Shown here: positions 1 to 64,000 of the stretch, piece by piece
Position numbering within the stretch: the first letter of the stretch is position 1
How the letters are laid out: each line of letters starts with the position of its first letter
Made by a program: the position numbers and the translations under genes
Assembly: GCA_963752285.1 (NCBI GenBank)
Contig: CAVVXN010000005.1
Coordinates: 1,216,001 to 1,280,000 of the forward strand
Length of the DNA stretch: 64,000 nt
Direction of reading: 5' to 3'
Source: an uncultured Planctomycetota bacterium
Lineage (GTDB): Bacteria > Planctomycetota > PLA2 > JAEUHO01
Notes under the pieces: model-generated
Databases searched by the model: none
Told to the model about the DNA's origin: nothing
What the model saw: the letters and a program-made list of their open reading frames with translations, nothing else

Positions 1-454
1 GCAGGTGCTCGAGGAGCGCCGACAGGACCACCACGTCGAAGCGCTCCGCACCCACGGCCTCGAGGAGGCCCTCCGCGTCCGCCGCGTCGGCGACGACCCG
101 CGCGACGCGGGGCGGTCCGAGCCGCGCCGTCTGGAGCACGCGCGGGTCCACGTCGGCGAGGACGACGCGCTCCGCATGGCCGGCATACCCCTCCGCGACC
201 CAGCCGTCCTCCGCGCCCAGGTCGAGCACCCGCGCGTGCCGTCCCCGGAGCACGCGACCGACGACCAGCGCGCGGCGTCGGGCCTCGATCGCGCGGACGA
301 TCCAACCGCCGCGCGCGCGCATCGCCGCCATCGCGTGCGTCTCGTTGAGCCGCCGGTTCCTCGCCGCGAGCGCGTCCCTCGCGGGGGAGGGCGCCGGCGC
401 GGCGCGGGGAGCGAGAACGGACGTCACCCCGCGAGGGTCGAGCGGCGTGGTCAT
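1..454 (-). CDS. Class I SAM-dependent methyltransferase (partial, runs off window start)
   Basis: Not in the ORF track; hand translation from ATG 454 gives MTTPLDPRG...RVLDLGAEDGWVAEGY...VVLADVD...FDVVVLSALLEHL (motif I and motif II/post-II). Starts 8 nt after the stop of the GT2 gene. Confidence 0.8.
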   Translation of the reverse strand, partial: MTTPLDPRGVTSVLAPRAAPAPSPARDALAARNRRLNETHAMAAMRARGGWIVRAIEARRRALVVGRVLRGRHARVLDLGAEDGWVAEGYAGHAERVVLADVDPRVLQTARLGPPRVARVVADAADAEGLLEAVGAERFDVVVLSALLEHL

Positions 455-461
455 CCGGAGG

Positions 462-1196
462 TCACTCGGTCGGCCCGCCCGTCCCGCGCCGTCGCGACCC
501 CGCGCGGGCCCGCGCGAAGGCCGTGAGGACCCGGAGGTGCCCCGAGAGCGCGCGAAGGACACGCATCTTGCTCTCCCCCTCGGTCCGCCGACCGAGCCGC
601 GCCGGGACCTCGACGACGCGGGCGCCGAGGAGGAGCGCGCGTCCGAGCATCTCGGCCGCGGCGGGGAAGCCGTCCTCCCGGGGGAGCAGACGTCGCGCCC
701 AGGCGCGCCGATAGGCCCGGGTCGCGCACGTGAACGTCCTCGTGCCGTGGGACCGGGGGCCGAGGACCGCACGGTACGCGGCCGCCGCCGCGCGCGAGAG
801 CGCCGCCCGGAAGGGCGTGACGTCCCCGGCCTCGGCCCCGGGCGTCCACGGGCTCGCCGTCGCGAGGTCCGCGCCCGCCCGGACCGACGCCACGAGGAGG
901 TCGATGGTCTCGGGCGGGTAGGTGCGGTCCGCGTCGTACACGACGACGACGTCGCCCGTCGCGAGCGCGAGCCCGGTCCGCGTCGCGGCGCCCACGCCGC
1001 GGTTCGCGCCGTGCGTCGCGATCCGCACGCGCGGGTCCGCCGCGGCGAGGGCCGCGAGGGCCCGCGGCGTCGCGTCCGTGGACCCGTCGTCCACGAACAC
1101 CAGCTCGTCCGCGGCGAGGCGCGGGAGGAGGTCCCCCCAGGGACCGAGTGCGTCGGCCTCCTGGTAGCACGGGACCACCACCGAGATCGCCGGCAT
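462..1196 (-). CDS. Glycosyltransferase family 2 (DPM1/polyprenol-phosphate glycosyltransferase-like)
   Basis: ISVVVPCYQE, FVDDGSTD, NRGVGAA, DAD motif, RRTEGESKM. Confidence 0.9.
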   Translation of the reverse strand: MPAISVVVPCYQEADALGPWGDLLPRLAADELVFVDDGSTDATPRALAALAAADPRVRIATHGANRGVGAATRTGLALATGDVVVVYDADRTYPPETIDLLVASVRAGADLATASPWTPGAEAGDVTPFRAALSRAAAAAYRAVLGPRSHGTRTFTCATRAYRRAWARRLLPREDGFPAAAEMLGRALLLGARVVEVPARLGRRTEGESKMRVLRALSGHLRVLTAFARARAGSRRRGTGGPTE

Positions 1197-1288
1197 CCGC
1201 TGCTCCCTCGCCGGACCGGGCACTCCGGCCTCCCGACCGCCCCGTTCCCCACAGACCGTACCGCCGCGGCGGCTGTCATGATGGGCGC

Positions 1289-1933
1289 GTGGGGTACGCC
1301 GCCCGCACGAAGTACGACGAGCCCGGCCGCGCCCGGCGCTACCGGGACCGGAGCCCGGAGCGCGACGCGGAGGAGTGGCGGCTCCTCGAACGGGTGATCC
1401 GGGAGCTCCCCGGCCGGCCGCGGTCGGCGCTCGACGTGCCGTGCGGCACCGGCCGCATCGCGGAGCGCCTGATCCAGATGGGCATCCCGACGCGCGGCGC
1501 CGACCTCTCCGCCGCGATGCGCGCCGAGACGATGCTCCGCCTCGGCGGCCGGCCGGGCTTCGCGGGCGCGGTCCACCTCGACCTCGAGGTCCCGACGCCG
1601 GACCCGCGCCTCCGTTCGGACCTCGTGGTGTGCTTCCGCCTCCTCCACCACCTCCCGGACGTGAAGACGCGAGCGCGGGTCCTCTCGACCCTGGCCGAGC
1701 TGACGGGGAGCGACCTCCTCCTGTCGTTCCACCACCCGGTCAGCGCGCACGCGCTCAAGCGCCTCGCGAAACGGGTCCTCTGGGGACGGCGGAGCGACCG
1801 CCACACGATGACGCGCACACGGCTCCGGCGGGAGGCGGAAGCGGCCGGGCTCGACCTCGTGCGCTGCCGCGGGCTCGGGCCGTTCCGGCGCGAGCTCTGG
1901 GTGGCCTGGCTGCGGCCGCGACCGCCGGGCTAG
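1289..1933 (+). CDS. Class I SAM-dependent methyltransferase
   Basis: ALDVPCGTGR, GADLSAAM, DLVVCFRLLHH; start inferred at GTG 1289 within ORF 1148..1933. Confidence 0.85.
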   Translation: MGYAARTKYDEPGRARRYRDRSPERDAEEWRLLERVIRELPGRPRSALDVPCGTGRIAERLIQMGIPTRGADLSAAMRAETMLRLGGRPGFAGAVHLDLEVPTPDPRLRSDLVVCFRLLHHLPDVKTRARVLSTLAELTGSDLLLSFHHPVSAHALKRLAKRVLWGRRSDRHTMTRTRLRREAEAAGLDLVRCRGLGPFRRELWVAWLRPRPPG

Positions 1934-1959
1934 GCGACGGCTCGACGCGGGCGGCGGCC

Positions 1960-2640
1960 TCAGCGGCCGGGGACCGGCTGTCCGAGCGCGCGCGCCACCT
2001 GCTTCAGGTCCTCCCAGGCCTCCCGCTTGGCCGAAGGGTTCCGGAGCAGGTACGCCGGGTGGTAGGTCGGCATCACACGCCAGCCCTCGGGCGTGGTCCT
2101 GAACCGGCCCCGGAGCCGCGTGATGCCGAGCTCCGTCCCGAGCAGGAGGCGCGCGGCGTGGCTCCCGAGCGCGAGGTACAGCGGGGCGGCGAGCGTCTCG
2201 AGCTGGGCCGAGAGCCAGGGACGGCAGGCGGCCGCCTCGTCGGGACGTGGCGAGCGGTTTCCCGGGGGCCGGCACTTGAGGACGTTCGCGATGAAGACCT
2301 CCTCGCGGGGGAGGCCGATCGCCTGGAGCATCCGCGTGAGGAGCTCGCCGGCGCGGCCCACGAAGGGGCGGCCCGTCCGGTCCTCCTCCTCCCCCGGCGC
2401 CTCTCCGACCACCACGAGCCGCGGCTCGGGGCTCCCCTCGCCGAACACGGTGCGCGCGCGCGTAGTCGCGAGCCGGCAGCGCGTACAGGCCTCGACCTCG
2501 AGGCGGAGGCGCGCGAGGGTCGCGAGCCGGGCCGCGTCGGGCCCGGGCGGCGGGGCCGGCCCGTCGGCGGGGCACCAGCGGCCCGCGGCGCCCCGCGCCC
2601 ACGCGAGATGGAGACGGACCTCGTCGGCGAGCGTCGGCAC
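1960..2640 (-). CDS. Uracil-DNA glycosylase family 4 (4Fe-4S)
   Basis: CTRCRL, VGEAPGEEED..GRPFVGRAG, NVLKCRPPGNR, TYHPAYLLRN; start GTG 2640 inferred. Confidence 0.93.
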   Translation of the reverse strand: MPTLADEVRLHLAWARGAAGRWCPADGPAPPPGPDAARLATLARLRLEVEACTRCRLATTRARTVFGEGSPEPRLVVVGEAPGEEEDRTGRPFVGRAGELLTRMLQAIGLPREEVFIANVLKCRPPGNRSPRPDEAAACRPWLSAQLETLAAPLYLALGSHAARLLLGTELGITRLRGRFRTTPEGWRVMPTYHPAYLLRNPSAKREAWEDLKQVARALGQPVPGR

Positions 2641-3035
2641 CCTCGGATCGTACGCGTCCCCGCCGACGCTCGCGCGTCCGGGCGAGCGGTCGGCCGGGAC
2701 CGGTCCGGCGCGTCGCGCCCCGACCGCTCGCACGTCGTTCTCGAAACGGCCGAAACGCGTTCGGAGACGCGTCCGTGACGGGCCGCGCGATGGTCGGCCC
2801 GGGGACGCGTCGGCGCCCCCGGGGAGGCGAGTTTCCGGCGCGTCCGCGTGACGGGCACGTGACAGCGCACCCGTAACAGAGGTCGCGTTCCGGGTCCGAG
2901 CGGGACTCGAGGGCCCGGCGCCCGCCGTCGGAGGGACGGCGCGCGTCGGGGAGTCGGCGGAGGGACGCAGCGGCGGTCGCCGCGCGTGGCCTCCTCGGCG
3001 TCCTGCCGCTCGAAGCCGGAACGGTGGAGTCCGGG

Positions 3036-6000
3036 ATGAAGCGCAACGTCCTCGTCCTATTCGTCGTCACCCTCGGCCTCTCGATCGCGGCCTGTCGCGG
3101 ACGACGGAGCCTCGTCGTGGAGGAGGCCCAGGCGCCCGAGGCGGCGCCGACCTCCGGCATGAAGAACCCGAAGGCCGGCGACGTCGAGGTGATCTCGCGC
3201 CGGCCGGTGCCCGCGCCGAACGCGCCGGCCGAGTCCGACGTCGTGGTGATCCCCGATCAGACCGCGCCGTCGTCGGGCGACGTCGCGATGGTGCCGGACG
3301 GCGGGCCGGCCGCCCAGCCGGCCGCCGCCGGCGACACGGACGAAAACGAGGCGGGCGAGAACGAAGCGGGCGAGCATGACGCGGGCGAGCCGGAAGCGGG
3401 CGAGGACGACGCCGGCGAGGCCCCGCCCGCCGGCGCAGCGCCCGCCGCGCCTTCCGGGGACGACGCCCAGCGTCTCCTCGACGAGGCGAAGAAGCGCGCG
3501 GCCGTGGAGGCGCAGAAGCGCGACGCGCTCGTGCAGAGCTTCCTGGTCAAGGCGAAGCAAGCCGAGGGCGACGGCGACCTCGACGCCGCCCGCGATCTCT
3601 ACGGCAAGGCCTTCGACCTCGACCCGACGAACGTCCAGGCGCGCGAGGGCGTCGAGCGCCTGACCATGGAGCGCCCGAGCACCGTCGGCGAGTTCCTCGG
3701 CCGCACGCGCACCGCCGAGACCGTACGGCGCGAGCAGGCCGCCGCCGAGGTCCGCACGTACCTCGAGCAGGGCCGCACGATGGAGGCGCGCGAGGACTAC
3801 GCGGGCGCCATCGACCAGTACCAGCGGGCCCTGGCGATCGTGTCCTGGTACACGGACCAGCGCGACTTCGGCGTCACGGCGGACAAGGTCCGGGACCTCA
3901 TCGAGAACGCGAAGTACAAGCGCGACCTCGCCGCGCGCGTCTCCCGCCAAGACCAGATCAAGGCGGCCCAGGCGGAGCGCGAGCAGGAGCTCGTCTCGGA
4001 GCGCGAGCGCCGCATGGGCAAGATCCGCGCCTACTTCGAGGAGGCGCACCGCGCGTTCCAGCGCGGCGACTACGCGCTCGCTCGGGAGTACGCGAAGCAG
4101 ATCCAGAAGCTCGACCCGCAGAACAACGACGCCGAGCGACTCGTGTGCATCTCGTACGACGCGCAGCACCTCGACGACAGCGAGCGCGCGCGCATGATGT
4201 TCGCCGACCAGTGGAAGGCGGTCATGGAGGACATGGACCGGTCCCTCCTCCCGCAGGTCGAGACGGTCCAGTTCCCGAGCGACTGGCTCGACACGATCGC
4301 GCAGCGCGGTCCGCCGGTCATCGGCGACGAGCAGGCCGAGCAGGACTCGAGCGTCGCCCAGATCCTGACCACCCTCGAGTCGAAGCGCGTGAAGGGGCTC
4401 AGCTGGGAGAACGCGAACCTCGACCAGGTCGTCTCCTACCTCCGCACGATCACGGGCCTCAACTTCTTCATCACCCCCACCGTCCGCGCCGAGAAGTTCG
4501 ACGAGGTCTCGGTGACCTTGAGCCTCGACGACGTCTCCGTGAAGACGATCCTCGACCTCATCACGTCCCAGCACGAGCTGAAGTGGGAGCCGAAGGACGG
4601 CGTCGTGCGGATCGCCACGGGGGGCGAGGTCCGCGGGGACATGCTCCTCCGGTTCTTCGACGTGAAGGACTTGAACGTCCAGATCCGCAACTTCATCGGG
4701 CAGGAGATCAACCTCACGCCCTCGAACTTCACCCCGCCGGAGCCGCCCGAGCTGCCCGAGCCCACCGCCATCTACCCGGCGGACGGTCTCGTCGAGCTCA
4801 TCCGCGAGACGATCGGCAGCGAGGGGACCTGGGACGAGCCCGCGTCGATCGACACGAGGAACGGCGTGATCATCGCGCGCAACACCACCCCCATCCTCGA
4901 GCAGGTTCAGAAGCTCCTCGACGAGCTGCGCCGCAACAGCGGCATGCTGGTCAACCTCGAGGTCCGCTTCCTGACGGCGGAGGACAACTTCCTCCGCGAC
5001 GTCGGCGTAGACGTGCGCGGCCTGGGCGACAACTCGCAGGGCGTCGGTCAGCCGGGTCTCGGCACGCAGGTCGTCCAGGACGACATCTTCTTCGGCACGA
5101 GCGCACAGCCCTACGGCGTTCCGTTCGGCGTCTTCCCCGAGCCGTCCTCGGGCGGCACCTCGCACGACGCGGGCATCTTCTACAACGACGGCGCCGACGG
5201 CGCGTACAGCGGGCGCGTCGAGAACCTCTACGACCTGCTGCTCGGCAACCCCGACGTGCTGACCAGCACGGGCGGCCTGTCGTTCCAGAACACGTTCCTC
5301 GACGACACGCAGGTCGAGGTCATCCTCCGCGCGGTCGAGAAGAGCGAGCGCATCCAGCGCATCACCGCCTCGCGCATCACGGTGTACGACACGCAGCGCG
5401 CCACGATCTCGGTCCTGAACCAGGTCGCATACGTGGCCGACTACGAGGTCGAGATCGCGCAGGCGTCGAACATCGCGAACCCGGTGATCCAGACGATCCA
5501 GGACGGCATCGTCCTCGACGTCCGCCCCGTCGTGTCCTCGGACCGTCGGTTCATCCTCCTCGAGCTCCGCCCCACGGTGGCGCTCCTCACCCGCCCGATC
5601 GCGACGTTCAGCACGTCGCTGGCGTCCGGCCCCGGTCCGGTGTCCTCGTCCGCCCCGGTCATCATCCAGATCCCGGAGCTCCTCGTGAGCCGTGTCCGGA
5701 CGACCGTGGCGATGCCCGACGGCGGCACGCTGCTCCTCGGCGGCCTCAAGTTCTACGAGCAGGTCCACGAGGACACGGGCATCCCGTTCCTCTCGGACAT
5801 CCCCGTGGTGTCGCTCCTCTTCTCGCGGAAGGGGACGTACACGAACCGCCGCGACCTCCTGGTCCTCATCACCGCGCACATCGTCCCGCTCGAGGAGCTC
5901 GAGCCGAAGGACGACCTCGAGATCCCGGCGGCCCCCATCACGGAGTGGACACCCGTCCAACCGGTCGACGGCGCTCCCTCTGCGCCCCCCGCGCCCGCCC

Positions 6001-6098
6001 CGTGCGCCCCCTGCGCGGCGGGGAACGGGATGGGCGGCCCCGTCCTCATGCCGGCGACCGGCGCCCCCGCCGGCCCGCCGCCGGTCGTCCGCCGCTGA
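3036..6098 (+). CDS. Lipoprotein secretin (type II/III secretion-family outer-membrane pore), paralog 1, with TPR-like N-terminal region
   Basis: Lipobox LSIAA|C; helical TPR-like repeats; STN/N0-like (WENANLDQVVSYLR...LDDVSVKTILDLI); N3-like (ARNTTPILEQVQKLLDELR); secretin core (GIVLDVRPVVS, TVAMPDGGTLLLGGL, GIPFLSDIPVVSLLFS, DLLVLITAHIV). Confidence 0.88.
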   Translation: MKRNVLVLFVVTLGLSIAACRGRRSLVVEEAQAPEAAPTSGMKNPKAGDVEVISRRPVPAPNAPAESDVVVIPDQTAPSSGDVAMVPDGGPAAQPAAAGDTDENEAGENEAGEHDAGEPEAGEDDAGEAPPAGAAPAAPSGDDAQRLLDEAKKRAAVEAQKRDALVQSFLVKAKQAEGDGDLDAARDLYGKAFDLDPTNVQAREGVERLTMERPSTVGEFLGRTRTAETVRREQAAAEVRTYLEQGRTMEAREDYAGAIDQYQRALAIVSWYTDQRDFGVTADKVRDLIENAKYKRDLAARVSRQDQIKAAQAEREQELVSERERRMGKIRAYFEEAHRAFQRGDYALAREYAKQIQKLDPQNNDAERLVCISYDAQHLDDSERARMMFADQWKAVMEDMDRSLLPQVETVQFPSDWLDTIAQRGPPVIGDEQAEQDSSVAQILTTLESKRVKGLSWENANLDQVVSYLRTITGLNFFITPTVRAEKFDEVSVTLSLDDVSVKTILDLITSQHELKWEPKDGVVRIATGGEVRGDMLLRFFDVKDLNVQIRNFIGQEINLTPSNFTPPEPPELPEPTAIYPADGLVELIRETIGSEGTWDEPASIDTRNGVIIARNTTPILEQVQKLLDELRRNSGMLVNLEVRFLTAEDNFLRDVGVDVRGLGDNSQGVGQPGLGTQVVQDDIFFGTSAQPYGVPFGVFPEPSSGGTSHDAGIFYNDGADGAYSGRVENLYDLLLGNPDVLTSTGGLSFQNTFLDDTQVEVILRAVEKSERIQRITASRITVYDTQRATISVLNQVAYVADYEVEIAQASNIANPVIQTIQDGIVLDVRPVVSSDRRFILLELRPTVALLTRPIATFSTSLASGPGPVSSSAPVIIQIPELLVSRVRTTVAMPDGGTLLLGGLKFYEQVHEDTGIPFLSDIPVVSLLFSRKGTYTNRRDLLVLITAHIVPLEELEPKDDLEIPAAPITEWTPVQPVDGAPSAPPAPAPCAPCAAGNGMGGPVLMPATGAPAGPPPVVRR
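3345..3419 (+). repeat. 5 x 15-nt coding tandem repeat (xx-E/D-AGE pentapeptide) in secretin 1 linker
   Basis: aacgaggcgggcgag/aacgaagcgggcgag/catgacgcgggcgag/ccggaagcgggcgag/gacgacgccggcgag. Confidence 0.85.
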
Positions 6099-6114
6099 GC
6101 GACGACGACTCGTC

Positions 6115-6151
6115 GAACCGGCCGGTCGCGCGACGCGCGACCGGCCGGTTC
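6115..6151 (+). terminator. Perfect 17-bp hairpin after secretin 1; probable intrinsic terminator or stabiliser
   Basis: gaaccggccggtcgcgc-gac-gcgcgaccggccggttc followed by cgtttcg, 16 nt after the stop codon. Confidence 0.7.
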
Positions 6152-6213
6152 CGTTTCGTCGGCGGAGCTCGGGGTCCATCCCGCCCGGCGCCGGCGCCGT
6201 TCGCATCCGCCCC

Positions 6214-6242
6214 TTGCGTGCGTTCCCCCGGGGGGCTACACT
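6214..6242 (+). promoter_or_regulatory. Putative sigma70 promoter P1
   Basis: TTGCGT-17 nt-TACACT. Confidence 0.55.
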
Positions 6243-6244
6243 CC

Positions 6245-6371
6245 CGAGTGAGCCCATTCGTCCGACCCACGTGTGGCCTCGTCCCCCATCTGGCGCGCGT
6301 CCGGACCTCGAGGAGGGACCGGAGTTGCCGGTGCCGATGGCCGCCACGTACCGACGGGATGCATCCGCTCG
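6245..6371 (+). ncRNA. Candidate structured small RNA or leader (long irregular rod hairpin)
   Basis: Nested helices read by eye (see findings); begins immediately after the P1 -10 box; no known family recognised. Confidence 0.35.
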
Positions 6372-6420
6372 ACGCGTGTCCGATCGCGGCGGCGCCGAGT
6401 CGCAGGGCTTCCCGGTCGCG

Positions 6421-6449
6421 TTGACCACCGTGACGCCGGTCCCTAGAAT
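6421..6449 (+). promoter_or_regulatory. Putative sigma70 promoter P2 for the TPR-TPR-exbBD genes
   Basis: TTGACC-17 nt-TAGAAT, near consensus in an otherwise very GC-rich background. Confidence 0.75.
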
Positions 6450-6722
6450 CCAGCGCCCGCGGGCCCGGCATCCCTCGAAGGACCCGATCGGAACCGCGTC
6501 CTGGTCTCGCTACGCGCCCTGGGCGCGGAACCGGGGACCAGGTCGCACGACCCGATGCCGGACCCTCGGCCCAGTCCGGGTGCCCCGTCGGCGGAGGCCC
6601 GCCCTGGGGCGCCGTTCGCCCTCCGCCTCGGATTCCCCCCGCCGCCCCCGACCTCCCCTCGCACGCCTCCCCTCCTCTCGTACGCACCCGGTCCCAGGAA
6701 CCCCTCCGGAGGACGTCTCGTC

Positions 6723-9700
6723 ATGACCGACCCCCTCTCGACCGCCCCGCGCCGGGGACGCCGCCGGATCTCGCTCGCGCTGCTCCTCCTGCTCGCTGGC
6801 CTCCCGCTCCTGCCCGCCCGCGCGGGCCCGGACGACTTCGAGTTCGGCAAGGAGCTCGCGAAGGCACGCTACTTCGACTACGCGCGGGAGGTCTTCGACT
6901 CCATCCTGTCGAGCTCGAAGTCGAGCGACGAGTCGAAGGACGAGGCTCGGTACGGCATAGCGCTCCTGAAGCGCGAGGAGGCGATCGCGGCGACCGCGCG
7001 CCAGGACGCGAAGCAGGAGGAGATCCAGTCGCTCTTCGAGTCGGCCGCACAGGACATCGAGCAGTTCGTCAAGAAGAACCCGAGCAACAAGAACGCGGAC
7101 GCGGCCCGCCTCGACGTCGGCCAGACCCGCCTCGCGTTCGTCCAGTGGGCGCGCGAGATGCTCGAGGACCCGGGCGAGATCGCCGATCGGGGGTACGACG
7201 CCGACAAGCTCCGGGCCGCGGCCGCGGACAGCGTCAAGAGGGCCATCGAGTACTTCGGGGGGCTGAAGCCCGCCGATACCGCGTCGAACCCGACCCCCCT
7301 CCAGGAGCTGGCGAACTACTACTACGTCATCTCCCAGTACTACGCCGCGCTGGTCGAGCCGCCCTGCTCGCCGAGCGCGGTGAGCAGCTTCACGAATGCC
7401 TCGGAGCTGCTCGACAACTACATCATGCTGCACGAAGGTCAGCTCCTCGCCGTGTACGCGATGGACATCCTCGGCCTCGTCTGGTGGGAGCGGGCCCGCT
7501 GCGAGCCCAACGACGAGGAGAAGACGAAGGACTACAACCAGGCCTACGAGTGGTTCGAGGCGTGCATCAACACGCCCGACGATGGCCCCGAGTACCTGCA
7601 GGTCATCGCGAGCGGCTACTACCACCTCGGGGAAGCCGGCCTCGACGCCGGCCCGCGGCCCCGCGGCCCCGGCGGCGGGAACTTCGCCCGCGATGCGCTG
7701 ACCGAGCTCGAGAAGATGAACACGCAGCACCCGACGGTGTGGCGCACCGACAGCGGGCTCCGCGCGATGCTCGAGTGGGCGAAGCTCGAGTGCCAGCGCG
7801 GGAACGCCCGGAACGCCGTCGCCATTGCGAACGACGCCGGCGCGCGCGCGCGCCAGGCGAGCAAGCCCTTCATCGAGCGCACGGCGAACCGCCAGCTCAC
7901 GGAGTTCGTCTCCGGCGGGTGCGGCGGCTCGGTGACCGGCCTCGACCCCGAGGTGCTCGGCCGCGTCGCGCAGGACTTCATGGCGCGGAGCAAGTACCCC
8001 GAGGCGATCCGCGCGTACCGCGGCGTCATCGCCTCCACGCCCAACACCCCGGAGGCGTTCGTCGCCTACCGCTGGGACGCCTGGCTGGAGATCGCGCGCG
8101 CGTACCTCAAGATGGACGACTCCCTCGGCTACGCCCTCGCGCTGGAGGCCATCCACGAGGCCTGGATCGACCGCCGGATCCCCCACGACCCCGAGAGCGG
8201 TCCCGCCTATCCGAACGAGGAGAAGGCCGCGGGCGCGCGCAAGCGGTCCGCGCAAGCGATGGATCAGATCGCCCAGGCGACGGGCAGCGTCACCTTCCAG
8301 AACGAGGCGAAGGCGATGCTCGAGTCGCTCGGCCCGAGCTATCCCCACTCCGGCATCGTGGACACGGTCAACTGGAACCTGGGACTCCAGAAGTTCACGG
8401 CCGCGCAGCAGATGAAGAACGGCGGGCAGACGGGGTGGGAGAAGCCCCTCGACGAGGCGCGCCAGCGCTTCCGCGCCGTCGCCGTGGACGACAAGTCCGA
8501 GCACCAGGACGAGGCGTGGGTGATGCTCGTCCGGGTCGAGAGCCTGGCCGACATGTACGAGGACGAGATCAAGATCGCTGAGGAGGCGGAGGCGTTCTGG
8601 GAGACGCCCGGGCACAAGGCGCAGGAGGACCGGTTCCCGACGATTCGTGCGCGGCGCGAGAAGGCCCGGTCGGAGGTCACCTACTTCCGGGGCGACGCGC
8701 TGAGCAAGCTGAAGCGGCCCGAGGAGGTCGTGAAGACCCTCGACGGATACCTGGAGAGGTACCCCACGGCGGCGCGGCCCTTCCCCTCCACGTACGTGCT
8801 CTCGACCCTGATCTCGGCCTACCTCGACCTGGGGAACGTCGAGAAGGCCGACACGCTGTACCGGACCCTTCTGCGTCGCGACCCGGACTTCCCGTACCTG
8901 AGCGGGGTCACCTTCAAGTTCGCCGACCGCTACAACGAGGCGCGGAAGAAGATCGAGACGGACCTGAGGGACGTGAAGGTCCAGTTGAACAAGCTCGGGC
9001 CGAAGCTCCGCGGCGAGGTGCAGACCGTCCAGACCCTGAGCCTCAACATCGCGGACGTGAGGAACCGGGTCACGAAGCTCGAGAACGCCCTCGCCCTCCA
9101 CAAGCACAACAAGGAGCTCGAGAAGCGGGGCGAGCAGATCACGCAGGGCGTGAGCCCGGAGCTCCTCACCGCCGCGCTCGAGGAGGAGAAGACCCAGGCC
9201 CAGCACAAGGAGCTGGAGAGCCTCAAGGTGCAGGTCCAGAAGGCGACGGAGCAGCGCGACGCCGACCAGAAGAGCATCGACGAGCTCGGGACGCGTCGCC
9301 ACGACCTCGAGCAGCAGATCTACGAGCCCCTCACGAAGGCCGCCGGCTACTACAAGGCGTGGGACGACACCCTGAAGACGCTCAAGGCCGACCGCGACCC
9401 CGACAACCTCGCGGTCTTCGGCTACATGTTCTACACGGCGGCGAAGCTGCGCCCCGCCGTCGCCGACAACTGGGTGAACGCGCGCGCGTTCTACGAGGAC
9501 TACCTCGCGAGCCCGAAGATCAAGGCCAAGCCCGGGACGGACGACGACAAGCGCGCCGCCGAGGCCCGCCTCGGCGACATCCTGGTGAACCTCGCCGAGT
9601 CCGAGACGAACGCGACGAAGCGCCAGCAGGACGTCACGCGCGCCGTGGACCTCCTCCAGGGCTCGATCGCCAACGCGCCCGAGGACAACGACCTCGTGGT

Positions 9701-10529
9701 CAGCATGCTCGCCAACAAGGTGCTGGTCCTGGTGTTCAAGGACACCGCCGGCACCGAACAGAGGGTCTGGCGCTTTGCGATCCCGCTCCCCTCCGACGTC
9801 AAGGGCGTCCGGGACGCCGTCGCGAAGATCGACAACAAGCAGGCGAACCCCTACTACCCGAACTTCTCCGCGGGGCAGTCCCAGGAGGAGAGCCAGTGGA
9901 AGACCGCCGTGAGTCGCTTCAAGACCCGACTGACGGCGACGAACGACCGGGTGCTCGCCGGGTTCATCCCCCAGCCGGGGCAGACGCCGTTCGACCCCTC
10001 GCTCTATCGCTCTCTCGCCAACTCCGCTTCGGAGTTCCGCATGGCGCTCGCGTGGGCGCTCGCGAGGACGGGACGGAACGAGGACGTGCCGAAGGCCGTC
10101 AACCTCTTCAACACGTTCCTCAAGGCGCCCCTCGCGGCCGAGGAGGACAGCGAGGACTTCTGGCGCGCCAGCTACGGGTTGATGCGCGTCTACGTGGACT
10201 TTGCCGAGCGGGGCCTGGCGGCCGGCCAGCCGGGTCCGGAGGTCAAGGAAGCCCTGGACAGCGCCGGGAAACTGATCGTCCAGCGCCACGCCTTCTATCC
10301 GAGCTTCGGAGACTCGGTGCTGGACGACAGCTCCACCCGGTGGAAGGAGATGCTGACGCGTCTGAACGACCTTCGGCGCAAGGTCCGGCTCGACCCGGTC
10401 ACCCTCGTGAAGGCGGCCGCCCTGGACACCGCCCCCCCCAGCGACGGAGGCGAGAAGCCGTCCGGCGCGTCCGCCCCCGAGCCGGGTGCGTCCTCGACCG
10501 GCGAGACGCCCAGCGACGGGAACAAGTGA
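6723..10529 (+). CDS. Large secreted alpha-helical/TPR-like protein (~1268 aa) with central coiled coil
   Basis: GGAGG RBS before ATG 6723; signal peptide RRRISLALLLLLAGLPLLPARA; helical repeats (FGKELAKARYFDYAREVF, AQDFMARSKYPEAIRAY, SAYLDLGNVEKADTLY); heptad K/E/Q/L-rich segment at about 8930-9320. Confidence 0.75.
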   Translation: MTDPLSTAPRRGRRRISLALLLLLAGLPLLPARAGPDDFEFGKELAKARYFDYAREVFDSILSSSKSSDESKDEARYGIALLKREEAIAATARQDAKQEEIQSLFESAAQDIEQFVKKNPSNKNADAARLDVGQTRLAFVQWAREMLEDPGEIADRGYDADKLRAAAADSVKRAIEYFGGLKPADTASNPTPLQELANYYYVISQYYAALVEPPCSPSAVSSFTNASELLDNYIMLHEGQLLAVYAMDILGLVWWERARCEPNDEEKTKDYNQAYEWFEACINTPDDGPEYLQVIASGYYHLGEAGLDAGPRPRGPGGGNFARDALTELEKMNTQHPTVWRTDSGLRAMLEWAKLECQRGNARNAVAIANDAGARARQASKPFIERTANRQLTEFVSGGCGGSVTGLDPEVLGRVAQDFMARSKYPEAIRAYRGVIASTPNTPEAFVAYRWDAWLEIARAYLKMDDSLGYALALEAIHEAWIDRRIPHDPESGPAYPNEEKAAGARKRSAQAMDQIAQATGSVTFQNEAKAMLESLGPSYPHSGIVDTVNWNLGLQKFTAAQQMKNGGQTGWEKPLDEARQRFRAVAVDDKSEHQDEAWVMLVRVESLADMYEDEIKIAEEAEAFWETPGHKAQEDRFPTIRARREKARSEVTYFRGDALSKLKRPEEVVKTLDGYLERYPTAARPFPSTYVLSTLISAYLDLGNVEKADTLYRTLLRRDPDFPYLSGVTFKFADRYNEARKKIETDLRDVKVQLNKLGPKLRGEVQTVQTLSLNIADVRNRVTKLENALALHKHNKELEKRGEQITQGVSPELLTAALEEEKTQAQHKELESLKVQVQKATEQRDADQKSIDELGTRRHDLEQQIYEPLTKAAGYYKAWDDTLKTLKADRDPDNLAVFGYMFYTAAKLRPAVADNWVNARAFYEDYLASPKIKAKPGTDDDKRAAEARLGDILVNLAESETNATKRQQDVTRAVDLLQGSIANAPEDNDLVVSMLANKVLVLVFKDTAGTEQRVWRFAIPLPSDVKGVRDAVAKIDNKQANPYYPNFSAGQSQEESQWKTAVSRFKTRLTATNDRVLAGFIPQPGQTPFDPSLYRSLANSASEFRMALAWALARTGRNEDVPKAVNLFNTFLKAPLAAEEDSEDFWRASYGLMRVYVDFAERGLAAGQPGPEVKEALDSAGKLIVQRHAFYPSFGDSVLDDSSTRWKEMLTRLNDLRRKVRLDPVTLVKAAALDTAPPSDGGEKPSGASAPEPGASSTGETPSDGNK

Positions 10530-10551
10530 CGGACCCTTGGAGCAGCCTCAA

Positions 10552-11901
10552 ATGACCCGCCTCGTCCTCTCGAGAGCCCTCCTCGGGGCCGGCCTCCTCG
10601 GCCTCTCGCTCGCGTCCGCCCGCCTCGCGCGCGCCGACGAGATCGTCTACCGGGACCCCGCGACCTGCGCCGAGAAGACGGCGAAGGGCGTGGAGGTCAC
10701 GTCGGAGACGTGGACGGAGATCCGCTACAAGGAGAAGTCGCGCGGTCCGGAGCTGTCGGTGCCGACCTCGCTGGTCGTGGACATCCAGCACGCGGACACG
10801 TCGCCCCAGGTGCAGAGCCTCCTGTCGGCGATCGCCGACGTGGAGCGCGCGCCGACGATCGAGACGGTGAACACCCTTCACGCGCTGTCCGGAGGCGGCT
10901 TCGAGCAGGACCTGAGCACCGGCGCCATGGTCTACAAGCCGTTCGGGGAGTCGGAGGGTTCGAAGCACCGTCCGCCGTGGCCCACCGAGTACGCGCACTT
11001 CTACTACGCGAAGGCCCTGTACCTCGTCGGCACCAAGACGAAGGACCCCGAGCTCCTCAAGCAGGCCTACCTGGCCCTCGTGGACCAGAAGGTGAAGGGG
11101 GCGGGAGGCAAGGACGTCCAGACCGGCGGGTTCCTCACCCGCTTCGAGGGCGGGAACAGCCGGTGGTACGCGGAGGCGACGACGATCGCCGCCAAGTGTC
11201 TCATCGGCCTCCAGCGCTACGACGAGGCGACGGCCCTCTTCAAGCAGCTCGAGGACAAGACCCTCGCCCTCGACATCGGCCCGGAGTGGGCCTACGAGGC
11301 GAAGATCGGACCGGCCGAGATCGCCGAGGCGCAGGGGAACGCCCAGAGCGCCATCAACGCCGCCATCGCGGCGACCAACTTCATGCAGCTCATGCTCAAG
11401 AACGAGGTGCGCGAGTGCGTGCGGCGCGAGCTGGGTCGGTACTACAGCCGGGCGCGCATGCGCGCCGCGTCGGTCATGCTCCGCGAGGCGGAGCGCAACA
11501 AGAACCCCTCGCAGTTCGCCGACCTGAGGAACTTCATCCAGGAGAGCACGCCCGAGGCGCTGCGCAAGCAGTTCTCCACCTTCACCCCCGAACAGATCGA
11601 CGCCATCGTCCAGGGCGCCATGGACCCCTACGTCCAGGCCGTGCTGAAGAACGGGCTCGGCTTCGCCTACCTCTCCGAGAAGCGGTACGACGACGCCGTC
11701 CTCGCGTTCCGGGCGGTGGCCGTGAAGTACTTCGAGGAGCCGGAGGAGCACGCCCGGGCGCTCCACTACCTGGCCCAGGCCGCCGACGAGGCCGCGAAGG
11801 CGGCCACCCGACCGGAGGCCAAGAAGCTCTACGAGGCGTGGCGGGACGCGGCGCGGGAGAGCCTCCGGAAGGAGCATCCCGGCTCCCCGTGGGTGAAATG
11901 A
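10552..11901 (+). CDS. Secreted TPR-like protein (~449 aa)
   Basis: Signal peptide ...GLSLASARLARA|DEIVY; TPR-like LGFAYLSEKRYDDAVLAF, ARALHYLAQAA; C-terminus LRKEHPGSPWVK resembles CpoB/YbgF-type TPR ends. Confidence 0.75.
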   Translation: MTRLVLSRALLGAGLLGLSLASARLARADEIVYRDPATCAEKTAKGVEVTSETWTEIRYKEKSRGPELSVPTSLVVDIQHADTSPQVQSLLSAIADVERAPTIETVNTLHALSGGGFEQDLSTGAMVYKPFGESEGSKHRPPWPTEYAHFYYAKALYLVGTKTKDPELLKQAYLALVDQKVKGAGGKDVQTGGFLTRFEGGNSRWYAEATTIAAKCLIGLQRYDEATALFKQLEDKTLALDIGPEWAYEAKIGPAEIAEAQGNAQSAINAAIAATNFMQLMLKNEVRECVRRELGRYYSRARMRAASVMLREAERNKNPSQFADLRNFIQESTPEALRKQFSTFTPEQIDAIVQGAMDPYVQAVLKNGLGFAYLSEKRYDDAVLAFRAVAVKYFEEPEEHARALHYLAQAADEAAKAATRPEAKKLYEAWRDAARESLRKEHPGSPWVK

Positions 11902-12059
11902 GGCCGATGCGCCGGCGCCCCACCCCCCACCGTCCCGAAGCCCCGGAACATGTGGCACCGGACTCCGTCCGGCGGTACCCTTCCCGACTCGAAAACCAGC
12001 CCGTCCGAGCCCAGTCGCGGGAGGCCGGCGGGTTCCTTCTCTAGGAGCGGTCGCGCATC

Positions 12060-12767
12060 ATGACCAAGTCGCGCATCTTCACCCTCGCCTTGCTCGCGCT
12101 GGGGGGCGCCCTACTCCTCGCTTCACCGGCCCTGGCGCAGGAGGAGGAGAGCAGGAACGCCTTCTCTCACATCATCCAAGACGGCGGCCCCATCGGGATC
12201 GTCATCATCGTCCTCTCGGTCGCGACGCTCGCCCTGGTGATCGAGTACGGCGTCAACGTGCGCCGCGACAAGATCTGCCCCCCCGAGCTCGTGGACGAGC
12301 TCGAGGCGCTCCTCGAGGAGGAGGAGTACCAGGAGGCGCTCGAGCTCTGCGAGTCGGAGCCCAACTTCCTGACCAACTCCCTCGCCGCCGGCCTGCCCCG
12401 ACTGAACGAGGGGTACGCCAAGATGAAGGAGGCCATGGAGGCGCAAGCCGGGATCGAGGCGGTGAAGCTCCAGCAGAAGGTGGGCTGGATGCTCTTCCTC
12501 TCGAACGTGGCCCCCATGCTCGGCCTCTTCGGGACCGTGACCGGTATGATCTCGGCGTTCGACAAGATCGTCTCCCTCGGCGCGAAGGTCACGCCGAAGG
12601 ATCTCGCGGGCGGCATCTCGGCCGCGTTGATCACGACGTTCCTCGGTCTTCTCGTCGCGATCCCCGCCCTCTTTGCCTACCAGTACTTCCGCAACAAGGC
12701 GACCCGCATCTCGATCGACTTCGCGGGGATCCTGGAGGACATGACGGAACGATTCCGAAACCGCTAG
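12060..12767 (+). CDS. exbB: MotA/TolQ/ExbB proton-channel family protein
   Basis: SNVAPMLGLFGTVTGMISAF, LAGGISAALITTFLGLLVAIPA; cleavable-looking N-terminal signal. Confidence 0.93.
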   Translation: MTKSRIFTLALLALGGALLLASPALAQEEESRNAFSHIIQDGGPIGIVIIVLSVATLALVIEYGVNVRRDKICPPELVDELEALLEEEEYQEALELCESEPNFLTNSLAAGLPRLNEGYAKMKEAMEAQAGIEAVKLQQKVGWMLFLSNVAPMLGLFGTVTGMISAFDKIVSLGAKVTPKDLAGGISAALITTFLGLLVAIPALFAYQYFRNKATRISIDFAGILEDMTERFRNR

Positions 12768-12839
12768 CCGAACGCGGCCGCGGGTCCCGACCCCGATTCA
12801 CGTGCGCTGCTCGTCCGACCCGATGACCGGAGCCCCCCC

Positions 12840-13346
12840 ATGGCCTGGAAACGCCCGCGCGATGAGGACACCAAGCCCAACCTCACGCCGATGATCGACA
12901 TGACCTTCCTCCTGGTCGTGTTCTTCATGATCGCGATCGACCTGTCCCAGAAGGAGTTCCAGCCGGTCGAGCTGCCCTACGCCAAGAACGCGATACCGGA
13001 CAAGGAAGACCCCGACGTCAAGCGGCTCGTCATCAACCTGCTCGAGAGCGGCGACATCGTGTTCAAGAACTACGTCGGCAAGCTCGCCACGGGCTCGCCG
13101 GCGGAGCAGGCGGACGCGCTCGTCAATCTGAAGAAAGAGCTCGAGATCCTGACCGCCGACATCAAGCTGAAGGAGCCGGACGGCGCCAGCAAGGTCCCGG
13201 TGATGATCCACGGCGACCGCTCCGCGCGCTGGCAGTTCGTACAGTGGATCATGCAGGTGTGTGCCGATCCCCGCGTGCAGATCTACAAGATCCAGTTCGC
13301 GGTGAAGGGCCCGACGCCGAAGGAGAAGGCGGAGGGAGGGGGCTAG
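12840..13346 (+). CDS. exbD: ExbD/TolR family protein 1
   Basis: NLTPMIDMTFLLVVFFM (conserved TM Asp); VMIHGDRSARWQFV. Confidence 0.9.
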   Translation: MAWKRPRDEDTKPNLTPMIDMTFLLVVFFMIAIDLSQKEFQPVELPYAKNAIPDKEDPDVKRLVINLLESGDIVFKNYVGKLATGSPAEQADALVNLKKELEILTADIKLKEPDGASKVPVMIHGDRSARWQFVQWIMQVCADPRVQIYKIQFAVKGPTPKEKAEGGG

Positions 13347-13461
13347 TGCGTCGCCCCCCCACCCCGCGCGGTGGTCTCGATTCCGGGCCGGGCTCCTCGC
13401 AGCCGGCCGTACGTGCCCGTCCGCGCCGCGCCGGCGGCGCCCCGTTCCGCTGGAGTCTCCG

Positions 13462-14037
13462 ATGGCGATGAAGATCCCCGAGTCCGACGAGACGGAAATG
13501 AACATGACGCCGATGATCGACGTCGTGTTCCAGCTGATCGTGTTCTTCATGCTCGTGCTCAAGTTCAAGAGCGTGGACCTGAGGATCCAGAGCGAGCTCC
13601 CGAAGAACAAGGGCATCCAGGCCACGAACCAGTTCGTGGACGAGAAGCCGATGATCACGGTGAAGCTCTTCAACCACGACACCGAGACGGACCACGCGTA
13701 CACGAAGATCCGCATCGGGAACAACTACGAGGTCAACCTGCCGAAGGGCAAGTGGTCGGGCATCGGCCAGGAAGACGAGAGACGCCTGGAGGAATACAAG
13801 CAGGCGAAGCAGCAGGTCGTTGCCGCGATCAAGGGGATGTGGACCCAGCTCGGTCAGAAGGACGAGACCCAGGGCGAGATCAAGACCCCGCCCCCCTTCG
13901 GACAGGGCGTGCCGAACGGCGACGTGATCATGGTGCTCGACGCGTTCCTCGAGGCCGGAGTGAAGAGCGTCGAGTTCGAGGGCGCGATGCCCCCGAACTT
14001 CCACGCCGGCCAGGGCGGCGTGATCGAGCGCAACTGA
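13462..14037 (+). CDS. exbD: ExbD/TolR family protein 2
   Basis: NMTPMIDVVFQLIVFFM; VPNGDVIMVLDAFLEAGV. Confidence 0.88.
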   Translation: MAMKIPESDETEMNMTPMIDVVFQLIVFFMLVLKFKSVDLRIQSELPKNKGIQATNQFVDEKPMITVKLFNHDTETDHAYTKIRIGNNYEVNLPKGKWSGIGQEDERRLEEYKQAKQQVVAAIKGMWTQLGQKDETQGEIKTPPPFGQGVPNGDVIMVLDAFLEAGVKSVEFEGAMPPNFHAGQGGVIERN

Positions 14038-14090
14038 GCGGTCGGGCCGCCTGACGGCCCGCGGCGGGGGCGCGACGTGCGTGCGCCTTC

Positions 14091-14129
14091 GTCGTCGGCT
14101 CCGTCCTCCGGACGGGGCCTCCCGACGAC
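14091..14129. terminator. GC-rich hairpin between exbD2 and exbD3
   Basis: gtcgtcgg/ccgacgac outer stem enclosing gctccgtcc-tcc-ggacggggc; small hairpin gggccg-cctga-cggccc at 14044-14060; no U-tract. Confidence 0.35.
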
Positions 14130-14198
14130 CGGCGCGTCGCGCCGGTGGGATCCGACCCGGAGAGCGACCCGGCGCGCGTCGGGCCGGGAGGTCGGACC

Positions 14199-14729
14199 AT
14201 GACCGCCTCACGCTTCGAGGAAGAGAACGCGAATCCCGGGGACTTCCTCACCCCGATGATCGACGTCGTCTTCCAGCTGATCGTCTTCTTCCTCTTCACG
14301 CTCCGGTTCCGCTCGCTCGACCGTCGCATCGAGAGCGAGCTGCCGCGCGACGGTCCGTGCCCGTCGCCGGTCTTCGTGAACGAGCCCCCGACGGTGAAGG
14401 TGGCCTGCTTCCGCGTGGACCCCGCCGGACCGCGACCCTTCACGCGCCTCCGCCTCGGCGCGCGGACCGTGGACCTGCCCCCCGTCCCCGAGTTCGATCG
14501 CGGCGCCCGGGCGGACGTCGTCCAGGCGGTTCGTGACCTGGAGGCGCGACTCGGCGATCCGCCGGCCGTGAAGGGCGAGATCCGGACCCCGCCGCCGTTC
14601 GGGCCGGCCGTGCCGCACGGCGACGTCGTCTTCGTGCTCGACGCGCTGCTCGAGGCCGGGATCGCGGACGTGACCTTCGAGGGATCCCCCTTGCCCCTGC
14701 CCGCTCCGCCGCCGCCCGCCCGGAGGTGA
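14199..14729 (+). CDS. exbD: ExbD/TolR family protein 3 (close paralog of ExbD2)
   Basis: GGAGG RBS; LTPMIDVVFQLIVFFLF; GEIRTPPPFGPAVPHGDVVFVLDALLEAGI. Confidence 0.85.
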   Translation: MTASRFEEENANPGDFLTPMIDVVFQLIVFFLFTLRFRSLDRRIESELPRDGPCPSPVFVNEPPTVKVACFRVDPAGPRPFTRLRLGARTVDLPPVPEFDRGARADVVQAVRDLEARLGDPPAVKGEIRTPPPFGPAVPHGDVVFVLDALLEAGIADVTFEGSPLPLPAPPPPARR

Positions 14730-16627
14730 GCGCCCTCCTTGCCTCGGGCCCCTCCCGGGGCGAGGCTCGGGGCCTCGTGCGAACCCGCGTCCTACTCGTC
14801 CTGGCGGTCGCCGCCGCGGCGGCCTCCCTCGTCCTCTGGCGACCGTGGGCCCGATCGCGGGCCCCCGGCGTCCGGACCCTCGTGCTGGTCACGCTCGACA
14901 CGACGCGCCGAGACCACGTGGGCACGTACGCCCCGACCGACCGGGCGACGGGCGTTCCGGACGCCTCGACGCCGAACCTCGACCGTCTCGCCGCCTCGGG
15001 CGTTCGCTTCGACGACGCGATGACGCCGGTCCCGCTGACCCTCCCCGCGCACACCGCGATGCTCTCGGGTCTGCCGCCCGCCGCGACCGGGGTCCGCGTG
15101 AACGCGTACGGCCGGATCCCCGACGCCTCGGTCCGCGGCTTCGCGCTCCTTCCCGAGTCGCTCGCGGCCGCGGGCTGGAAGACGGGCGCGTTCGTCTCGG
15201 CCAGCCCACTCGCCCGCCGCTACGGCCTCGACCACGGGTTCGGGACCTACGACGACGGCGATCTCGAGGACCCGCACGGCCTCGAGTGCGCGGAACGGGC
15301 GGGCGCCGTAACCGTGGACCGCGCGCTCGCCTGGCTCGCCCTGCGCACCGGGACGGAGCGCGTGTTCCTCTGGGTGCACCTCTTCGAGCCGCACGCGCCG
15401 TACGCGCCCGAGGCGCCGGCGGGCCTCCCCGCGGACACGCGCTACCGCCTCGACGTCGCCCGGGCGGACGCGGCGGTCGGCCGTCTCCTCGAGGGTCTCG
15501 CGGCGCGGGGACGCGGCGACGCCGCGGTGCTGGTGGTCGCCGACCACGGCGAGGCGCTCGACGAGCTCGGCGAGAAGACCCACGGCATCCTGCTCGGAGA
15601 CGCCGTCCTCCGGGTGCCGATGCTCCTCCGCGCCCCGGGGCTCCTACCGGGCGTTCGGACCGACCCCGCCGACCTCGCGGACGTGGCCCCGACGCTCGCG
15701 CACCTCGCGAACCTCCCGTGGGACCCGCACGCCGAGGTCGTCGGTCACGGCCAGGACCTCCTCCGCGCGCCGGCACCCGCCGACCGGGTCCGCGTGGCGG
15801 AGTCGCTGTACGCAAACCAGCTCCACGGGTGGGCCCAGCTCCTCGCCGCGACGGGCCCGGACGGCGGGACGCTCGTGGACGCGGGCGCCGACCGCCTCCG
15901 GTGGCTCGTCCGCGCCCCCTTCGGCGACCCGCAGGCCGCGCCCGGTCCCCCGGGCCACCCCGAGGGCCTCGCGCGTCTCGGCGACGCCCTTCGCCGCTAC
16001 CGGCAGGGCGAACGCGCGGACCGGATCCAGGCCGGCGACGTTCCCTCGGGGTACAGCGCGGCGGCGCGGGTCGCGCCCTTCCTGGACCCGGTCGAGAACG
16101 CGCGACGACCCGACCCCTACGCCTCGATCGACCGGCACTTCCTGCTCGACCGCGAGAAGGAGCGGCTCCTCGCGGGGGCGTCCCCCACGGACGTGGTGAA
16201 CGCGCTCGAGCGGCTGGCCGGCCAGGACCCGCACGACATGGAGGTCCGGTTCTGGATCGGGAACGCCTGGGCCCGGGAGGCCGCCCGGCGCGACGGAAGC
16301 GGGGCCGGGCCGGCCGAGGTGCGCGAGGCCCTCGGGCAGGCGGAGGCGTCGTACGTCCGGGCGCTCGAGAACGGACGGCGCGACCCGACCACCCTCGTCC
16401 TCGCCGCGGGCACCAACGCCAGGGACCGCGAGGCGGAGATGCTCGACCGGCTCGACCGGTGGGCGCCGGAGGTCGAGCCGGACTACCGGGTCCCGGCGCT
16501 CCGCGCGCGCCTGCTCGAGAGCCTCGGCCGGACCGCCGACGCCGGGCGTGCCTGGGGGAAGGCGGAGACGCTCACCCGCTCCCCTTCCGAGCGACGCGCG
16601 CTCGAGCGACTCCGCCATCCCCGTTGA
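14726..16627 (+). CDS. Sulfatase-like/alkaline-phosphatase-superfamily hydrolase with C-terminal TPR-like region
   Basis: LVLVTLDTTRRDH, TPNLDRLA, PLTLPAHTAMLSG, WVHLFEPHAPY, VADHGE; N-terminal TM anchor; start may instead be GTG 14777. Confidence 0.85.
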   Translation: MSALLASGPSRGEARGLVRTRVLLVLAVAAAAASLVLWRPWARSRAPGVRTLVLVTLDTTRRDHVGTYAPTDRATGVPDASTPNLDRLAASGVRFDDAMTPVPLTLPAHTAMLSGLPPAATGVRVNAYGRIPDASVRGFALLPESLAAAGWKTGAFVSASPLARRYGLDHGFGTYDDGDLEDPHGLECAERAGAVTVDRALAWLALRTGTERVFLWVHLFEPHAPYAPEAPAGLPADTRYRLDVARADAAVGRLLEGLAARGRGDAAVLVVADHGEALDELGEKTHGILLGDAVLRVPMLLRAPGLLPGVRTDPADLADVAPTLAHLANLPWDPHAEVVGHGQDLLRAPAPADRVRVAESLYANQLHGWAQLLAATGPDGGTLVDAGADRLRWLVRAPFGDPQAAPGPPGHPEGLARLGDALRRYRQGERADRIQAGDVPSGYSAAARVAPFLDPVENARRPDPYASIDRHFLLDREKERLLAGASPTDVVNALERLAGQDPHDMEVRFWIGNAWAREAARRDGSGAGPAEVREALGQAEASYVRALENGRRDPTTLVLAAGTNARDREAEMLDRLDRWAPEVEPDYRVPALRARLLESLGRTADAGRAWGKAETLTRSPSERRALERLRHPR

Positions 16628-16884
16628 CGCGGCGGTGACACTCCCGGCCCCGCGAACGCGCCGCGGAGCCTCGATTCGCCCGAAGTCGTTTTCAGGCCGG
16701 GACGTATGACCAAGCCATGACCGCTCTCGGGTGATCTACGCCGGTCCAGGGAGGAGGTTCTCGGCGTCGGCGAGTGGCGGGCGAGGGCCCGCGGTCGCGC
16801 CGTCGTCCGGTCCTCGCGACGAGGATCTCGTCCTCGCGCCAGGAGACCACCTCCCGCAGAGGCTTTGCAGAGCAGGAGATCGGC

Positions 16885-19776
16885 ATGCACAGGGACGTGC
16901 GTAGCTCGCTCGGTTCCGCGCTCGTGGTCGCGACGCTCGCCTTCACCGCCTGTCACGGTCGCCGACAGATCGCGGTGTCGCCTGCGGCGCCGATGGCCGC
17001 CCAGCCCGCGGCGACGCCGTCTTCGGGCGGTCCGACGCCCGGAGAGCTCGCCGCGAAGGCCGGCGACGTCGTGATCGTCTCGCGCCGTCCGGTCCCGACC
17101 GCCGCCGAGCCCGGCGCGGCCGCGCCGCCCGCGAGCCCGATGCCCGCGCCCGCCGCGGCCCCGTCGGGCGAGCCCGCGGCGCCGGCCGGAGAGGCGGGCC
17201 CGGAGGCGGGACCCGGCGCCCTGCTCGGCGACGTCCGACTCCGCTCCGCCGTCGAGCGCGACAAGGTGCAGTTCGTCGTCCAGCAGAAGCTGCAGTCCGC
17301 CAAGGACGAGGAGCTCAACGGCAACTACGCCGCCGCCGAGCGTCTGCTCCTCGACGCCCAGGAGCTCGACCCGACGAACACCGACGTGCGCACCGAGCTC
17401 CGACTCGTGCAGGCGTACCTCGGCCGCCGCTCCGCCACCGCGGGCGACTTCCTCGAGACCGTGCGCCAGGTGCAGAAGGTGCGGATCGACGAGCAGCGCA
17501 CCACCGCGAGCAAGCTGGTCAACCTCGCGCGTCAGAACCTCCAGGGTCGGCGGTACGACGACGCGATCGACAACTTCGAGCAGGCGCTCTTCATCATCAC
17601 CTCTTCGCCGTACGACGTGGACTGGGGCGGCCTCAAGGAGCAGGCCGAGCAGGGGCTCCGCAACGCGAAGCAGATGAAGCAGGAGGCCCAGCGCGCCGAG
17701 CACCGCGCGTCGGTCGAGAGCTCCCTCGAGAACATGGCCCAGGCCGAGGAGCAGCGCCTGCTCGCCGAGCAGCAGCAGCTCGAGCGTCTCATGGGCTCCG
17801 CGATCGAGGCCTTCGACCGCGACGACTTCGAGCACGCCGAGTTCTACGCCGGCAAGGTGCTCGACGTGCAGCCCGACAACACGAAGGCCCGCGACCTCCA
17901 GCTCGCCGCGCGCCGCGCCCACCACGACCAGGTCGAGGGCGACTACCTCATCGAGGAGAAGCGCCACTTCCGCGAGTGGATGGACGACATCGAGGCCACG
18001 CGCATCCCGCAGGACAAGATCCTCAAGTGGCCCAGCCAGTCGTTCTGGGACCACATCTCCGAGGTCCGGCGCGCCACGCGTGCCAGCTTCGGCGCGGTCG
18101 AGGTGGACCCCGAGGCCGACGCACTCCGCGCGAAGCTCCGCACGACGACCGTGAACCTCCAGGTCCAGGACCAGCCCTTCGAGGACGTGGTGAAGCTCCT
18201 CTCGATCCAGACGGGCATCAACCTCACGATCGACGCGCGGATCAAGAGCGACATCGGGCAGAACCCCGTCGCGAGCCTCCAGGCCGAGGACCTCCCGCTC
18301 TCGACCGTGCTCGACCTCCTCAAGCAGTCCGCCGGCGAGGACGCCGTGTGGACCGTCAAGGGAAACGTCGTCCTCTTCACGAACAAGACCCTCTTGAAGC
18401 CGCCCCTCACCGTGCAGCTGCACGACGCGGCGGACCTCACCACGGGCCTGCCCGACTTCATCCCGCCCAACATCCAGATCGTGAACCCCGACATGGTGTC
18501 CGACGAGGAGCACCCCCTCTTCGGCGCCGAGGGCGAGGAGCCGCGGCTCCCCTACGGCACGATCGACGAGCTCATCGAGCTCATCAAGGGCGCGGTCGAG
18601 CCCAAGTTCTGGGACGAGACCGAGGGCGCGGAGATCCGGGCCCAGGGCGAGCACACGCTGGTCGTGAAGGCGACCGACCCGATCCAGGAGAAGGTCGAGA
18701 GCTTCCTGAACGACCTGAGGGCGTTCGCCGGGATCGTCGTGACGATCGAGACCCGGTTCCTCGAGGTCGGCGACTACTTCCTCCGCGACGTCGGCGTCGA
18801 CTGGCGCGGGCTCGGCGGCCAGACGCCCGGTCCGCTCGTCAACCTCGACGACGTGACGAACGGGCTCGTGAACGGCGCGTCGGCCGGCTACGACAACGGC
18901 GGCGGCGGCCTCACCACGGGCGCCGCGCTGAACCCGTCTTCGGGCGTGTACTTCAGCGACGGCCACGAAGGTGACATCCGGGCCCGGACGGAGAACATCT
19001 TCAACAACAGCCTCGGGACGGTGCTCTCGTCCCTCGGCGGCGCGAGCTTCACGTTCTCGTACCTCGACGACACCGACATCTCGATGATCTTGAGGGCCAC
19101 GCAGAAGTCCGCCCTCGCGAAGTCGCTGACCGCCCCGAAGATCACCGTCTTCAACACGCAGCGCGCGAACCTGACGGTGGTGAACCAGCTCTCCTACATC
19201 CAGGACTTCGACGTCGAGGTCGCGCAGACCTCCTTCATCGCGGACCCGATCGTCGGCATCATCCAGGACGGCCTTACGCTCGACGTCCGGCCGACCGTCT
19301 CGAACGACCGGCGGTACATCACGCTCGAGCTCCAGCCCACCGTCGCGAAGCTCTCCCAGCCCATCCCGACGTTCGCCACCACCCTGGCGTCGTCGTTCAC
19401 CCCCGTCATCATCCAGCTGCCCGAGCTGAGGCTCCAGCAGGCCCGCGTGACCGTGCGGATCCCGGACCGCGGCTCGATCCTGATCGGCGGCCTCAAGAAC
19501 ATCACCACGGTGGACCGCCAGTCCTCGACGCCCTGGCTCGCGAACGTACCGATCCTCTCGTTCTTCTTCAGCCGCAAGGGCCGGAGCGACGAGGTCACGC
19601 ACCTGATGATCATCGTTCGCGCCGAGATCACGGACCTGCACGAGCAGGAGCAGTCGGTCATGGGGACGACCGGCGGACCGGGCGAGCGCGTGGCGCTCCC
19701 CCCCACGCCCTTCCACATGGACGCGTTGCCGCCGAACCCCTGCGAGGTCACGACGCCTCCGCCGCCGGTGAAGTGA
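16885..19776 (+). CDS. Lipoprotein secretin, paralog 2, with TPR-like N-terminal region
   Basis: GGAG RBS; lipobox LAFTA|C; same domain order as paralog 1; IETRFLEV, GLTLDVRPTVSNDRRYITLELQP, TVRIPDRGSILIGGL, PWLANVPILSFFFS. Confidence 0.88.
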   Translation: MHRDVRSSLGSALVVATLAFTACHGRRQIAVSPAAPMAAQPAATPSSGGPTPGELAAKAGDVVIVSRRPVPTAAEPGAAAPPASPMPAPAAAPSGEPAAPAGEAGPEAGPGALLGDVRLRSAVERDKVQFVVQQKLQSAKDEELNGNYAAAERLLLDAQELDPTNTDVRTELRLVQAYLGRRSATAGDFLETVRQVQKVRIDEQRTTASKLVNLARQNLQGRRYDDAIDNFEQALFIITSSPYDVDWGGLKEQAEQGLRNAKQMKQEAQRAEHRASVESSLENMAQAEEQRLLAEQQQLERLMGSAIEAFDRDDFEHAEFYAGKVLDVQPDNTKARDLQLAARRAHHDQVEGDYLIEEKRHFREWMDDIEATRIPQDKILKWPSQSFWDHISEVRRATRASFGAVEVDPEADALRAKLRTTTVNLQVQDQPFEDVVKLLSIQTGINLTIDARIKSDIGQNPVASLQAEDLPLSTVLDLLKQSAGEDAVWTVKGNVVLFTNKTLLKPPLTVQLHDAADLTTGLPDFIPPNIQIVNPDMVSDEEHPLFGAEGEEPRLPYGTIDELIELIKGAVEPKFWDETEGAEIRAQGEHTLVVKATDPIQEKVESFLNDLRAFAGIVVTIETRFLEVGDYFLRDVGVDWRGLGGQTPGPLVNLDDVTNGLVNGASAGYDNGGGGLTTGAALNPSSGVYFSDGHEGDIRARTENIFNNSLGTVLSSLGGASFTFSYLDDTDISMILRATQKSALAKSLTAPKITVFNTQRANLTVVNQLSYIQDFDVEVAQTSFIADPIVGIIQDGLTLDVRPTVSNDRRYITLELQPTVAKLSQPIPTFATTLASSFTPVIIQLPELRLQQARVTVRIPDRGSILIGGLKNITTVDRQSSTPWLANVPILSFFFSRKGRSDEVTHLMIIVRAEITDLHEQEQSVMGTTGGPGERVALPPTPFHMDALPPNPCEVTTPPPPVK

Positions 19777-19800
19777 CCGCGGCACACCCGAGAAGCTCCT

Positions 19801-19826
19801 CGAGGCCCGGCGAAAGCCGGGCCTCG
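19801..19826. terminator. 11-bp hairpin with GAAA tetraloop after secretin 2
   Basis: cgaggcccggc-gaaa-gccgggcctcg; no U-tract. Confidence 0.55.
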
Positions 19827-19889
19827 TCGTAGACGGGCGCGTCGTCCCCCGTCGCACGGCCCGGGTCGCGGGGCTGGTACATTCGCGCC

Positions 19890-20627
19890 GTGGAGCCCGG
19901 CGGTCCCCTTCTCGACGTCGTCCTCTTCGACGTGGACGACACGCTCTACAGCACGACGGAGTTCGCGGAGAAGGCGCGCCGCTGGGCGGTGCGCGCGATG
20001 ATCGAGAAGGGGCTCGACATCGGCGAGGACGAGGCCTACCAGGAGCTCACGGAGGTCGTCCAGGAGTTCTCGAGCAACTATGAGCACCACCTGGACCGGC
20101 TGCTCGACCGGCTCGGCCCGGCGCGCCTCTCGGGCCGGAACCCCGCGATCCTCGTCGCCGCGGGGGTCGTCGCGTACCACCGCACCAAGCAGGCCGAGAT
20201 GGAGGCCCTCCCCGACGCACGGGCGCTGCTGGAGGCCCTCCGGCGGGCGGGCGTCGCCTGCGGAGTCGTCAGCGCGGGGCTCCAGGTGAAACAGGCTGAG
20301 AAGCTGATCCGGCTGCGGCTCCTTCCCCTGCTCGAGCCGCGCGCCATCTTCTTCTCGGATCAGATGGGCGTCTCGAAGCCGAACCCCAAGATCTACGCGA
20401 AGGCGTGCGCGGCGCTTGGCGTGGCGCCCGCGCGCGCGATGTACGTGGGCGACCGACCGAGCCACGACGTGGTCCCGGCCGCGCGCATCGGCATGCGGAC
20501 GGTCCTCTACCGCGGCGCGGGCGGGAAGTACGCCCGCGAGACGCCCGAGGTCCCGCCGGACCACGACGTCACCGACCTGAGGGCCCTCATCCCGGTCCTG
20601 AGGACGCGCTACGCCCTCCGGGTCTGA
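19890..20627 (+). CDS. HAD-superfamily hydrolase (subfamily IA, TIGR02253-like)
   Basis: VLFDVDDTLY, GVSKPNPKIY, MYVGDRPSHDV. Confidence 0.88.
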   Translation: MEPGGPLLDVVLFDVDDTLYSTTEFAEKARRWAVRAMIEKGLDIGEDEAYQELTEVVQEFSSNYEHHLDRLLDRLGPARLSGRNPAILVAAGVVAYHRTKQAEMEALPDARALLEALRRAGVACGVVSAGLQVKQAEKLIRLRLLPLLEPRAIFFSDQMGVSKPNPKIYAKACAALGVAPARAMYVGDRPSHDVVPAARIGMRTVLYRGAGGKYARETPEVPPDHDVTDLRALIPVLRTRYALRV

Positions 20628-20647
20628 GGCCGTGTCACGCGGCGACC

Positions 20648-21037
20648 CTACGCGAGCACGGCGATCGCGGCGATCTCGACGCGCACGTCGCGCGGGAGCT
20701 TCGACGCCTCGACCGTGACGCGCGCCGGCGCCGCCGCGGGGAAGTGCCGGGCGTACGCCTCGTTCATGCGGGCGAAGTCGCCGAGGTCCCGGAGGAAGAC
20801 GTCGCAGCGGACCACGTGGGCGAGGTCGGTTCCCGCCGCCTCGAGGACCGCGGCGAGGTTCTGGAGGACCCGGTCCGTCTCGGTCGCGACGTCGCCCCCG
20901 CCGACGCGCTCGCCCGTCTGCGGGTCGAGCGCGATCTGACCGGAGGCGAAGACGAAGCCCCCGGCGACGACGGCCTGGCTGTAGGGCCCGATGGCCTGCG
21001 GCGCCTTCGTGGACTGGACGATCCGGCGCGTGCTCAT
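20648..21037 (-). CDS. ridA: RidA/YjgF/UK114 enamine deaminase
   Basis: APQAIGPYSQAV, ASGQIALDP, PARVTVEASKLP, VEIAAIA. Confidence 0.92.
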   Translation of the reverse strand: MSTRRIVQSTKAPQAIGPYSQAVVAGGFVFASGQIALDPQTGERVGGGDVATETDRVLQNLAAVLEAAGTDLAHVVRCDVFLRDLGDFARMNEAYARHFPAAAPARVTVEASKLPRDVRVEIAAIAVLA

Positions 21038-21999
21038 GCGTTCTCCTCGGCGAGGTGACAGGCCGCGTCGTGCCCCGGGCGGTGCGGGAGGAGACGCGGC
21101 TCCTCCTCCCGGCAGCGCTTCGCCGCCAGCGGACAGCCCGGCGTGAAGGGACACGCGGGCGCGAGACCCGCCGCCGGCCTCAGCCCCGTCGGACGGGACG
21201 CGCGACGGCGGGCTTCCGCCTCGGGGTCCGGGATGGGCGCAGCGGCGAGCAACGCCCGCGTGTACGGATGCAGGGGACGCTCGTACACGTCGTCCCGCGG
21301 CCCGGACTCCACGATGCGGCCGCCGGCCATGACGGCGACCCGGTCCGAGACCCGGCGCACGACGGCCAGGTCGTGCGCGATGAAGAGGAGGGTCAGGTCG
21401 CGGCGACGGCGGAGATCGAGCAGCAGGTCGAGCGCGAGGGCCTGGACGGAGACGTCGAGGGCCGAGACCGGCTCGTCGAGGATCAGCACCTCGGGCTCGA
21501 GCACGAGGGCACGGGCGAGTCCCACGCGCTGGCGCTGCCCCCCCGAGAGCTCGTGCGGACGGCGGCGACACTCGGCGGGGTCGAGGCCGACCTCCGCGAG
21601 GGCCCGGTCCACGATCGGGGCCACCTCCGCCCGCCGCGCGAGGCCGTGCACGCGGATCGGCTCGGCCACGGCGTCGGCCACCGAGAGTCGGGGGTCGAGG
21701 CTCCCGTAGGGGTCCTGGAACACGAGCTGGAGGCGGCGGCAGAGTGCGCGCCGCGCCTTCGGCGGCAGCCCGACGACGGACCGGCCCGCGAGGCGGACGT
21801 CGCCCGAGAGCGGGCGGACGAGGCCCACGATCGTTCGCGCGAGCGTGGACTTCCCCGAGCCGGACTCGCCCACGAGCCCGAGCGCCTCGCCGCGACAGAG
21901 CGTCAGCGAGACCCCGTCCACGGCCGGGGCGGGCGCGTCGTCGCCGTAGCGGACGACGAGGTCCTCGACCTCGAGAAGGGGGTCGTCCGCGCGGTTCAC
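21034..21999 (-). CDS. oppF: Oligopeptide ABC transporter ATP-binding protein (OppF-like)
   Basis: GESGSGKST, LSGGQRQR, LDEPVSALD, HPYTRALL, C-terminal Cys cluster. Confidence 0.9.
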   Translation of the reverse strand: MNRADDPLLEVEDLVVRYGDDAPAPAVDGVSLTLCRGEALGLVGESGSGKSTLARTIVGLVRPLSGDVRLAGRSVVGLPPKARRALCRRLQLVFQDPYGSLDPRLSVADAVAEPIRVHGLARRAEVAPIVDRALAEVGLDPAECRRRPHELSGGQRQRVGLARALVLEPEVLILDEPVSALDVSVQALALDLLLDLRRRRDLTLLFIAHDLAVVRRVSDRVAVMAGGRIVESGPRDDVYERPLHPYTRALLAAAPIPDPEAEARRRASRPTGLRPAAGLAPACPFTPGCPLAAKRCREEEPRLLPHRPGHDAACHLAEENA

Positions 22000-22982
22000 G
22001 CCTCGTCCTCGACCAGGAAGCAGCGCGCGAGGCGTCCCCGACCCGCCGGGACGAGGCGCGGGGCCTCGGCGCGGCAGCGCTCGATCGCCGAGGAACAGCG
22101 CGGCCAGAAGGCGCACGTCCCCTCGGCGCCGCGATCGAGGAGGCTCCCCGGCGCGGGCGCGCGCGGGGCCTCGGGCGTCTTGCCGTCCACGCGCGGGACG
22201 CTTCGGAGCAGCGCCTGGGTGTAGGGGTGGCGGGGCGCCCCGAAGAGGGCGTGGACGCCCGCCTCCTCCACGACGCGCCCGGCGTACATCACGAGCACGC
22301 GGTCGGCGGCTCCGGCCACGACGCCCAGGTCGTGCGTCACGAGGAGCATCGCCATCCCCCGCGACTCCCGGTGCCGCCGGAGCAGGTCGAGCACCTCGGC
22401 CTGGACCGTCACGTCGAGCGCCGTCGTCGGCTCGTCCGCGAGGAGCAGGTCGGGGTCGCCGAGGAGTGCCATCGCGACGAGAACGCGTTGCCGCATCCCG
22501 CCCGAGAGCTGGTGAGGCCACCCGCGCGCGCGGCGGGCGGCGTCGGCGATCCCCACGTGCTCGAGGATCTCGACCGCGCGGCGCCGTGCCTCGCGCCGGG
22601 AGAGGCCCGCGTGGCGGGCGACCTCCTCGAGCTGCGTGCCGACCCGGAGGTACGGGTTCAGCGCCGACATCGGGTCCTGGAACACGACGGCGATGCGGCG
22701 GCCCCGGATCCGCCGGAGCACGCGCTCCGGACGGCCGACGAGGTCCTCCCCGTCGAAGACGATCCGCCCACTCGCCACGCGGCCCGCCGGACGGGGCAAG
22801 AGGCCCAGGAGGGCGAGGTTCGTGGCCGTCTTGCCGGAGCCCGACTCCCCCACCAAGCCCACGACCTCGCCGCGCGCGACCCGGAACGAGACGTGGTCCA
22901 CCGCGCGTACCTCGCCCGCGTCGGTGCGGAAGACGACGGACAGGTCTTCCACCTCGAGGAGCGTCGGCTCCGCCCGGGTCAT
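21996..22982 (-). CDS. oppD: Oligopeptide ABC transporter ATP-binding protein (OppD-like)
   Basis: GESGSGKT, LSGGMRQR, ADEPTTALDVTVQ, HPYTQALL. Confidence 0.9.
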   Translation of the reverse strand: MTRAEPTLLEVEDLSVVFRTDAGEVRAVDHVSFRVARGEVVGLVGESGSGKTATNLALLGLLPRPAGRVASGRIVFDGEDLVGRPERVLRRIRGRRIAVVFQDPMSALNPYLRVGTQLEEVARHAGLSRREARRRAVEILEHVGIADAARRARGWPHQLSGGMRQRVLVAMALLGDPDLLLADEPTTALDVTVQAEVLDLLRRHRESRGMAMLLVTHDLGVVAGAADRVLVMYAGRVVEEAGVHALFGAPRHPYTQALLRSVPRVDGKTPEAPRAPAPGSLLDRGAEGTCAFWPRCSSAIERCRAEAPRLVPAGRGRLARCFLVEDEA

Positions 22983-23884
22983 CGGTCCCCCGATCTCGGA
23001 TCGAGCACGTCTCGGAGGCCGTCGCCGAGGAAGTTCAGCGAGAGGAGCGTCACGGCGAGGAACACGCTCGGCCAGACCAGCAGCCAGGCGTACGAGCGCA
23101 CGGGGTTCACGACGTTCACCGCCTCGGACACGAGCTGGCCCCAGGAGAGCGACAGCCCCAGACCGAGGTACGAGAGGAACGACTCCAGCAGAATGACGGC
23201 CGGCACCGACAGGGTCGCGTAGACGAGGACCACGCCGAGGACGTTCGGAACCACGTGCCGGAGGAGGATCCGCGCGTCGCTCGCGCCGAGCACCCGCGCC
23301 GCCAGCACGAACTCGCGGTCCCGGAGCGAGAGGACGTGTCCCCGGACGATGCGCGCCATCGTCAGCCACTGGACGAGGCCGAGGGCCACGAACACGGGGA
23401 CCGGGTTGCCACGCGCCGTGTCCTCGAACATCAGCATCACCAGGATCGCCAGGAAGACGAACGGGATGCCGTAGAGGAAGTCCACGAAGCGCATCATGAC
23501 CTCGTCGAGGCGGCCGCCGTAGTAGCCCGCGACGGCACCGTACGCGGTGCCCACGACGACGGTCACGAACGTCGCGGCGAGACCGACGAGCAACGATGTC
23601 CGACCGCCCGCGAGCACGCGCACGAGGTACGAACGGCCGAGGTCGTCGCGTCCGAAGGGCTCGGACCAGCTCGGCGCCTCGAGGGCGAGGTCCACGTGCT
23701 GGGTCTCGGCGTCCTTGCCGACGAGGAGGTGGAGGAGCGGCGGACCGACGAACGCGAGGAGGAAGACAACGAGGAGCAGCACGGCGCCCGCGGCCGCCGC
23801 GCGGTTCGCGAACAGCCTCCGAAGCACGCGCCGGCCGGGCGGGAGGACGGCGCGGATCGGGGTCGGGTCGGCGGCGGGTCTCAC
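22979..23884 (-). CDS. oppC: Oligopeptide ABC transporter permease (OppC-like)
   Basis: PFGRDDLGR, REFVLAARVLGAS, RHVVPN, NFLGDGLRDVLDPR. Confidence 0.9.
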   Translation of the reverse strand: MRPAADPTPIRAVLPPGRRVLRRLFANRAAAAGAVLLLVVFLLAFVGPPLLHLLVGKDAETQHVDLALEAPSWSEPFGRDDLGRSYLVRVLAGGRTSLLVGLAATFVTVVVGTAYGAVAGYYGGRLDEVMMRFVDFLYGIPFVFLAILVMLMFEDTARGNPVPVFVALGLVQWLTMARIVRGHVLSLRDREFVLAARVLGASDARILLRHVVPNVLGVVLVYATLSVPAVILLESFLSYLGLGLSLSWGQLVSEAVNVVNPVRSYAWLLVWPSVFLAVTLLSLNFLGDGLRDVLDPRSGDR

Positions 23885-25065
23885 GCCCCCTCCCGCACGC
23901 GGGGGTCGAGCCACGCGTACGCGAGATCCACGACCAGGTTGAAGACCGTCAGCATGGCGAAGTACACGATCGCCGTGCCGAGCACGACGGCGTAGTCGCG
24001 CCCCGTGGCGCTCCGGACGAACCACTGTCCGAGCCCGGGGATCCCGAAGAGCTGCTCGACCACGAACGACCCCGTGAGGATCCCGGCGGCGGCCGGGCCC
24101 AGGAACGAGACCACGGGGAGGACCGCGCCGCGGATCGCGTGCCGCCACACGACCTCGCGCTCGGAGAGGCCCTTCGCGCGTGCGGTGCGGATGAAGTCCT
24201 GCTGCATCACCTCGAGCGTGCCGGCGCGCGCGAGGCGGGCGACGTACGCGGCATACGGCAGCCCCAGCGTGAGCGCGGGGAGCACGAGGTGTCGCCAGGT
24301 CCCCCATCCCGCAACGGGGAACCACCCGAGCCGGAACGAGAAGAGCAGGATCAGGCCCGCGCCGATCACGAAGTTGGGGATCGAGATCCCGATCGTGGCG
24401 AGCGCCATGCCGCCGTGGTCGCTCGCGGACCCGGGCCGGAGCCCCGCTCGGACGCCGAGCGCGAGGCCCAGGCCGACTGCGAGGAGGAGGGCGAGGAGGC
24501 CCAGGCTCGCGCTGACCGGCAGCGCGGGCAGCAGGAGGTCGAGGACCGACCGACCCTGCACCTTGATCGAGGGCCCGAGCGAGCCGGTCGTGGCCAGGCG
24601 CCCCACGTATCCCGCGAAGAAACCGAGCGGCGTGTCGGCCACGCCGAACCGGGCGCGCTCGGCGGCCTCGACGGCGCGACTCGTGCCCCGCTCCGAGTCG
24701 AAGGGGCTGCCCGGCGCGAGGTAGAGGAGGACCGAGACCACGAACACCAGCAGCACCATCAGCGGCACCGCGAATGCGACCCGCCGACTCACGCGCCGCG
24801 GGAAGAGCCACCAGGTCGCGAGGCCGGTCGCGGTCGCGACGGCGGCGCCCCACGCGTCCCCGAGCCCGAGACGTGCCGCCCCGCCGGCGAGGAGGGCGAG
24901 GTAGACCGCGGCCAGCAGGCCGGTCGCGCGGCGGGGGAGCCAGGCCGTCCCCACCACCCAGAGGACGAGCCCCGAGAGGACGGCCGCCTCCGCGAACCCC
25001 ACGCCCACGCCGACGCCGGCGAAGAGGAGGACCAGGACGAGGGCCGGCGCGACGAGCCGCCTCAT
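23881..25065 (-). CDS. oppB: Oligopeptide ABC transporter permease (OppB-like) with extra N-terminal TM segments
   Basis: LAPGSPF, QDFIRTARAKGL, GSFVVEQLFGIPGLG, VDLAYAWLDPRVR. Confidence 0.9.
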   Translation of the reverse strand: MRRLVAPALVLVLLFAGVGVGVGFAEAAVLSGLVLWVVGTAWLPRRATGLLAAVYLALLAGGAARLGLGDAWGAAVATATGLATWWLFPRRVSRRVAFAVPLMVLLVFVVSVLLYLAPGSPFDSERGTSRAVEAAERARFGVADTPLGFFAGYVGRLATTGSLGPSIKVQGRSVLDLLLPALPVSASLGLLALLLAVGLGLALGVRAGLRPGSASDHGGMALATIGISIPNFVIGAGLILLFSFRLGWFPVAGWGTWRHLVLPALTLGLPYAAYVARLARAGTLEVMQQDFIRTARAKGLSEREVVWRHAIRGAVLPVVSFLGPAAAGILTGSFVVEQLFGIPGLGQWFVRSATGRDYAVVLGTAIVYFAMLTVFNLVVDLAYAWLDPRVREGA

Positions 25066-27104
25066 CGCGCCGTCTCCCCGTCCCGTACGTACAGGTCGCG
25101 AAGCGGCACCACGTCGAGCAGGTCGGGCCGCGCGGCCGCCTCCGACCCGGCGGGCGGCATCGGGAAGCCGCCGACGCGGGGGCTCACGAGGCCGCTCCAG
25201 ACGTACACGTAGAGCGGAAGCACCGGGAACGCCTCGCCGACGAGGATCGCCTCCGCCTCGGAGAGGAGGTCGAGGCGCAGCGCGGCCAGGGCCTCGATCC
25301 GCGCGCGGCCCGGCGGCGCCTCGCGGCAGCGGTCGAGGAGCCGGTGCGCCCTCGCGGGGTCCGAGAGCCCATCGATCCACGGTTCGGGCTGGGCGACGAA
25401 CGACCCGACGTCGGCGGCGAATCGGATCAACCGGTCGTAGCGCGCGTCGGACCACCCGGTTCGGTTGTTGCCGCCGTTGGTGACGAAGCAGTCGAGGAAG
25501 GTCGAGGGATCGACGGTGTCCGCCACCCACGACGCGCGGGCGAGGTCGTAGTCGAGGTCCCGCACGCTCTGCTGGTACGTCTGCCACTCCTGGTTGTAGG
25601 CCTCCACGTCGAGGCCCAGGTTCTGCCGCAGCTGGTACGCCACGTTCTCGGCGATCTTCCGGTGCGCCTCGGACGAGTTGTAGAGCAGCCCGATCTTTTC
25701 CATGCCGCGTCCGCCCGGATGGCCGGCGGCCGCGAGCAGGTCGCGGGCGCGCGCCGGGTCGAACGCGATCGCCGTCGCGGGCGACCGGTAGCCGGGGATC
25801 CCCGGCGGCACGAACGTCCGCGCGGGCGCGTTCCCGAGGCGGATCAGGTGATCGACGATCCGCTGCCGGTTCACGGCCAGGCACAAGGCCTCGCGCACGC
25901 GCGCGTCGTCGAACGGAGGCCGCGTGCAGTTGAACCGGTAGAAGTACACGCCGAGCCCCGGGCACCGGTAGAAGTCGCTCCGCCGGGCGAGGTCGTCCAC
26001 GAGGTCGTGCGGGTAGGAGCCCGAGATCCAGTCGAGCTCGCCCGTCAGGTAGAGGCCGAGCTGCGTGGCCGCGTTGTCGGTCGGGATCGCGTCCACGACC
26101 CCGAGGCGGATCCGGTCGCGGTCCCAGTACGTCTCGCTCCGCACCAGCCGGATCCGGTCGTTCACGCGCCACGACGCGAGGCGGAACGGGCCGTTCGACA
26201 CGATCGTCTCGGGGAGGAACCAGTCCGTCGCGCGCCCGGGCGCCTCGACGACGCGTCTCGGCACCGGGTACGTGGAGCGAAACGACGTGAGCTCGAGGAA
26301 CCCCGGCGTCACCGCCCGGAGCTCGACCACGAGGGTCCGGTCGTCTCGCGCGTACACCCCCGCGCTCACCCCGAAGACCCGCGCCGCCTCCCGCGCCGCC
26401 TCCCGCCGCCGGCGTCCCTCCGCACGGAGCGCCGGGACGAGGTCCTCGAGGCGGCGCGCCTCGAGCGTCCCGGCTCCCCACGCGAGGGCCTCGACCAGCC
26501 GCGGGTCGTCCGCCCCGGCGAGGGCCTCGGGCAGGCGCGCGTCTCGCACGAACTGCCGCCAGGCCGCGGCGGAGAGGCCCGCGGAGCTCGTGCGGGCCAG
26601 CGCCTCGAGCGCCCGAGCGGCGCCCCCCCCGCCTGCCGGGCCGCCGAGGAGCAGGTCCGCGCACGCGCCGTACGTGTGGAAGGCCTCCGCGTACCGGACC
26701 GGGTGGAGGAGGTACGCGTACCGGGAGGCGGTGTCGGGGTCGAGGAGGCGACGCCACGACCAGGCGAAGTCCCCGGCCGTGACGGGCCGGCCGTCGCTCC
26801 ACCGCGCCTCGGGCCTCAGGTGAAACGTCCAGACGAGGCCGTCGTCCGAGACGTTCCAGGACGACGCCACGCCGGGCGCGGGCGCGAACGACCTCGGGTC
26901 CAGGTGGGTGAGGCCCTCGAAGAGCGCGTCCTCGATCCGCCCCTCGGGCTCGCCGGTCCCGAGCGCGGGGTCGAGCGTCTGCGGCTCCGCCGCGTTCGCG
27001 AACACGAAGTCGGCGCGCCGGCGCGCGGTCGGAGAGAACGTGAGGGCGACCAGGCCGAGTGCGAGGCCGAACGCGGCCAGGAGGCAGAGCAGCGGTCGGA
27101 GCAT
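25062..27104 (-). CDS. oppA: Peptide ABC transporter substrate-binding protein (family 5, OppA-like) 1
   Basis: EPQTLDPA, LFEGL, WTFHLRPEARWSDGRPVTAGDF, SNGPFRL, PPFDDARVREAL. Confidence 0.9.
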   Translation of the reverse strand: MLRPLLCLLAAFGLALGLVALTFSPTARRRADFVFANAAEPQTLDPALGTGEPEGRIEDALFEGLTHLDPRSFAPAPGVASSWNVSDDGLVWTFHLRPEARWSDGRPVTAGDFAWSWRRLLDPDTASRYAYLLHPVRYAEAFHTYGACADLLLGGPAGGGGAARALEALARTSSAGLSAAAWRQFVRDARLPEALAGADDPRLVEALAWGAGTLEARRLEDLVPALRAEGRRRREAAREAARVFGVSAGVYARDDRTLVVELRAVTPGFLELTSFRSTYPVPRRVVEAPGRATDWFLPETIVSNGPFRLASWRVNDRIRLVRSETYWDRDRIRLGVVDAIPTDNAATQLGLYLTGELDWISGSYPHDLVDDLARRSDFYRCPGLGVYFYRFNCTRPPFDDARVREALCLAVNRQRIVDHLIRLGNAPARTFVPPGIPGYRSPATAIAFDPARARDLLAAAGHPGGRGMEKIGLLYNSSEAHRKIAENVAYQLRQNLGLDVEAYNQEWQTYQQSVRDLDYDLARASWVADTVDPSTFLDCFVTNGGNNRTGWSDARYDRLIRFAADVGSFVAQPEPWIDGLSDPARAHRLLDRCREAPPGRARIEALAALRLDLLSEAEAILVGEAFPVLPLYVYVWSGLVSPRVGGFPMPPAGSEAAARPDLLDVVPLRDLYVRDGETAR

Positions 27105-27170
27105 GCCTCCTCCCCGGCGCGCCGAGCCCGAGTGACGGCGCCGGACGGGCGGACCGGAACGGGGGATCTC

Positions 27171-29156
27171 TCAGTGCGTAGCGTTCGGGATCGAGCCCAC
27201 GTAGCCCGGCTGCTTCCAGGCGGCGTCCGAGCCGAGGCCCTTCGCGCCCCCCACGAGGTACGCGCGCTGGGGGATCACCAGCGGCACGACGACCGCCTCG
27301 TCGAGGAGACGACGTTCGGCCGACTCGAGGAGCGCCAGGCGGAGCGACTCCCGCTCGGCTTCGTTCCCGTGCGAGGCGGTCTGCGCCATCGTCCTGAGCG
27401 TCGCCTCCTCCGGCAGGCCCTTCGAACGCGCCTCGGCGTCGGCGACGAACGCGTCCACGTCGAGCGCCGCCTCGACGAGGCGCTCGTACTGGTCGTCGTG
27501 CCATCCCAGGCCCGACTGCGGGTGCTTCGGCAGGAAGAGCCCCACGTACGCGGAGGGGTCGGGCACGAGGCCTTCGATCTCGCCGAGGGCGACCTGGAAC
27601 GCCCCGGCGCGCCGCAGTCCGTCCATCTGCTCGGCGGTGTCGATGCGCAGGCCGAGGTCCAGGCCGAACGCCTTCTTCCAGCTCGCGAGGACCCGGTCGG
27701 CCACCTCATCCATGTACGGGCTCTCGAGGTAGTGGAGGTCCACCCACGGGAACTTCGTCGTGTCCACGCCCGCCGACTTCAAGGCCGCGATCGCCTGGGC
27801 CGCCGTCCCCGCCGGCGCGCAGGGCGGCGATCCCGTCGGCCGGACGAGCACCGGCGGGATCACGCGGGTCGCCGGGAGGGCCGTCGGCCAGAAGAGCTTC
27901 GCGATGCCGGCGCGGTCGATCGCCATCGCGAACGCACGGCGTACCTCGCGACGGTCGAAGGGAGGCCGGTCGCAACGGAACCGGAGGAGGATCACCCGGC
28001 CGGACGGAACGGCCTGGAACCCGTTCGCCTTCTCGGCCTGGGTCTTCAGCTCCTTCGGCGCGCTCGTCCATCCCTCGGCGAGGTCGGCGGCCCAGTCCGT
28101 CTGTCCCAGCGAGAGGCGCCGCAGGTGCTCCGCGGGCTTCTCGCCGGTGGTGCACTTGACCTCCTCCGACTGCCCGCGTCGGGGACCGTCGTACGTCTTG
28201 CTGCGCACGAGCTCGACGACCGTCAGGGGGTTCGGCGTGTCCCGTCCCTGCCGCACGACGCGCCCCGTGCGGACGTAGGGACCGTTCGTCGGGAGCGCGG
28301 CGGGGTCGAACGCGTCCTGACCGCCTTGGAGCGTCTTCGGGTGGAGCGGCACGAACGGCGCGCGCGCGAGGAGCGCGGGGAGCCACGGGGCGCGCCCCGT
28401 CAGGTGGATCTCGAGCGTCTGGTCGTCCTTCGGGATCACGCCCATCGTCGTCCCGAACGCGTCGAACGCGTCCCGCGCCTGCCTCTTGTACTTGTCGCGG
28501 ACGCTCTTCAGCGCACGGAGCACGTTCTCGACCTTGTCCTTGGGGAACACGTCCGAACCCCAACGCAGGAAGCGCTTCACGTCGGGGTCGCTCTCGTCCT
28601 CGAGGTACGGTCGCACGCCCGTCTCCTCGAGAACCGTCTGCACTTCCTTGCCCTCGACCCCCTTGTCCGACACGTCGTCCTTGAGGCGCCGGGTGGTCTC
28701 GAAGAGGACGCTCACGGCGAGCTGTCCGTCCGCGATCGTCGCGGCACCCTCCATCGACCGGAACGCCCACGACCACGAAGAGGGGGCGTAGGGATCGAGC
28801 ATGCGCCGCCACGCCGCGACGAAGTCGGAGGCCTTGACCGGGCTCCCGTCGCTCCACTTCGCGCCGGCCCGGAGCTGGAAGGTCCAGGTCTTGCCGTCGG
28901 GGGACACCTGCCAGGACCGCGCCGCCGCCGGCACGACCTCTCCCGTGGTGGGGTCGTACGCCGTGAGCGGGTCGAAGAGGGCGAGGATCAACCGTTCGTC
29001 GTTCGGGTGGACCGCGTCGTGCGGATCTACGACGCTGAAGAACGGCGCGGAGTAGGAGAAGGGCCGGGTCTCGTCCGCGGCGGGACCGATCGTCCCGATC
29101 GAGGCGAGCGCGACCTGGGCTACGGCCAGCGCGAACCAGCGGCGGAACCGGCGCAT
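27171..29156 (-). CDS. Peptide ABC transporter substrate-binding protein (family 5, OppA-like) 2
   Basis: WTFQLRAGAKWSDGSPVKASDF, TNGPY, PPFDRREVRRAFAMAIDR; signal peptide MRRFRRWF. Confidence 0.85.
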   Translation of the reverse strand: MRRFRRWFALAVAQVALASIGTIGPAADETRPFSYSAPFFSVVDPHDAVHPNDERLILALFDPLTAYDPTTGEVVPAAARSWQVSPDGKTWTFQLRAGAKWSDGSPVKASDFVAAWRRMLDPYAPSSWSWAFRSMEGAATIADGQLAVSVLFETTRRLKDDVSDKGVEGKEVQTVLEETGVRPYLEDESDPDVKRFLRWGSDVFPKDKVENVLRALKSVRDKYKRQARDAFDAFGTTMGVIPKDDQTLEIHLTGRAPWLPALLARAPFVPLHPKTLQGGQDAFDPAALPTNGPYVRTGRVVRQGRDTPNPLTVVELVRSKTYDGPRRGQSEEVKCTTGEKPAEHLRRLSLGQTDWAADLAEGWTSAPKELKTQAEKANGFQAVPSGRVILLRFRCDRPPFDRREVRRAFAMAIDRAGIAKLFWPTALPATRVIPPVLVRPTGSPPCAPAGTAAQAIAALKSAGVDTTKFPWVDLHYLESPYMDEVADRVLASWKKAFGLDLGLRIDTAEQMDGLRRAGAFQVALGEIEGLVPDPSAYVGLFLPKHPQSGLGWHDDQYERLVEAALDVDAFVADAEARSKGLPEEATLRTMAQTASHGNEAERESLRLALLESAERRLLDEAVVVPLVIPQRAYLVGGAKGLGSDAAWKQPGYVGSIPNATH

Positions 29157-29290
29157 CGTCGTCCTCCCTTTCCGGTGCGGCCCCTCGCGCCGACCGGGGG
29201 ACGCGCCGGGCCCGGCCAGAACGGCGGGCCACGGGCGCGGCCCGCGGGACGACGTCCTCGGGCACGCGGGGCTCTTGTCGGCGCCGGGGC

Positions 29291-29779
29291 TCAGGGCCGC
29301 CTCGACGCCCGTCTCGTGAGGGCCTCGAGCACGGAGGGCGGCACCCAGGCCGAGACGTCTCCGCCCAGGGACGCCACCTCGCGCACGAGCGTGGACGATA
29401 CCATGGCCGTCTCGGGAGAGGGCGCCATGAGCAGCGTCTCCACGCCCGGCGCCAGTCGACCGTTCGCGACCGCCATCTCGAGCTCGTACTCGTAGTCGCG
29501 CACCGTGCGCACGCCGCGGAGGAGCACGGTCGCGCCGCGTCTCCTCGCGTGCTCGACCAGGAGTCCGTCGAACGGCTCCACCGTCACGGTCGCCAGGTCG
29601 GCCACGAGCGGACGGATCAGTGCCGCGCGCTCGTCCTGCGCGAGCCAGGTGCCCGGGCGCGACGAGCCCACGCACACGATCAGCGCGTCGAACAGCCGCG
29701 CGCCGCGCCGGACGAGGTCCAGGTGTCCGTACGTCACCGGGTCGAACGTGCCCGGGAGGAGGGCGGTGATCGGTCTCAC
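29291..29779 (-). CDS. coaD: Phosphopantetheine adenylyltransferase
   Basis: PGTFDPVTYGHLD, LRGVRTVRDYEYE, VSSTLVREVASLGGDVS. Confidence 0.95.
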   Translation of the reverse strand: MRPITALLPGTFDPVTYGHLDLVRRGARLFDALIVCVGSSRPGTWLAQDERAALIRPLVADLATVTVEPFDGLLVEHARRRGATVLLRGVRTVRDYEYELEMAVANGRLAPGVETLLMAPSPETAMVSSTLVREVASLGGDVSAWVPPSVLEALTRRASRRP

Positions 29780-32736
29780 GGGAAGACTCCCCAGGCCGCG
29801 GGGTCGGGCTCGTCGTTGAAGGTGCGCCGCGCCTCCAGCCCCCCGCCGCCGACGGTGGTGACCACGTTGAGCTGCACGCCGACGTCCTCGCCGCGCACGC
29901 TCGCGCCGAAGAGGATCGCGTGGTCCTTGCTGTAGCGTCCGAACACCACCCTCAGGTGGTTCTCGTCGGACCGGAAGTCGTACTGCTCGCGTACGCGCAC
30001 CCCGTACTTCTCGCTCCAACGCCACGAGACGTCCACGATCGGCGCGACGGCCTCGTCGCGCACGTAGCGCAGGCCCGCGCCCACCGCCCACGCGTCGGAG
30101 CACGAGAACCCGCCGCCGAGGAAGGCCTCGTCGAACCCGCGGCGACCGAGGTCGATGTGTCCCTCGCCCGAGACGTACAGCCGCTCCCGCGGGCGCCCCC
30201 GGAGCCGGAGGTCGATCGCCCCCGGCGAGGTCTCGAGGTACGGCCCGCGGTCGTCCACGTAGCGGTGGTACGCCACGTCGAGGTCGAGCACGTCCCGCAC
30301 GCCGCCCCGCGCGGCGCGCGTCTGGAGGCGGTTCTCCACCTGCACGAAGGCGTTGCTCCGGTCGCGCTCCAGGTCCCAGACGTCGAAGGCCGGCGACTCC
30401 AGCGGCTCGTCGCCTCCGAACCAGCGCCCCGAGAACCCGGCGTCCAGGTCGATGACGTGGCGCAGCCGGTCGAGCTGGAACCAGCCTCCCCGGACCTCCC
30501 ACGTCCGGTGGAGCTGGAGGTGCGCGCGCGCGCCGGCGACCAGCGCCGCGCTCTCGAGACGCGAGGGCCGCCCGGTCCGCGCCAGGTCCTCCGTCGCGTC
30601 CGTTCCCGCGTAGGCCGAGATCCGCACGTCGCCCGCGTCGAACCCCAGCCCGAGCTCCGTCCGGGTCGCGAGCCGCGCGGTCTCGGGCTCGGGGAGCGTC
30701 AGCCCGTCGGCCACGCGCCGGCGGAGCCAGCCCGCGCGTGAGTGGGTCAGCAGGTCGATCGAGGGCGCCCCCTTCCGGCCCGGGACGACCAGCGGGACCG
30801 CGGAGCTCCAGAGGTCCACCTGGGGCAGCTCCTCGGTCTCCGTCACGAACGACCGCTGGTGCCACTTCGCGTCGAGCGTCGCCACCCAGAGCTGCTGCTC
30901 CCACCGCGTGCGGACGTACGACTCGCGGTCCTGCTCCGTCAACGCGTCGTTCTCGAAGTACTCGAGGTTCACGCCGGCGTCCGAGAAGTCGTTCACGAAC
31001 GCGTCGAAGGTCGTGTGCGGGAGGACGTGGCTCCGGCTCTCCAGCTCCGCGAGCCACCGGAACGGATGCGGCGCGAAGAACCCCGACGCGTCGTCCCTCC
31101 GGCCGAACTCGTAGATGCCCCAGAGCTGGGCCGATCCCCGCGTCTGGTCGTGATCCCACTCGATGTCGGCCCCGGCCGCGGGACCGCGCTTCGAGTAGCC
31201 GCCGACGAGCACGCCCCAGTCGAACCAGGGCCGGCCGGCGGGACCCGCCCGGCCCCCCAGGGTGACGTTCGCGTAGCGGCCCTGGGACGAGCGGTTCCCG
31301 TACGTGACCCGGCGGACGCGGACCGGGAGGTTCGCCTCGAAAGGGTAGGAGAAGGTCGCAGACCCCCAGTAGGCGAGCGGGACGCGCTCGCCCCGGAGCT
31401 CGACGCCCTCGGCGTGGTAGCGCTGGTCCGGGACGCGTCGGAACCCGAGCAGTGTCGGCACGCGGCCGAGCTCGCCGTCCGCGGCCTCCCCCGGCGCGGG
31501 CTGCTCCTCTTCCACGACGAGACGGCCCACCTCGAGGGCCAGTCGGTCGTCCGCACGGCTCACGGACACTTCGGAGTCGTCGAACACGGCCACGCCTTTT
31601 CCGACGAGCCGGGCCCACCGTGCGCGAACGTAGAGCGGGAGACCCTCGAGGGGCGACGTCTTCGTCATGCCCTGCGCCCCCGCGCCGCGCAGCGCGTCCT
31701 CGTGCGCGGCGCCCGGTGAACGCGGCGGGGTGCCCTTCGCGGTGAAGCGGGGCTCGAGCAGGAGCGCCTTGTACGTGGGCGGCTCGAGATAGAGGCGCTC
31801 GGAACGAAACGCGAGGTCGCCGTAGGTCAGCTCGACCGCGCCCTCCGCGTAGAGCCCGAGGACGGCCTCCTGGAGGACGGACGCGTCGGTCCGGCTCCCA
31901 GGAGGCGACCGCCCGGGTGGCGCGGGCTCGGGAGTCGAGGTCTCGGGAGGCGCGGCCTCGGGAGGCGCCGTGCCGTCCGGGGAAGCGGCCTTGCGGTCCA
32001 GACCCTCGAGGCCCGAGAGCACGCCCGCGTCGCCGAGCCGCGTGCGGTCGATCCAGGCGACGACGGTGTTCGCCTTGACGTCCAGGTCTTCCACGCGCTG
32101 CCCGTCGGGCCGCCGGTGCGCGAACCCCCGGATCCGGGGGTTCCCCATCATCACGAGCGCGATCCGCCCGTCGCCGTCCGGGTACCACCGCATCGTTCCG
32201 CCCTGGGAGTCCACGGTGAAGTCGAGGTCCTCGGGTCGGGGCGCGATCCTGGCCGGCGGTCGCGGCGGCGGAGCGCTCGGCCCCACCGGCGCGGCGCCGG
32301 GTGAAGGCGGGCTCGGTGCGGCGCCCGACGGGCGGGCGACCGCGTTCCCGGGCGCGGCGACGGGCGCGCGCGCGACGCGCGGCTCCAACGCCGGCGGCGC
32401 GGTCCGCCCCGGGACGACGACGCGCACCACGGGCGGCGGGAGCGGGGCCCCGGGCGCCCGCCGGGTCGGCGGGGCGGCGGCGGGCGGCGCGACCGGCGGC
32501 GCGACCGGCGGCGCCCCCGCTCCGGGCGCCGGCACGGGCCGCCGTTCGGGAACGGCGGGCGCGACGACCGGCCCCGGGGGCCGCCGCGGGCGGACGGACG
32601 CGGGCGGCGCGTGCCGGATCACCTTCGGCGGCGGCAGCTCGTCGCCCCCGCCCCGGGCGGTCCGCGCGGCGACGACCACCAGGCACAGCAGGACGACGAG
32701 ACCGAGCGCGTCGGGGCGACGAGACCCTCCCTGCAT
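29776..32736 (-). CDS. lptD: LptD-like outer-membrane beta-barrel (LPS assembly) with Pro/Ala-rich N-terminal linker
   Basis: Signal peptide; YAEGAVELTYGD..FRSERLY (OstA-like); amphipathic strands; FSDAGVNLEYFE, EELPQV, LRHVIDL, VENRLQT; murJ-x-coaD context. Confidence 0.6.
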   Translation of the reverse strand: MQGGSRRPDALGLVVLLCLVVVAARTARGGGDELPPPKVIRHAPPASVRPRRPPGPVVAPAVPERRPVPAPGAGAPPVAPPVAPPAAAPPTRRAPGAPLPPPVVRVVVPGRTAPPALEPRVARAPVAAPGNAVARPSGAAPSPPSPGAAPVGPSAPPPRPPARIAPRPEDLDFTVDSQGGTMRWYPDGDGRIALVMMGNPRIRGFAHRRPDGQRVEDLDVKANTVVAWIDRTRLGDAGVLSGLEGLDRKAASPDGTAPPEAAPPETSTPEPAPPGRSPPGSRTDASVLQEAVLGLYAEGAVELTYGDLAFRSERLYLEPPTYKALLLEPRFTAKGTPPRSPGAAHEDALRGAGAQGMTKTSPLEGLPLYVRARWARLVGKGVAVFDDSEVSVSRADDRLALEVGRLVVEEEQPAPGEAADGELGRVPTLLGFRRVPDQRYHAEGVELRGERVPLAYWGSATFSYPFEANLPVRVRRVTYGNRSSQGRYANVTLGGRAGPAGRPWFDWGVLVGGYSKRGPAAGADIEWDHDQTRGSAQLWGIYEFGRRDDASGFFAPHPFRWLAELESRSHVLPHTTFDAFVNDFSDAGVNLEYFENDALTEQDRESYVRTRWEQQLWVATLDAKWHQRSFVTETEELPQVDLWSSAVPLVVPGRKGAPSIDLLTHSRAGWLRRRVADGLTLPEPETARLATRTELGLGFDAGDVRISAYAGTDATEDLARTGRPSRLESAALVAGARAHLQLHRTWEVRGGWFQLDRLRHVIDLDAGFSGRWFGGDEPLESPAFDVWDLERDRSNAFVQVENRLQTRAARGGVRDVLDLDVAYHRYVDDRGPYLETSPGAIDLRLRGRPRERLYVSGEGHIDLGRRGFDEAFLGGGFSCSDAWAVGAGLRYVRDEAVAPIVDVSWRWSEKYGVRVREQYDFRSDENHLRVVFGRYSKDHAILFGASVRGEDVGVQLNVVTTVGGGGLEARRTFNDEPDPAAWGVFP

Positions 32737-32759
32737 GCCGCCCCCCACCGGGCCGGTCG

Positions 32760-34403
32760 TCAGGATACGGCTCCCGGGCTCGGTGGCGGGGTCCGACGCC
32801 GGCGGAGGAGCCGCGTGACGCTCTGGACCTCCGCGACTCCAAGTGCCCGGAGGGACAGGAGATAGAGCGTTCCGAGCGCGAGCGTCACCCCGAGCGTCAG
32901 GAGCGCGCCCATCGCGCCCCCCGCCACCGGACGGTCACCACGAAGCCAGGTGGTGGCCACCAGGTGACCGAGCCCCCCCATCAGGGCCGCAGCGGCGCCG
33001 ATCCGCAGGAGGAACCGCCACGGGACGGCGAGCGACCGACCCCCGAAGACCCGGCCGGCGAGCCGAAGGAGGAGGTAGTTCGTGGCGGAGCCCGCCGCGA
33101 CCGAGAGCGCGAGCCCACGGTGCCCGAGCGTACCCACCGTCGAGAGGGCGAGCGCGATCGTCACGAGGATTCCGCCGAGGGAACACAGCATCGGCGTCCT
33201 CGTGTCGCCGCGCGCGAGGAAGCGCGGCACCGTCGCCTTGACGCCCGCGTAGAAGACGATGCCCAGCGCGTACGCGCGGAGCGCGCCCGCCACCGCGGCG
33301 GTGTCGCTCGCGCTGAACCGCCCGCGCTGGTAGAGCATCCGCAGGATCGGCTCGGCGAGGACGAAGAGCCCCACCGCCGCGGGGAGGGCCAGGAGCCAGG
33401 AGATCCGGAGGCCCCGGCGCACGAGGTCGTCGAGACCCTGCGCGTCGCCGCGGGCCGCGTGACGCGAGCCCGCGGCCAAGACGACCGTGCCCAGCGCCAC
33501 GCCGATCAGCCCGATCGGCAGGTGAACGAGGCGGAAGGCGTAGCCGAGCCAGGCGGGCCACGCCGGCTCCCGCGAGGCGAGCGCCGTCACGATGACGAGC
33601 ATCACGTTCGTCCCCGCGAGGGAGACGACGACCGGGGCCATCCGCTTCGCCACCGAGCGGAGGGCCGGGTCGGAGAAACGGAGGTCCAGGCGCGGCGCCC
33701 CGCGCCAGCCCACGCGATAGAGGAGCGGCACCTGGACGAGGAGCTGCGCGAGGCCGCCCGCCACCGCCAGCACCGACCACGCCGTGACGGCCTGCTCCAC
33801 CCGCTCGGGCCGGTCCCAGTGGAGGGCGAGGAGCACCGCCCCCCCCGTGATCGCGACGAGGTTGAAGCACGCGGGCGCGAAGGCGGGCACGAAATAGCGG
33901 CGGTGGGTGTTCAAGACGCCCATCGACACGGCCGCCAGCGCGACGAGCGGCAGGAACGGGAACATGATCCGCGTGAGCGAGATCGTGAGCGAGCGCATGG
34001 CCGGCGCGACGTCCGGCGCCACGACGTCCACCACCGCGGGCGCGAAGACGATGCCCAGGAGCGCGATCGTGCCCGTCCAGAGCCCGAGCGTCCCCATCGT
34101 GCGCCGCGCGAGGAGGAACGCGCGCTCGTCGCCCTCCTCCGCGCGGACCTTCGCGAACGCCGGGACGAACGCGGACGAGAGCGCGCCCTCCGCGAAGAAG
34201 TCGCGGAGCAGGTTCGGGATCCGGAACGCGAGGACGAACGCGCTCGCTTCCCCGCTCGCGCCGACCAGCGCGGCGAAGACGGACTCGCGCGCGAGACCGG
34301 CGACGCGCGAGAGCGCCGTCGCCATCGAGACGCGCGACGCCGGCCGGCCGACGCTCTCCGACGCGCCGCGACGGTCGTTCACGGCCCCCCCGTCGTCGGA
34401 CAC
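32760..34403 (-). CDS. murJ: Lipid II flippase MurJ/MviN
   Basis: SRVAGLARE, AFRIPNLLRDFFAEGALSSAFVP, many TM helices, GDTRTPM. Confidence 0.93.
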   Translation of the reverse strand: MSDDGGAVNDRRGASESVGRPASRVSMATALSRVAGLARESVFAALVGASGEASAFVLAFRIPNLLRDFFAEGALSSAFVPAFAKVRAEEGDERAFLLARRTMGTLGLWTGTIALLGIVFAPAVVDVVAPDVAPAMRSLTISLTRIMFPFLPLVALAAVSMGVLNTHRRYFVPAFAPACFNLVAITGGAVLLALHWDRPERVEQAVTAWSVLAVAGGLAQLLVQVPLLYRVGWRGAPRLDLRFSDPALRSVAKRMAPVVVSLAGTNVMLVIVTALASREPAWPAWLGYAFRLVHLPIGLIGVALGTVVLAAGSRHAARGDAQGLDDLVRRGLRISWLLALPAAVGLFVLAEPILRMLYQRGRFSASDTAAVAGALRAYALGIVFYAGVKATVPRFLARGDTRTPMLCSLGGILVTIALALSTVGTLGHRGLALSVAAGSATNYLLLRLAGRVFGGRSLAVPWRFLLRIGAAAALMGGLGHLVATTWLRGDRPVAGGAMGALLTLGVTLALGTLYLLSLRALGVAEVQSVTRLLRRRRTPPPSPGAVS

Positions 34404-34544
34404 GGTCCCTCCCGGTGGGGCCCGCCCGGCCCGGGGGGCGCCCGCCTCATGGATCGGTCCGTCCGGGGTCCGGGTCGAGGTCGGTCGCGTTCGACGCGTG
34501 CGCCGGCGTGTCGCCGGCGCACGCCCGGATCCCGCGGCGGTCGG

Positions 34545-35516
34545 TCACTGCGGGGAGGACATCGTCGCCTGCGGGTCCTCGGGGGCGCCGCCCCGGCCCA
34601 TCCGCGCCTCGAACCGCCTCGTCCGGGCCTCGATCCCGACGCCGCCGTCGAAGGGGCCCCCGTACGTGCGGACCAGCGGCTCGAGCGCGGCGATGCGCGC
34701 ATCGGCCGGCGGGTGCGTGGCCCAGGTGTCCTCGACGCGCCCCGGCGCCGCCGACATGTAGTCCTTGATCGCGGAGGCGTCGTAGCCGGTGTCGTAGAGG
34801 ATCAGCGTCCCCTCGCGGTCGGCGTCGAGCTCGTAGGCCCGGCCGTAGCCGTCCCGGACGAGACGACCGGCGAGGTCGCCGACGGCGTCGCCGAAGAGCT
34901 TCGCCATGTTGCGCGCGAACGACGTCTGGTTCGCGCCCGCGCCCGCGGCGACGGTGCGGGCCACGACCGAGAACGACGCCTGCCACGTCGGCCCTTCGCG
35001 GAGGATCTTCTCGCCGTGGTGCAGGCTGACGTGCCCGAGCTCGTGGGCGAGGATCCCGGCCAGCTCCTCCTCGTTCCGGCAGCGGCGCACCGCGCCACGC
35101 GTGACGAAGACGAAGCCGCCCGGTCCCGAGATCCCGTTCTGGACGTCCGTGTCGAGGACGCCGAAGTGGTACCCCCCGTACGTCGCGGGGAGCCGCTCGC
35201 TCAGCGTGACGATGGCCGCGCCGACGAGGCGGACGTACGACTGGATCCCCTCGTCCGGGTCGAGGCCGTACGTGGCGATCGCGTTCGCCGCGACCGCGCG
35301 GCCGAGGTAGTACTCCTGCTCCGGGGAGAACTTCACGTTCATCTGGTCTACGGTCTCGGTCGCGTCCACGATCCCGCCCACCGCGGCGCGGGCGACGTCG
35401 CCGGTGCGACCCCCGACGAAGCCGCCCGCCACGTTCCCGGCGATGTCGCCGGTGCGGCACGCGCCGAGCGCGACGAGGGGTGCGAGCGCCGAGGCGATCA
35501 GGGCGAGGCGCCTCAT
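34545..35516 (-). CDS. M48-family zinc metalloprotease lipoprotein
   Basis: Lipobox LGA|C, EQEYYLGRAVA, ELAGILAHELGH (HExxH), YELDADREG, THPPADARI. Confidence 0.9.
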   Translation of the reverse strand: MRRLALIASALAPLVALGACRTGDIAGNVAGGFVGGRTGDVARAAVGGIVDATETVDQMNVKFSPEQEYYLGRAVAANAIATYGLDPDEGIQSYVRLVGAAIVTLSERLPATYGGYHFGVLDTDVQNGISGPGGFVFVTRGAVRRCRNEEELAGILAHELGHVSLHHGEKILREGPTWQASFSVVARTVAAGAGANQTSFARNMAKLFGDAVGDLAGRLVRDGYGRAYELDADREGTLILYDTGYDASAIKDYMSAAPGRVEDTWATHPPADARIAALEPLVRTYGGPFDGGVGIEARTRRFEARMGRGGAPEDPQATMSSPQ

Positions 35517-36085
35517 CGCGTCCTCCCCGGGCGGCCGAGCCGTCCCTCGAGGACGAACGCGTCCACCTCGTCGGGGGAGGGCGCGGAGTGCTCCACCTCG
35601 TCCACGAGACCGAAGTAGGGCCGGAGGTCGGGGTGCGCCTCCCGGTAGGAGTTCTCGGTGGCCGGGTCGAACTGTCGGCCCGCGGCCTGGAGGTCGTTCT
35701 GCGTCGGCCCGCCCGACTGCTCGGCGATCGGACCCCGCTGGCCGCCTTCGGTCAGCGCGAAGGGCTCGACGGTCTGGGTGGCGCGGAGCCATCCCGTCTT
35801 CGCCATGGTGCCGGCGGTCGGGAGCGTCGCGACCTCGACCCACGCGCCGCGCCGCGACTGGATCCGCACCTTCGTGCCGTACGCGAGGACGTCCACGGGG
35901 TGGGAGAGCGGGGTCGGCCGCTCGCGGAGCGGGGTCCCGTCCTTCGCGAGGGTTGCCCGGATGTCGCCGACGGCGGCCTCCTCCGGTGCGGCCCCGAGAT
36001 CGCCCCACAGGACGAGGAGGGCGAGGAAGGCGAAGACCACGCCCATCCCCACCGCCGAGAGCGAGATACGACGCCTTCGGGACAC
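35513..36085 (-). CDS. Bacterial SH3-domain exported protein
   Basis: PLRERPTPLS..VDVLAYGTKVRIQSRRGAWVEV...GWL; AAGRQFDPATENSY...VDAFVLEGRL tail; GGAGG RBS before GTG 36085. Confidence 0.7.
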   Translation of the reverse strand: MSRRRRISLSAVGMGVVFAFLALLVLWGDLGAAPEEAAVGDIRATLAKDGTPLRERPTPLSHPVDVLAYGTKVRIQSRRGAWVEVATLPTAGTMAKTGWLRATQTVEPFALTEGGQRGPIAEQSGGPTQNDLQAAGRQFDPATENSYREAHPDLRPYFGLVDEVEHSAPSPDEVDAFVLEGRLGRPGRTR

Positions 36086-36203
36086 GCGACGCTCCTCCGC
36101 CATCGGGCCTTTCGGCCCTTTGGACTCCCTCCGAAACCCGGAGGAAGGGTACCCCCGTCTCGGTCACCGTCCGGTCGCGCCCGCACCGGCCAAACGCCCG
36201 GGC

Positions 36204-38501
36204 TCACTTCCCGGTCAGGGTGACCCGCCCCGACCACGCGACGCCCTCCCCGGCCGCCATGACCCCCCGCACGATCCCGCGCAGCCAGTCCGTGGCGCCG
36301 TCGCCGGGCTTGAACCGCTCCGCCTCGTCGAGCGCGGTCATCGCGAGGGCGAGGTCGCCCGCCCGCGCGGCGTCGTGGGCGCGGGTGAAGGCCGCCACGT
36401 GCGCGGCCAGGTCCGCGGGGGCGACCGACTCCATCGCCACCAGCTCGTAGACCGGCTCGGCGCCTTTGCGCCCGAAGACCACCAGGTCGCCGATCGGCTT
36501 GGCGAGGATGGCCGCGCCGGCCTCCGCGCGGGTCCGGCTCCCGATCAGGATGCCGCTCCGAAAGGCCTTGTTCGCGCCCTCGAGACGGCTCGCCAGGTTC
36601 ACCGCGTCGCCCATGCACGTGTAGTCGAAGCGCTGTTCGCTCCCCATGTTGCCCACGACGGCCGTGCCTGTGTTGATGCCGATGCGGATCCCGAACTCCG
36701 TGAGCCCCATCGACTCCCAGATCGGCCGGAGCGACGGGAGGCGCTCGAACACCGCGAGCGCGGCCCGACAGGCTTGGAGCGCGTGGGTCGGCGTCGGCAC
36801 CGGGTCGCCGAAGAACGCCATCACCGCGTCGCCCTCGAATTTGTCCACGACCCCGCCCTCCTCCATCACGGCCGCGGAGTGGGCGGTCAGGTAGCGGTTC
36901 AGGAGTGAGACGGTCTGGTCCGGCGAGAGGGACTCCGAGAGGCGCGTGAAGTTCGCCACGTCCGAGAACAAGATGGTGATGTCGCGCCGCTGCCCGCCGA
37001 GCACGAGGAGCTCGGGGTCTTGCTTGAGCGCCTCGATGATCGAGGGCGCCAGGTAGCGACCGAACGTGCCCTCGAGCCAGCGGTTGCGCCGGCCCTCGGT
37101 CAACACGCGCACGATCGACGTCGCGACCCACGTGAGCACGATGCCCATGAGAGGCGTGAACACGTCGATCGAGGTCCCGCGGCGGAAGAGGCTCCACGCG
37201 AGGACGAGGAGCAGGAGCGCGGCGAGCAGCGGCACCAGGTGCGGGAGGAGGCGCGAGCGGAGGACGCCGGCGAGCGTGCCGAGGAGCACCGTCAGCGCGA
37301 AGAGGATCAGCGCGTTCGCCGGGGCGCCCGCGCGCACCCGCCCGTCGCCGTGGAGGAGGTCGTCGAGGATCGTCGCCTGGTACTCGGGCCCGTGATACTT
37401 GCCCGAGAGGGGGGTCGTCACGATGTCCTCGATGCCCGCGATGTTCACGCCCCAGACGACGATCTTCCCCGCGAGCTCCTTCTTCGCCTCGGCGGGCATC
37501 TCGCCCGTCTCCGCGTAGAGCTGTGCCCAGCGCAGGATGTTCGCGGGCGGAACGGTGGGGTACGTGTAGAAGGGGTCGCCCCGGAAGTTCACCAGGAACG
37601 AACCGTCGTCCATGAGTCGCTCGTACGCGTCTTCGACCTCGACGCCGCCGGGGACGAAGCGGACCTGGCCCCCCGTCGCGAGCATCGCCGCGGCGAGCGC
37701 GAGCGAGGGCACGGGCCGGGCGCCCCAGCGTCCCGTCGCGGAGGCGGTCCGTACCACGCCGTCCACGTTCTCCACGACGTTCGCGAACCCGAGGTACGCC
37801 GCGCCGGCCGCGATGCGGCTCGCCGGGAGGTTCGCCCCCTCCCGCGCGATGCCCGCCGGGGCGTCGTGGAGGACGGCCTCGGCCGACTTCCCCTCCGCCG
37901 CGCGGACCCGGCTCGGTTGCTCGTACTTCGGCGTGTCGGAGAGCATGTACGCGAGCGCCACGCCGTGGCGCTTCTCGTACGCCCGCCGCTGGGGGTCCTC
38001 GGCGTCCGGGCCCTTCGGAGGCTCCTCCCCGGCGAACCGGAACGCCGCGAAGGCCTGGCCGAGCTCCGCGCCCTGCTCCTCCTCGTTGTCGAACAGCCGG
38101 CGGCTGACCGCGTCGGGCTCGCGCTTCAAGTCGAGGTCGTCGATCCCGACCCCGTGGTCGAAGTGGAACACGTCCACCACGACGGCTTCGACGCCCGCCT
38201 CCTTCATGAGCTGGAAGGCCTGGGTGTTGAGCTCGAGGGGCCAGGGCCACCGCTGGAACCACGCCTCCCACACGGCGCGGACGTCCGCCTCGGTGATCTC
38301 CGCGAGGACGATCCGGGGGTCCGGCGGGCGGGTGGCGAGGAAGTGGCGCGTCCTGACGTCGATGAAGCGGAGCTCGACGGACTCGAAGAGGTCGGTCGGC
38401 CGCAGGAGGAGCAGGAGCCCGCCGATCGCCACGCCGATCAGGGCGCCGAGGACGATCCTCGCGCCGGTCGGCATGTCGTGCAGGCGGGGGATCCGCTTCA
38501 T
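36204..38501 (-). CDS. CHASE2-domain class III adenylate/guanylate cyclase
   Basis: PDPRIVLAEI, RWPWP, DGVVR (CHASE2); 3 TM; ILFSDVANFT, VDKFEGDAVMAFFG, GNMGS..RFDYTCMGDAVNLASRLEG (Lys/Asp pattern typical of ATP use). Confidence 0.92.
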   Translation of the reverse strand: MKRIPRLHDMPTGARIVLGALIGVAIGGLLLLLRPTDLFESVELRFIDVRTRHFLATRPPDPRIVLAEITEADVRAVWEAWFQRWPWPLELNTQAFQLMKEAGVEAVVVDVFHFDHGVGIDDLDLKREPDAVSRRLFDNEEEQGAELGQAFAAFRFAGEEPPKGPDAEDPQRRAYEKRHGVALAYMLSDTPKYEQPSRVRAAEGKSAEAVLHDAPAGIAREGANLPASRIAAGAAYLGFANVVENVDGVVRTASATGRWGARPVPSLALAAAMLATGGQVRFVPGGVEVEDAYERLMDDGSFLVNFRGDPFYTYPTVPPANILRWAQLYAETGEMPAEAKKELAGKIVVWGVNIAGIEDIVTTPLSGKYHGPEYQATILDDLLHGDGRVRAGAPANALILFALTVLLGTLAGVLRSRLLPHLVPLLAALLLLVLAWSLFRRGTSIDVFTPLMGIVLTWVATSIVRVLTEGRRNRWLEGTFGRYLAPSIIEALKQDPELLVLGGQRRDITILFSDVANFTRLSESLSPDQTVSLLNRYLTAHSAAVMEEGGVVDKFEGDAVMAFFGDPVPTPTHALQACRAALAVFERLPSLRPIWESMGLTEFGIRIGINTGTAVVGNMGSEQRFDYTCMGDAVNLASRLEGANKAFRSGILIGSRTRAEAGAAILAKPIGDLVVFGRKGAEPVYELVAMESVAPADLAAHVAAFTRAHDAARAGDLALAMTALDEAERFKPGDGATDWLRGIVRGVMAAGEGVAWSGRVTLTGK

Positions 38502-38561
38502 GAGGCTCCCTGGTAGAGTGGCCCGGCGCCGGCGGGGCTCCCGCGACGCGCGCCGCTCGGG

Positions 38562-39821
38562 ATGATACGCCTCGCCCTCCTCGTCCTCGCCAACGTGGCC
38601 GGCTCCGCATTCTGCTCGCTCACGGAGGCGGCGCTCCTGGCCTCCAGCGAGGCGCGGATCCTCGGCCGCGTCCAGCTCGGCCAGCGCGGGGCGGAGCGGC
38701 TGCTGCGCATACGCAGGGACCCCGGCCCGACGCTCTCTTCGATCGTCTTCCTGAACAACGTGTTCGCGGTGGCGGGCACGGCCTACATCACGAGCCTCGC
38801 GACCGAGATCGTCCCGACCGCGTGGGGCCTGGCGGCCTTCATCGGGCTCGAGACCGTCGTGATCATCGCGTTCGGGGAGATCGCGCCGAAGCTCCTCGGG
38901 GAGGCCCTGCCCGAGCCGATCGCCGGGTTCTGCGCGCCGGTCCTCGTGGTCGTCCGCCGCCTGATGGCGCCCTTGACGACGCTGGTCAAGCTGCTGACGT
39001 TCTGGGCCCGGCCGCGCTCCCGGGTCGAGTCCGGAGGCGAGAACGAGATCCGCCACCTCGCCAGGCTCGGCCAGGAGGGCGGCCACCTCGACCCCGGCGA
39101 GGCCGACCTGATCCACCGCGTCTTCCGGCTCGACGACATCACGGCCGAAGACGTGATGACCCCACGGAGGCTCGTCAACGGGTTCCCGGCGGACCGGACG
39201 CTCCTCGAGGCCCGTCCGCGGCTCCTCGAGTCGAACCACAGCCAGTTCCCGGTGTACGAGAACGACCTCGACGCCGTGGTCGGCGTGCTCTGGTTGAAGG
39301 AGGCGCTCGGCGCGCTCGTGCGCGGCGAGGGCGAACGCACGGTCCGCGAGGTGATGCGGCCGGCGAAGTTCGTCCCGCCCTCGCGCGCGGTGGACGACGT
39401 CTTCCAGGACCTCCAGAGCGGAGGGCGACGGATGCTCGTCGTGATCGACGAGTACGGCTCGACGATGGGCATCGTCACGATCGACGACCTCGTGGAGGAG
39501 CTCGTCGGCGAGGCGATCGACGAGACCGACGTCTCCGCGGGCCTCGTGAAGCGCGTCTCCCGCACGTCGGCGATCGTCCACGGCCTGACGCGCGTCCGCG
39601 ACGTGGCGCGGTTCCTCAAGTGCACCCCGCCGGACCCGGACTCGGAGGAGGAGACGAGCACCGTCGCCGGTCTCCTCCAGGAACGGCTCGAGCGGATCCC
39701 GGTGAAGGGCGACCTCGTGGAGCTCCCGGGGGGCCTGCTCCTCGAGGTCCGCGAGGCGGACGGCCGGATGGCGACGCGCGTGCTCGCCCGCAACACCGCG
39801 CGGGTCCCGTCCGAGGGTTGA
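38562..39821 (+). CDS. CNNM/CorC (hemolysin C-like) DUF21-CBS-CorC protein
   Basis: FCSLTEAALL, FGEIAPK, VMTPR, VIDEYGSTMGIVTIDDLVEELVGE, TVAGLL..RIP. Confidence 0.9.
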   Translation: MIRLALLVLANVAGSAFCSLTEAALLASSEARILGRVQLGQRGAERLLRIRRDPGPTLSSIVFLNNVFAVAGTAYITSLATEIVPTAWGLAAFIGLETVVIIAFGEIAPKLLGEALPEPIAGFCAPVLVVVRRLMAPLTTLVKLLTFWARPRSRVESGGENEIRHLARLGQEGGHLDPGEADLIHRVFRLDDITAEDVMTPRRLVNGFPADRTLLEARPRLLESNHSQFPVYENDLDAVVGVLWLKEALGALVRGEGERTVREVMRPAKFVPPSRAVDDVFQDLQSGGRRMLVVIDEYGSTMGIVTIDDLVEELVGEAIDETDVSAGLVKRVSRTSAIVHGLTRVRDVARFLKCTPPDPDSEEETSTVAGLLQERLERIPVKGDLVELPGGLLLEVREADGRMATRVLARNTARVPSEG

Positions 39822-39834
39822 CCGCGGGGCCCGC

Positions 39835-41538
39835 TCAGCGCGGCACGGGCGCGCGCACGACCCCGCCGGTGCGGCTCTCGAGCACGACCCGCGTCGGGGT
39901 CCCGTCGGGTCTCAGGAGGAGCGTCCTCGACGAGGTACCCGCGACGCCGTCCGGCAGGAGCACCCGGCCCCCTTCGACCGACAAGGCCGCGGTCGGCTCA
40001 CCCGGCTGCACCTCCACCGCCGCGAGGACCCGGGCCCCGTCGAAGCGCACGCGGTCCGGGGGCAGCGTCGCGAAGCGGCGCGCCATCCCGTGGATCGTCG
40101 GGAGCACGCCGTCGTTCGCGACGACGACGCGGAGCCACCCGTCCGCCGTGCGCTCCCCCGCCCGGATCGAGAGGCGCGGCAGCATCGACGCGTGCTCGAG
40201 GGTGAAGAGCGTGTTCCGGACCGCCGTCTCGGGGAGGAAGTCCGGCGGGTCGGCGCGCAGCGTGAACCGGCGCCACCCGCCCACCTCCACGGTCCCGAGG
40301 TCGGGATGTGGGACCTCGTGCCAGCGGACGAAGCCCTCGCCGTGCAGCGCGACGTCGTTCCAGTGGAGCGCGGCGAGGTCCGGGTCCTCCTTCGCGCCGG
40401 GGCCCGCCCGCCCCACCTCGCCCCACAGCTCGTTCGTGAACGAGAACACGCCGAGGTCCACGTAGGTCCAGTCCACGAAGCCGCCGAACACGCGGTAGAG
40501 CCCCTCCCGGATCTGGAGGTACCGGTAGTCCGGCAGCACGAACAGGCCACGCCGCGCGATCTCGTCGTAGGCGCGCGCGTCCTCGCGCGGCATCCGGGCC
40601 TCCCGGTCCGTGAGCGCGGCGGGCGGCCGGAGCATCATCCGTCCCGCGTTGTGGTAGCTCTGCACGCCGGCCAGGTGAGGGACACGGAGGAGATACGTCG
40701 CCACGGCCCTCGTCTCGGGCTCCGAGAGCGGATACGGCCCCGCGCCGTACTGGACGCCCTCGGGGCGCCACGCCTCGGGCCAGTTGCGGTTCATGTCCAC
40801 GCCGCCCTCGGGGTCCTCGTCGATCTCGCCGTCCCCGTCGTCGTCCTTGCCCTCGAGGCCGAGCAGGCGGTACTGGCCCCGCTCGCCCGGCCTCCGAAGG
40901 CGCATCAGACGGTCGTCCCGCTCGTCCACGACGAACGGGCCGTTCTCGTCGCGGATGCGCATCTCGAGGATCTGGCCATCGCCGTCGAGGTCGTCCGGGC
41001 CGTCCTCGTCCACGAGGCCGTCGCGGTCGTCGTCTACCGGCCGGACGCCGCCGCGCGGCCCGTGCTCGGTGCCGGGGACGTGGAAGAAGCGCTGACGCGC
41101 GTCGGGGTTCACGGTGGGCGCCACCAGGAACGTCACGCGCCGCAGCAGGTCGCGCACGAACGGGTCGTCCTTCACGAGGAGGTAGCGGATCGTGAACAGG
41201 CAGACCTCCGCCGCCTGCACCTCGTTTCCGTGGACGTTCCCGTCGATCCACATCGTGGGGCGCTCGTCGGGATCGCCGCCCTGCGGGTCGAAGACGGACA
41301 TCACCCAGAGGTCGCGTCCCTCGCGGCTCTTCCCCATCGACTCGAGGCGCGTGCGCTCGGGCCAGGCCTCGTGCACCCGTTGGAGCGCGGCCGCGAGCTG
41401 GTCGGAGTCGTAGTAGTGGTCGAACGTCAGGAACGAGAGCGCCCGCGGGTCGTCGTCCGCGCGCCCGGCGCCGGCGGAGAGGCCGAGGGCGAGGACCCCG
41501 AGCGAGACGACCGCGAGGAACAGAAAGGCGCGCCTCAT
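39835..41538 (-). CDS. M14 zinc carboxypeptidase-family protein (intact zinc ligands)
   Basis: GKSREGR, DGNVHGNE (HxxE), NPDA, VDMNRNWP, YPLSEPET, SYHNAG, FTNELW; DxDGDG repeats. Confidence 0.88.
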   Translation of the reverse strand: MRRAFLFLAVVSLGVLALGLSAGAGRADDDPRALSFLTFDHYYDSDQLAAALQRVHEAWPERTRLESMGKSREGRDLWVMSVFDPQGGDPDERPTMWIDGNVHGNEVQAAEVCLFTIRYLLVKDDPFVRDLLRRVTFLVAPTVNPDARQRFFHVPGTEHGPRGGVRPVDDDRDGLVDEDGPDDLDGDGQILEMRIRDENGPFVVDERDDRLMRLRRPGERGQYRLLGLEGKDDDGDGEIDEDPEGGVDMNRNWPEAWRPEGVQYGAGPYPLSEPETRAVATYLLRVPHLAGVQSYHNAGRMMLRPPAALTDREARMPREDARAYDEIARRGLFVLPDYRYLQIREGLYRVFGGFVDWTYVDLGVFSFTNELWGEVGRAGPGAKEDPDLAALHWNDVALHGEGFVRWHEVPHPDLGTVEVGGWRRFTLRADPPDFLPETAVRNTLFTLEHASMLPRLSIRAGERTADGWLRVVVANDGVLPTIHGMARRFATLPPDRVRFDGARVLAAVEVQPGEPTAALSVEGGRVLLPDGVAGTSSRTLLLRPDGTPTRVVLESRTGGVVRAPVPR

Positions 41539-43187
41539 GGTGCGAGGACCTCGGCCCGCGCCTCGCGGGCGCGGGGGTGGATCACACGAACGCGCGCGAG
41601 CGGGCCGTCGGCGTGGCCCTCGAGCAGCCAGCGTGCGGAGGACGACACCGCGCCGGCCTCGATCCGGCCGACGCGGGCGGCGGGCCCGCCCGCGACCACG
41701 AGCACGCCCGACGCGGGCTCCAGGAGGACGCGGACCGGGTGGTGGACGCGACGCGCCTCCGCCTGCTCGGTGTCGGTCGGCGCCTCGCCGCGATTGGCGA
41801 CGCGGACCGTCACGGAGTAGAGGCCCGCCCCCACCGACTCGACCTCGACGAGGGGCTCGAGCCGGGGGACGAACCGCGCGAGCGCGGCGAGTGCCTCGAC
41901 GACGGGTGGGACCAGGTCGGCCAGCCGGTCCCGCGGGGGCTCGTAGCGCGTGAAGCGCCGCCAACCGCCGATCTCGACCGCGCCGAGGGTCGGGTGCCGG
42001 AACGCGTGCCACGGCACGAAGCCGCGACCGGAGAGGACGCGCTCGTCCCAGAGCGCCCAGTCCACGTCGTCGGCGACCTCGCGCGGCTCCGTGCGGCCCG
42101 GGTCCTTCTCGACCCACCAGAGCGGCAGGCGCGCCGCGGCCAGGCCGAGGTGGCAGACGGCCCAGTCGAGGTCGCTCCCCGGGCTCTTCTGCGGGAGGCC
42201 CGACGCGGGGGCGAGCGGCCGCCGGACCGCCTCGGCGAGTGCGCGGCCCACGCGCTCCTCGAAGCCCCGGTCCCCGCCCGGGAGCGGACCCGCCTCCGGA
42301 CCGTAGAGGACGCGCGGCCCCGCGCTCTCGAGCCCGACGAACAGGACGAGGCCGGCCTCGTTCCACGTGAGGTCCATCAGCGCGCGCGCCTCGGGGGCGG
42401 ATCCCGGGAACGGCCCGTCTCCGTCCCAGGGGCCCTGCCCCTCGAACCATCCCTCGATACCTCGCGTGAGGTCGAGTCCGGGGGGGTCCTCGTTCACGCG
42501 GCCGTCGCCGTCGTCGTCCCGGCCCTCGTCGAAGAGGTCGTACGAGCGGGCGCGCCGCGCGTCGGTGCCGGCGGGGACGACGTCCCTCCGCTCGGCGGCC
42601 AGGCCCGGAGGCGCCGCGGCGTCCGCGAACGCGCCCGCGACCGAGAGGCGGCGCATCTTCACGATCTCGCCGTCCTGGTCCAGGTCGCGCGGTCCGTCCT
42701 CGCCGCGACGCCCATCCCGGTCCCGGTCCACGTCGCCGCCGCCGGGGGGGTAGGCGCCGAGGAAGAAGCCGTCGAGCGCGTCCGGGTTCGGGGCGGGGAC
42801 GAGGAGGAACGCCACGTCGTGCTCGGCCGGCCGCTCGACGAGCCGCTCCGCGAGAGCGAGAACCGCGACCGGCCCCGCGGCGTCCCGCCGTCCCAGGCCG
42901 CCGTGGACGAAGACGGTGGACGGCCCGCGTCCCAACGCGAGGCACACGAGCGGACGTCCGCCGGCGCTCGTGCCGTAGCGTCTCACCTCGGCGGCGAGCC
43001 CGCGCGCCGCGGCCCGGCGCTGGAGGCGGTCGAGGCGCGCGGCGACCTCGGACGACGAGAGGTAGCGCGGCGGAGCGCGGTCCACGGCGCTTGCCGCGGG
43101 CTCGTCTCCGCGCGCGCCGAACGCGCCCGCGACTCCGAGGAGCACGACGAGTGAGGCGAGCGAGACGGACGTACGCCGGACGATCAC
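41535..43187 (-). CDS. M14-fold paralog with degenerate active site
   Basis: YGTSAGGRPL, PNPDA, DLTRG, PEARAL; HxxE position reads GGLGRRD and the third ligand His is absent (GLESAG). Confidence 0.75.
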   Translation of the reverse strand: MIVRRTSVSLASLVVLLGVAGAFGARGDEPAASAVDRAPPRYLSSSEVAARLDRLQRRAAARGLAAEVRRYGTSAGGRPLVCLALGRGPSTVFVHGGLGRRDAAGPVAVLALAERLVERPAEHDVAFLLVPAPNPDALDGFFLGAYPPGGGDVDRDRDGRRGEDGPRDLDQDGEIVKMRRLSVAGAFADAAAPPGLAAERRDVVPAGTDARRARSYDLFDEGRDDDGDGRVNEDPPGLDLTRGIEGWFEGQGPWDGDGPFPGSAPEARALMDLTWNEAGLVLFVGLESAGPRVLYGPEAGPLPGGDRGFEERVGRALAEAVRRPLAPASGLPQKSPGSDLDWAVCHLGLAAARLPLWWVEKDPGRTEPREVADDVDWALWDERVLSGRGFVPWHAFRHPTLGAVEIGGWRRFTRYEPPRDRLADLVPPVVEALAALARFVPRLEPLVEVESVGAGLYSVTVRVANRGEAPTDTEQAEARRVHHPVRVLLEPASGVLVVAGGPAARVGRIEAGAVSSSARWLLEGHADGPLARVRVIHPRAREARAEVLAP

Positions 43188-43252
43188 GGCGCGAGCCTAC
43201 ACGCCCGCCCGGCACGCCCGCCGGGCCGGCGCGACCGTCCGCGCGCGGTGGC

Positions 43253-43333
43253 TCAGATGAGCAGGGCGAGAGCGAGGCCGAGGGCCACCAGGCCCATCGT
43301 GCCCCACTCCGAGAGCAGTCGTTCTCGCGTCAT
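43253..43333 (-). CDS. Possible 26-aa single-TM small protein
   Basis: MTRERLLSEWGTMGLVALGLALALLI; GAAGG 7 nt upstream of ATG; fills an intergenic gap. Confidence 0.3.
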   Translation of the reverse strand: MTRERLLSEWGTMGLVALGLALALLI

Positions 43334-43410
43334 CTCGGTGCCTTCCGGACGTCTCCCGGCCGCGGGCCGCGGGGGCGAGGAGGGCGCTGCCCTCACCGCC
43401 GCCCCCGAGC

Positions 43411-44208
43411 CTAGGCGAGGGGGGGGACAGTCCCCCGGGCCCCGGACGGCGCCCCCGCTTCCGGGACGGCGACCGACTCCCCCCGCCCCGCCGGCCCGAC
43501 CCCCCGCCCCCGCCCCCGGCCTCGGGCGCGGGGGGCCCCCACGAGCGCGTCCGCCCGGACCGCCAGGCGCTCGAGCCGGGCCTCCACGTCCCGCCGGATC
43601 CGCTCGAGGCCCGCGCGGTCCACGTCCCGGGGCACGAAGATCGGTCCGTCCGCGAGAGAGACGGCCCGGGACCAGGGGCGCGGGACGAGGAAGCGGGCCC
43701 ACGACCGCTCGAGCACGGCGACCGGGAGGTACGACGTGCGGACGAGCCAGAGCGGCCGGCCGCTCTCCCGGGCGAGGTGGAGCACCCCGGGCTTCAGGAC
43801 GCGGGCCGGGGGCCGGGGGCCGTCCGAAACGACCGCGACCGAGGCCTGCTCGGAGGCGAGGAGGCGGTGCAGCGAGAGGAGGGCCGCCGCGCCCCGCCGG
43901 GCGGACGACCCCCGGATCGCGCGGCGGAAGCCGACGCCCTCGGCCGCCGCCGCCGCGAGGCCGCCGTCCCGGCTGGCGCTCGCGAGGACGTACGTCCGGC
44001 GCCGGACGTTCCAGCGCGACAGGTAGCCCATCGTGTAGAGGAAGTCCTGGTGCCAGCACGCGAAGATCGCCGGCTCGCGCGTCCGGAGCAGGGCGAGGAG
44101 CCGGGGGTCGTGCCGGAAGAGGAACCCCGAGAACATGAACGCCCGGTAGATCCGGAGGAGCAAGCCGGCGAGCGTCCGCGCCGTCGGGGTGTCGAGCATG
44201 CGCTTCAC
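43411..44208 (-). CDS. DUF374/lysophospholipid acyltransferase-like protein
   Basis: IFACWHQ, LASASRDG, IRGSSAR.G, DGPRPPA.VLKPGV. Confidence 0.85.
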   Translation of the reverse strand: MKRMLDTPTARTLAGLLLRIYRAFMFSGFLFRHDPRLLALLRTREPAIFACWHQDFLYTMGYLSRWNVRRRTYVLASASRDGGLAAAAAEGVGFRRAIRGSSARRGAAALLSLHRLLASEQASVAVVSDGPRPPARVLKPGVLHLARESGRPLWLVRTSYLPVAVLERSWARFLVPRPWSRAVSLADGPIFVPRDVDRAGLERIRRDVEARLERLAVRADALVGAPRARGRGRGRGVGPAGRGESVAVPEAGAPSGARGTVPPLA

Positions 44209-44293
44209 CGGCGCCGCCTCCTCCCCGCCGAACGCGAGGTCGCCCCGCGCCGCCCCCCGGGCCGGCCCGCCGGCCGGGACCGTCCCCCGGGCG

Positions 44294-44857
44294 TCAACGG
44301 TTCACGCGCTCCTGGAACTCGCCCGTCACGGTGCTCACGCGGATCGTGTCTCCCGTGTTGATGTGCGCGGGCACCTTGACCACGAAACCCGTCTCGAGCG
44401 TCGCGGGCTTCAGCACGTTGCTCACCGTGTTCCCCTTCGCCGCGGGCTCCGTGTCGGTGATCACGAGGTCCACGTTCGCGGGCAGCTCCAGGCCGATCGG
44501 AATCCCCTCGTGGAAGGTGACCTCGACCTCCGCGTTGGGCTTCACGAAGCTCATGGCGTCGCCGAGCACGTCCCTCGGCAGCGAGAACTGCTCGAACGTC
44601 TGCTGGTCCATGAAGACCGGGCCGGTGCTGGGGTCGTCGTAGAGGTACTCCACCTTCTTCTTGTCGAGCCAGGCCCGCTCGACGTTCGCGGTGGACTGGA
44701 ACCGATCCGACATGTGGACCCCGGACTTCACGTTCCGGAGCTTCACCTGGACGAAGGCGCGCCAGTTCCCGGGCGTGCGGTGATCGACCTCGACGGCTTG
44801 CCACAGCTCGCCCTTGATGATCAGGATGCTCCCCTTGCGGATGTCGTTGGCCTGCAT
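44294..44857 (-). CDS. efp: Translation elongation factor P
   Basis: ANDIRKG, HRTPGNWRAFVQVKLRN, EYLY, FMDQQTFEQ, TEPAAKGNT, KPATLETG, VPAHINTGD, TGEFQER. Confidence 0.95.
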   Translation of the reverse strand: MQANDIRKGSILIIKGELWQAVEVDHRTPGNWRAFVQVKLRNVKSGVHMSDRFQSTANVERAWLDKKKVEYLYDDPSTGPVFMDQQTFEQFSLPRDVLGDAMSFVKPNAEVEVTFHEGIPIGLELPANVDLVITDTEPAAKGNTVSNVLKPATLETGFVVKVPAHINTGDTIRVSTVTGEFQERVNR

Positions 44858-44998
44858 GTGCGGCTCCGGCGGCGATCGGGTCCGAACCGACAAGCGTACC
44901 GCGGGCCCGTCCGGGTGGCCCGGTTCCCCGAGCGCCGCGGGCGGGATCCGCGGCGGCGGCCAGGTGGGTGCCGACGGACCCGGCTCGAGCCGGCGGCG

Positions 44999-47900
44999 TC
45001 AGCGGCGCGGGGCCCGGGAGAGGTCGCTCGACCGGCTCGTGTACTCCACGGTGATCTCGCGGAGCCGCGGTGTCCGCTTCCAGGCGTTCTCGAAGATCAG
45101 GTCGCTCGGGTCCTCGCGCCCGGTCAGGAGGTCCTGCGGCCGGAAGGCCCCCGGTCGGTAGATGAAGTACACGCGAAGCTCCAGCGTGTCCGACTCCCGG
45201 GCCAACGGGTTCGCGGACTCCGGGTCGTCGAACACGTAGAGCGCGTTCGGGACCCCGGTCGAGCCGAGGCCCCCGACCGGCGCGGTGCGGACGCCCGAGC
45301 CCCGCAGGTCGATCAGCTGGTCGGAGTCCCAGGGGACCTGTGGGCTCAGGCGCGCCATCACGAGGAGGTCGAGCAGGCTGGCGGTGTCGCCGCCGCCACC
45401 GCGATGGCGCGAGGCCGGATCGTCGCCGGTCGCGGTGCTGGCCAGGTCCTCCTTCCACGTGACCCGGTGCCAGAAACACGATCGCACGCGCTCGCCGATC
45501 TCCAGGCGCGACCCCTCCGGATGATCGTGCACCCCCGAGAACGACTCCGCGTCCTGGGTCCGGCGACCCAGATACCGGTCCCAGTACCGGAACGGCTGGA
45601 AGAAGACGGGGTCGCCGTCGTCGTGGTCGATCACGTCGGTTCCGAACCGACCGCGCAGGAGGCCGCGGCCCCGGACCGCCTCGTCCTTGTCGAGCGCCTG
45701 CGGCAGGATCAGCGACTCGTCGCTGCGTCGCGTGTAGTGGATCAGCTCCTCGCTGCCACCGGACACGATCCGTACGAGCCCTTCGCGAGGCCACGACTCG
45801 TCGAGCTTCGCCGTGCCGATCGAGTTCGAGTCCCTCGTCACGTTCCCCTGCAGGTACGTCACGGGGACGTCGGTCACGAAGACCCCGTACCCGCCGTACG
45901 CGTGGGGACGAGGGAACGTGCCCATGACGCCGCGCTCGCAGTTCTCCAGCACCACGGTGTCGGGGTCTTCCTGTCGGACGCTCCGGTAGAGGATCTGCTC
46001 GCCGTCCAGGCTCACGAGGCCGCCCTCGGCGTGGTAGCCGGGGACCCCGTCGAGGCTCGCAGGCCTCGGGTAGACCCGGAGCTCGATGTCGCGCTCCGTC
46101 TCGTTCACGCCGTCCTTCTTCGCGACGAAGAGCCGCGGGGTCGCAAGGAGGCCGTGCCGGAACACGTGGAGCTCGTCGAGGAAGGCCGTCGCTACGCTGC
46201 TGTTCGCCACGGTGCTCTCGGCGAACTCCATCTGGGGCGCGAACTCGTCGGGCAGCTCGCCGCAGGGAAACCGGAGCAGGCGCGGGTGCCCGCGCGTCTC
46301 GAGCGCGAGCTGGTTCAGATCGAGGTCGGGTTGCGCCGCGACGCGGAACGGCGGGAAGTCGTCGAGGGCGACCCACCGCGACAGCGGGTCCGCCCAGCGG
46401 ATGCGGCCGCGGTACAGGCGCGGCTCCTTCGCGGCCCCGTCGGTGAGCGTCACGTAGTCGTTGCGGCCGGGCGGATGGCCGCCCCGGTCGATCTGCGTCC
46501 GTCCGGGGAGCTGGTCCTCCGTGGGCTGCCCCACGTAGGCGGGCCCCTCGTCCACGCGGAAGCACGGCAGGATGCGGGCCTCCGGCTGCCCGACCGAGGG
46601 GCTCTCGTGGCGCCGGTCGTCGGTGCCGCGAACGCCGCGGAACAGCTGGTGGACCGCGCCGTGGACCGCGCCCCACGCGGGCCACGGGTAGTCGGAGTCG
46701 CTCGCGGCGCGCGCGCCGCTCTCGGCGGGCTCGTACGTCCCCGGGTGGTTGACGGGCAGGAGCGGCTCGAGCGGGTAGCCGCCGCCGTCTGGCGTCTCCG
46801 AGTCCCCGCCGCCGGAGCCGTCCGGCGCCGGGTCGTCGTCGGGAACGTCCGACTTCTCGCCCGGCGGGGGCACGTCCGAGTCGCCGCCCTTCGTGGTGGC
46901 GCTCTCCGAACCCGACTGGGCGTCCTGCTGCACGACGACCTGGACGACGCCGCTCGTCGTGCCCGTGAAGGCGCGCGGGAAGAAGATGCTGCCGATGGCG
47001 TACACGAGGTAGTCGGGGGCCACGAAGTAGATCTGGCCGACGGTGCTCGACTTGCGGTCCACCTCTCCGTAGCGGACCACCTCGACCGGGTCCGTGTCCG
47101 TCGGCAGACCGACCGCCACCAGCGCCTCGTCGCCGCCCTCGTCGGTCCCGAGCTCGAACTGTCCGTTCTCGTTCCAGTCCCGTCCGTAGCGGCCGAGGAT
47201 GCCCAGCGCCGTGGCATCGGTGGGATCGAGATAGTCGTCCCCGCCCCCGCCGCCCTGGGCGGGCACGGAGATGGGAACGATGTACGCGTTCAGGTACAGC
47301 TCCGCCGCGGAGGGCGGTCCCCCGCCGTTTCCCTGCGTCGTGGCGCGCGCCCACGTGGTCAAGAAGTAGTTCTGCGTGGGCGCCCACGAGCCGCGCTCGA
47401 GGCTTCGGCGGGCGATGTGGATCGTGTCCGAGCTGCTCGCGTCGCGCGTGTAGTACACGAACTCCCAGCCGCCGATCGTGAAGCCGTCCGCGGACGTGAT
47501 GTTCGGCCCCAGGATCGCCTCGCTGCCCATCAGGGCGATGCCGCTGGTCCCGAACGCGTCGCCCGCCTGCGTCGCGTCCTCGCCCCAGAGGGGCAGGACC
47601 TTGGCGTCGAAGGTGGTCTGGTTCGGGCTGACTCCCTCGAACTGGTAGCTCGTCTTCCCGGCGACGTAGGTGGTCGTGTCGTCCTGGTTCGAGACGCGGA
47701 GGGCGCTCCACCGCCCCAGCGTCACGGGCAGGCTCGCGCCGCCCTGCATGACGTCCGTCAGGAGCGCGGCGGAGTAGCCGAGCTGCCGCACCGCCGTCCC
47801 GGTCGGCCAGGCCCGCCCCGTCCCGCGCGCCTTCCCGACGTCGTTCGTGCCGCGCGCCCCGCGGTAGCAGTCGCGGAAGGCGTCGGAGGTGAGCGTGTTG

Positions 47901-50461
47901 TACTCGACGACCTCGTCGCCGATGACGATCGCGCCGTACGGCGCGAACCCGTCCGTGCTCTCGACCTGGATCTCGTCCTGGTCCTCCGTGACGCTGGCCG
48001 TCAGGTACGAGAAGGTCCGCCGCTGACCGACGGACACCCCGTCCACCCACATCTCCATCTGGGACGGGTCCTCGCCCCGCGCCTCGACCTGGATGTGGTA
48101 CCAGTTGCCCGCCCGGTAGCCGAGACGCTCCAGCGGGACGAAGACCTCCGCGCCCCGGCCCTCCTGGGTGTCGGCGCATACGCGGAAGACGAGCTCCCGG
48201 CCCTTCTCGCCGTCCGTCACGAAGATCGCGTACCGGTCGCGGAACTTGTCCACCGCGCAGTCGAACGCCGTCCAGTCGGCGTCCGACCAGCACTGCCACC
48301 AGAAGGAAAGGCTGAACGGCTGGACGAAGCGATCCTCCTTGCCCGCGAAGATGCCGTTCGTGCCCTTCACGTACGCGCCGTAGTAGTCGGTGCGCCAGCC
48401 CTCGGTGAACAGGCTCGAGTCGAAGTTGTTGTCGTACGCTCGGATCGTGTTCCCCGGCATGCGGATCCGCGCGGGCTCGAGCCGCACGTCCCCGTACTCC
48501 TTTCCCTCGTCGCTCCGCTTGGACGACGGATACGCGCCGTACAGGATCGCCTGGTAGTCGCGCAGCGCGGGCTGGACGTTCGCCGTGGCCTCGTTGCGGA
48601 AGTTCACCCCCCGGGGGTACGACGCGACCCACTTCGCGCCGGATCCCTGCGTGAGCCGGCGCTCGAAGTCGTCCTGCGAATCGAGCGTCCAGGCGCTCTT
48701 GCCGTCCGAGCCGATCTCGACGACCTCGCGGATGGTCGCGCTCGCCTCGTGCTCGCCGCCCCGGTTGTTGACCGTCACGCGCGCCTCGAGGTGGTAGACG
48801 TCGAGGGTCTTGAAGCAGAACGGCGCGGTGCCGAAGGCGAGCCGGCTGCTGTGCGGGTTCACCGCGTTCGTGTAGATGGCCGCCCGGTGCGCCCGCTTGA
48901 TCACCTCCTGGTCCTCGAGCCGCGAGAGCCAGGTCCCCAAGTCCTCCACGCCCCGGAAGGGGCCGCGGGTGCGTTCGTGCGTCGTCTCGTCGAGGACGAC
49001 CTGGCCCTTGCGCTCCTCGACGATCCGTCCCGCGAGGTCCCACGCCAGCGGCGGCGTCACGATGTTGTCGGGCGTGTCGGCGTTCAAGTAGTGCAGGTTC
49101 GCCATGCACGCGTACAGGACCTCGCGCGACGCCGTGTTGATGTCGATCGGGTACGGCGCCCACGCCGAGATGACGGTCTCGCCGCCCGCGAGCTTCACGG
49201 GCGCCGCGCCGCCCGAGAGGGACGAGCCCCCCTCCTCGGTCCCGCGCGCCGACTCGACGCTGTTCGCGAGCATCAACGAGCGGTCGAGCTGGGCGCCCTC
49301 CGCGTCTCCCACCCGCTCGACGACCGAGTAGAGCGTGGTGAGCCCGTCCGAGAGCCGGACGATCGTGCCCGGGTTCAGGTAGGAGGTCGTGCCCGTCGGG
49401 TTCTGCTGGTCCTTCAGGTCCACCTGGTCGGGCTCGGTCGCCTGCGCGCCCGACGGGAGCTCGTTCGCCACGACCTGCGGCGCGAGCCAGCCCTCGCCCG
49501 TCTCCCGCCGGCTCCAGACGGTCAGGAAGCGCGAGACCTGGTCGAGCCGCGCGCGGTCCAGGGCGCCGCCCGCGCCCCAGCCGGCGATGGACCGCAGGTC
49601 CTCGAGGTTCTGGAACCACGTCAGATCCCCGGGCCGAGCGGCGATCAGGTGCGTCGCGAGCTTCCACGCCGAGTAGTCGATCACCGGCGTGTTCTGCTTG
49701 TGCGAGTCCGCCGACCCGTTGTCGCCGATGGGCGTCTGCTGCAGCGCCCCCCGTTCGCATCCCTTGAAGCTCGAGCCGTCGAACGAGGTGTAGCGGATGA
49801 CCTCGCCGTCGATGCGGATCCAGCCGCCGTCGCGCGGGAACCCCACGAGCGAGGGCGCGACGTCGCTGACCACGTCCGTCACGGTGATGTCGGACGCCGA
49901 GCCGTCGATGTCCTCGGCGAGGAGCGCGCCGCCGAGCAGGTTGCCGAGGAGGTACGGCGACGCGCCGGTCACGTTCACGCGGGCGTTCGCGTCCTCGACC
50001 AGGCCCGTCCAGATGCTGCCGGTGTCGTCGTTCGTGGGCCCGAGCCCGCGCGCGTCGAGCGCCTGCACGTGCGAGAGCTCCTGCGTGTCGTACGAGAGCC
50101 CGCGTCGCCACAGCTCGTCGAAGCGGTGCCGGAAGTCCGGCCCGAGGGTGATCTCGTCCAGGGCGTCCACGGACGGGTCCGACTCCACGCCCCGTTCGCC
50201 GGCGTCCCACCGGATCTGCTCCTGGGAGGGATGCGTGGTCCCGAGCGCCTGCTTCATGGCCTCGAGGAGCACGTTCGCCTCGAAGTACGCGCGGTCCCGG
50301 GCGCCCTCGCTCGTCGTGCGCTTGTGCCCCTGGAGCATCGAGAGCGCGAAGGGGACCGCGACGAGGACCAGCGTCACGAGCACCGTGATCACCATGAGCA
50401 TCGCGATGCCGCGCTCGTGCGCGCGAGAAGGGGTGCGGTGGCCGGCTCGCCGATCGATCAT
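44999..50461 (-). CDS. Giant (~1820 aa) GspK/PilX-like pseudopilin with LamG-like domain and internal beta-repeats
   Basis: N-terminus ERG|IAMLMVITVLVTLVLVAVPFA (class III signal-like, no Glu+5); GspK-like EDANARVNV, FQNLEDL, PIDINTASREVL, GPFRGVEDL; LamG-like FSLSFWW...GNWYHI...MWVDGV. Confidence 0.7.
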   Translation of the reverse strand: MIDRRAGHRTPSRAHERGIAMLMVITVLVTLVLVAVPFALSMLQGHKRTTSEGARDRAYFEANVLLEAMKQALGTTHPSQEQIRWDAGERGVESDPSVDALDEITLGPDFRHRFDELWRRGLSYDTQELSHVQALDARGLGPTNDDTGSIWTGLVEDANARVNVTGASPYLLGNLLGGALLAEDIDGSASDITVTDVVSDVAPSLVGFPRDGGWIRIDGEVIRYTSFDGSSFKGCERGALQQTPIGDNGSADSHKQNTPVIDYSAWKLATHLIAARPGDLTWFQNLEDLRSIAGWGAGGALDRARLDQVSRFLTVWSRRETGEGWLAPQVVANELPSGAQATEPDQVDLKDQQNPTGTTSYLNPGTIVRLSDGLTTLYSVVERVGDAEGAQLDRSLMLANSVESARGTEEGGSSLSGGAAPVKLAGGETVISAWAPYPIDINTASREVLYACMANLHYLNADTPDNIVTPPLAWDLAGRIVEERKGQVVLDETTHERTRGPFRGVEDLGTWLSRLEDQEVIKRAHRAAIYTNAVNPHSSRLAFGTAPFCFKTLDVYHLEARVTVNNRGGEHEASATIREVVEIGSDGKSAWTLDSQDDFERRLTQGSGAKWVASYPRGVNFRNEATANVQPALRDYQAILYGAYPSSKRSDEGKEYGDVRLEPARIRMPGNTIRAYDNNFDSSLFTEGWRTDYYGAYVKGTNGIFAGKEDRFVQPFSLSFWWQCWSDADWTAFDCAVDKFRDRYAIFVTDGEKGRELVFRVCADTQEGRGAEVFVPLERLGYRAGNWYHIQVEARGEDPSQMEMWVDGVSVGQRRTFSYLTASVTEDQDEIQVESTDGFAPYGAIVIGDEVVEYNTLTSDAFRDCYRGARGTNDVGKARGTGRAWPTGTAVRQLGYSAALLTDVMQGGASLPVTLGRWSALRVSNQDDTTTYVAGKTSYQFEGVSPNQTTFDAKVLPLWGEDATQAGDAFGTSGIALMGSEAILGPNITSADGFTIGGWEFVYYTRDASSSDTIHIARRSLERGSWAPTQNYFLTTWARATTQGNGGGPPSAAELYLNAYIVPISVPAQGGGGGDDYLDPTDATALGILGRYGRDWNENGQFELGTDEGGDEALVAVGLPTDTDPVEVVRYGEVDRKSSTVGQIYFVAPDYLVYAIGSIFFPRAFTGTTSGVVQVVVQQDAQSGSESATTKGGDSDVPPPGEKSDVPDDDPAPDGSGGGDSETPDGGGYPLEPLLPVNHPGTYEPAESGARAASDSDYPWPAWGAVHGAVHQLFRGVRGTDDRRHESPSVGQPEARILPCFRVDEGPAYVGQPTEDQLPGRTQIDRGGHPPGRNDYVTLTDGAAKEPRLYRGRIRWADPLSRWVALDDFPPFRVAAQPDLDLNQLALETRGHPRLLRFPCGELPDEFAPQMEFAESTVANSSVATAFLDELHVFRHGLLATPRLFVAKKDGVNETERDIELRVYPRPASLDGVPGYHAEGGLVSLDGEQILYRSVRQEDPDTVVLENCERGVMGTFPRPHAYGGYGVFVTDVPVTYLQGNVTRDSNSIGTAKLDESWPREGLVRIVSGGSEELIHYTRRSDESLILPQALDKDEAVRGRGLLRGRFGTDVIDHDDGDPVFFQPFRYWDRYLGRRTQDAESFSGVHDHPEGSRLEIGERVRSCFWHRVTWKEDLASTATGDDPASRHRGGGGDTASLLDLLVMARLSPQVPWDSDQLIDLRGSGVRTAPVGGLGSTGVPNALYVFDDPESANPLARESDTLELRVYFIYRPGAFRPQDLLTGREDPSDLIFENAWKRTPRLREITVEYTSRSSDLSRAPRR

Positions 50462-50462
50462 C

Positions 50463-51809
50463 TCACTTCTCCTCCCGCGGCCCGAAGGTCGCGATCGAGA
50501 ACCCGACGCCACGGAGCGTCGCCGCCCCCCAAACGTCCTCCGGCCAGCGGAGCTCGAGCTCGAGTTCTGCACGGGGCCCGGACCCCGGCTCCGCGAGGTC
50601 CACGACGACCTCCCGTCCGCTCCCGTCTTCCACGCGCGCGCGACCCCGCACGCGTCCGTCCTGGCAAATCGCGAGCTCAAGACCGGGGGGACCCACGACC
50701 CCCACGCTCACGGCCGACGCGTCCACGACGAGACCCGCGGGACGCCATGCCACCCGCGCGGTCCGGGACGGCCCGGGCCCCGGCTCGAGACGCAGCGACG
50801 CGCCGTGGCGGTGCGCGCGTCCCTCGGTCACGCGCCAGCGACGCGCCGAGACCCAGGCGAGCTCGCCCGGGGGACCGCCGCCGAGCGTGACCCGCGAGAG
50901 CGGGGCGAGGCCCGGCGGCTCGGGGGTCTCCCCGCCCGCCGGCACGTCGCCGCCGATCGCGCGGTCGCCCGCGCCGGCCCACCGGACCTCCGGCCCGACG
51001 TCCGGCAGGAACGTCGCCTCGGCCCGCGCGGAGAGCCGGACCGCCGCCCGCCGCCCGTCCGGACCCGCGATCCCGACCCCCGCCTCGCCCCGCTCGAGGA
51101 GGAGGTCCCCCGCGCCGGCGACGCGAACCTCCAAGGGCACCGACCCCGCGGAGAGCCAGGCGTGCGGCCCCTCGAGCACGAGCCGGAGCGAGGAACCGCC
51201 GCGCTCGACCCGAAGGCCGTCGGACGGACCGAGGAGCACGGTCCCGCCTCCCTCGAGGCGGAGCACCGTCTCGGTACCCGCCGCGCTCCGGACGCGCGTC
51301 CCGGCGGCGAGGCGCGCGTCGCGCGTGCTCTCGACCCGGCCTGCGCCCGCGTCGATCCGCTCGAGCGCGTCGAGGCGGAGCCCCGCGCGCGCCTCGGAGC
51401 CCGAGAGGAAGATCCACCCCGCCCCCAGCAGCAGGACGACGCTCGCGGCGAGCGCGAGCCGGCGCCGGGCCGGCGTGGACCGGACCGCGGCGGCCACCGG
51501 AGCCTCGCGCCGGTCGATTCGCGGAGCCGGGGGCTCGGGAACCGCCCGCGGCGGTGACCCGAGCGCCTCGTGCGCGCGCCACGCCGCGAGGGCGGCGGCG
51601 TGCACGGCGGGCGGGAGCGGGACCGGCTCGGCGTGCGCCTCGGCGTCGAGGACCTCGGCGAGCGCCCGGCGGAGCTCCGGGTCGTCGAGCGCCGTCGGAT
51701 CGAGCAGCCGCTCCGGGCCACCCGAGACCGGGTCCGGGAGCGCCGGATCGGGCGACCGGGGATCCGGGTGGTGCCGAGGCTCGGGGGGGCGGCCGGGGAA
51801 GGGGGACAT
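50463..51809 (-). CDS. Putative FecR-like membrane anti-sigma factor
   Basis: Single TM (LALAASVVLLLGAGWIF) then beta-rich VLRLEGGGTVLLGPSDGLRV...LVLEG; follows an ECF sigma gene. Confidence 0.55.
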   Translation of the reverse strand: MSPFPGRPPEPRHHPDPRSPDPALPDPVSGGPERLLDPTALDDPELRRALAEVLDAEAHAEPVPLPPAVHAAALAAWRAHEALGSPPRAVPEPPAPRIDRREAPVAAAVRSTPARRRLALAASVVLLLGAGWIFLSGSEARAGLRLDALERIDAGAGRVESTRDARLAAGTRVRSAAGTETVLRLEGGGTVLLGPSDGLRVERGGSSLRLVLEGPHAWLSAGSVPLEVRVAGAGDLLLERGEAGVGIAGPDGRRAAVRLSARAEATFLPDVGPEVRWAGAGDRAIGGDVPAGGETPEPPGLAPLSRVTLGGGPPGELAWVSARRWRVTEGRAHRHGASLRLEPGPGPSRTARVAWRPAGLVVDASAVSVGVVGPPGLELAICQDGRVRGRARVEDGSGREVVVDLAEPGSGPRAELELELRWPEDVWGAATLRGVGFSIATFGPREEK

Positions 51810-51901
51810 GGCTCCGTCTCCGTGTAGCCCGCGGGCGGCCCGTTTCTGGCAGGACGAAGGGCCCGGGAGGACGGGGGGGCCCGCGGCGCGTCCGCGACCC
51901 T

Positions 51902-52483
51902 TCAGGAGCCCTCGAGCAGCTCGGCCAGGTCCGGAGCCACCTCGGCGAGCCGCCGACGCGCCCGGGAGAGGAGCGAGGGGACGCTCTCGGGCGCCACGTC
52001 GAACGCCACCGCGAGCGACGCCGTGTCGAGGCCCTCGAGGTAGCGGAGCGAGAGCACGTGGCGGTCCCGGGGCTCGAGCCGGAGGAGCGCCGCCTCGATC
52101 GACGACCGGACCTCGGGGTCCGGCCCGGCACGCGTCGCGGGATCGTCCGGGTCGCCCGAAAGCCTCCGCTCGGGCCTCGCGCGGCGCAGCCGGCGCCCCA
52201 CGGCGGTCCGGCAGATCACCCCGATCCAGGTGCCGAACCGCCACGCGGGGTCGTAGCGACGGAGCAGCCGGCGGTCGTCCCGGAGGAGCGAGAGGAAGAC
52301 CTCGGCGACGACCTCGTCCACGTCGGCGGCGTCGCCGCGTCCGGTCCTCCGCTCGAGCATGCGGCGGACGAGTCCGTGGATCCACGGCCCGTGGCGATCG
52401 ACGAAGCACGCCCACGCCTCGGCGTCGCCCGCCACGAGCCGCCGGACGAGGTCCGCGTCGGACGGTGTCCCTTCGTCAGTCAC
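51902..52483 (-). CDS. ECF sigma-70 factor
   Basis: SDADLVRR..GDAEAW, DEVVAEVFLSL, FGTWI, LEPRDRHVLSLRYLEG, SLLSRARRRL. Confidence 0.9.
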   Translation of the reverse strand: MTDEGTPSDADLVRRLVAGDAEAWACFVDRHGPWIHGLVRRMLERRTGRGDAADVDEVVAEVFLSLLRDDRRLLRRYDPAWRFGTWIGVICRTAVGRRLRRARPERRLSGDPDDPATRAGPDPEVRSSIEAALLRLEPRDRHVLSLRYLEGLDTASLAVAFDVAPESVPSLLSRARRRLAEVAPDLAELLEGS

Positions 52484-53771
52484 CTTCCGTCACGACGGGC
52501 GCCGGGAGCGGCGGCGCCGGCCGGGTGGCGCGCGCGAGGAAGAGCAGGGCCCAGGCCGTGTCCACGAGGTCGCTCGCCTCGTAGTCGGACTGTCCGAGCA
52601 TGCCCGTGGACCAGTGCCCGTCGGCGGCCTGCTTCCCCACGAGGTGCGTCGCGCCCTCGACGTACCAGTCGTGCCGCCCGATCAGGTCGCGGCCGCCGAG
52701 CACGGCGGCGCGTTCGAGCCCGTAGAGGAAGTAGTAGTGCCAGTTCGCCGCGGACGCGCCGGGGTTGCGCTCGACCGTCCAGTTCTTGTCGAGCCACGCG
52801 AACCCGTCCTGGGCCGCGCGCTGCACGGCGTGCTCGATCTGCGTGGTGTAGCCGTCCCAGCGCTTGGGCCGGAGCAGCGCGTCGTTCGCGATCGCGAGGA
52901 GCCCGATCCCGGAGGTCGTCATGCTGCCCGACGGCACGTACGGCTCCATCAGGTAGGACCAGCCTCGTGCGCGGTCGCCCGAGTCGATCGCGTAGGGGCT
53001 CGCGCCCGGATCGGGGCTCGGGAGGATGCGCATCACCTTCGGGCCTTCCTTCTCCTGGCGTTCGAGCGCGGTCTGGATGCCTCGCAGGAAGACGGCAGCG
53101 GGCACGTGCGCCCCGCAGTCGCGCGCGGCGCGGAGACCGAGGTACGCGTACTGCGAGTTCGACATGTCGTCGCGGTACGCCGGGTATCCCCACGTGGACG
53201 TCTCGGGCTTCCGCAGCCGAACGAGCCAGTCCGCGAGCTCCTGCACCCAGGTCTGGACCTCGGGCGGCAGGTTGCACGGGTTGTGCGCCTTGTGACCGGG
53301 CCGCGTCGTGCCCGGCCCCGCGTGCTTGTCGTCCTCCTCCCCCTGCCAGTACCGGGTGATGAACATCAGGAGGACGCCGGTGTCGTACGTGGCGCGGCTC
53401 CCCGCCGGGCCGAGCAACGCGTCCCGCGTCTTCACGTACTCGTAGACCTTGTCCACGGACGCGTCGCCGCGCCGGTCGCCCGAGGCGAGCAGGGCGAGGC
53501 CCATCAGCGCCGTCACGCCCACCTCGTGCGTCATCTCGCCGCGCGCGTGGAGCCCGCCGAAGGCCCCGTTGTCCTTCTCGACCGACCGCAGCCACGCCGC
53601 CCCGCGCGAGATCGCCTCGTTGATCCGCTTCTGGAGCTCGGCGTCCGGCACGCCGGGACGGGCGACGGCGGGCTTCGCCTTCCCCTTCGGCTTCTCGTCC
53701 CCGGAGGCGCCCCCCGTGGCCACACCGACGACCACGAGACAGAGGACCCAGAACGGGAGGAGTCGGCGCAT
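52476..53771 (-). CDS. Secreted prenyltransferase/squalene-cyclase-type (alpha/alpha barrel) repeat protein
   Basis: INEAISRGAAWL, TALMGLALL, DMSNSQYAYLGL, SGSMTTSG, YYFLYGLER, DWYVEGA..LVGKQAADGHW, TAWALLFL. Confidence 0.75.
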   Translation of the reverse strand: MRRLLPFWVLCLVVVGVATGGASGDEKPKGKAKPAVARPGVPDAELQKRINEAISRGAAWLRSVEKDNGAFGGLHARGEMTHEVGVTALMGLALLASGDRRGDASVDKVYEYVKTRDALLGPAGSRATYDTGVLLMFITRYWQGEEDDKHAGPGTTRPGHKAHNPCNLPPEVQTWVQELADWLVRLRKPETSTWGYPAYRDDMSNSQYAYLGLRAARDCGAHVPAAVFLRGIQTALERQEKEGPKVMRILPSPDPGASPYAIDSGDRARGWSYLMEPYVPSGSMTTSGIGLLAIANDALLRPKRWDGYTTQIEHAVQRAAQDGFAWLDKNWTVERNPGASAANWHYYFLYGLERAAVLGGRDLIGRHDWYVEGATHLVGKQAADGHWSTGMLGQSDYEASDLVDTAWALLFLARATRPAPPLPAPVVTEGD

Positions 53772-53947
53772 GGGGCTCCCGGACGAGACGGGACCGTGAC
53801 GCCCGGGCGCGGGCCGCTCGGCCCCCGGGCTCGGACCGCCGGCGATCATACCCCGCTCGACTCGCGCCCCGGCCAACACCCGTCGCCCGGCGGGCGTACG
53901 CATCCAGGAGCCCGATCCTCTCCGCCGGCGGCTACAGTGGCCCCGGC

Positions 53948-54637
53948 ATGACCGGTTCGCCCCCCACGTCTCCGAGGGACCGCATGGCGACGTCCGTCAC
54001 GACCGGTGCGATGGTCACGCCCTGGAACGCCGCGGCCGTCCGTCGCGCCCGGCAGGCCCAGGACGACGCGCGCGCTCGCCGCCGCGCCGAGGACGCCGGC
54101 CTCGCCGAACGCGCGCGGGGCGGCGACCCCGAGGCCTTCCGCGAGCTCGTGGAGCGCTACCAGCGCAAGGTGTACTGGGTCGCGTACGACATCCTCCTCG
54201 ACACCGAGGAGGCGCGGGACGTGACCCAGGAGACGTTCATCCGCGTGCACGCGGCGCTCGACTCGTTCGACACCCGGCGCGACTTCCTCAACTGGGTGTA
54301 CCGCATCGCGAGGAACCTCGCGATCGACGCGTTCCGGCGCCGGCACCGCCGCGCGGCCCCCGTCGAAGACCTCGAGGCCGTGGCCGACGTGCGGGCGACG
54401 TCGGGCGTGGAGGACGCGGAGCTCCGCAAACGCGTCGCCGAGGCGCTCGAGGACCTTCCCGTCGAGTACCGCCTCGCCCTCACCCTGCGCGAGTTCCACG
54501 GGATGTCGCCCCGCGAGATCGCCGCCCTGACGGACTGCACCTACCCCACCGCGCGCTGGCGGCTCCATCGGGCTCGCGCCCTCTTCCGCAAGGCCTGGGA
54601 ACGACGATTCGGCCCCATGGCCGGACAGGACTCCTGA
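53948..54637 (+). CDS. ECF sigma-70 factor (RpoE/SigW-like)
   Basis: GDPEAFRELVERYQ, ARDVTQETF, WVYRIARNLAID, LPVEYRLALTLREFHGMS..EIA, RLHRAR; start may be ATG 53983. Confidence 0.92.
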   Translation: MTGSPPTSPRDRMATSVTTGAMVTPWNAAAVRRARQAQDDARARRRAEDAGLAERARGGDPEAFRELVERYQRKVYWVAYDILLDTEEARDVTQETFIRVHAALDSFDTRRDFLNWVYRIARNLAIDAFRRRHRRAAPVEDLEAVADVRATSGVEDAELRKRVAEALEDLPVEYRLALTLREFHGMSPREIAALTDCTYPTARWRLHRARALFRKAWERRFGPMAGQDS

Positions 54638-55263
54638 TGGAACCGAATCTGCCGATGCCCCTCGAATGCCGCGACGTGGACGCCCTCTTCACCCGTGCGC
54701 GGCGCGCCGGAGACGACGAAGCGCCGCGCGACCTCGTGCGGTCGCTCCACGACCACCTCGCCGCCTGCGCCCGTTGCGCCGCCGAGCACGGCGGCCGGCT
54801 CGCCGGCTTGGAGAGCACGCAGGCACTCCGCGAGCGATCCCTCCCGAACGGGGTCCTCGACGACCTCTGGGAGAACGTGAGCCGTCGGCTCCCCGAGGCG
54901 CCGGTCGGCGGCGCGATGTCCCTCGCCTTCCTGGACGCGCCGCGCGCGCTGGGCGTGTGGCGCGCGGTGGCCGTGGCCGCGACCACGTTGCTCGTCGTCG
55001 GGACCGGGCTGCTGGTGTCGGGCGTCCGGCCCGGCGAGGGCACGCCGACGGCCGAGCGCCTGCACGCGGTCCCCGAGAACCTGCTCCACGTCTGGGACGC
55101 GAGCCTGGGCGGCGGGCCCCGCGGTGAGGACCTCCGGATCTGGCCCGGCGCGTCCACCCGCGGCTACGGCCCGTTCTACCGAGTCCTGGGCCCCGACGGG
55201 GAGGTGCCGATCGGCGACCGTGCCCAGCCCGCGAGCGCGGACGTCATCGCCCCCTGGGAGTGA
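54637..55263 (+). CDS. Zinc-finger (HxxxCxxC) membrane anti-sigma factor
   Basis: HLAACARC followed by one TM helix; TGATG overlap with the sigma stop codon. Confidence 0.8.
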   Translation: MEPNLPMPLECRDVDALFTRARRAGDDEAPRDLVRSLHDHLAACARCAAEHGGRLAGLESTQALRERSLPNGVLDDLWENVSRRLPEAPVGGAMSLAFLDAPRALGVWRAVAVAATTLLVVGTGLLVSGVRPGEGTPTAERLHAVPENLLHVWDASLGGGPRGEDLRIWPGASTRGYGPFYRVLGPDGEVPIGDRAQPASADVIAPWE

Positions 55264-55267
55264 CGCC

Positions 55268-56332
55268 GTGCGGCGGGGGTCCCGTGCAACGGCCGCGCTC
55301 GCGCTCGGCCTGCTCCTCGTTCCGTGGGGGTTCGTCGCCGGCGGCGAGCACACCGACGTGGACGCGCTGCTCACGATGGCGCGACGCGCGGCGCCCGGAA
55401 TCGTGCGCGTGCAGTGGCGACCCTACCGGGGCGCCGACGCCCCCATCGAGCGCCACGCGGTGGTCGTGGACACGGACGGCTGGCTGCTCATGGCCGGGCC
55501 GCCGGTGTCCGAGCACGGGACGCTCGCGGCCTCGTTCTCCGACGGGCGCGCCGCGCGGGCGCGCGTGTGGGCGACCGACGCGGGCAGCGCGCTGACGCTC
55601 CTCCACGTCCCGCTCTCCGGGCTCGTGCCGATCCCGTTTCGCGGCGTCACCCAGGACGACGGCGAGGAGGTTCCCGACCGCTTCCCTCCGGGCGAGACGG
55701 TGTTCATGGTGACGGCGGAGGGCGCGCTCGCACGCGGCGCGCGCCGCGCGAACCACCGCGCCTTCCGCCTGCTCGACCCGCTCGACGGCGAGGGCCATGA
55801 GGTCACGGGCCTCGACGAGGCATCCCTCTCCGTCGTGACGACGGACCTCGGCGCGCCGTGGCTCGACGAGGAGGGCCGCCTGGTCGGGCTGCTCCTCGGC
55901 GCGGACGTCGAGGTTCCGGATGCGGCGCACCCGCCGGACGAGAACATCCGGCTGCGCCCCTCCGTCGTGGCGGCGTATGCCGTGCCGAGCGCGGTGGCGG
56001 CCATCGAATGGCCCCTCCTCCGCGACCAACGCGCGGTGGACCGCGCGGCGCTCGGCGTGCACACCCGCCCGCTCGACCTCGCGCTGACGCACCACGTCTG
56101 CCCGGACTGTCGCGGCTGGATCGTCGCGGAGGTGCTGCCGGACGGGCCGGCGGCGCGCGCCGGCATCGAGGCGAACGACATCCTCCGCGGGCTCGCCGGC
56201 CGGCCGCTCGCGCCCGGAGCCCGACTCGCCGACGCGCTCCTCCCCTACCGACCCGGCACGGAGATCCGCGTGGACGTCCTCCGGGGCGGCGAGACGAAGG
56301 TCGTCGAGGTCGTGCTCGGCTCGGTCCGCTGA
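55268..56332 (+). CDS. HtrA/DegP-like trypsin-fold + PDZ protein, catalytic triad apparently lost
   Basis: DLGAPWLDEEGRLVGL in place of GNSGGPL; PDZ VAEVLPDGPAARAGIEANDIL...VLRGG. Confidence 0.75.
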   Translation: MRRGSRATAALALGLLLVPWGFVAGGEHTDVDALLTMARRAAPGIVRVQWRPYRGADAPIERHAVVVDTDGWLLMAGPPVSEHGTLAASFSDGRAARARVWATDAGSALTLLHVPLSGLVPIPFRGVTQDDGEEVPDRFPPGETVFMVTAEGALARGARRANHRAFRLLDPLDGEGHEVTGLDEASLSVVTTDLGAPWLDEEGRLVGLLLGADVEVPDAAHPPDENIRLRPSVVAAYAVPSAVAAIEWPLLRDQRAVDRAALGVHTRPLDLALTHHVCPDCRGWIVAEVLPDGPAARAGIEANDILRGLAGRPLAPGARLADALLPYRPGTEIRVDVLRGGETKVVEVVLGSVR

Positions 56333-56344
56333 CGCGGCGCGCCA

Positions 56345-56429
56345 CGCGCGCTCAGCGCGAGGCCACAGCCTGCGGGAAGCGCGCGCTCAGCGCGACGCCA
56401 CAGCCTGCGGGAAGCGCGCGCTCAGCGCG
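56345..56429. repeat. 35-bp tandem direct repeat (2 copies + 15-bp partial) between convergent genes
   Basis: cgcgcgctcagcgcga(g/c)gccacagcctgcgggaag at 56345 and 56380, partial copy at 56415. Confidence 0.85.
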
Positions 56430-58261
56430 CGACCGCGGTCTCGAGGCGCGCTTCGAGCGTCGCGCCGTCGATGCGCTGGAACTTCAGCAGGAGGGGCTTG
56501 CGGTCCGCGGCGAGCACCACCGTCGTGGGCACGGTGGCCATGTAGTACGTCTTCACGAGCCCACGCTCGGCGTCCGTCCACTGGTTCGACGCGGCGACGT
56601 CCACGGGCACGACGTCCACACGACCCTGGAACCGTTCGAGGACGGGGAGGAGCTCTGCGGCCTCGAGCGCCGAAGCGCGCGAGCCGTCGTCGTAGAAGAG
56701 GATCACGACGGGCTTCAGACCCGGCTCGAGCGCGACGTCGGCGCGGGCGGGGGGCACGAGCGAGGCGGGGTACTGGCGGACCGCCGCGTCGCCCGGTGAG
56801 GCGAGGAGCCGCCGGACGTGCGCCCCGATCGTCTTGTCCTCGGGGGTCCGGTCGAACGTCATCGGCGCATCGGAGGTCGCGGGCGCGAGGGGATCGCCGC
56901 CCACGGACGCGCCCGGCTCGCCGGCGTCGAAGGGCTCCGCCGAGGGCGGCGGGCCGACCAGAGGGGCCGGCGCGGGAGGCGCGGCAGCCACGGGAGGCGG
57001 GGGCTCCACGGCGGGCCCGGACGACGTCGGGAGCGCCGGCGGGCCCGCCGGCGGCAGCGCGGGGGCGGCTGCTGGCGGGAGCGCCGCGGCAGGCCCGGGC
57101 GCGGGCGCGACCGGCGGGACGGCCGCCGCGGGAGGCGGCGGCGCGACCACGACGGGCGGGGCGCCGTCGATCCAGCCCGAGGCGTCGTCGGGCCCCGACG
57201 CGCCGAGCGGGCGCACGGGCGCTTGGGCGGGCGGGCTGGCGGGCGGGCTCGCGGGCGGGCTGGCGGGCGGGCTCGCGGGCGGAAGCGGGCCCGGCGGCAT
57301 CGCTGGCGGCCGGCGACGGCGCGCGCGGCGCCGGGACCGGCGCGGCGGCGACCTCGCGCGGGGGCGCGCCGGCAGTCCAGGGGTCCGCGGGCTCGCCGGC
57401 GATCGCCGGGGCGGCCGCAGGGCTCGGAACGGGCCCGGTCGCCACGGCGGGTGCCGTCGGCAGGGCCGGGGAAGCGGGCGTCACCCTGGCGGGCGTCGGC
57501 GAGGCAGGCTGCGCCGCCGTCGGCGAGGTCGGTCCGGGCGAAGCCGACGCGGTCGCGGGAGGACCCGCCGGGGGCAGCGGCTCGGGGCCAGTCCCCGCCG
57601 GCGCCATGGGAGCCCCCGGCGCGGACTCGGGCGGGGCGCCGGCGAGCCAGGGGTCGAGCGGCGTCGGCGCGGCGCCCGCCGGCGGCAGCACGCCCGAGCC
57701 CGCGAGCGGGGACGGCGCCGGCGCCGTCTCTTGGGCCGACGGAGGTGCGGGTACGGGCCGCGGCTCGCTCACCGGGGCCAGCGTCGGCCCCGAGGGCGGT
57801 TCCTCCGTCACGGGCGGCAGGGCGGCGAGCTCCGAGGGCTTGGGCTCGGGCGGGCCGGCCGGCGGCATGCCCTCCGGCATCTGCCCGACGTCCTCCCCGC
57901 CCTGGCGGACCACCCGGTCGTTCCGGGGGTCCCACGCGGGCGGCGGGGGTGGCGGCGGAGCCGAACCCACCGGGCCGGACGCGACGGCCGCTGGCTCCCC
58001 CACCTCCGCGTCCCCAGCCCACGGGCGTGCCGCCGCCGGCTCGTCGCCGAGGAGCGGGCCCTCCCGGGGCTCGAGAGGCGGGGCGGTTCGGTCGGCGAGC
58101 GGGTCGGTCACGGGCGCCGACCGGGACCCGTCGAGGCCGCCGGTGCGGCACGCGGAGATCGCGGCGGCCAGCGCGAAGAGGAGGGCGAGGGTCCGGCCCG
58201 GGCCCCGGGCGTACGGCGCGCGCCCGGCCGAGGTCTCGCTGGAGCGGATGGTGGGTTCCAC
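56422..58261 (-). pseudogene. Pro/Ala-rich lipoprotein with C-terminal thioredoxin-like fold, split by a frameshift near 57300-57330 (real or sequencing error)
   Basis: AGGAGG RBS + GTG 58261; lipobox AAISA|C in ORF 56387..58318; the Pro-rich register continues in ORF 56422..57300, ending KPVVILFY...VPTTVVL (no CxxC). Confidence 0.65.
57227..57282 (-). repeat. 12-nt tandem repeat (PPAS) x about 4.7
   Basis: gcgggcgggct(g/c) units. Confidence 0.85.
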
Positions 58262-58494
58262 GACGCCTCCTGGTTCCACGGTACGTCCGACGGCCGCGCT
58301 CGGGGATCGTCCCTCCACGCCGAGGGGCTTCGAGCCGTCCTCGGGACCGTACAGGGTGACCGCAGCGGATCACTCCCTCGTCACGAGGCCCGGTGCCTGC
58401 GCCCCCTCCTCGATACGAACGAGAGGGCCTCCTGTGGGCGTCGTCCTCCGCGGCGCGCCGGCGCGGCCGGCCGGCACCCCGGGCCCGGGCGCCG

Positions 58495-59721
58495 TCACTC
58501 GGGCGGGATCGTGGCCGAGCAGGGCACGCGGACCTCCGCGGCGCCGGGGTAGGTGGTCTTCACGACCATGGTGGCGCGGAGCTGTTCGTCGGGCGCGCGG
58601 TTCAACCCGTCGTACGACACGGTCACGGTCCACGTGCCGTGCTCGTCCTGGACCTTCTTCGCCTCGAATCCGAGGCCGCCCCGGGGCGTCTCCGTCCCGG
58701 AGGCCGCCTCGAACGTGACGTCCGTCACCGCGAAGGGGACGTTCTTGTTCGCCGGCACGAGACGGATCGGGAAGGGCCGCTTCAGGTCGTAGCCCAGCAC
58801 CACGTTCTGCGGGTACGCGACGAGAGGCGGGACGACGACGAAGTGCGCGATCACCGTCACCTCCGGTCGGTCGGGGTGCGTGGTCCGGATCTTCACGTTG
58901 TCCTGGAAGGGCCCTTCCTGGTCCCGGCCGGGGTGGGTGATCACGACGTCGAGCGCGTGGTGGCCGGGCACCTCGATCGGGTCGATGCGCCACGTGTAGG
59001 GCACCGGCTTGTCGTTCACGAGCACGCTGCCCTCGACCCCGGTGATCTTCCAGTCGGCGTCGTCCGCCGCGCTCCGGAAGCGCACGCGGAACTGCATCGG
59101 CTCGCCCTTCGTGCCGCTCGGCACCGTCACGTGCGAGGGGGTGACGACGAGCCCCTGCGAGATCGACGCGTGCACGAGGAAGGTCTGCACGGGCGGGTCG
59201 AGGGCGTTGGTGTAGACGGAGATCCGCTTCGACTGCTCCCCGTCCTTGCCCTCGGTGGCGAGACGGATCGCGATCTTTCCGGACTCGTTCGGCTGGAGCT
59301 TCTTCACGTCGCCGACGAGCTTCGCGTGGATGCAGCCGCACGGGCTCTGGACGTCGCGGATGCAGAGCGGACCGCTCCCCTCGTTGTGGAAGACGACGTC
59401 CCGCTGGAGCTCCACGCCCTGCTTCACGGCGCCGAACTCGAGGCCCTCGGGCGGCAGATCGAACACGAGCTTGGGCGGATGCGCGGGATCGGGCTTGCAG
59501 TCCTCGTCCTCCCAGGGGACCTGACGGTAGGGGTCGCCCCACCGCGCCGTGCTCGTGTCGGCGGGCTCGTCCCCGCCCCGGGCGATCAGGCCGAGCGTGA
59601 CGACGCCCCCCATCACCAGGACGGTCAGGAACGTGGTGAGGATGATCACGTTCCGCGAGCGCTTGTGCTCGCGCGCGCTCTCGCTGTCGCGGGCCGGGTC
59701 GGGGGGGGCCGTGTCGCTCAT
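58495..59721 (-). CDS. DUF1573/Ig-like domain membrane-anchored protein
   Basis: One TM; EFGAVKQG, FHNEGSGPLCIRDVQSPCGC, LQPNESGKI, ISVYTN. Confidence 0.82.
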   Translation of the reverse strand: MSDTAPPDPARDSESAREHKRSRNVIILTTFLTVLVMGGVVTLGLIARGGDEPADTSTARWGDPYRQVPWEDEDCKPDPAHPPKLVFDLPPEGLEFGAVKQGVELQRDVVFHNEGSGPLCIRDVQSPCGCIHAKLVGDVKKLQPNESGKIAIRLATEGKDGEQSKRISVYTNALDPPVQTFLVHASISQGLVVTPSHVTVPSGTKGEPMQFRVRFRSAADDADWKITGVEGSVLVNDKPVPYTWRIDPIEVPGHHALDVVITHPGRDQEGPFQDNVKIRTTHPDRPEVTVIAHFVVVPPLVAYPQNVVLGYDLKRPFPIRLVPANKNVPFAVTDVTFEAASGTETPRGGLGFEAKKVQDEHGTWTVTVSYDGLNRAPDEQLRATMVVKTTYPGAAEVRVPCSATIPPE

Positions 59722-59830
59722 GCCGCAATCGTAGCGCCCGGAGGGGGACCTGGCCCCACGCCCGGGCCCCGGCGCCGCGGCCCGCGCGCTCCGGCGGGAG
59801 GCGCCCCCCGGCGCGTCTTGACAAGGCCGG

Positions 59831-61351
59831 TCACCGCGCGGGCGTCGTCCGGCGGTCGCTCGGCACCCGGTGGTGGTCCACCGCCGGTCGGTACTCGTCC
59901 TCGTAGTGCTCGGGGAACCGGTGACTGTTCTGGACGTCGTGACACGTCTCGCAACGGCGACGCCCGGGGTCGCGGCGCATCGGCCCCCCGCCCTGGAACA
60001 CCGCCGGGTCCGTCGGGCGCGAGACGTGCCGGCGGCCCGGACCGTGGCACGACTCGCACCCGACGCCGCCGAGGTACGGCGTCCGCTCCGGGTCGAGGAA
60101 TCCACTCGCCGCGCGGGCGAATCGTCCTCCCGGAAGGCGCTCGAACCCGACCACGTGGCAGCGCGCGCACTCGGGGTCCCACGCGTAGCCCTTCGCCTCG
60201 AGGTCCGCGAGCGCCCCGTGGTGGGCCGTGCCGGCCCACGAGTCGTAGATCGCGCGGTGGCACGCCGCGCAGCGCGCCGACCCGACGTATCCGTCTCCGG
60301 GCGCGTCGGGAACCGTGGGGAAGCGGTCGAGGAGGCCGCGCCGGCGGACCTCCTCGCGATACACGTCGAAGAGGCGGGAGATCTCCTCGCGCGCGGGACT
60401 CGGCACGTGCTCCCACCGCTCGGCCAGGGGCACGGTGTGCCACGAGACGAGCCAGCCCCCGCCGTCGGCGCGGTCGAGGTCGAGAAGGCCGACCTCGGGG
60501 CCGTACTCGGCGAGACGCACGACACACGGCGTCTCGTCGAGCGAGACGCGGTCGAGCCGCTCCGCTCCGGTGCCGCTCGCGAGGTCCACGACGACCGAGG
60601 GCCCGAGTCGTTCCATCGCCGCGCGGACGGAGTCCACGGCCTCGCCGGTCGCGTCGGTCCCGACGAGCCACAGCGTGTCGCGCCGTGGCGGCAGGCGGCC
60701 CAGCGCGCCGTCCGGCGGGTAGACGTTGATCGCGATCCCGCCGAGCGCCGAGAGGTGGGCGGGGTCGAGGAGGCTCATCGCGCGCACGGGGAGGTCGCCG
60801 AGCGCGAGGTCCACGAGCGGCGAGACCTCCGACGCCGCGGCGAGCGGGCCGTCGGGCGCGAGCGGCGCGTTGCCCGGCGGCGCGGGGCGGAGCAGAGGCC
60901 GTCCGCCCCGGAACGGACGGGCCATGGCGGGCTCGACGAGGTCCGGGGTCCCGAGCAGGGCCGCGTCGAAGCCCATCACCTCGAGCGCGCGACGGTACAG
61001 CGCCGTCTTGACGACGTCCTCCTCCTCGCCCCGCCCCGAGAGCGTCCACCCCACGGAGACGCCCAGGAACGCGTCCCTCGCGCGGCGCCGGGCGCTCTCG
61101 ACCACGGCGGCCAGGCGCTCGAGCCCGCCGAGCTGCGGCTCGGTGCACCCGCACGGCCGAAGCGTGCCGCGCTGGTTCCCCACGACCAGGATCGTGGCGC
61201 TCGCCGGCCGCGCGAACCAGGCCGCGCCGGCGTCGCCGGCGGCGGCCCCGTCGTCGCCCGCGCGGGCCACGCCCCCGAGAACGAGCGCCGCGGCGCCGAG
61301 GAGCAGGAGGGTCGCCAGGACGGCCGGGCCCAGGGAGCGCGGACGCACCAT
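59831..61351 (-). CDS. Tetraheme cytochrome c (c554-like) fused to a degenerate 5'-nucleotidase/UshA-like N-terminal domain
   Basis: Signal peptide; RGTLRPCGC..QLGGLER; CAACH, CARCH, CESCHGPG, CETCH; YVGSARC. Confidence 0.85.
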   Translation of the reverse strand: MVRPRSLGPAVLATLLLLGAAALVLGGVARAGDDGAAAGDAGAAWFARPASATILVVGNQRGTLRPCGCTEPQLGGLERLAAVVESARRRARDAFLGVSVGWTLSGRGEEEDVVKTALYRRALEVMGFDAALLGTPDLVEPAMARPFRGGRPLLRPAPPGNAPLAPDGPLAAASEVSPLVDLALGDLPVRAMSLLDPAHLSALGGIAINVYPPDGALGRLPPRRDTLWLVGTDATGEAVDSVRAAMERLGPSVVVDLASGTGAERLDRVSLDETPCVVRLAEYGPEVGLLDLDRADGGGWLVSWHTVPLAERWEHVPSPAREEISRLFDVYREEVRRRGLLDRFPTVPDAPGDGYVGSARCAACHRAIYDSWAGTAHHGALADLEAKGYAWDPECARCHVVGFERLPGGRFARAASGFLDPERTPYLGGVGCESCHGPGRRHVSRPTDPAVFQGGGPMRRDPGRRRCETCHDVQNSHRFPEHYEDEYRPAVDHHRVPSDRRTTPAR

Positions 61352-61372
61352 GCCGGGAGGATACCGCGTGCC

Positions 61373-62662
61373 TCAGGTCGCCCGGACGACGAGGCAGGTG
61401 ATGTCGTCCTCGAGCGTCCCGCCCTCGCCCCGGAAGCCGTCGAGGTCGGCGAGGAGGCCGTCCAGCACCTGCTTCGCGCCCGTCGCGCGCGCCGCGTGGC
61501 GCGCGAGTGAGTCGCGGAGCCGTTCCTCGCCGTACAGCTCGTCCTCCGCGTCGCGCGCCTCGAACAGGCCGTCGGTGTAGAGCACGAGCACGTCGCCCGC
61601 CGAGAGGGAGATCGGGTCGGAGACCCGGTACTCGCTCCCCTCCATCGCGGCGAGGAGGGGCCCCGTCCGCACGAGCTCCTCGACCCCGCCGCCGCCCGCG
61701 CGGCACAGGAGCGGCGGGTTGTGGCCCGCGCTCGCGTAGACGAGCGTTCGCGAGGGGGCGTCGAGGATCCCGACGAACATCGACATGAACTCACCGAGGA
61801 CCATGTCGCGCTCCAGGAGCTCGTTCACGTCGCGGAGCGCGGTCGCGGGGTCGGGGTCTCGCCGGAGGAGGTGGTGGAGGAGCGCGCGCGTCTCGGCCGT
61901 GTAGAGCGCCTGCGCGACGCCGTGCCCGGCGACGTCCCCCACCACGAGCGCGATCTTCTCGTCCGCCAAGGGGATCGCGTCGTAGTAGTCGCCCGAGAGC
62001 GCCTCGCACACGCGTCCCTCTCCGGCGATGTCGAAGCCCGCGGGCGGGCGGATGTCCCTCGGCAGCAGGCGCTTCTGCACGTCGTTGGCGAGCGTGATCT
62101 GTCGCTCGAGCCGGTCGCGTTCGGCGCGGGCGTGCTCCAGGCGCGCGTTCTCGAGCGAGGCGGCCACGAGGCCTCCCAGGCCGAGGAACACCTCGAACTC
62201 CTGCTCGGTGAACTCCTTCGTGCGGTACGTCGCGTCCACGTAGAGGAGACCGAGGAGGCGGTCCTCGTACGAGAGGGGCGTCACCATGATCGAGTAGAGC
62301 CGGAGGTCCACGAACGACTGCCCGAGGTCCGCCTTCTCCTCGTCCGCCGGGCCGATCGTCTTGAACGGCGCGCGCGAGCTCGTGGCCCGCTCCACCGCGC
62401 TGCGGCTGTACTGGAGGTCGAGCGGCAGGTCCACGCCGTCCGTGTCGCGCGCCACGTGGGGCTGGTACCCGGTCGGACCCGGGAGCAGCAGGACGCCCCG
62501 TTCCGCGCCCATGACCTGGATCGCGCGGTCCACCGCGCGTCGCATGCGCTCGTCGCCGTCGAGCAGGGTGTACAGCTCCTCGACCGTCTCGAGGAGCAGC
62601 CGCAAGTTGCCCGACTCGCGCGCGAGCGGACTCTCGAGGAACGCCCACCGGTCGTCGCTCAT
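61373..62662 (-). CDS. GAF + PP2C (SpoIIE/RsbU-like) phosphatase
   Basis: AERGVLLL...GLLYVD (GAF); SGDYYD, VGDVAGHG, ASAGHNP, LYTDGLFEA, DDITCL. Confidence 0.92.
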   Translation of the reverse strand: MSDDRWAFLESPLARESGNLRLLLETVEELYTLLDGDERMRRAVDRAIQVMGAERGVLLLPGPTGYQPHVARDTDGVDLPLDLQYSRSAVERATSSRAPFKTIGPADEEKADLGQSFVDLRLYSIMVTPLSYEDRLLGLLYVDATYRTKEFTEQEFEVFLGLGGLVAASLENARLEHARAERDRLERQITLANDVQKRLLPRDIRPPAGFDIAGEGRVCEALSGDYYDAIPLADEKIALVVGDVAGHGVAQALYTAETRALLHHLLRRDPDPATALRDVNELLERDMVLGEFMSMFVGILDAPSRTLVYASAGHNPPLLCRAGGGGVEELVRTGPLLAAMEGSEYRVSDPISLSAGDVLVLYTDGLFEARDAEDELYGEERLRDSLARHAARATGAKQVLDGLLADLDGFRGEGGTLEDDITCLVVRAT

Positions 62663-63096
62663 CCCGCCTCCGCTCCGAGCCGCACCCGGACCCGGCACCC
62701 GCCTCCGACGTCCCGCGAGCGCTCGAACGTGGCGGAGAGCCTGTTCACGAGGAACAGCCCCCGGCCTCGCGACGCGTCGAGCGGGACCGGCGTGGTCACG
62801 TCGCGCTCCAGAAGGCCGAGCGGGTCCTTTCCGGTGCCGGGATCGCTCACCTCCAGCACGACGGCGTCCGACTCGAGGAGCAGCACCAGCTCGGCCGTCT
62901 CCGAGCCGTCGCCGCGGGACCCGTGCTCGATCGCGTTCTGGATCAGCTCCGTCGCGACGAGCGCCACCTCCTCGGTCGCGTCCTCGTCCCAGCCCTGGGC
63001 GAGCAGCAACCCCTCGATCATCTTGCGACCCGAGCGTACGAAGACGAGGTGGGTCGGCAGGAGGAGTCGGAGAGGAAGGGGCAGTCCTTCGGGCAT
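62659..63096 (-). CDS. RsbW/SpoIIAB-like anti-sigma serine kinase (HATPase)
   Basis: LVATELIQNAIEHG, VSDPGTG, RGRGLFLV; ATGA overlap with the PP2C gene. Confidence 0.88.
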   Translation of the reverse strand: MPEGLPLPLRLLLPTHLVFVRSGRKMIEGLLLAQGWDEDATEEVALVATELIQNAIEHGSRGDGSETAELVLLLESDAVVLEVSDPGTGKDPLGLLERDVTTPVPLDASRGRGLFLVNRLSATFERSRDVGGGCRVRVRLGAEAG

Positions 63097-63342
63097 CCGC
63101 GCTCGGGGGCCGGGAGCGTGCGTCTCGCCTCCCGCGCCGCGGCGAGTACGATACCGTCCCCTCGACCCGTGGGAAGGGCGGGCTTTTCGAACGAGAACGC
63201 CTTCGATGCCCGCCTTCGCCGTCAACACAGAGGGGCGCCCCCTCGGCCTTCGGTCCGGAACGGTGGCCGCCGTCCGTCCGCCGGGCGCGCGGTCCCTCGG
63301 CGCGTCGTCGCGCTCGGTGGCGCCCCGCACGCGGGACGTGGC

Positions 63343-64000
63343 GTGATCGTCCTCGGGCTCAACGCGTTCGGCCACGACGCGGCCGCGGTGCTCCTCGTGG
63401 ACGGCGAGGTCCGCTTCGCCGCGTCGGAGGAACGCTACGATCGGCGCCGGCACAGCGCGGCGTTCCCGTCCCGGGCGGTGGCCGCCGCCCTCCGAAGCGC
63501 CGGCGTGGACCTCGGCGACGTCGACGTCGTCGCGTTCCCCTGGACGCGCGGCATGGCGCGCGCGCGGAAAGCGCTGTGGGTGCTCCGCGGCCTGCCGCGG
63601 TCCCTCACGTTCCTCTCCGAGCGGCCCGAGGAGGGCGTCCCGGGGCGTCGCGCGTACCTCGCCGCGATGCGAGGGCTCGCCGCGCGTCTCTCGGCGGAGG
63701 GGCTCCGGGCGCCGCTCGTCCGCGTCCCCCACCACCTCGCGCACGCGGTCTCGGCGACCCTGGACCTCGGGGGCCGTCGCGGCGCGGTCCTGACGGCGGA
63801 CGGCATGGGCGAGTGGACGACCGCCGCGGCCTTCGGCGTGGACGGCGGGACGCCGCGCGCGCTCCGGCGCGCGACCTACCCGCACAGCGCGGGCAAGGCC
63901 TACGCCGCGGTCACGTCCTGGCTCGGCTTCCGACCCGAGGCGGACGAGGGAAAGACGATGGGCCTCGCCGCGTACGGCGACCCCGACCATCCGGCCGCGC
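63343..64000 (+). CDS. NodU/CmcH-family carbamoyltransferase (partial, runs off window end)
   Basis: Not in the ORF track; hand translation MIVLGLNAFGHDAAAVLLVDG...EERYDRRRH, PHHLAHA, TADGMGE, YPHSAG..Y, DEGKTMGLAAYG. Confidence 0.9.
   Translation, partial: MIVLGLNAFGHDAAAVLLVDGEVRFAASEERYDRRRHSAAFPSRAVAAALRSAGVDLGDVDVVAFPWTRGMARARKALWVLRGLPRSLTFLSERPEEGVPGRRAYLAAMRGLAARLSAEGLRAPLVRVPHHLAHAVSATLDLGGRRGAVLTADGMGEWTTAAAFGVDGGTPRALRRATYPHSAGKAYAAVTSWLGFRPEADEGKTMGLAAYGDPDHPAA

Follow-up and report, generated by a model that had tools for sequence, protein, structure and literature searches.

ExbB/ExbD-type motors are known to work via TonB, TolA or Glt proteins. To our knowledge, every secretin of known energy source works in a machine that runs on ATP, be it for a pilus, pseudopilus, needle or phage assembly. 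A locus in which two secretin genes flank genes for an ExbB/ExbD-type motor raises the question of whether such a motor can open or power a secretin. We analysed a locus of this kind in a 64-kb stretch of Planctomycetota DNA (the window), part of a 2.3-Mb contig, for which an earlier note had suggested that the motor may act on the secretins, gating or powering them, by way of the TPR proteins encoded in between. Our best reading is that the cluster forms a lineage-specific envelope module in uncultured Planctomycetota of high GC content. That it is a TonB-less, proton-powered trans-envelope module gating TPR-secretins of the Amuc_1098 type is a tentative reading, to which we give a probability of about 0.4.

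GC3 frame analysis combined with Pfam and NCBIfam scans of the window supports nine real genes, all on the plus strand and in the co-oriented order that the earlier note had described:

3036..6098, plus strand: secretin 1, 1020 aa, with lipobox LSIAAC, a secretin domain (PF00263, 3.6e-26) and TPR_2 (1e-9)
6723..10529, plus strand: bigTPR, 1268 aa, with a signal peptide and TPR matches (Pfam)
10552..11901, plus strand: TPR449, 449 aa, with a signal peptide and zero Pfam matches
12060..12767, plus strand: ExbB, 235 aa, PF01618 (4.9e-28), with an N-terminal signal peptide
12840..13346, plus strand: ExbD1, short type, 168 aa, PF02472 (1.2e-14)
13462..14037, plus strand: ExbD2, long type, 191 aa, PF02472 (6.8e-11)
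14199..14729, plus strand: ExbD3, second long type, 176 aa, PF02472 (1.9e-7)
14726..16627, plus strand: sulfatase-fold enzyme, PF00884 (3.5e-29)
16885..19776, plus strand: secretin 2, 963 aa, a lipoprotein with lipobox AFTAC and a secretin domain (PF00263, 4.8e-23)

The lipoboxes agree with the earlier assignment of both secretins as lipoproteins, and PF02472 is found in each of the three predicted ExbD proteins; the position of ExbD3 and the start of secretin 2 (16885) are corrected here. The ExbD3 and enzyme genes overlap by 4 bp.

The Pfam scan covered 62 ORFs of the window, with small ORFs outside GC3-supported frames only partly included. Among these ORFs there were zero matches to the T2SSE/PilB ATPase, the T2SSF/PilC platform, T3SS families, TonB_C, TolA or TonB-dependent receptors, as the earlier note had also found, and no pilin or PilM/N/O/P; TolB and Pal were unrecognised, and neither a GltG/TonB_C-like ORF nor GltC was found. 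Within the window, the secretins thus have no co-encoded T2SS/T4P machine (GspE/PilB with GspF/PilC), and the motor is not part of a recognisable TonB or Tol-Pal system. The window as a whole gave no Rfam match at gathering thresholds and no tRNA. An anti-phage defence role (for example, Zorya-like) was rejected, as PADLOC returned only a weak LmuB match to bigTPR (3.2e-4).

The earlier note had named loss of the cluster in relatives as one outcome that would speak against it. The cluster survives this comparison. A survey yielded 18 related loci (L001-L018), all of them in Planctomycetota MAGs, in line with the proposed phylum setting, and the order and orientation secretin 1, bigTPR, TPR449, ExbB, ExbD(n), enzyme, secretin 2 are kept in 8/8 loci that span the cluster. 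Partial loci show the same order as far as each contig reaches. Overall, secretin 1 is present in 11/11 loci that extend far enough upstream, and 10/10 that extend far enough downstream have secretin 2. This order persists despite sequence divergence down to 29% identity for bigTPR and 38% for TPR449. Rearrangements occur at the cluster edges, never inside: the HAD gene is inverted in six of the eight loci that have it, and the UDG gene in one locus. The flanking UDG, HAD, RidA and Opp housekeeping genes are, however, syntenic too, indicating that the clade is narrow and that conserved adjacency within it is weak evidence for a joint function. The neighbouring Opp-type ABC importer has two large binding proteins.

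Both secretins score far above the Pfam cut-off for the secretin domain (92.2 and 82.0 bits against 27.5). In the AF2 model of secretin 1, a disordered linker (residues 17-144) is followed by a helical/TPR domain (142-404), an N0-like alpha/beta domain (438-528), one ring domain (537-634) and the barrel (638-950); the Pfam match to the N0-type STN domain is weak (18.8 bits; cut-off 28.4). Foldseek matched the model to BfpB, PilQ, InvG and GspD, with 9u5s_A (1.8e-21) and 6w6m_A (6.4e-21) as the best matches, and a PDB sequence search matched f1 pIV (2.4e-12). The best structural matches are pilus lipoprotein secretins (BfpB of T4bP; competence PilQ), and BfpB is itself a lipoprotein. Unlike the secretins of the window, these are served by ATP-driven pilus machines, none of which is encoded in the ORFs scanned. 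Secretin 2 has the architecture of its paralogue, secretin 1, to which it is 31-34% identical, and each paralogue is kept as its own orthologue line across loci. The barrel and gate region is very highly conserved which, together with the complete secretin fold, fits a working channel. Residues 25-160 are by contrast unconserved in 49 aligned sequences, which contradicts a TonB-box-like strand in the N-terminal linkers; the candidate motif, a shared GDV.VISRRPVP, also recurs in just one homologue among the matches listed.

Secretin 1 falls well short of the NCBIfam equivalog cut-offs for GspD (80.8 bits, cut-off 351), PilQ (88.1, cut-off 284), MshL (91.2, cut-off 250) and SctC (47.4, cut-off 238). 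It also matches the NCBIfam model of the Amuc_1098 family (NF042912; 110.1 bits, 8.2e-32, residues 230-808); secretin 2 reaches 70.7 bits. As the cut-off for that family is 750, secretin 1 is not a member, and the likeness to Amuc_1098, a protein from another PVC bacterium with an N-terminal TPR region and a C-terminal secretin domain, is, judged from these scores, one of architecture only. Word-seeded searches, each over at most 8000 candidates, returned at least 392 TPR-secretins, compared to at least 51 TPR449 and at least 22 bigTPR proteins; the TPR-secretin matches include tiers of 44-47% and 39-42% identity. This difference in family size suggests that TPR-secretins of this type probably also function without TPR449 and bigTPR partners.

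Every named source of the bigTPR and TPR449 families is a planctomycete. The centre of bigTPR (about residues 830-960), which is rich in K/E/Q/L and poor in Pro/Gly, reads like a coiled coil, and the YbgF/CpoB model of NCBIfam matches the protein weakly (2.4e-7; 31 bits, cut-off 90). The AF2 model of TPR449 (pLDDT 91.5) combines a TPR superhelix with an N-terminal beta domain of six strands (29-79). For this model, Foldseek returned generic TPR proteins only; a match to a TPR chain from the periplasmic scaffold of the Campylobacter flagellum (rank 34, TMq 0.32) was dismissed as too weak. Distant TPR449 relatives are 340-390 aa long. An apparent bigTPR-TPR449 fusion in L002 was rejected because the public protein on that contig (P0341) has 1229 aa. 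A complex prediction that paired TPR449 (28-449) with ExbD2 residues 45-191, its periplasmic part, gave a score of 0.01 and a mark of 0.32, which speaks neither for nor against binding.

The ExbB protein contains a clear proton-channel domain (PF01618, 97.9 bits; cut-off 22.9). It lies below the NCBIfam cut-offs for both tolQ (82.9 bits, cut-off 221) and the ExbB equivalog (46.7 bits, cut-off 206), and in the PDB search it matched TolQ at 1e-12 and ExbB at 8.6e-8. By these scores, it appears nearer TolQ than ExbB. ExbD1, ExbD2 and ExbD3 all exceed the PF02472 cut-off of 25.4 bits (54.9, 42.8 and 31.6, respectively). ExbD1 carries a PMID motif. ExbD2 has an insert in its periplasmic part and ends in a conserved tail, FEGAxxPL, and ExbD3 is by sequence comparison its clear paralogue. 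The transmembrane aspartate, D20, is invariant in 24/24 long-type ExbD sequences, suggesting that the motor is probably active.

The enzyme encoded downstream of the motor was rightly assigned to the sulfatase fold in the earlier note (PF00884), but it lacks the formylglycine motif: the C/S-x-P-x-R of formylglycine sulfatases is replaced by T-L-P-A-H, which aligns to S-S-P-S-R of a solved S1 sulfatase chain (PDB) and places it outside the type I sulfatases. The TLPxH motif is kept in 11/11 orthologues, as are the other catalytic-type motifs over the N-terminal half, L002 being frameshifted later on. Further conserved motifs are DT, FEPHAPY, DHGE and HG, and there is a C-terminal helical domain. 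The N-terminus carries a hydrophobic anchor in seven of 12 sequences and a lipobox in the other five, and has neither His nor an SHLS motif. The enzyme is a Thr-type member of the alkaline phosphatase superfamily, periplasmic and membrane-tethered, and a predicted esterase. A role as a TolA/TonB-like transducer was rejected, given an N-terminus that is variable in kind and free of His.

The earlier note had cautioned that a terminator and new promoters separate secretin 1 from the TPR genes, and elements of both kinds lie there:

2848..2863, plus strand: direct repeat GTGACGGGCACGTGAC (RTGAC-N6-RTGAC), ~170 bp upstream of secretin 1
6115..6151, plus strand: terminator-like hairpin, perfect 18 bp, GC-rich, just 3' of the secretin 1 stop codon
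6421..6449, plus strand: conserved sigma-70-type promoter TTGACC-N17-TAGAAT, upstream of bigTPR
16706..16737, plus strand: conserved element ATGAC-N7-TGAC-N10-TGNNCT, some 150-180 bp 5' of secretin 2
19801..19826, plus strand: hairpin, 11-bp stem and 4-nt loop, 3' of the secretin 2 stop codon

Secretin 1 is followed by equivalent hairpins, with T tracts, in L004, L013 and L018. The promoter pattern has one match in the window against 0.00 expected, and 14/18 loci contain exactly one match, each 150-270 bp upstream of bigTPR. This promoter is predicted to drive bigTPR through the enzyme gene as a single operon. The elements together delineate three putative transcription units, namely secretin 1, the bigTPR-to-enzyme operon and secretin 2. 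The element at 16706..16737 shares the RTGAC-N6-RTGAC core with the site upstream of secretin 1, a core that differs from the motor operon promoter and occurs three times in the window, compared to 0.31 expected. All 10 loci that cover the region upstream of secretin 1 have a match there, as do all 10 that cover the region upstream of secretin 2; the repeat upstream of secretin 1 is a candidate shared regulatory site. The third copy (450-465, minus strand) precedes the gene of an unrelated polytopic membrane protein and occupies the same position in L002, L009, L012 and L017, which suggests that the secretins are in a regulon reaching outside the cluster.

In the literature, the cluster comes closest to the PVC TPR-tolQ-tolR-tolR-vWA clusters and to the Agl/Glt core complex of Myxococcus and relatives. 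In the available text of Williams-Jones et al. 2025 (PMC12204202), the PVC TPR-tolQ-tolR-tolR clusters, with non-TonB transducers, are proposed as new PMF-driven systems. The window shares with them the superphylum, a TPR gene followed at once by a tolQ-like gene and heterologous tolR-like genes, a globular, membrane-tethered protein of the periplasm encoded directly downstream, and the lack of TonB/TolA. It differs from the clusters as described there in that the downstream protein has an alkaline-phosphatase-superfamily fold in place of vWA and an N-terminus that is a lipobox or a His-free hydrophobic segment in place of a TonB-like helix (SHLS/His), and in having an additional 1268-aa TPR protein. 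Secretins flank the window cluster, and the word "secretin" occurs 0 times in the available text of PMC12204202. The Agl/Glt likeness, which concerns size and order only, is of large and mid-size secreted TPR proteins side by side, with one TolQ-like and two TolR-like kinds of subunit: the portion available of Luciano et al. 2011 (PMC3169522) gives adjacent GltD (1191 aa) and GltE (471 aa), both with signal peptides, and AglR, AglQ and AglS of 245, 162 and 194 aa, compared to 1268, 449, 235, 168 and 191/176 aa in the window. Unlike that system, the window is without GltG (TonB-like) and GltC and has secretins in place of small beta-barrels. With TonB-ExbB-ExbD and Tol-Pal, finally, the cluster would share the motor type, the invariant transmembrane Asp and the energising of an outer-membrane process from the inner membrane; TonB, TolA, TolB, Pal and a TonB-dependent barrel were not found in the window, and the candidate outer-membrane partner is a secretin.

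In the reading that we favour, inner-membrane ExbB/ExbD stators would convert proton flow to conformational work. Since no TonB/TolA-like transducer is encoded, this work would pass via the extended periplasmic parts of the long ExbDs and both TPR scaffolds to the helical/N0 vestibule of the outer-membrane secretin rings, where it may open the channel for a macromolecular substrate that the tethered esterase would then process in the periplasm. The parts, their order, the promoter and the cis-elements are observed; from them we infer all contacts, the gating, the direction of transport and the substrate. This motor-secretin reading is supported by the kept gene order, the lack of internal rearrangement, the retention of both secretin paralogues, the invariant ExbD aspartate, the preserved catalytic-type motifs of the esterase and the absence of an ATPase, platform, TonB, TolA or TonB-dependent receptor among the ORFs scanned; the PVC TPR-tolQ-tolR-tolR clusters provide a precedent. 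It is weakened by Amuc_1098 of Akkermansia muciniphila, the architectural relative, being interpreted in the available part of PMC4960237 as the type IV pilus secretin PilQ, unlike the window secretins, which adjoin a proton motor operon. Of the linkage claimed earlier, the part that stands is the conserved order in all spanning loci; that the secretins form separate units amid syntenic flanks counts against it. A role of the motor in gating or powering the secretins by way of the TPR proteins is hinted at solely by adjacency, which is weaker evidence than it looks because of the syntenic flanks, the separate secretin units and the larger TPR-secretin family.

These same observations favour a reading in which secretins and motor are neighbours only, which we consider a substantial possibility, if short of even odds. 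The operon would then be a self-contained TolQR-type system (a Tol-Pal surrogate or a relative of the PVC TPR-tolQ-tolR-tolR clusters), and the secretins, of Amuc_1098 type, would belong to a pilus, competence or type II machine whose ATPase and platform lie elsewhere in the genome. Separate transcription units, a secretin element unlike the operon promoter, a regulon that exceeds the cluster by its third repeat copy, a far bigger TPR-secretin family, the PilQ reading of Amuc_1098 (the part of PMC4960237 available) and the synteny of the flanking genes are all consistent with this. Against it, the paralogous secretins bracket the operon in all eight complete loci, unseparated by any rearrangement, the 64 kb show no pilin, PilM/N/O/P, ATPase or platform among the ORFs scanned, and the NCBIfam cut-offs for GspD, PilQ, MshL and SctC are missed by a wide margin.

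Two further readings were considered. It is distinctly unlikely that the locus encodes an Agl/Glt-core-like machine that moves or deposits surface material (gliding, adhesion or Nfs-like polymer deposition), with bigTPR/TPR449 as GltD/GltE, ExbB, ExbD1 and ExbD2/3 as AglR, AglQ and AglS, and secretins replacing the Glt beta-barrels. The sizes, order and signal peptides do parallel Table 1 of PMC3169522, the available text of which likewise calls AglRQS TolQR-like; the GltG-type TonB-like protein and GltC are, however, missing from the window, the bigTPR and TPR449 families gave Planctomycetota only where sources were named, and Planctomycetes are absent from the survey as given in the accessible portion of that paper. 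A Tol-Pal surrogate, in which the secretin-like lipoproteins are mainly outer-membrane anchors and the motor tethers or constricts the outer membrane with no transport, seems very unlikely. A TolQ-like ExbB (NCBIfam, PDB), the weak YbgF/CpoB match of bigTPR and the window's lack of recognisable TolA, TolB and Pal would suit such a surrogate, in contrast to the highly conserved barrel and gate of a complete secretin fold, which fits a working channel, and to a conserved periplasmic esterase that has no obvious tethering role.

A more specific form of the motor-secretin reading, which we think unlikely, is that the cluster is a planctomycetal counterpart of TonB-dependent uptake, in which the motor opens the secretin pair through the TPR scaffolds, large polymers containing phosphoesters enter the periplasm, the tethered Thr-type phosphoesterase cuts them there and the neighbouring Opp importer takes in the pieces. 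The mechanism of energy-dependent macromolecule uptake in Planctomycetota is called unknown in the available text of a 2025 review (PMC12673574); if the uptake reading were true, its players would be named. Our literature searches returned no paper joining secretins to ExbB/ExbD or TolQR in Planctomycetota, and a conserved TonB-less motor operon with a secretin on either side offers a candidate, concrete enough to test, for a third means of energising an outer-membrane channel. Even if the secretins are independent, the operon adds an alkaline-phosphatase-superfamily partner, replacing vWA, to the PVC TPR-TolQR modules, and the shared cis-element would define a small secretin regulon.

The window has a G+C content of ~73%, so genes were called by third-position GC and then subjected to family scans. 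These bear out, as real and accurate, the co-oriented secretin-TPR-ExbBD-sulfatase-secretin order of nine genes described in the earlier note (all called by third-position GC, with further support in brackets):

3036–6098, + strand: secretin 1 (Pfam, lipobox)
6723–10529, + strand: bigTPR, a secreted TPR protein of 1268 aa (Pfam)
10552–11901, + strand: TPR449, a secreted protein of 449 aa (predicted fold, without Pfam support)
12060–12767, + strand: ExbB (Pfam)
12840–13346, + strand: ExbD1 (Pfam)
13462–14037, + strand: ExbD2 (Pfam)
14199–14729, + strand: ExbD3, a plain ExbD2 paralogue (Pfam)
14726–16627, + strand: the sulfatase-fold protein, hereafter the enzyme (Pfam)
16885–19776, + strand: secretin 2 (Pfam, lipobox)

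The lack of a secretion ATPase, platform protein, TonB, TolA or TonB-dependent receptor that had been reported for the 64 kb holds for the 62 ORFs scanned with Pfam, a set outside which some small ORFs fall. Two big ORFs with strong coding signal, at 44999–50680 (−, 1893 aa) and 29776–32748 (−, 990 aa), were unmatched in both Pfam and NCBIfam.

Scanning species-representative genomes with the TPR449 alignment yielded 18 related loci (L001–L018), all from Planctomycetota MAGs, the content of which was mapped by tblastn with the window proteins as queries. All 11 loci with a contig extending far enough upstream have secretin 1 there (the contig ends earlier in the other seven), and all 10 extending far enough downstream have secretin 2 (ending earlier in the other eight). 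The eight loci spanning the whole cluster all share identical order and orientation, and each locus carries two to four intact ExbD copies. The secretin lines remain distinct, with 53–72% identity within the secretin 1 line and 59–68% within the secretin 2 line in the tblastn loci, and 30–35% between them over full-length matches. The flanks are also conserved (a UDG-family gene upstream; HAD, RidA and Opp genes downstream), indicating that the clade is narrow and, hence, that shared gene order alone says little. Inversions occur at the cluster edges, never inside; HAD is flipped in six of the eight loci carrying it and UDG in one.

The downstream neighbors retained in several loci (window 19890–29675) comprise a gene for a cytoplasmic HAD hydrolase, which changes orientation from locus to locus, one for RidA/L-PSP, and those of an Opp-type ABC importer whose two family-5 binding proteins are unusually large (ORFs of 680 and 834 aa). 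The L014 bigTPR (4741–8532) and the fourth ExbD of L011 (10093–10662) contain in-frame stops and the C-terminal half of the L002 enzyme (~14990–15780) is frameshifted, which may reflect assembly errors or decay. L003 and L011 are different cluster copies on contigs of one MAG, isolate Ww498 (TPR449 56% and 48% identical to that of the window), and represent either two paralogous clusters in a genome or a mixed bin.

The single conserved block in the secretin 1–bigTPR intergenic alignment is TTGACC-N17-TAGAAT, which is found once in the window (0.00 expected) and exactly once in 14 of the 18 loci, each time 150–270 bp 5′ of bigTPR. A perfect 18-bp hairpin lies directly 3′ of secretin 1, and L004, L013 and L018 have classic hairpin plus T-tract terminators at the same position. 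Thus, the earlier caveat that a terminator and new promoters separate secretin 1 from the TPR genes was right, and the TPR-motor-enzyme operon stands under its own predicted promoter, separate from the secretins. The separation goes further than claimed, as the secretins carry their own shared element, also found outside the cluster. The conserved block upstream of secretin 2 differs from TTGACC-N17-TAGAAT and is unique within the window; its core, RTGAC-N6-RTGAC, is also conserved 5′ of secretin 1. This repeat precedes secretin 1 in 10/10 loci and secretin 2 in 10/10, and occurs three times in the window (0.31 expected), so both secretins appear to be under common regulation, together with a gene lying beyond the cluster.

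The third repeat (window 450–465, −) is just 5′ of a divergent polytopic membrane protein gene (window 3–305, −, extending past the window end; 299 aa visible in L017) that has no Pfam match or recognized family. Counterparts precede the same gene in L002 (213–228), L009 (181–196), L012 (884–899) and L017 (924–939), all on the − strand. Judged from these repeats, both secretins and this gene may share a small regulon.

The predicted secretin 1 model (mean pLDDT 74.6, barrel mostly >80; 110-row alignment) contains a disordered linker (residues 17–144), a helical domain comprising TPR hairpins plus a pair of very long helices (142–404) and an N0-like α/β domain (438–528), followed by one ring domain that includes a conserved proline-rich loop, and then the secretin barrel. 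The nearly invariant loop, TPSNFTPPEPPELPEP (residues 560–575, ~4713–4760), is located in the periplasmic ring domain and is unstructured in the model. Foldseek matched the model to BfpB, competence PilQ, InvG and GspD, and the nearest solved chain by sequence is phage f1 pIV. The NCBIfam cut-offs for GspD, PilQ, MshL and SctC were not reached; the top model was that of the Amuc_1098 family (110 bits; cut-off 750). While both window secretins have a lipobox, one sub-lineage (L017 2327–5548; public proteins P0232, P0253, P0255 and P0256) has a secretin 1 with an ordinary signal peptide and no lipobox Cys; most family members carry a Cys with basic residues after it (C-[RQ]-G-R-R or C-x-K-K).

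ExbB scores closer to TolQ than to ExbB in NCBIfam models and a PDB sequence search. In the long-type ExbDs the transmembrane Asp is retained throughout (24 of 24 sequences), alongside a conserved FEGAxxPL tail. TPR449 is predicted (pLDDT 91.5) to fold into a six-strand β domain followed by a TPR superhelix; its profile found 26 representatives below 1e-30 in the whole library before a sharp drop to weak matches, proteins of 340–390 aa, and its nearest Atlas neighbors are ~340–380-aa proteins assigned to Planctomycetota. L004 (14303–14984), L011 (9622–10092) and L005 (~9300–9700) have extra ExbD-like ORFs, located after the last ExbD and before the enzyme gene, that lack the transmembrane Asp and have no equivalent in the window; in L004 and L011 a helix bearing W-x-x-x-H-[ST]-W precedes a C-terminal domain like that of ExbD. 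These ORFs may represent either degenerate ExbDs or a variant resembling a transducer.

The enzyme has T-L-P-A-H opposite S-S-P-S-R of a solved sulfatase chain, and its orthologues retain TLPxH, DT, FEPHAPY, DHGE and HG; a formylglycine sulfatase was therefore rejected. Thr at the nucleophile position is typical of phosphoryl-transfer members of the alkaline-phosphatase superfamily, in agreement with a match to Pfam Phosphodiest (7.7e-11). Of 12 N-termini, five bear a lipobox and seven a hydrophobic segment devoid of His, which argues against a TonB-like transducer, also rejected, and for a predicted tethered periplasmic enzyme.

We tentatively favor, at a probability of roughly 40%, a TonB-less proton-powered gate of secretins. 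The ExbB/ExbD stators would perform work, which both TPR scaffolds, along with the periplasmic portions of the long ExbDs, would relay across the periplasm to the helical/N0 vestibule of the secretin rings, and the tethered esterase would act on material passing through. Only the parts list, conserved order and regulatory elements are established; we infer all contacts, the transport direction and the cargo. The motor-secretin coupling proposed earlier remains plausible, with adjacency as its basis, but is less secure than assumed because the transcription units are separate.

The main rival, a serious contender, is that these are neighbors only, a self-contained TolQR-type module between two pilus-type secretins with their ATPase elsewhere. 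The separate promoters and a secretin regulon wider than the cluster fit this account, as does the larger secretin family (at least 392 relatives, versus at least 51 for TPR449, at 41–57% identity, and at least 22 for bigTPR; every source name among those listed is Planctomycetota). Moreover, Akkermansia Amuc_1098, a 907-aa TPR and secretin outer-membrane protein, is interpreted as PilQ in PMC4960237. Yet the bracket of two anciently diverged secretin paralogues is unbroken and no pilus gene was found among the ORFs scanned in the 64 kb. A surface machine resembling the Agl/Glt core is quite unlikely: protein sizes and order strikingly parallel GltD, GltE, AglR, AglQ and AglS (PMC3169522, from its Table 1), but neither GltG nor GltC was found in the window. 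That the cluster is a Tol-Pal surrogate is very unlikely.

The locus shares TPR, tolQ-like and tolR-like genes with the PVC TPR-tolQ-tolR-tolR-vWA clusters (PMC12204202), but has an alkaline-phosphatase-superfamily enzyme in place of vWA, lacks the SHLS/His helix and adds a giant TPR protein and secretins. Full-text searches, with most subscription journals outside their coverage, found no literature joining secretins to ExbB/ExbD or TolQR in Planctomycetota. A 2025 review describes the components behind macromolecule uptake in Planctomycetota as unknown (PMC12673574); Boedeker et al. tied dextran binding to fibers from crateriform structures, and a term search of that paper returned neither secretins nor TonB (PMC5394234). 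That it forms a truly novel route of uptake through proton-gated secretins is unlikely; the cluster, which is conserved and unpublished as such, is a module of the TolQR/ExbBD-with-TPR type, here in altered form.
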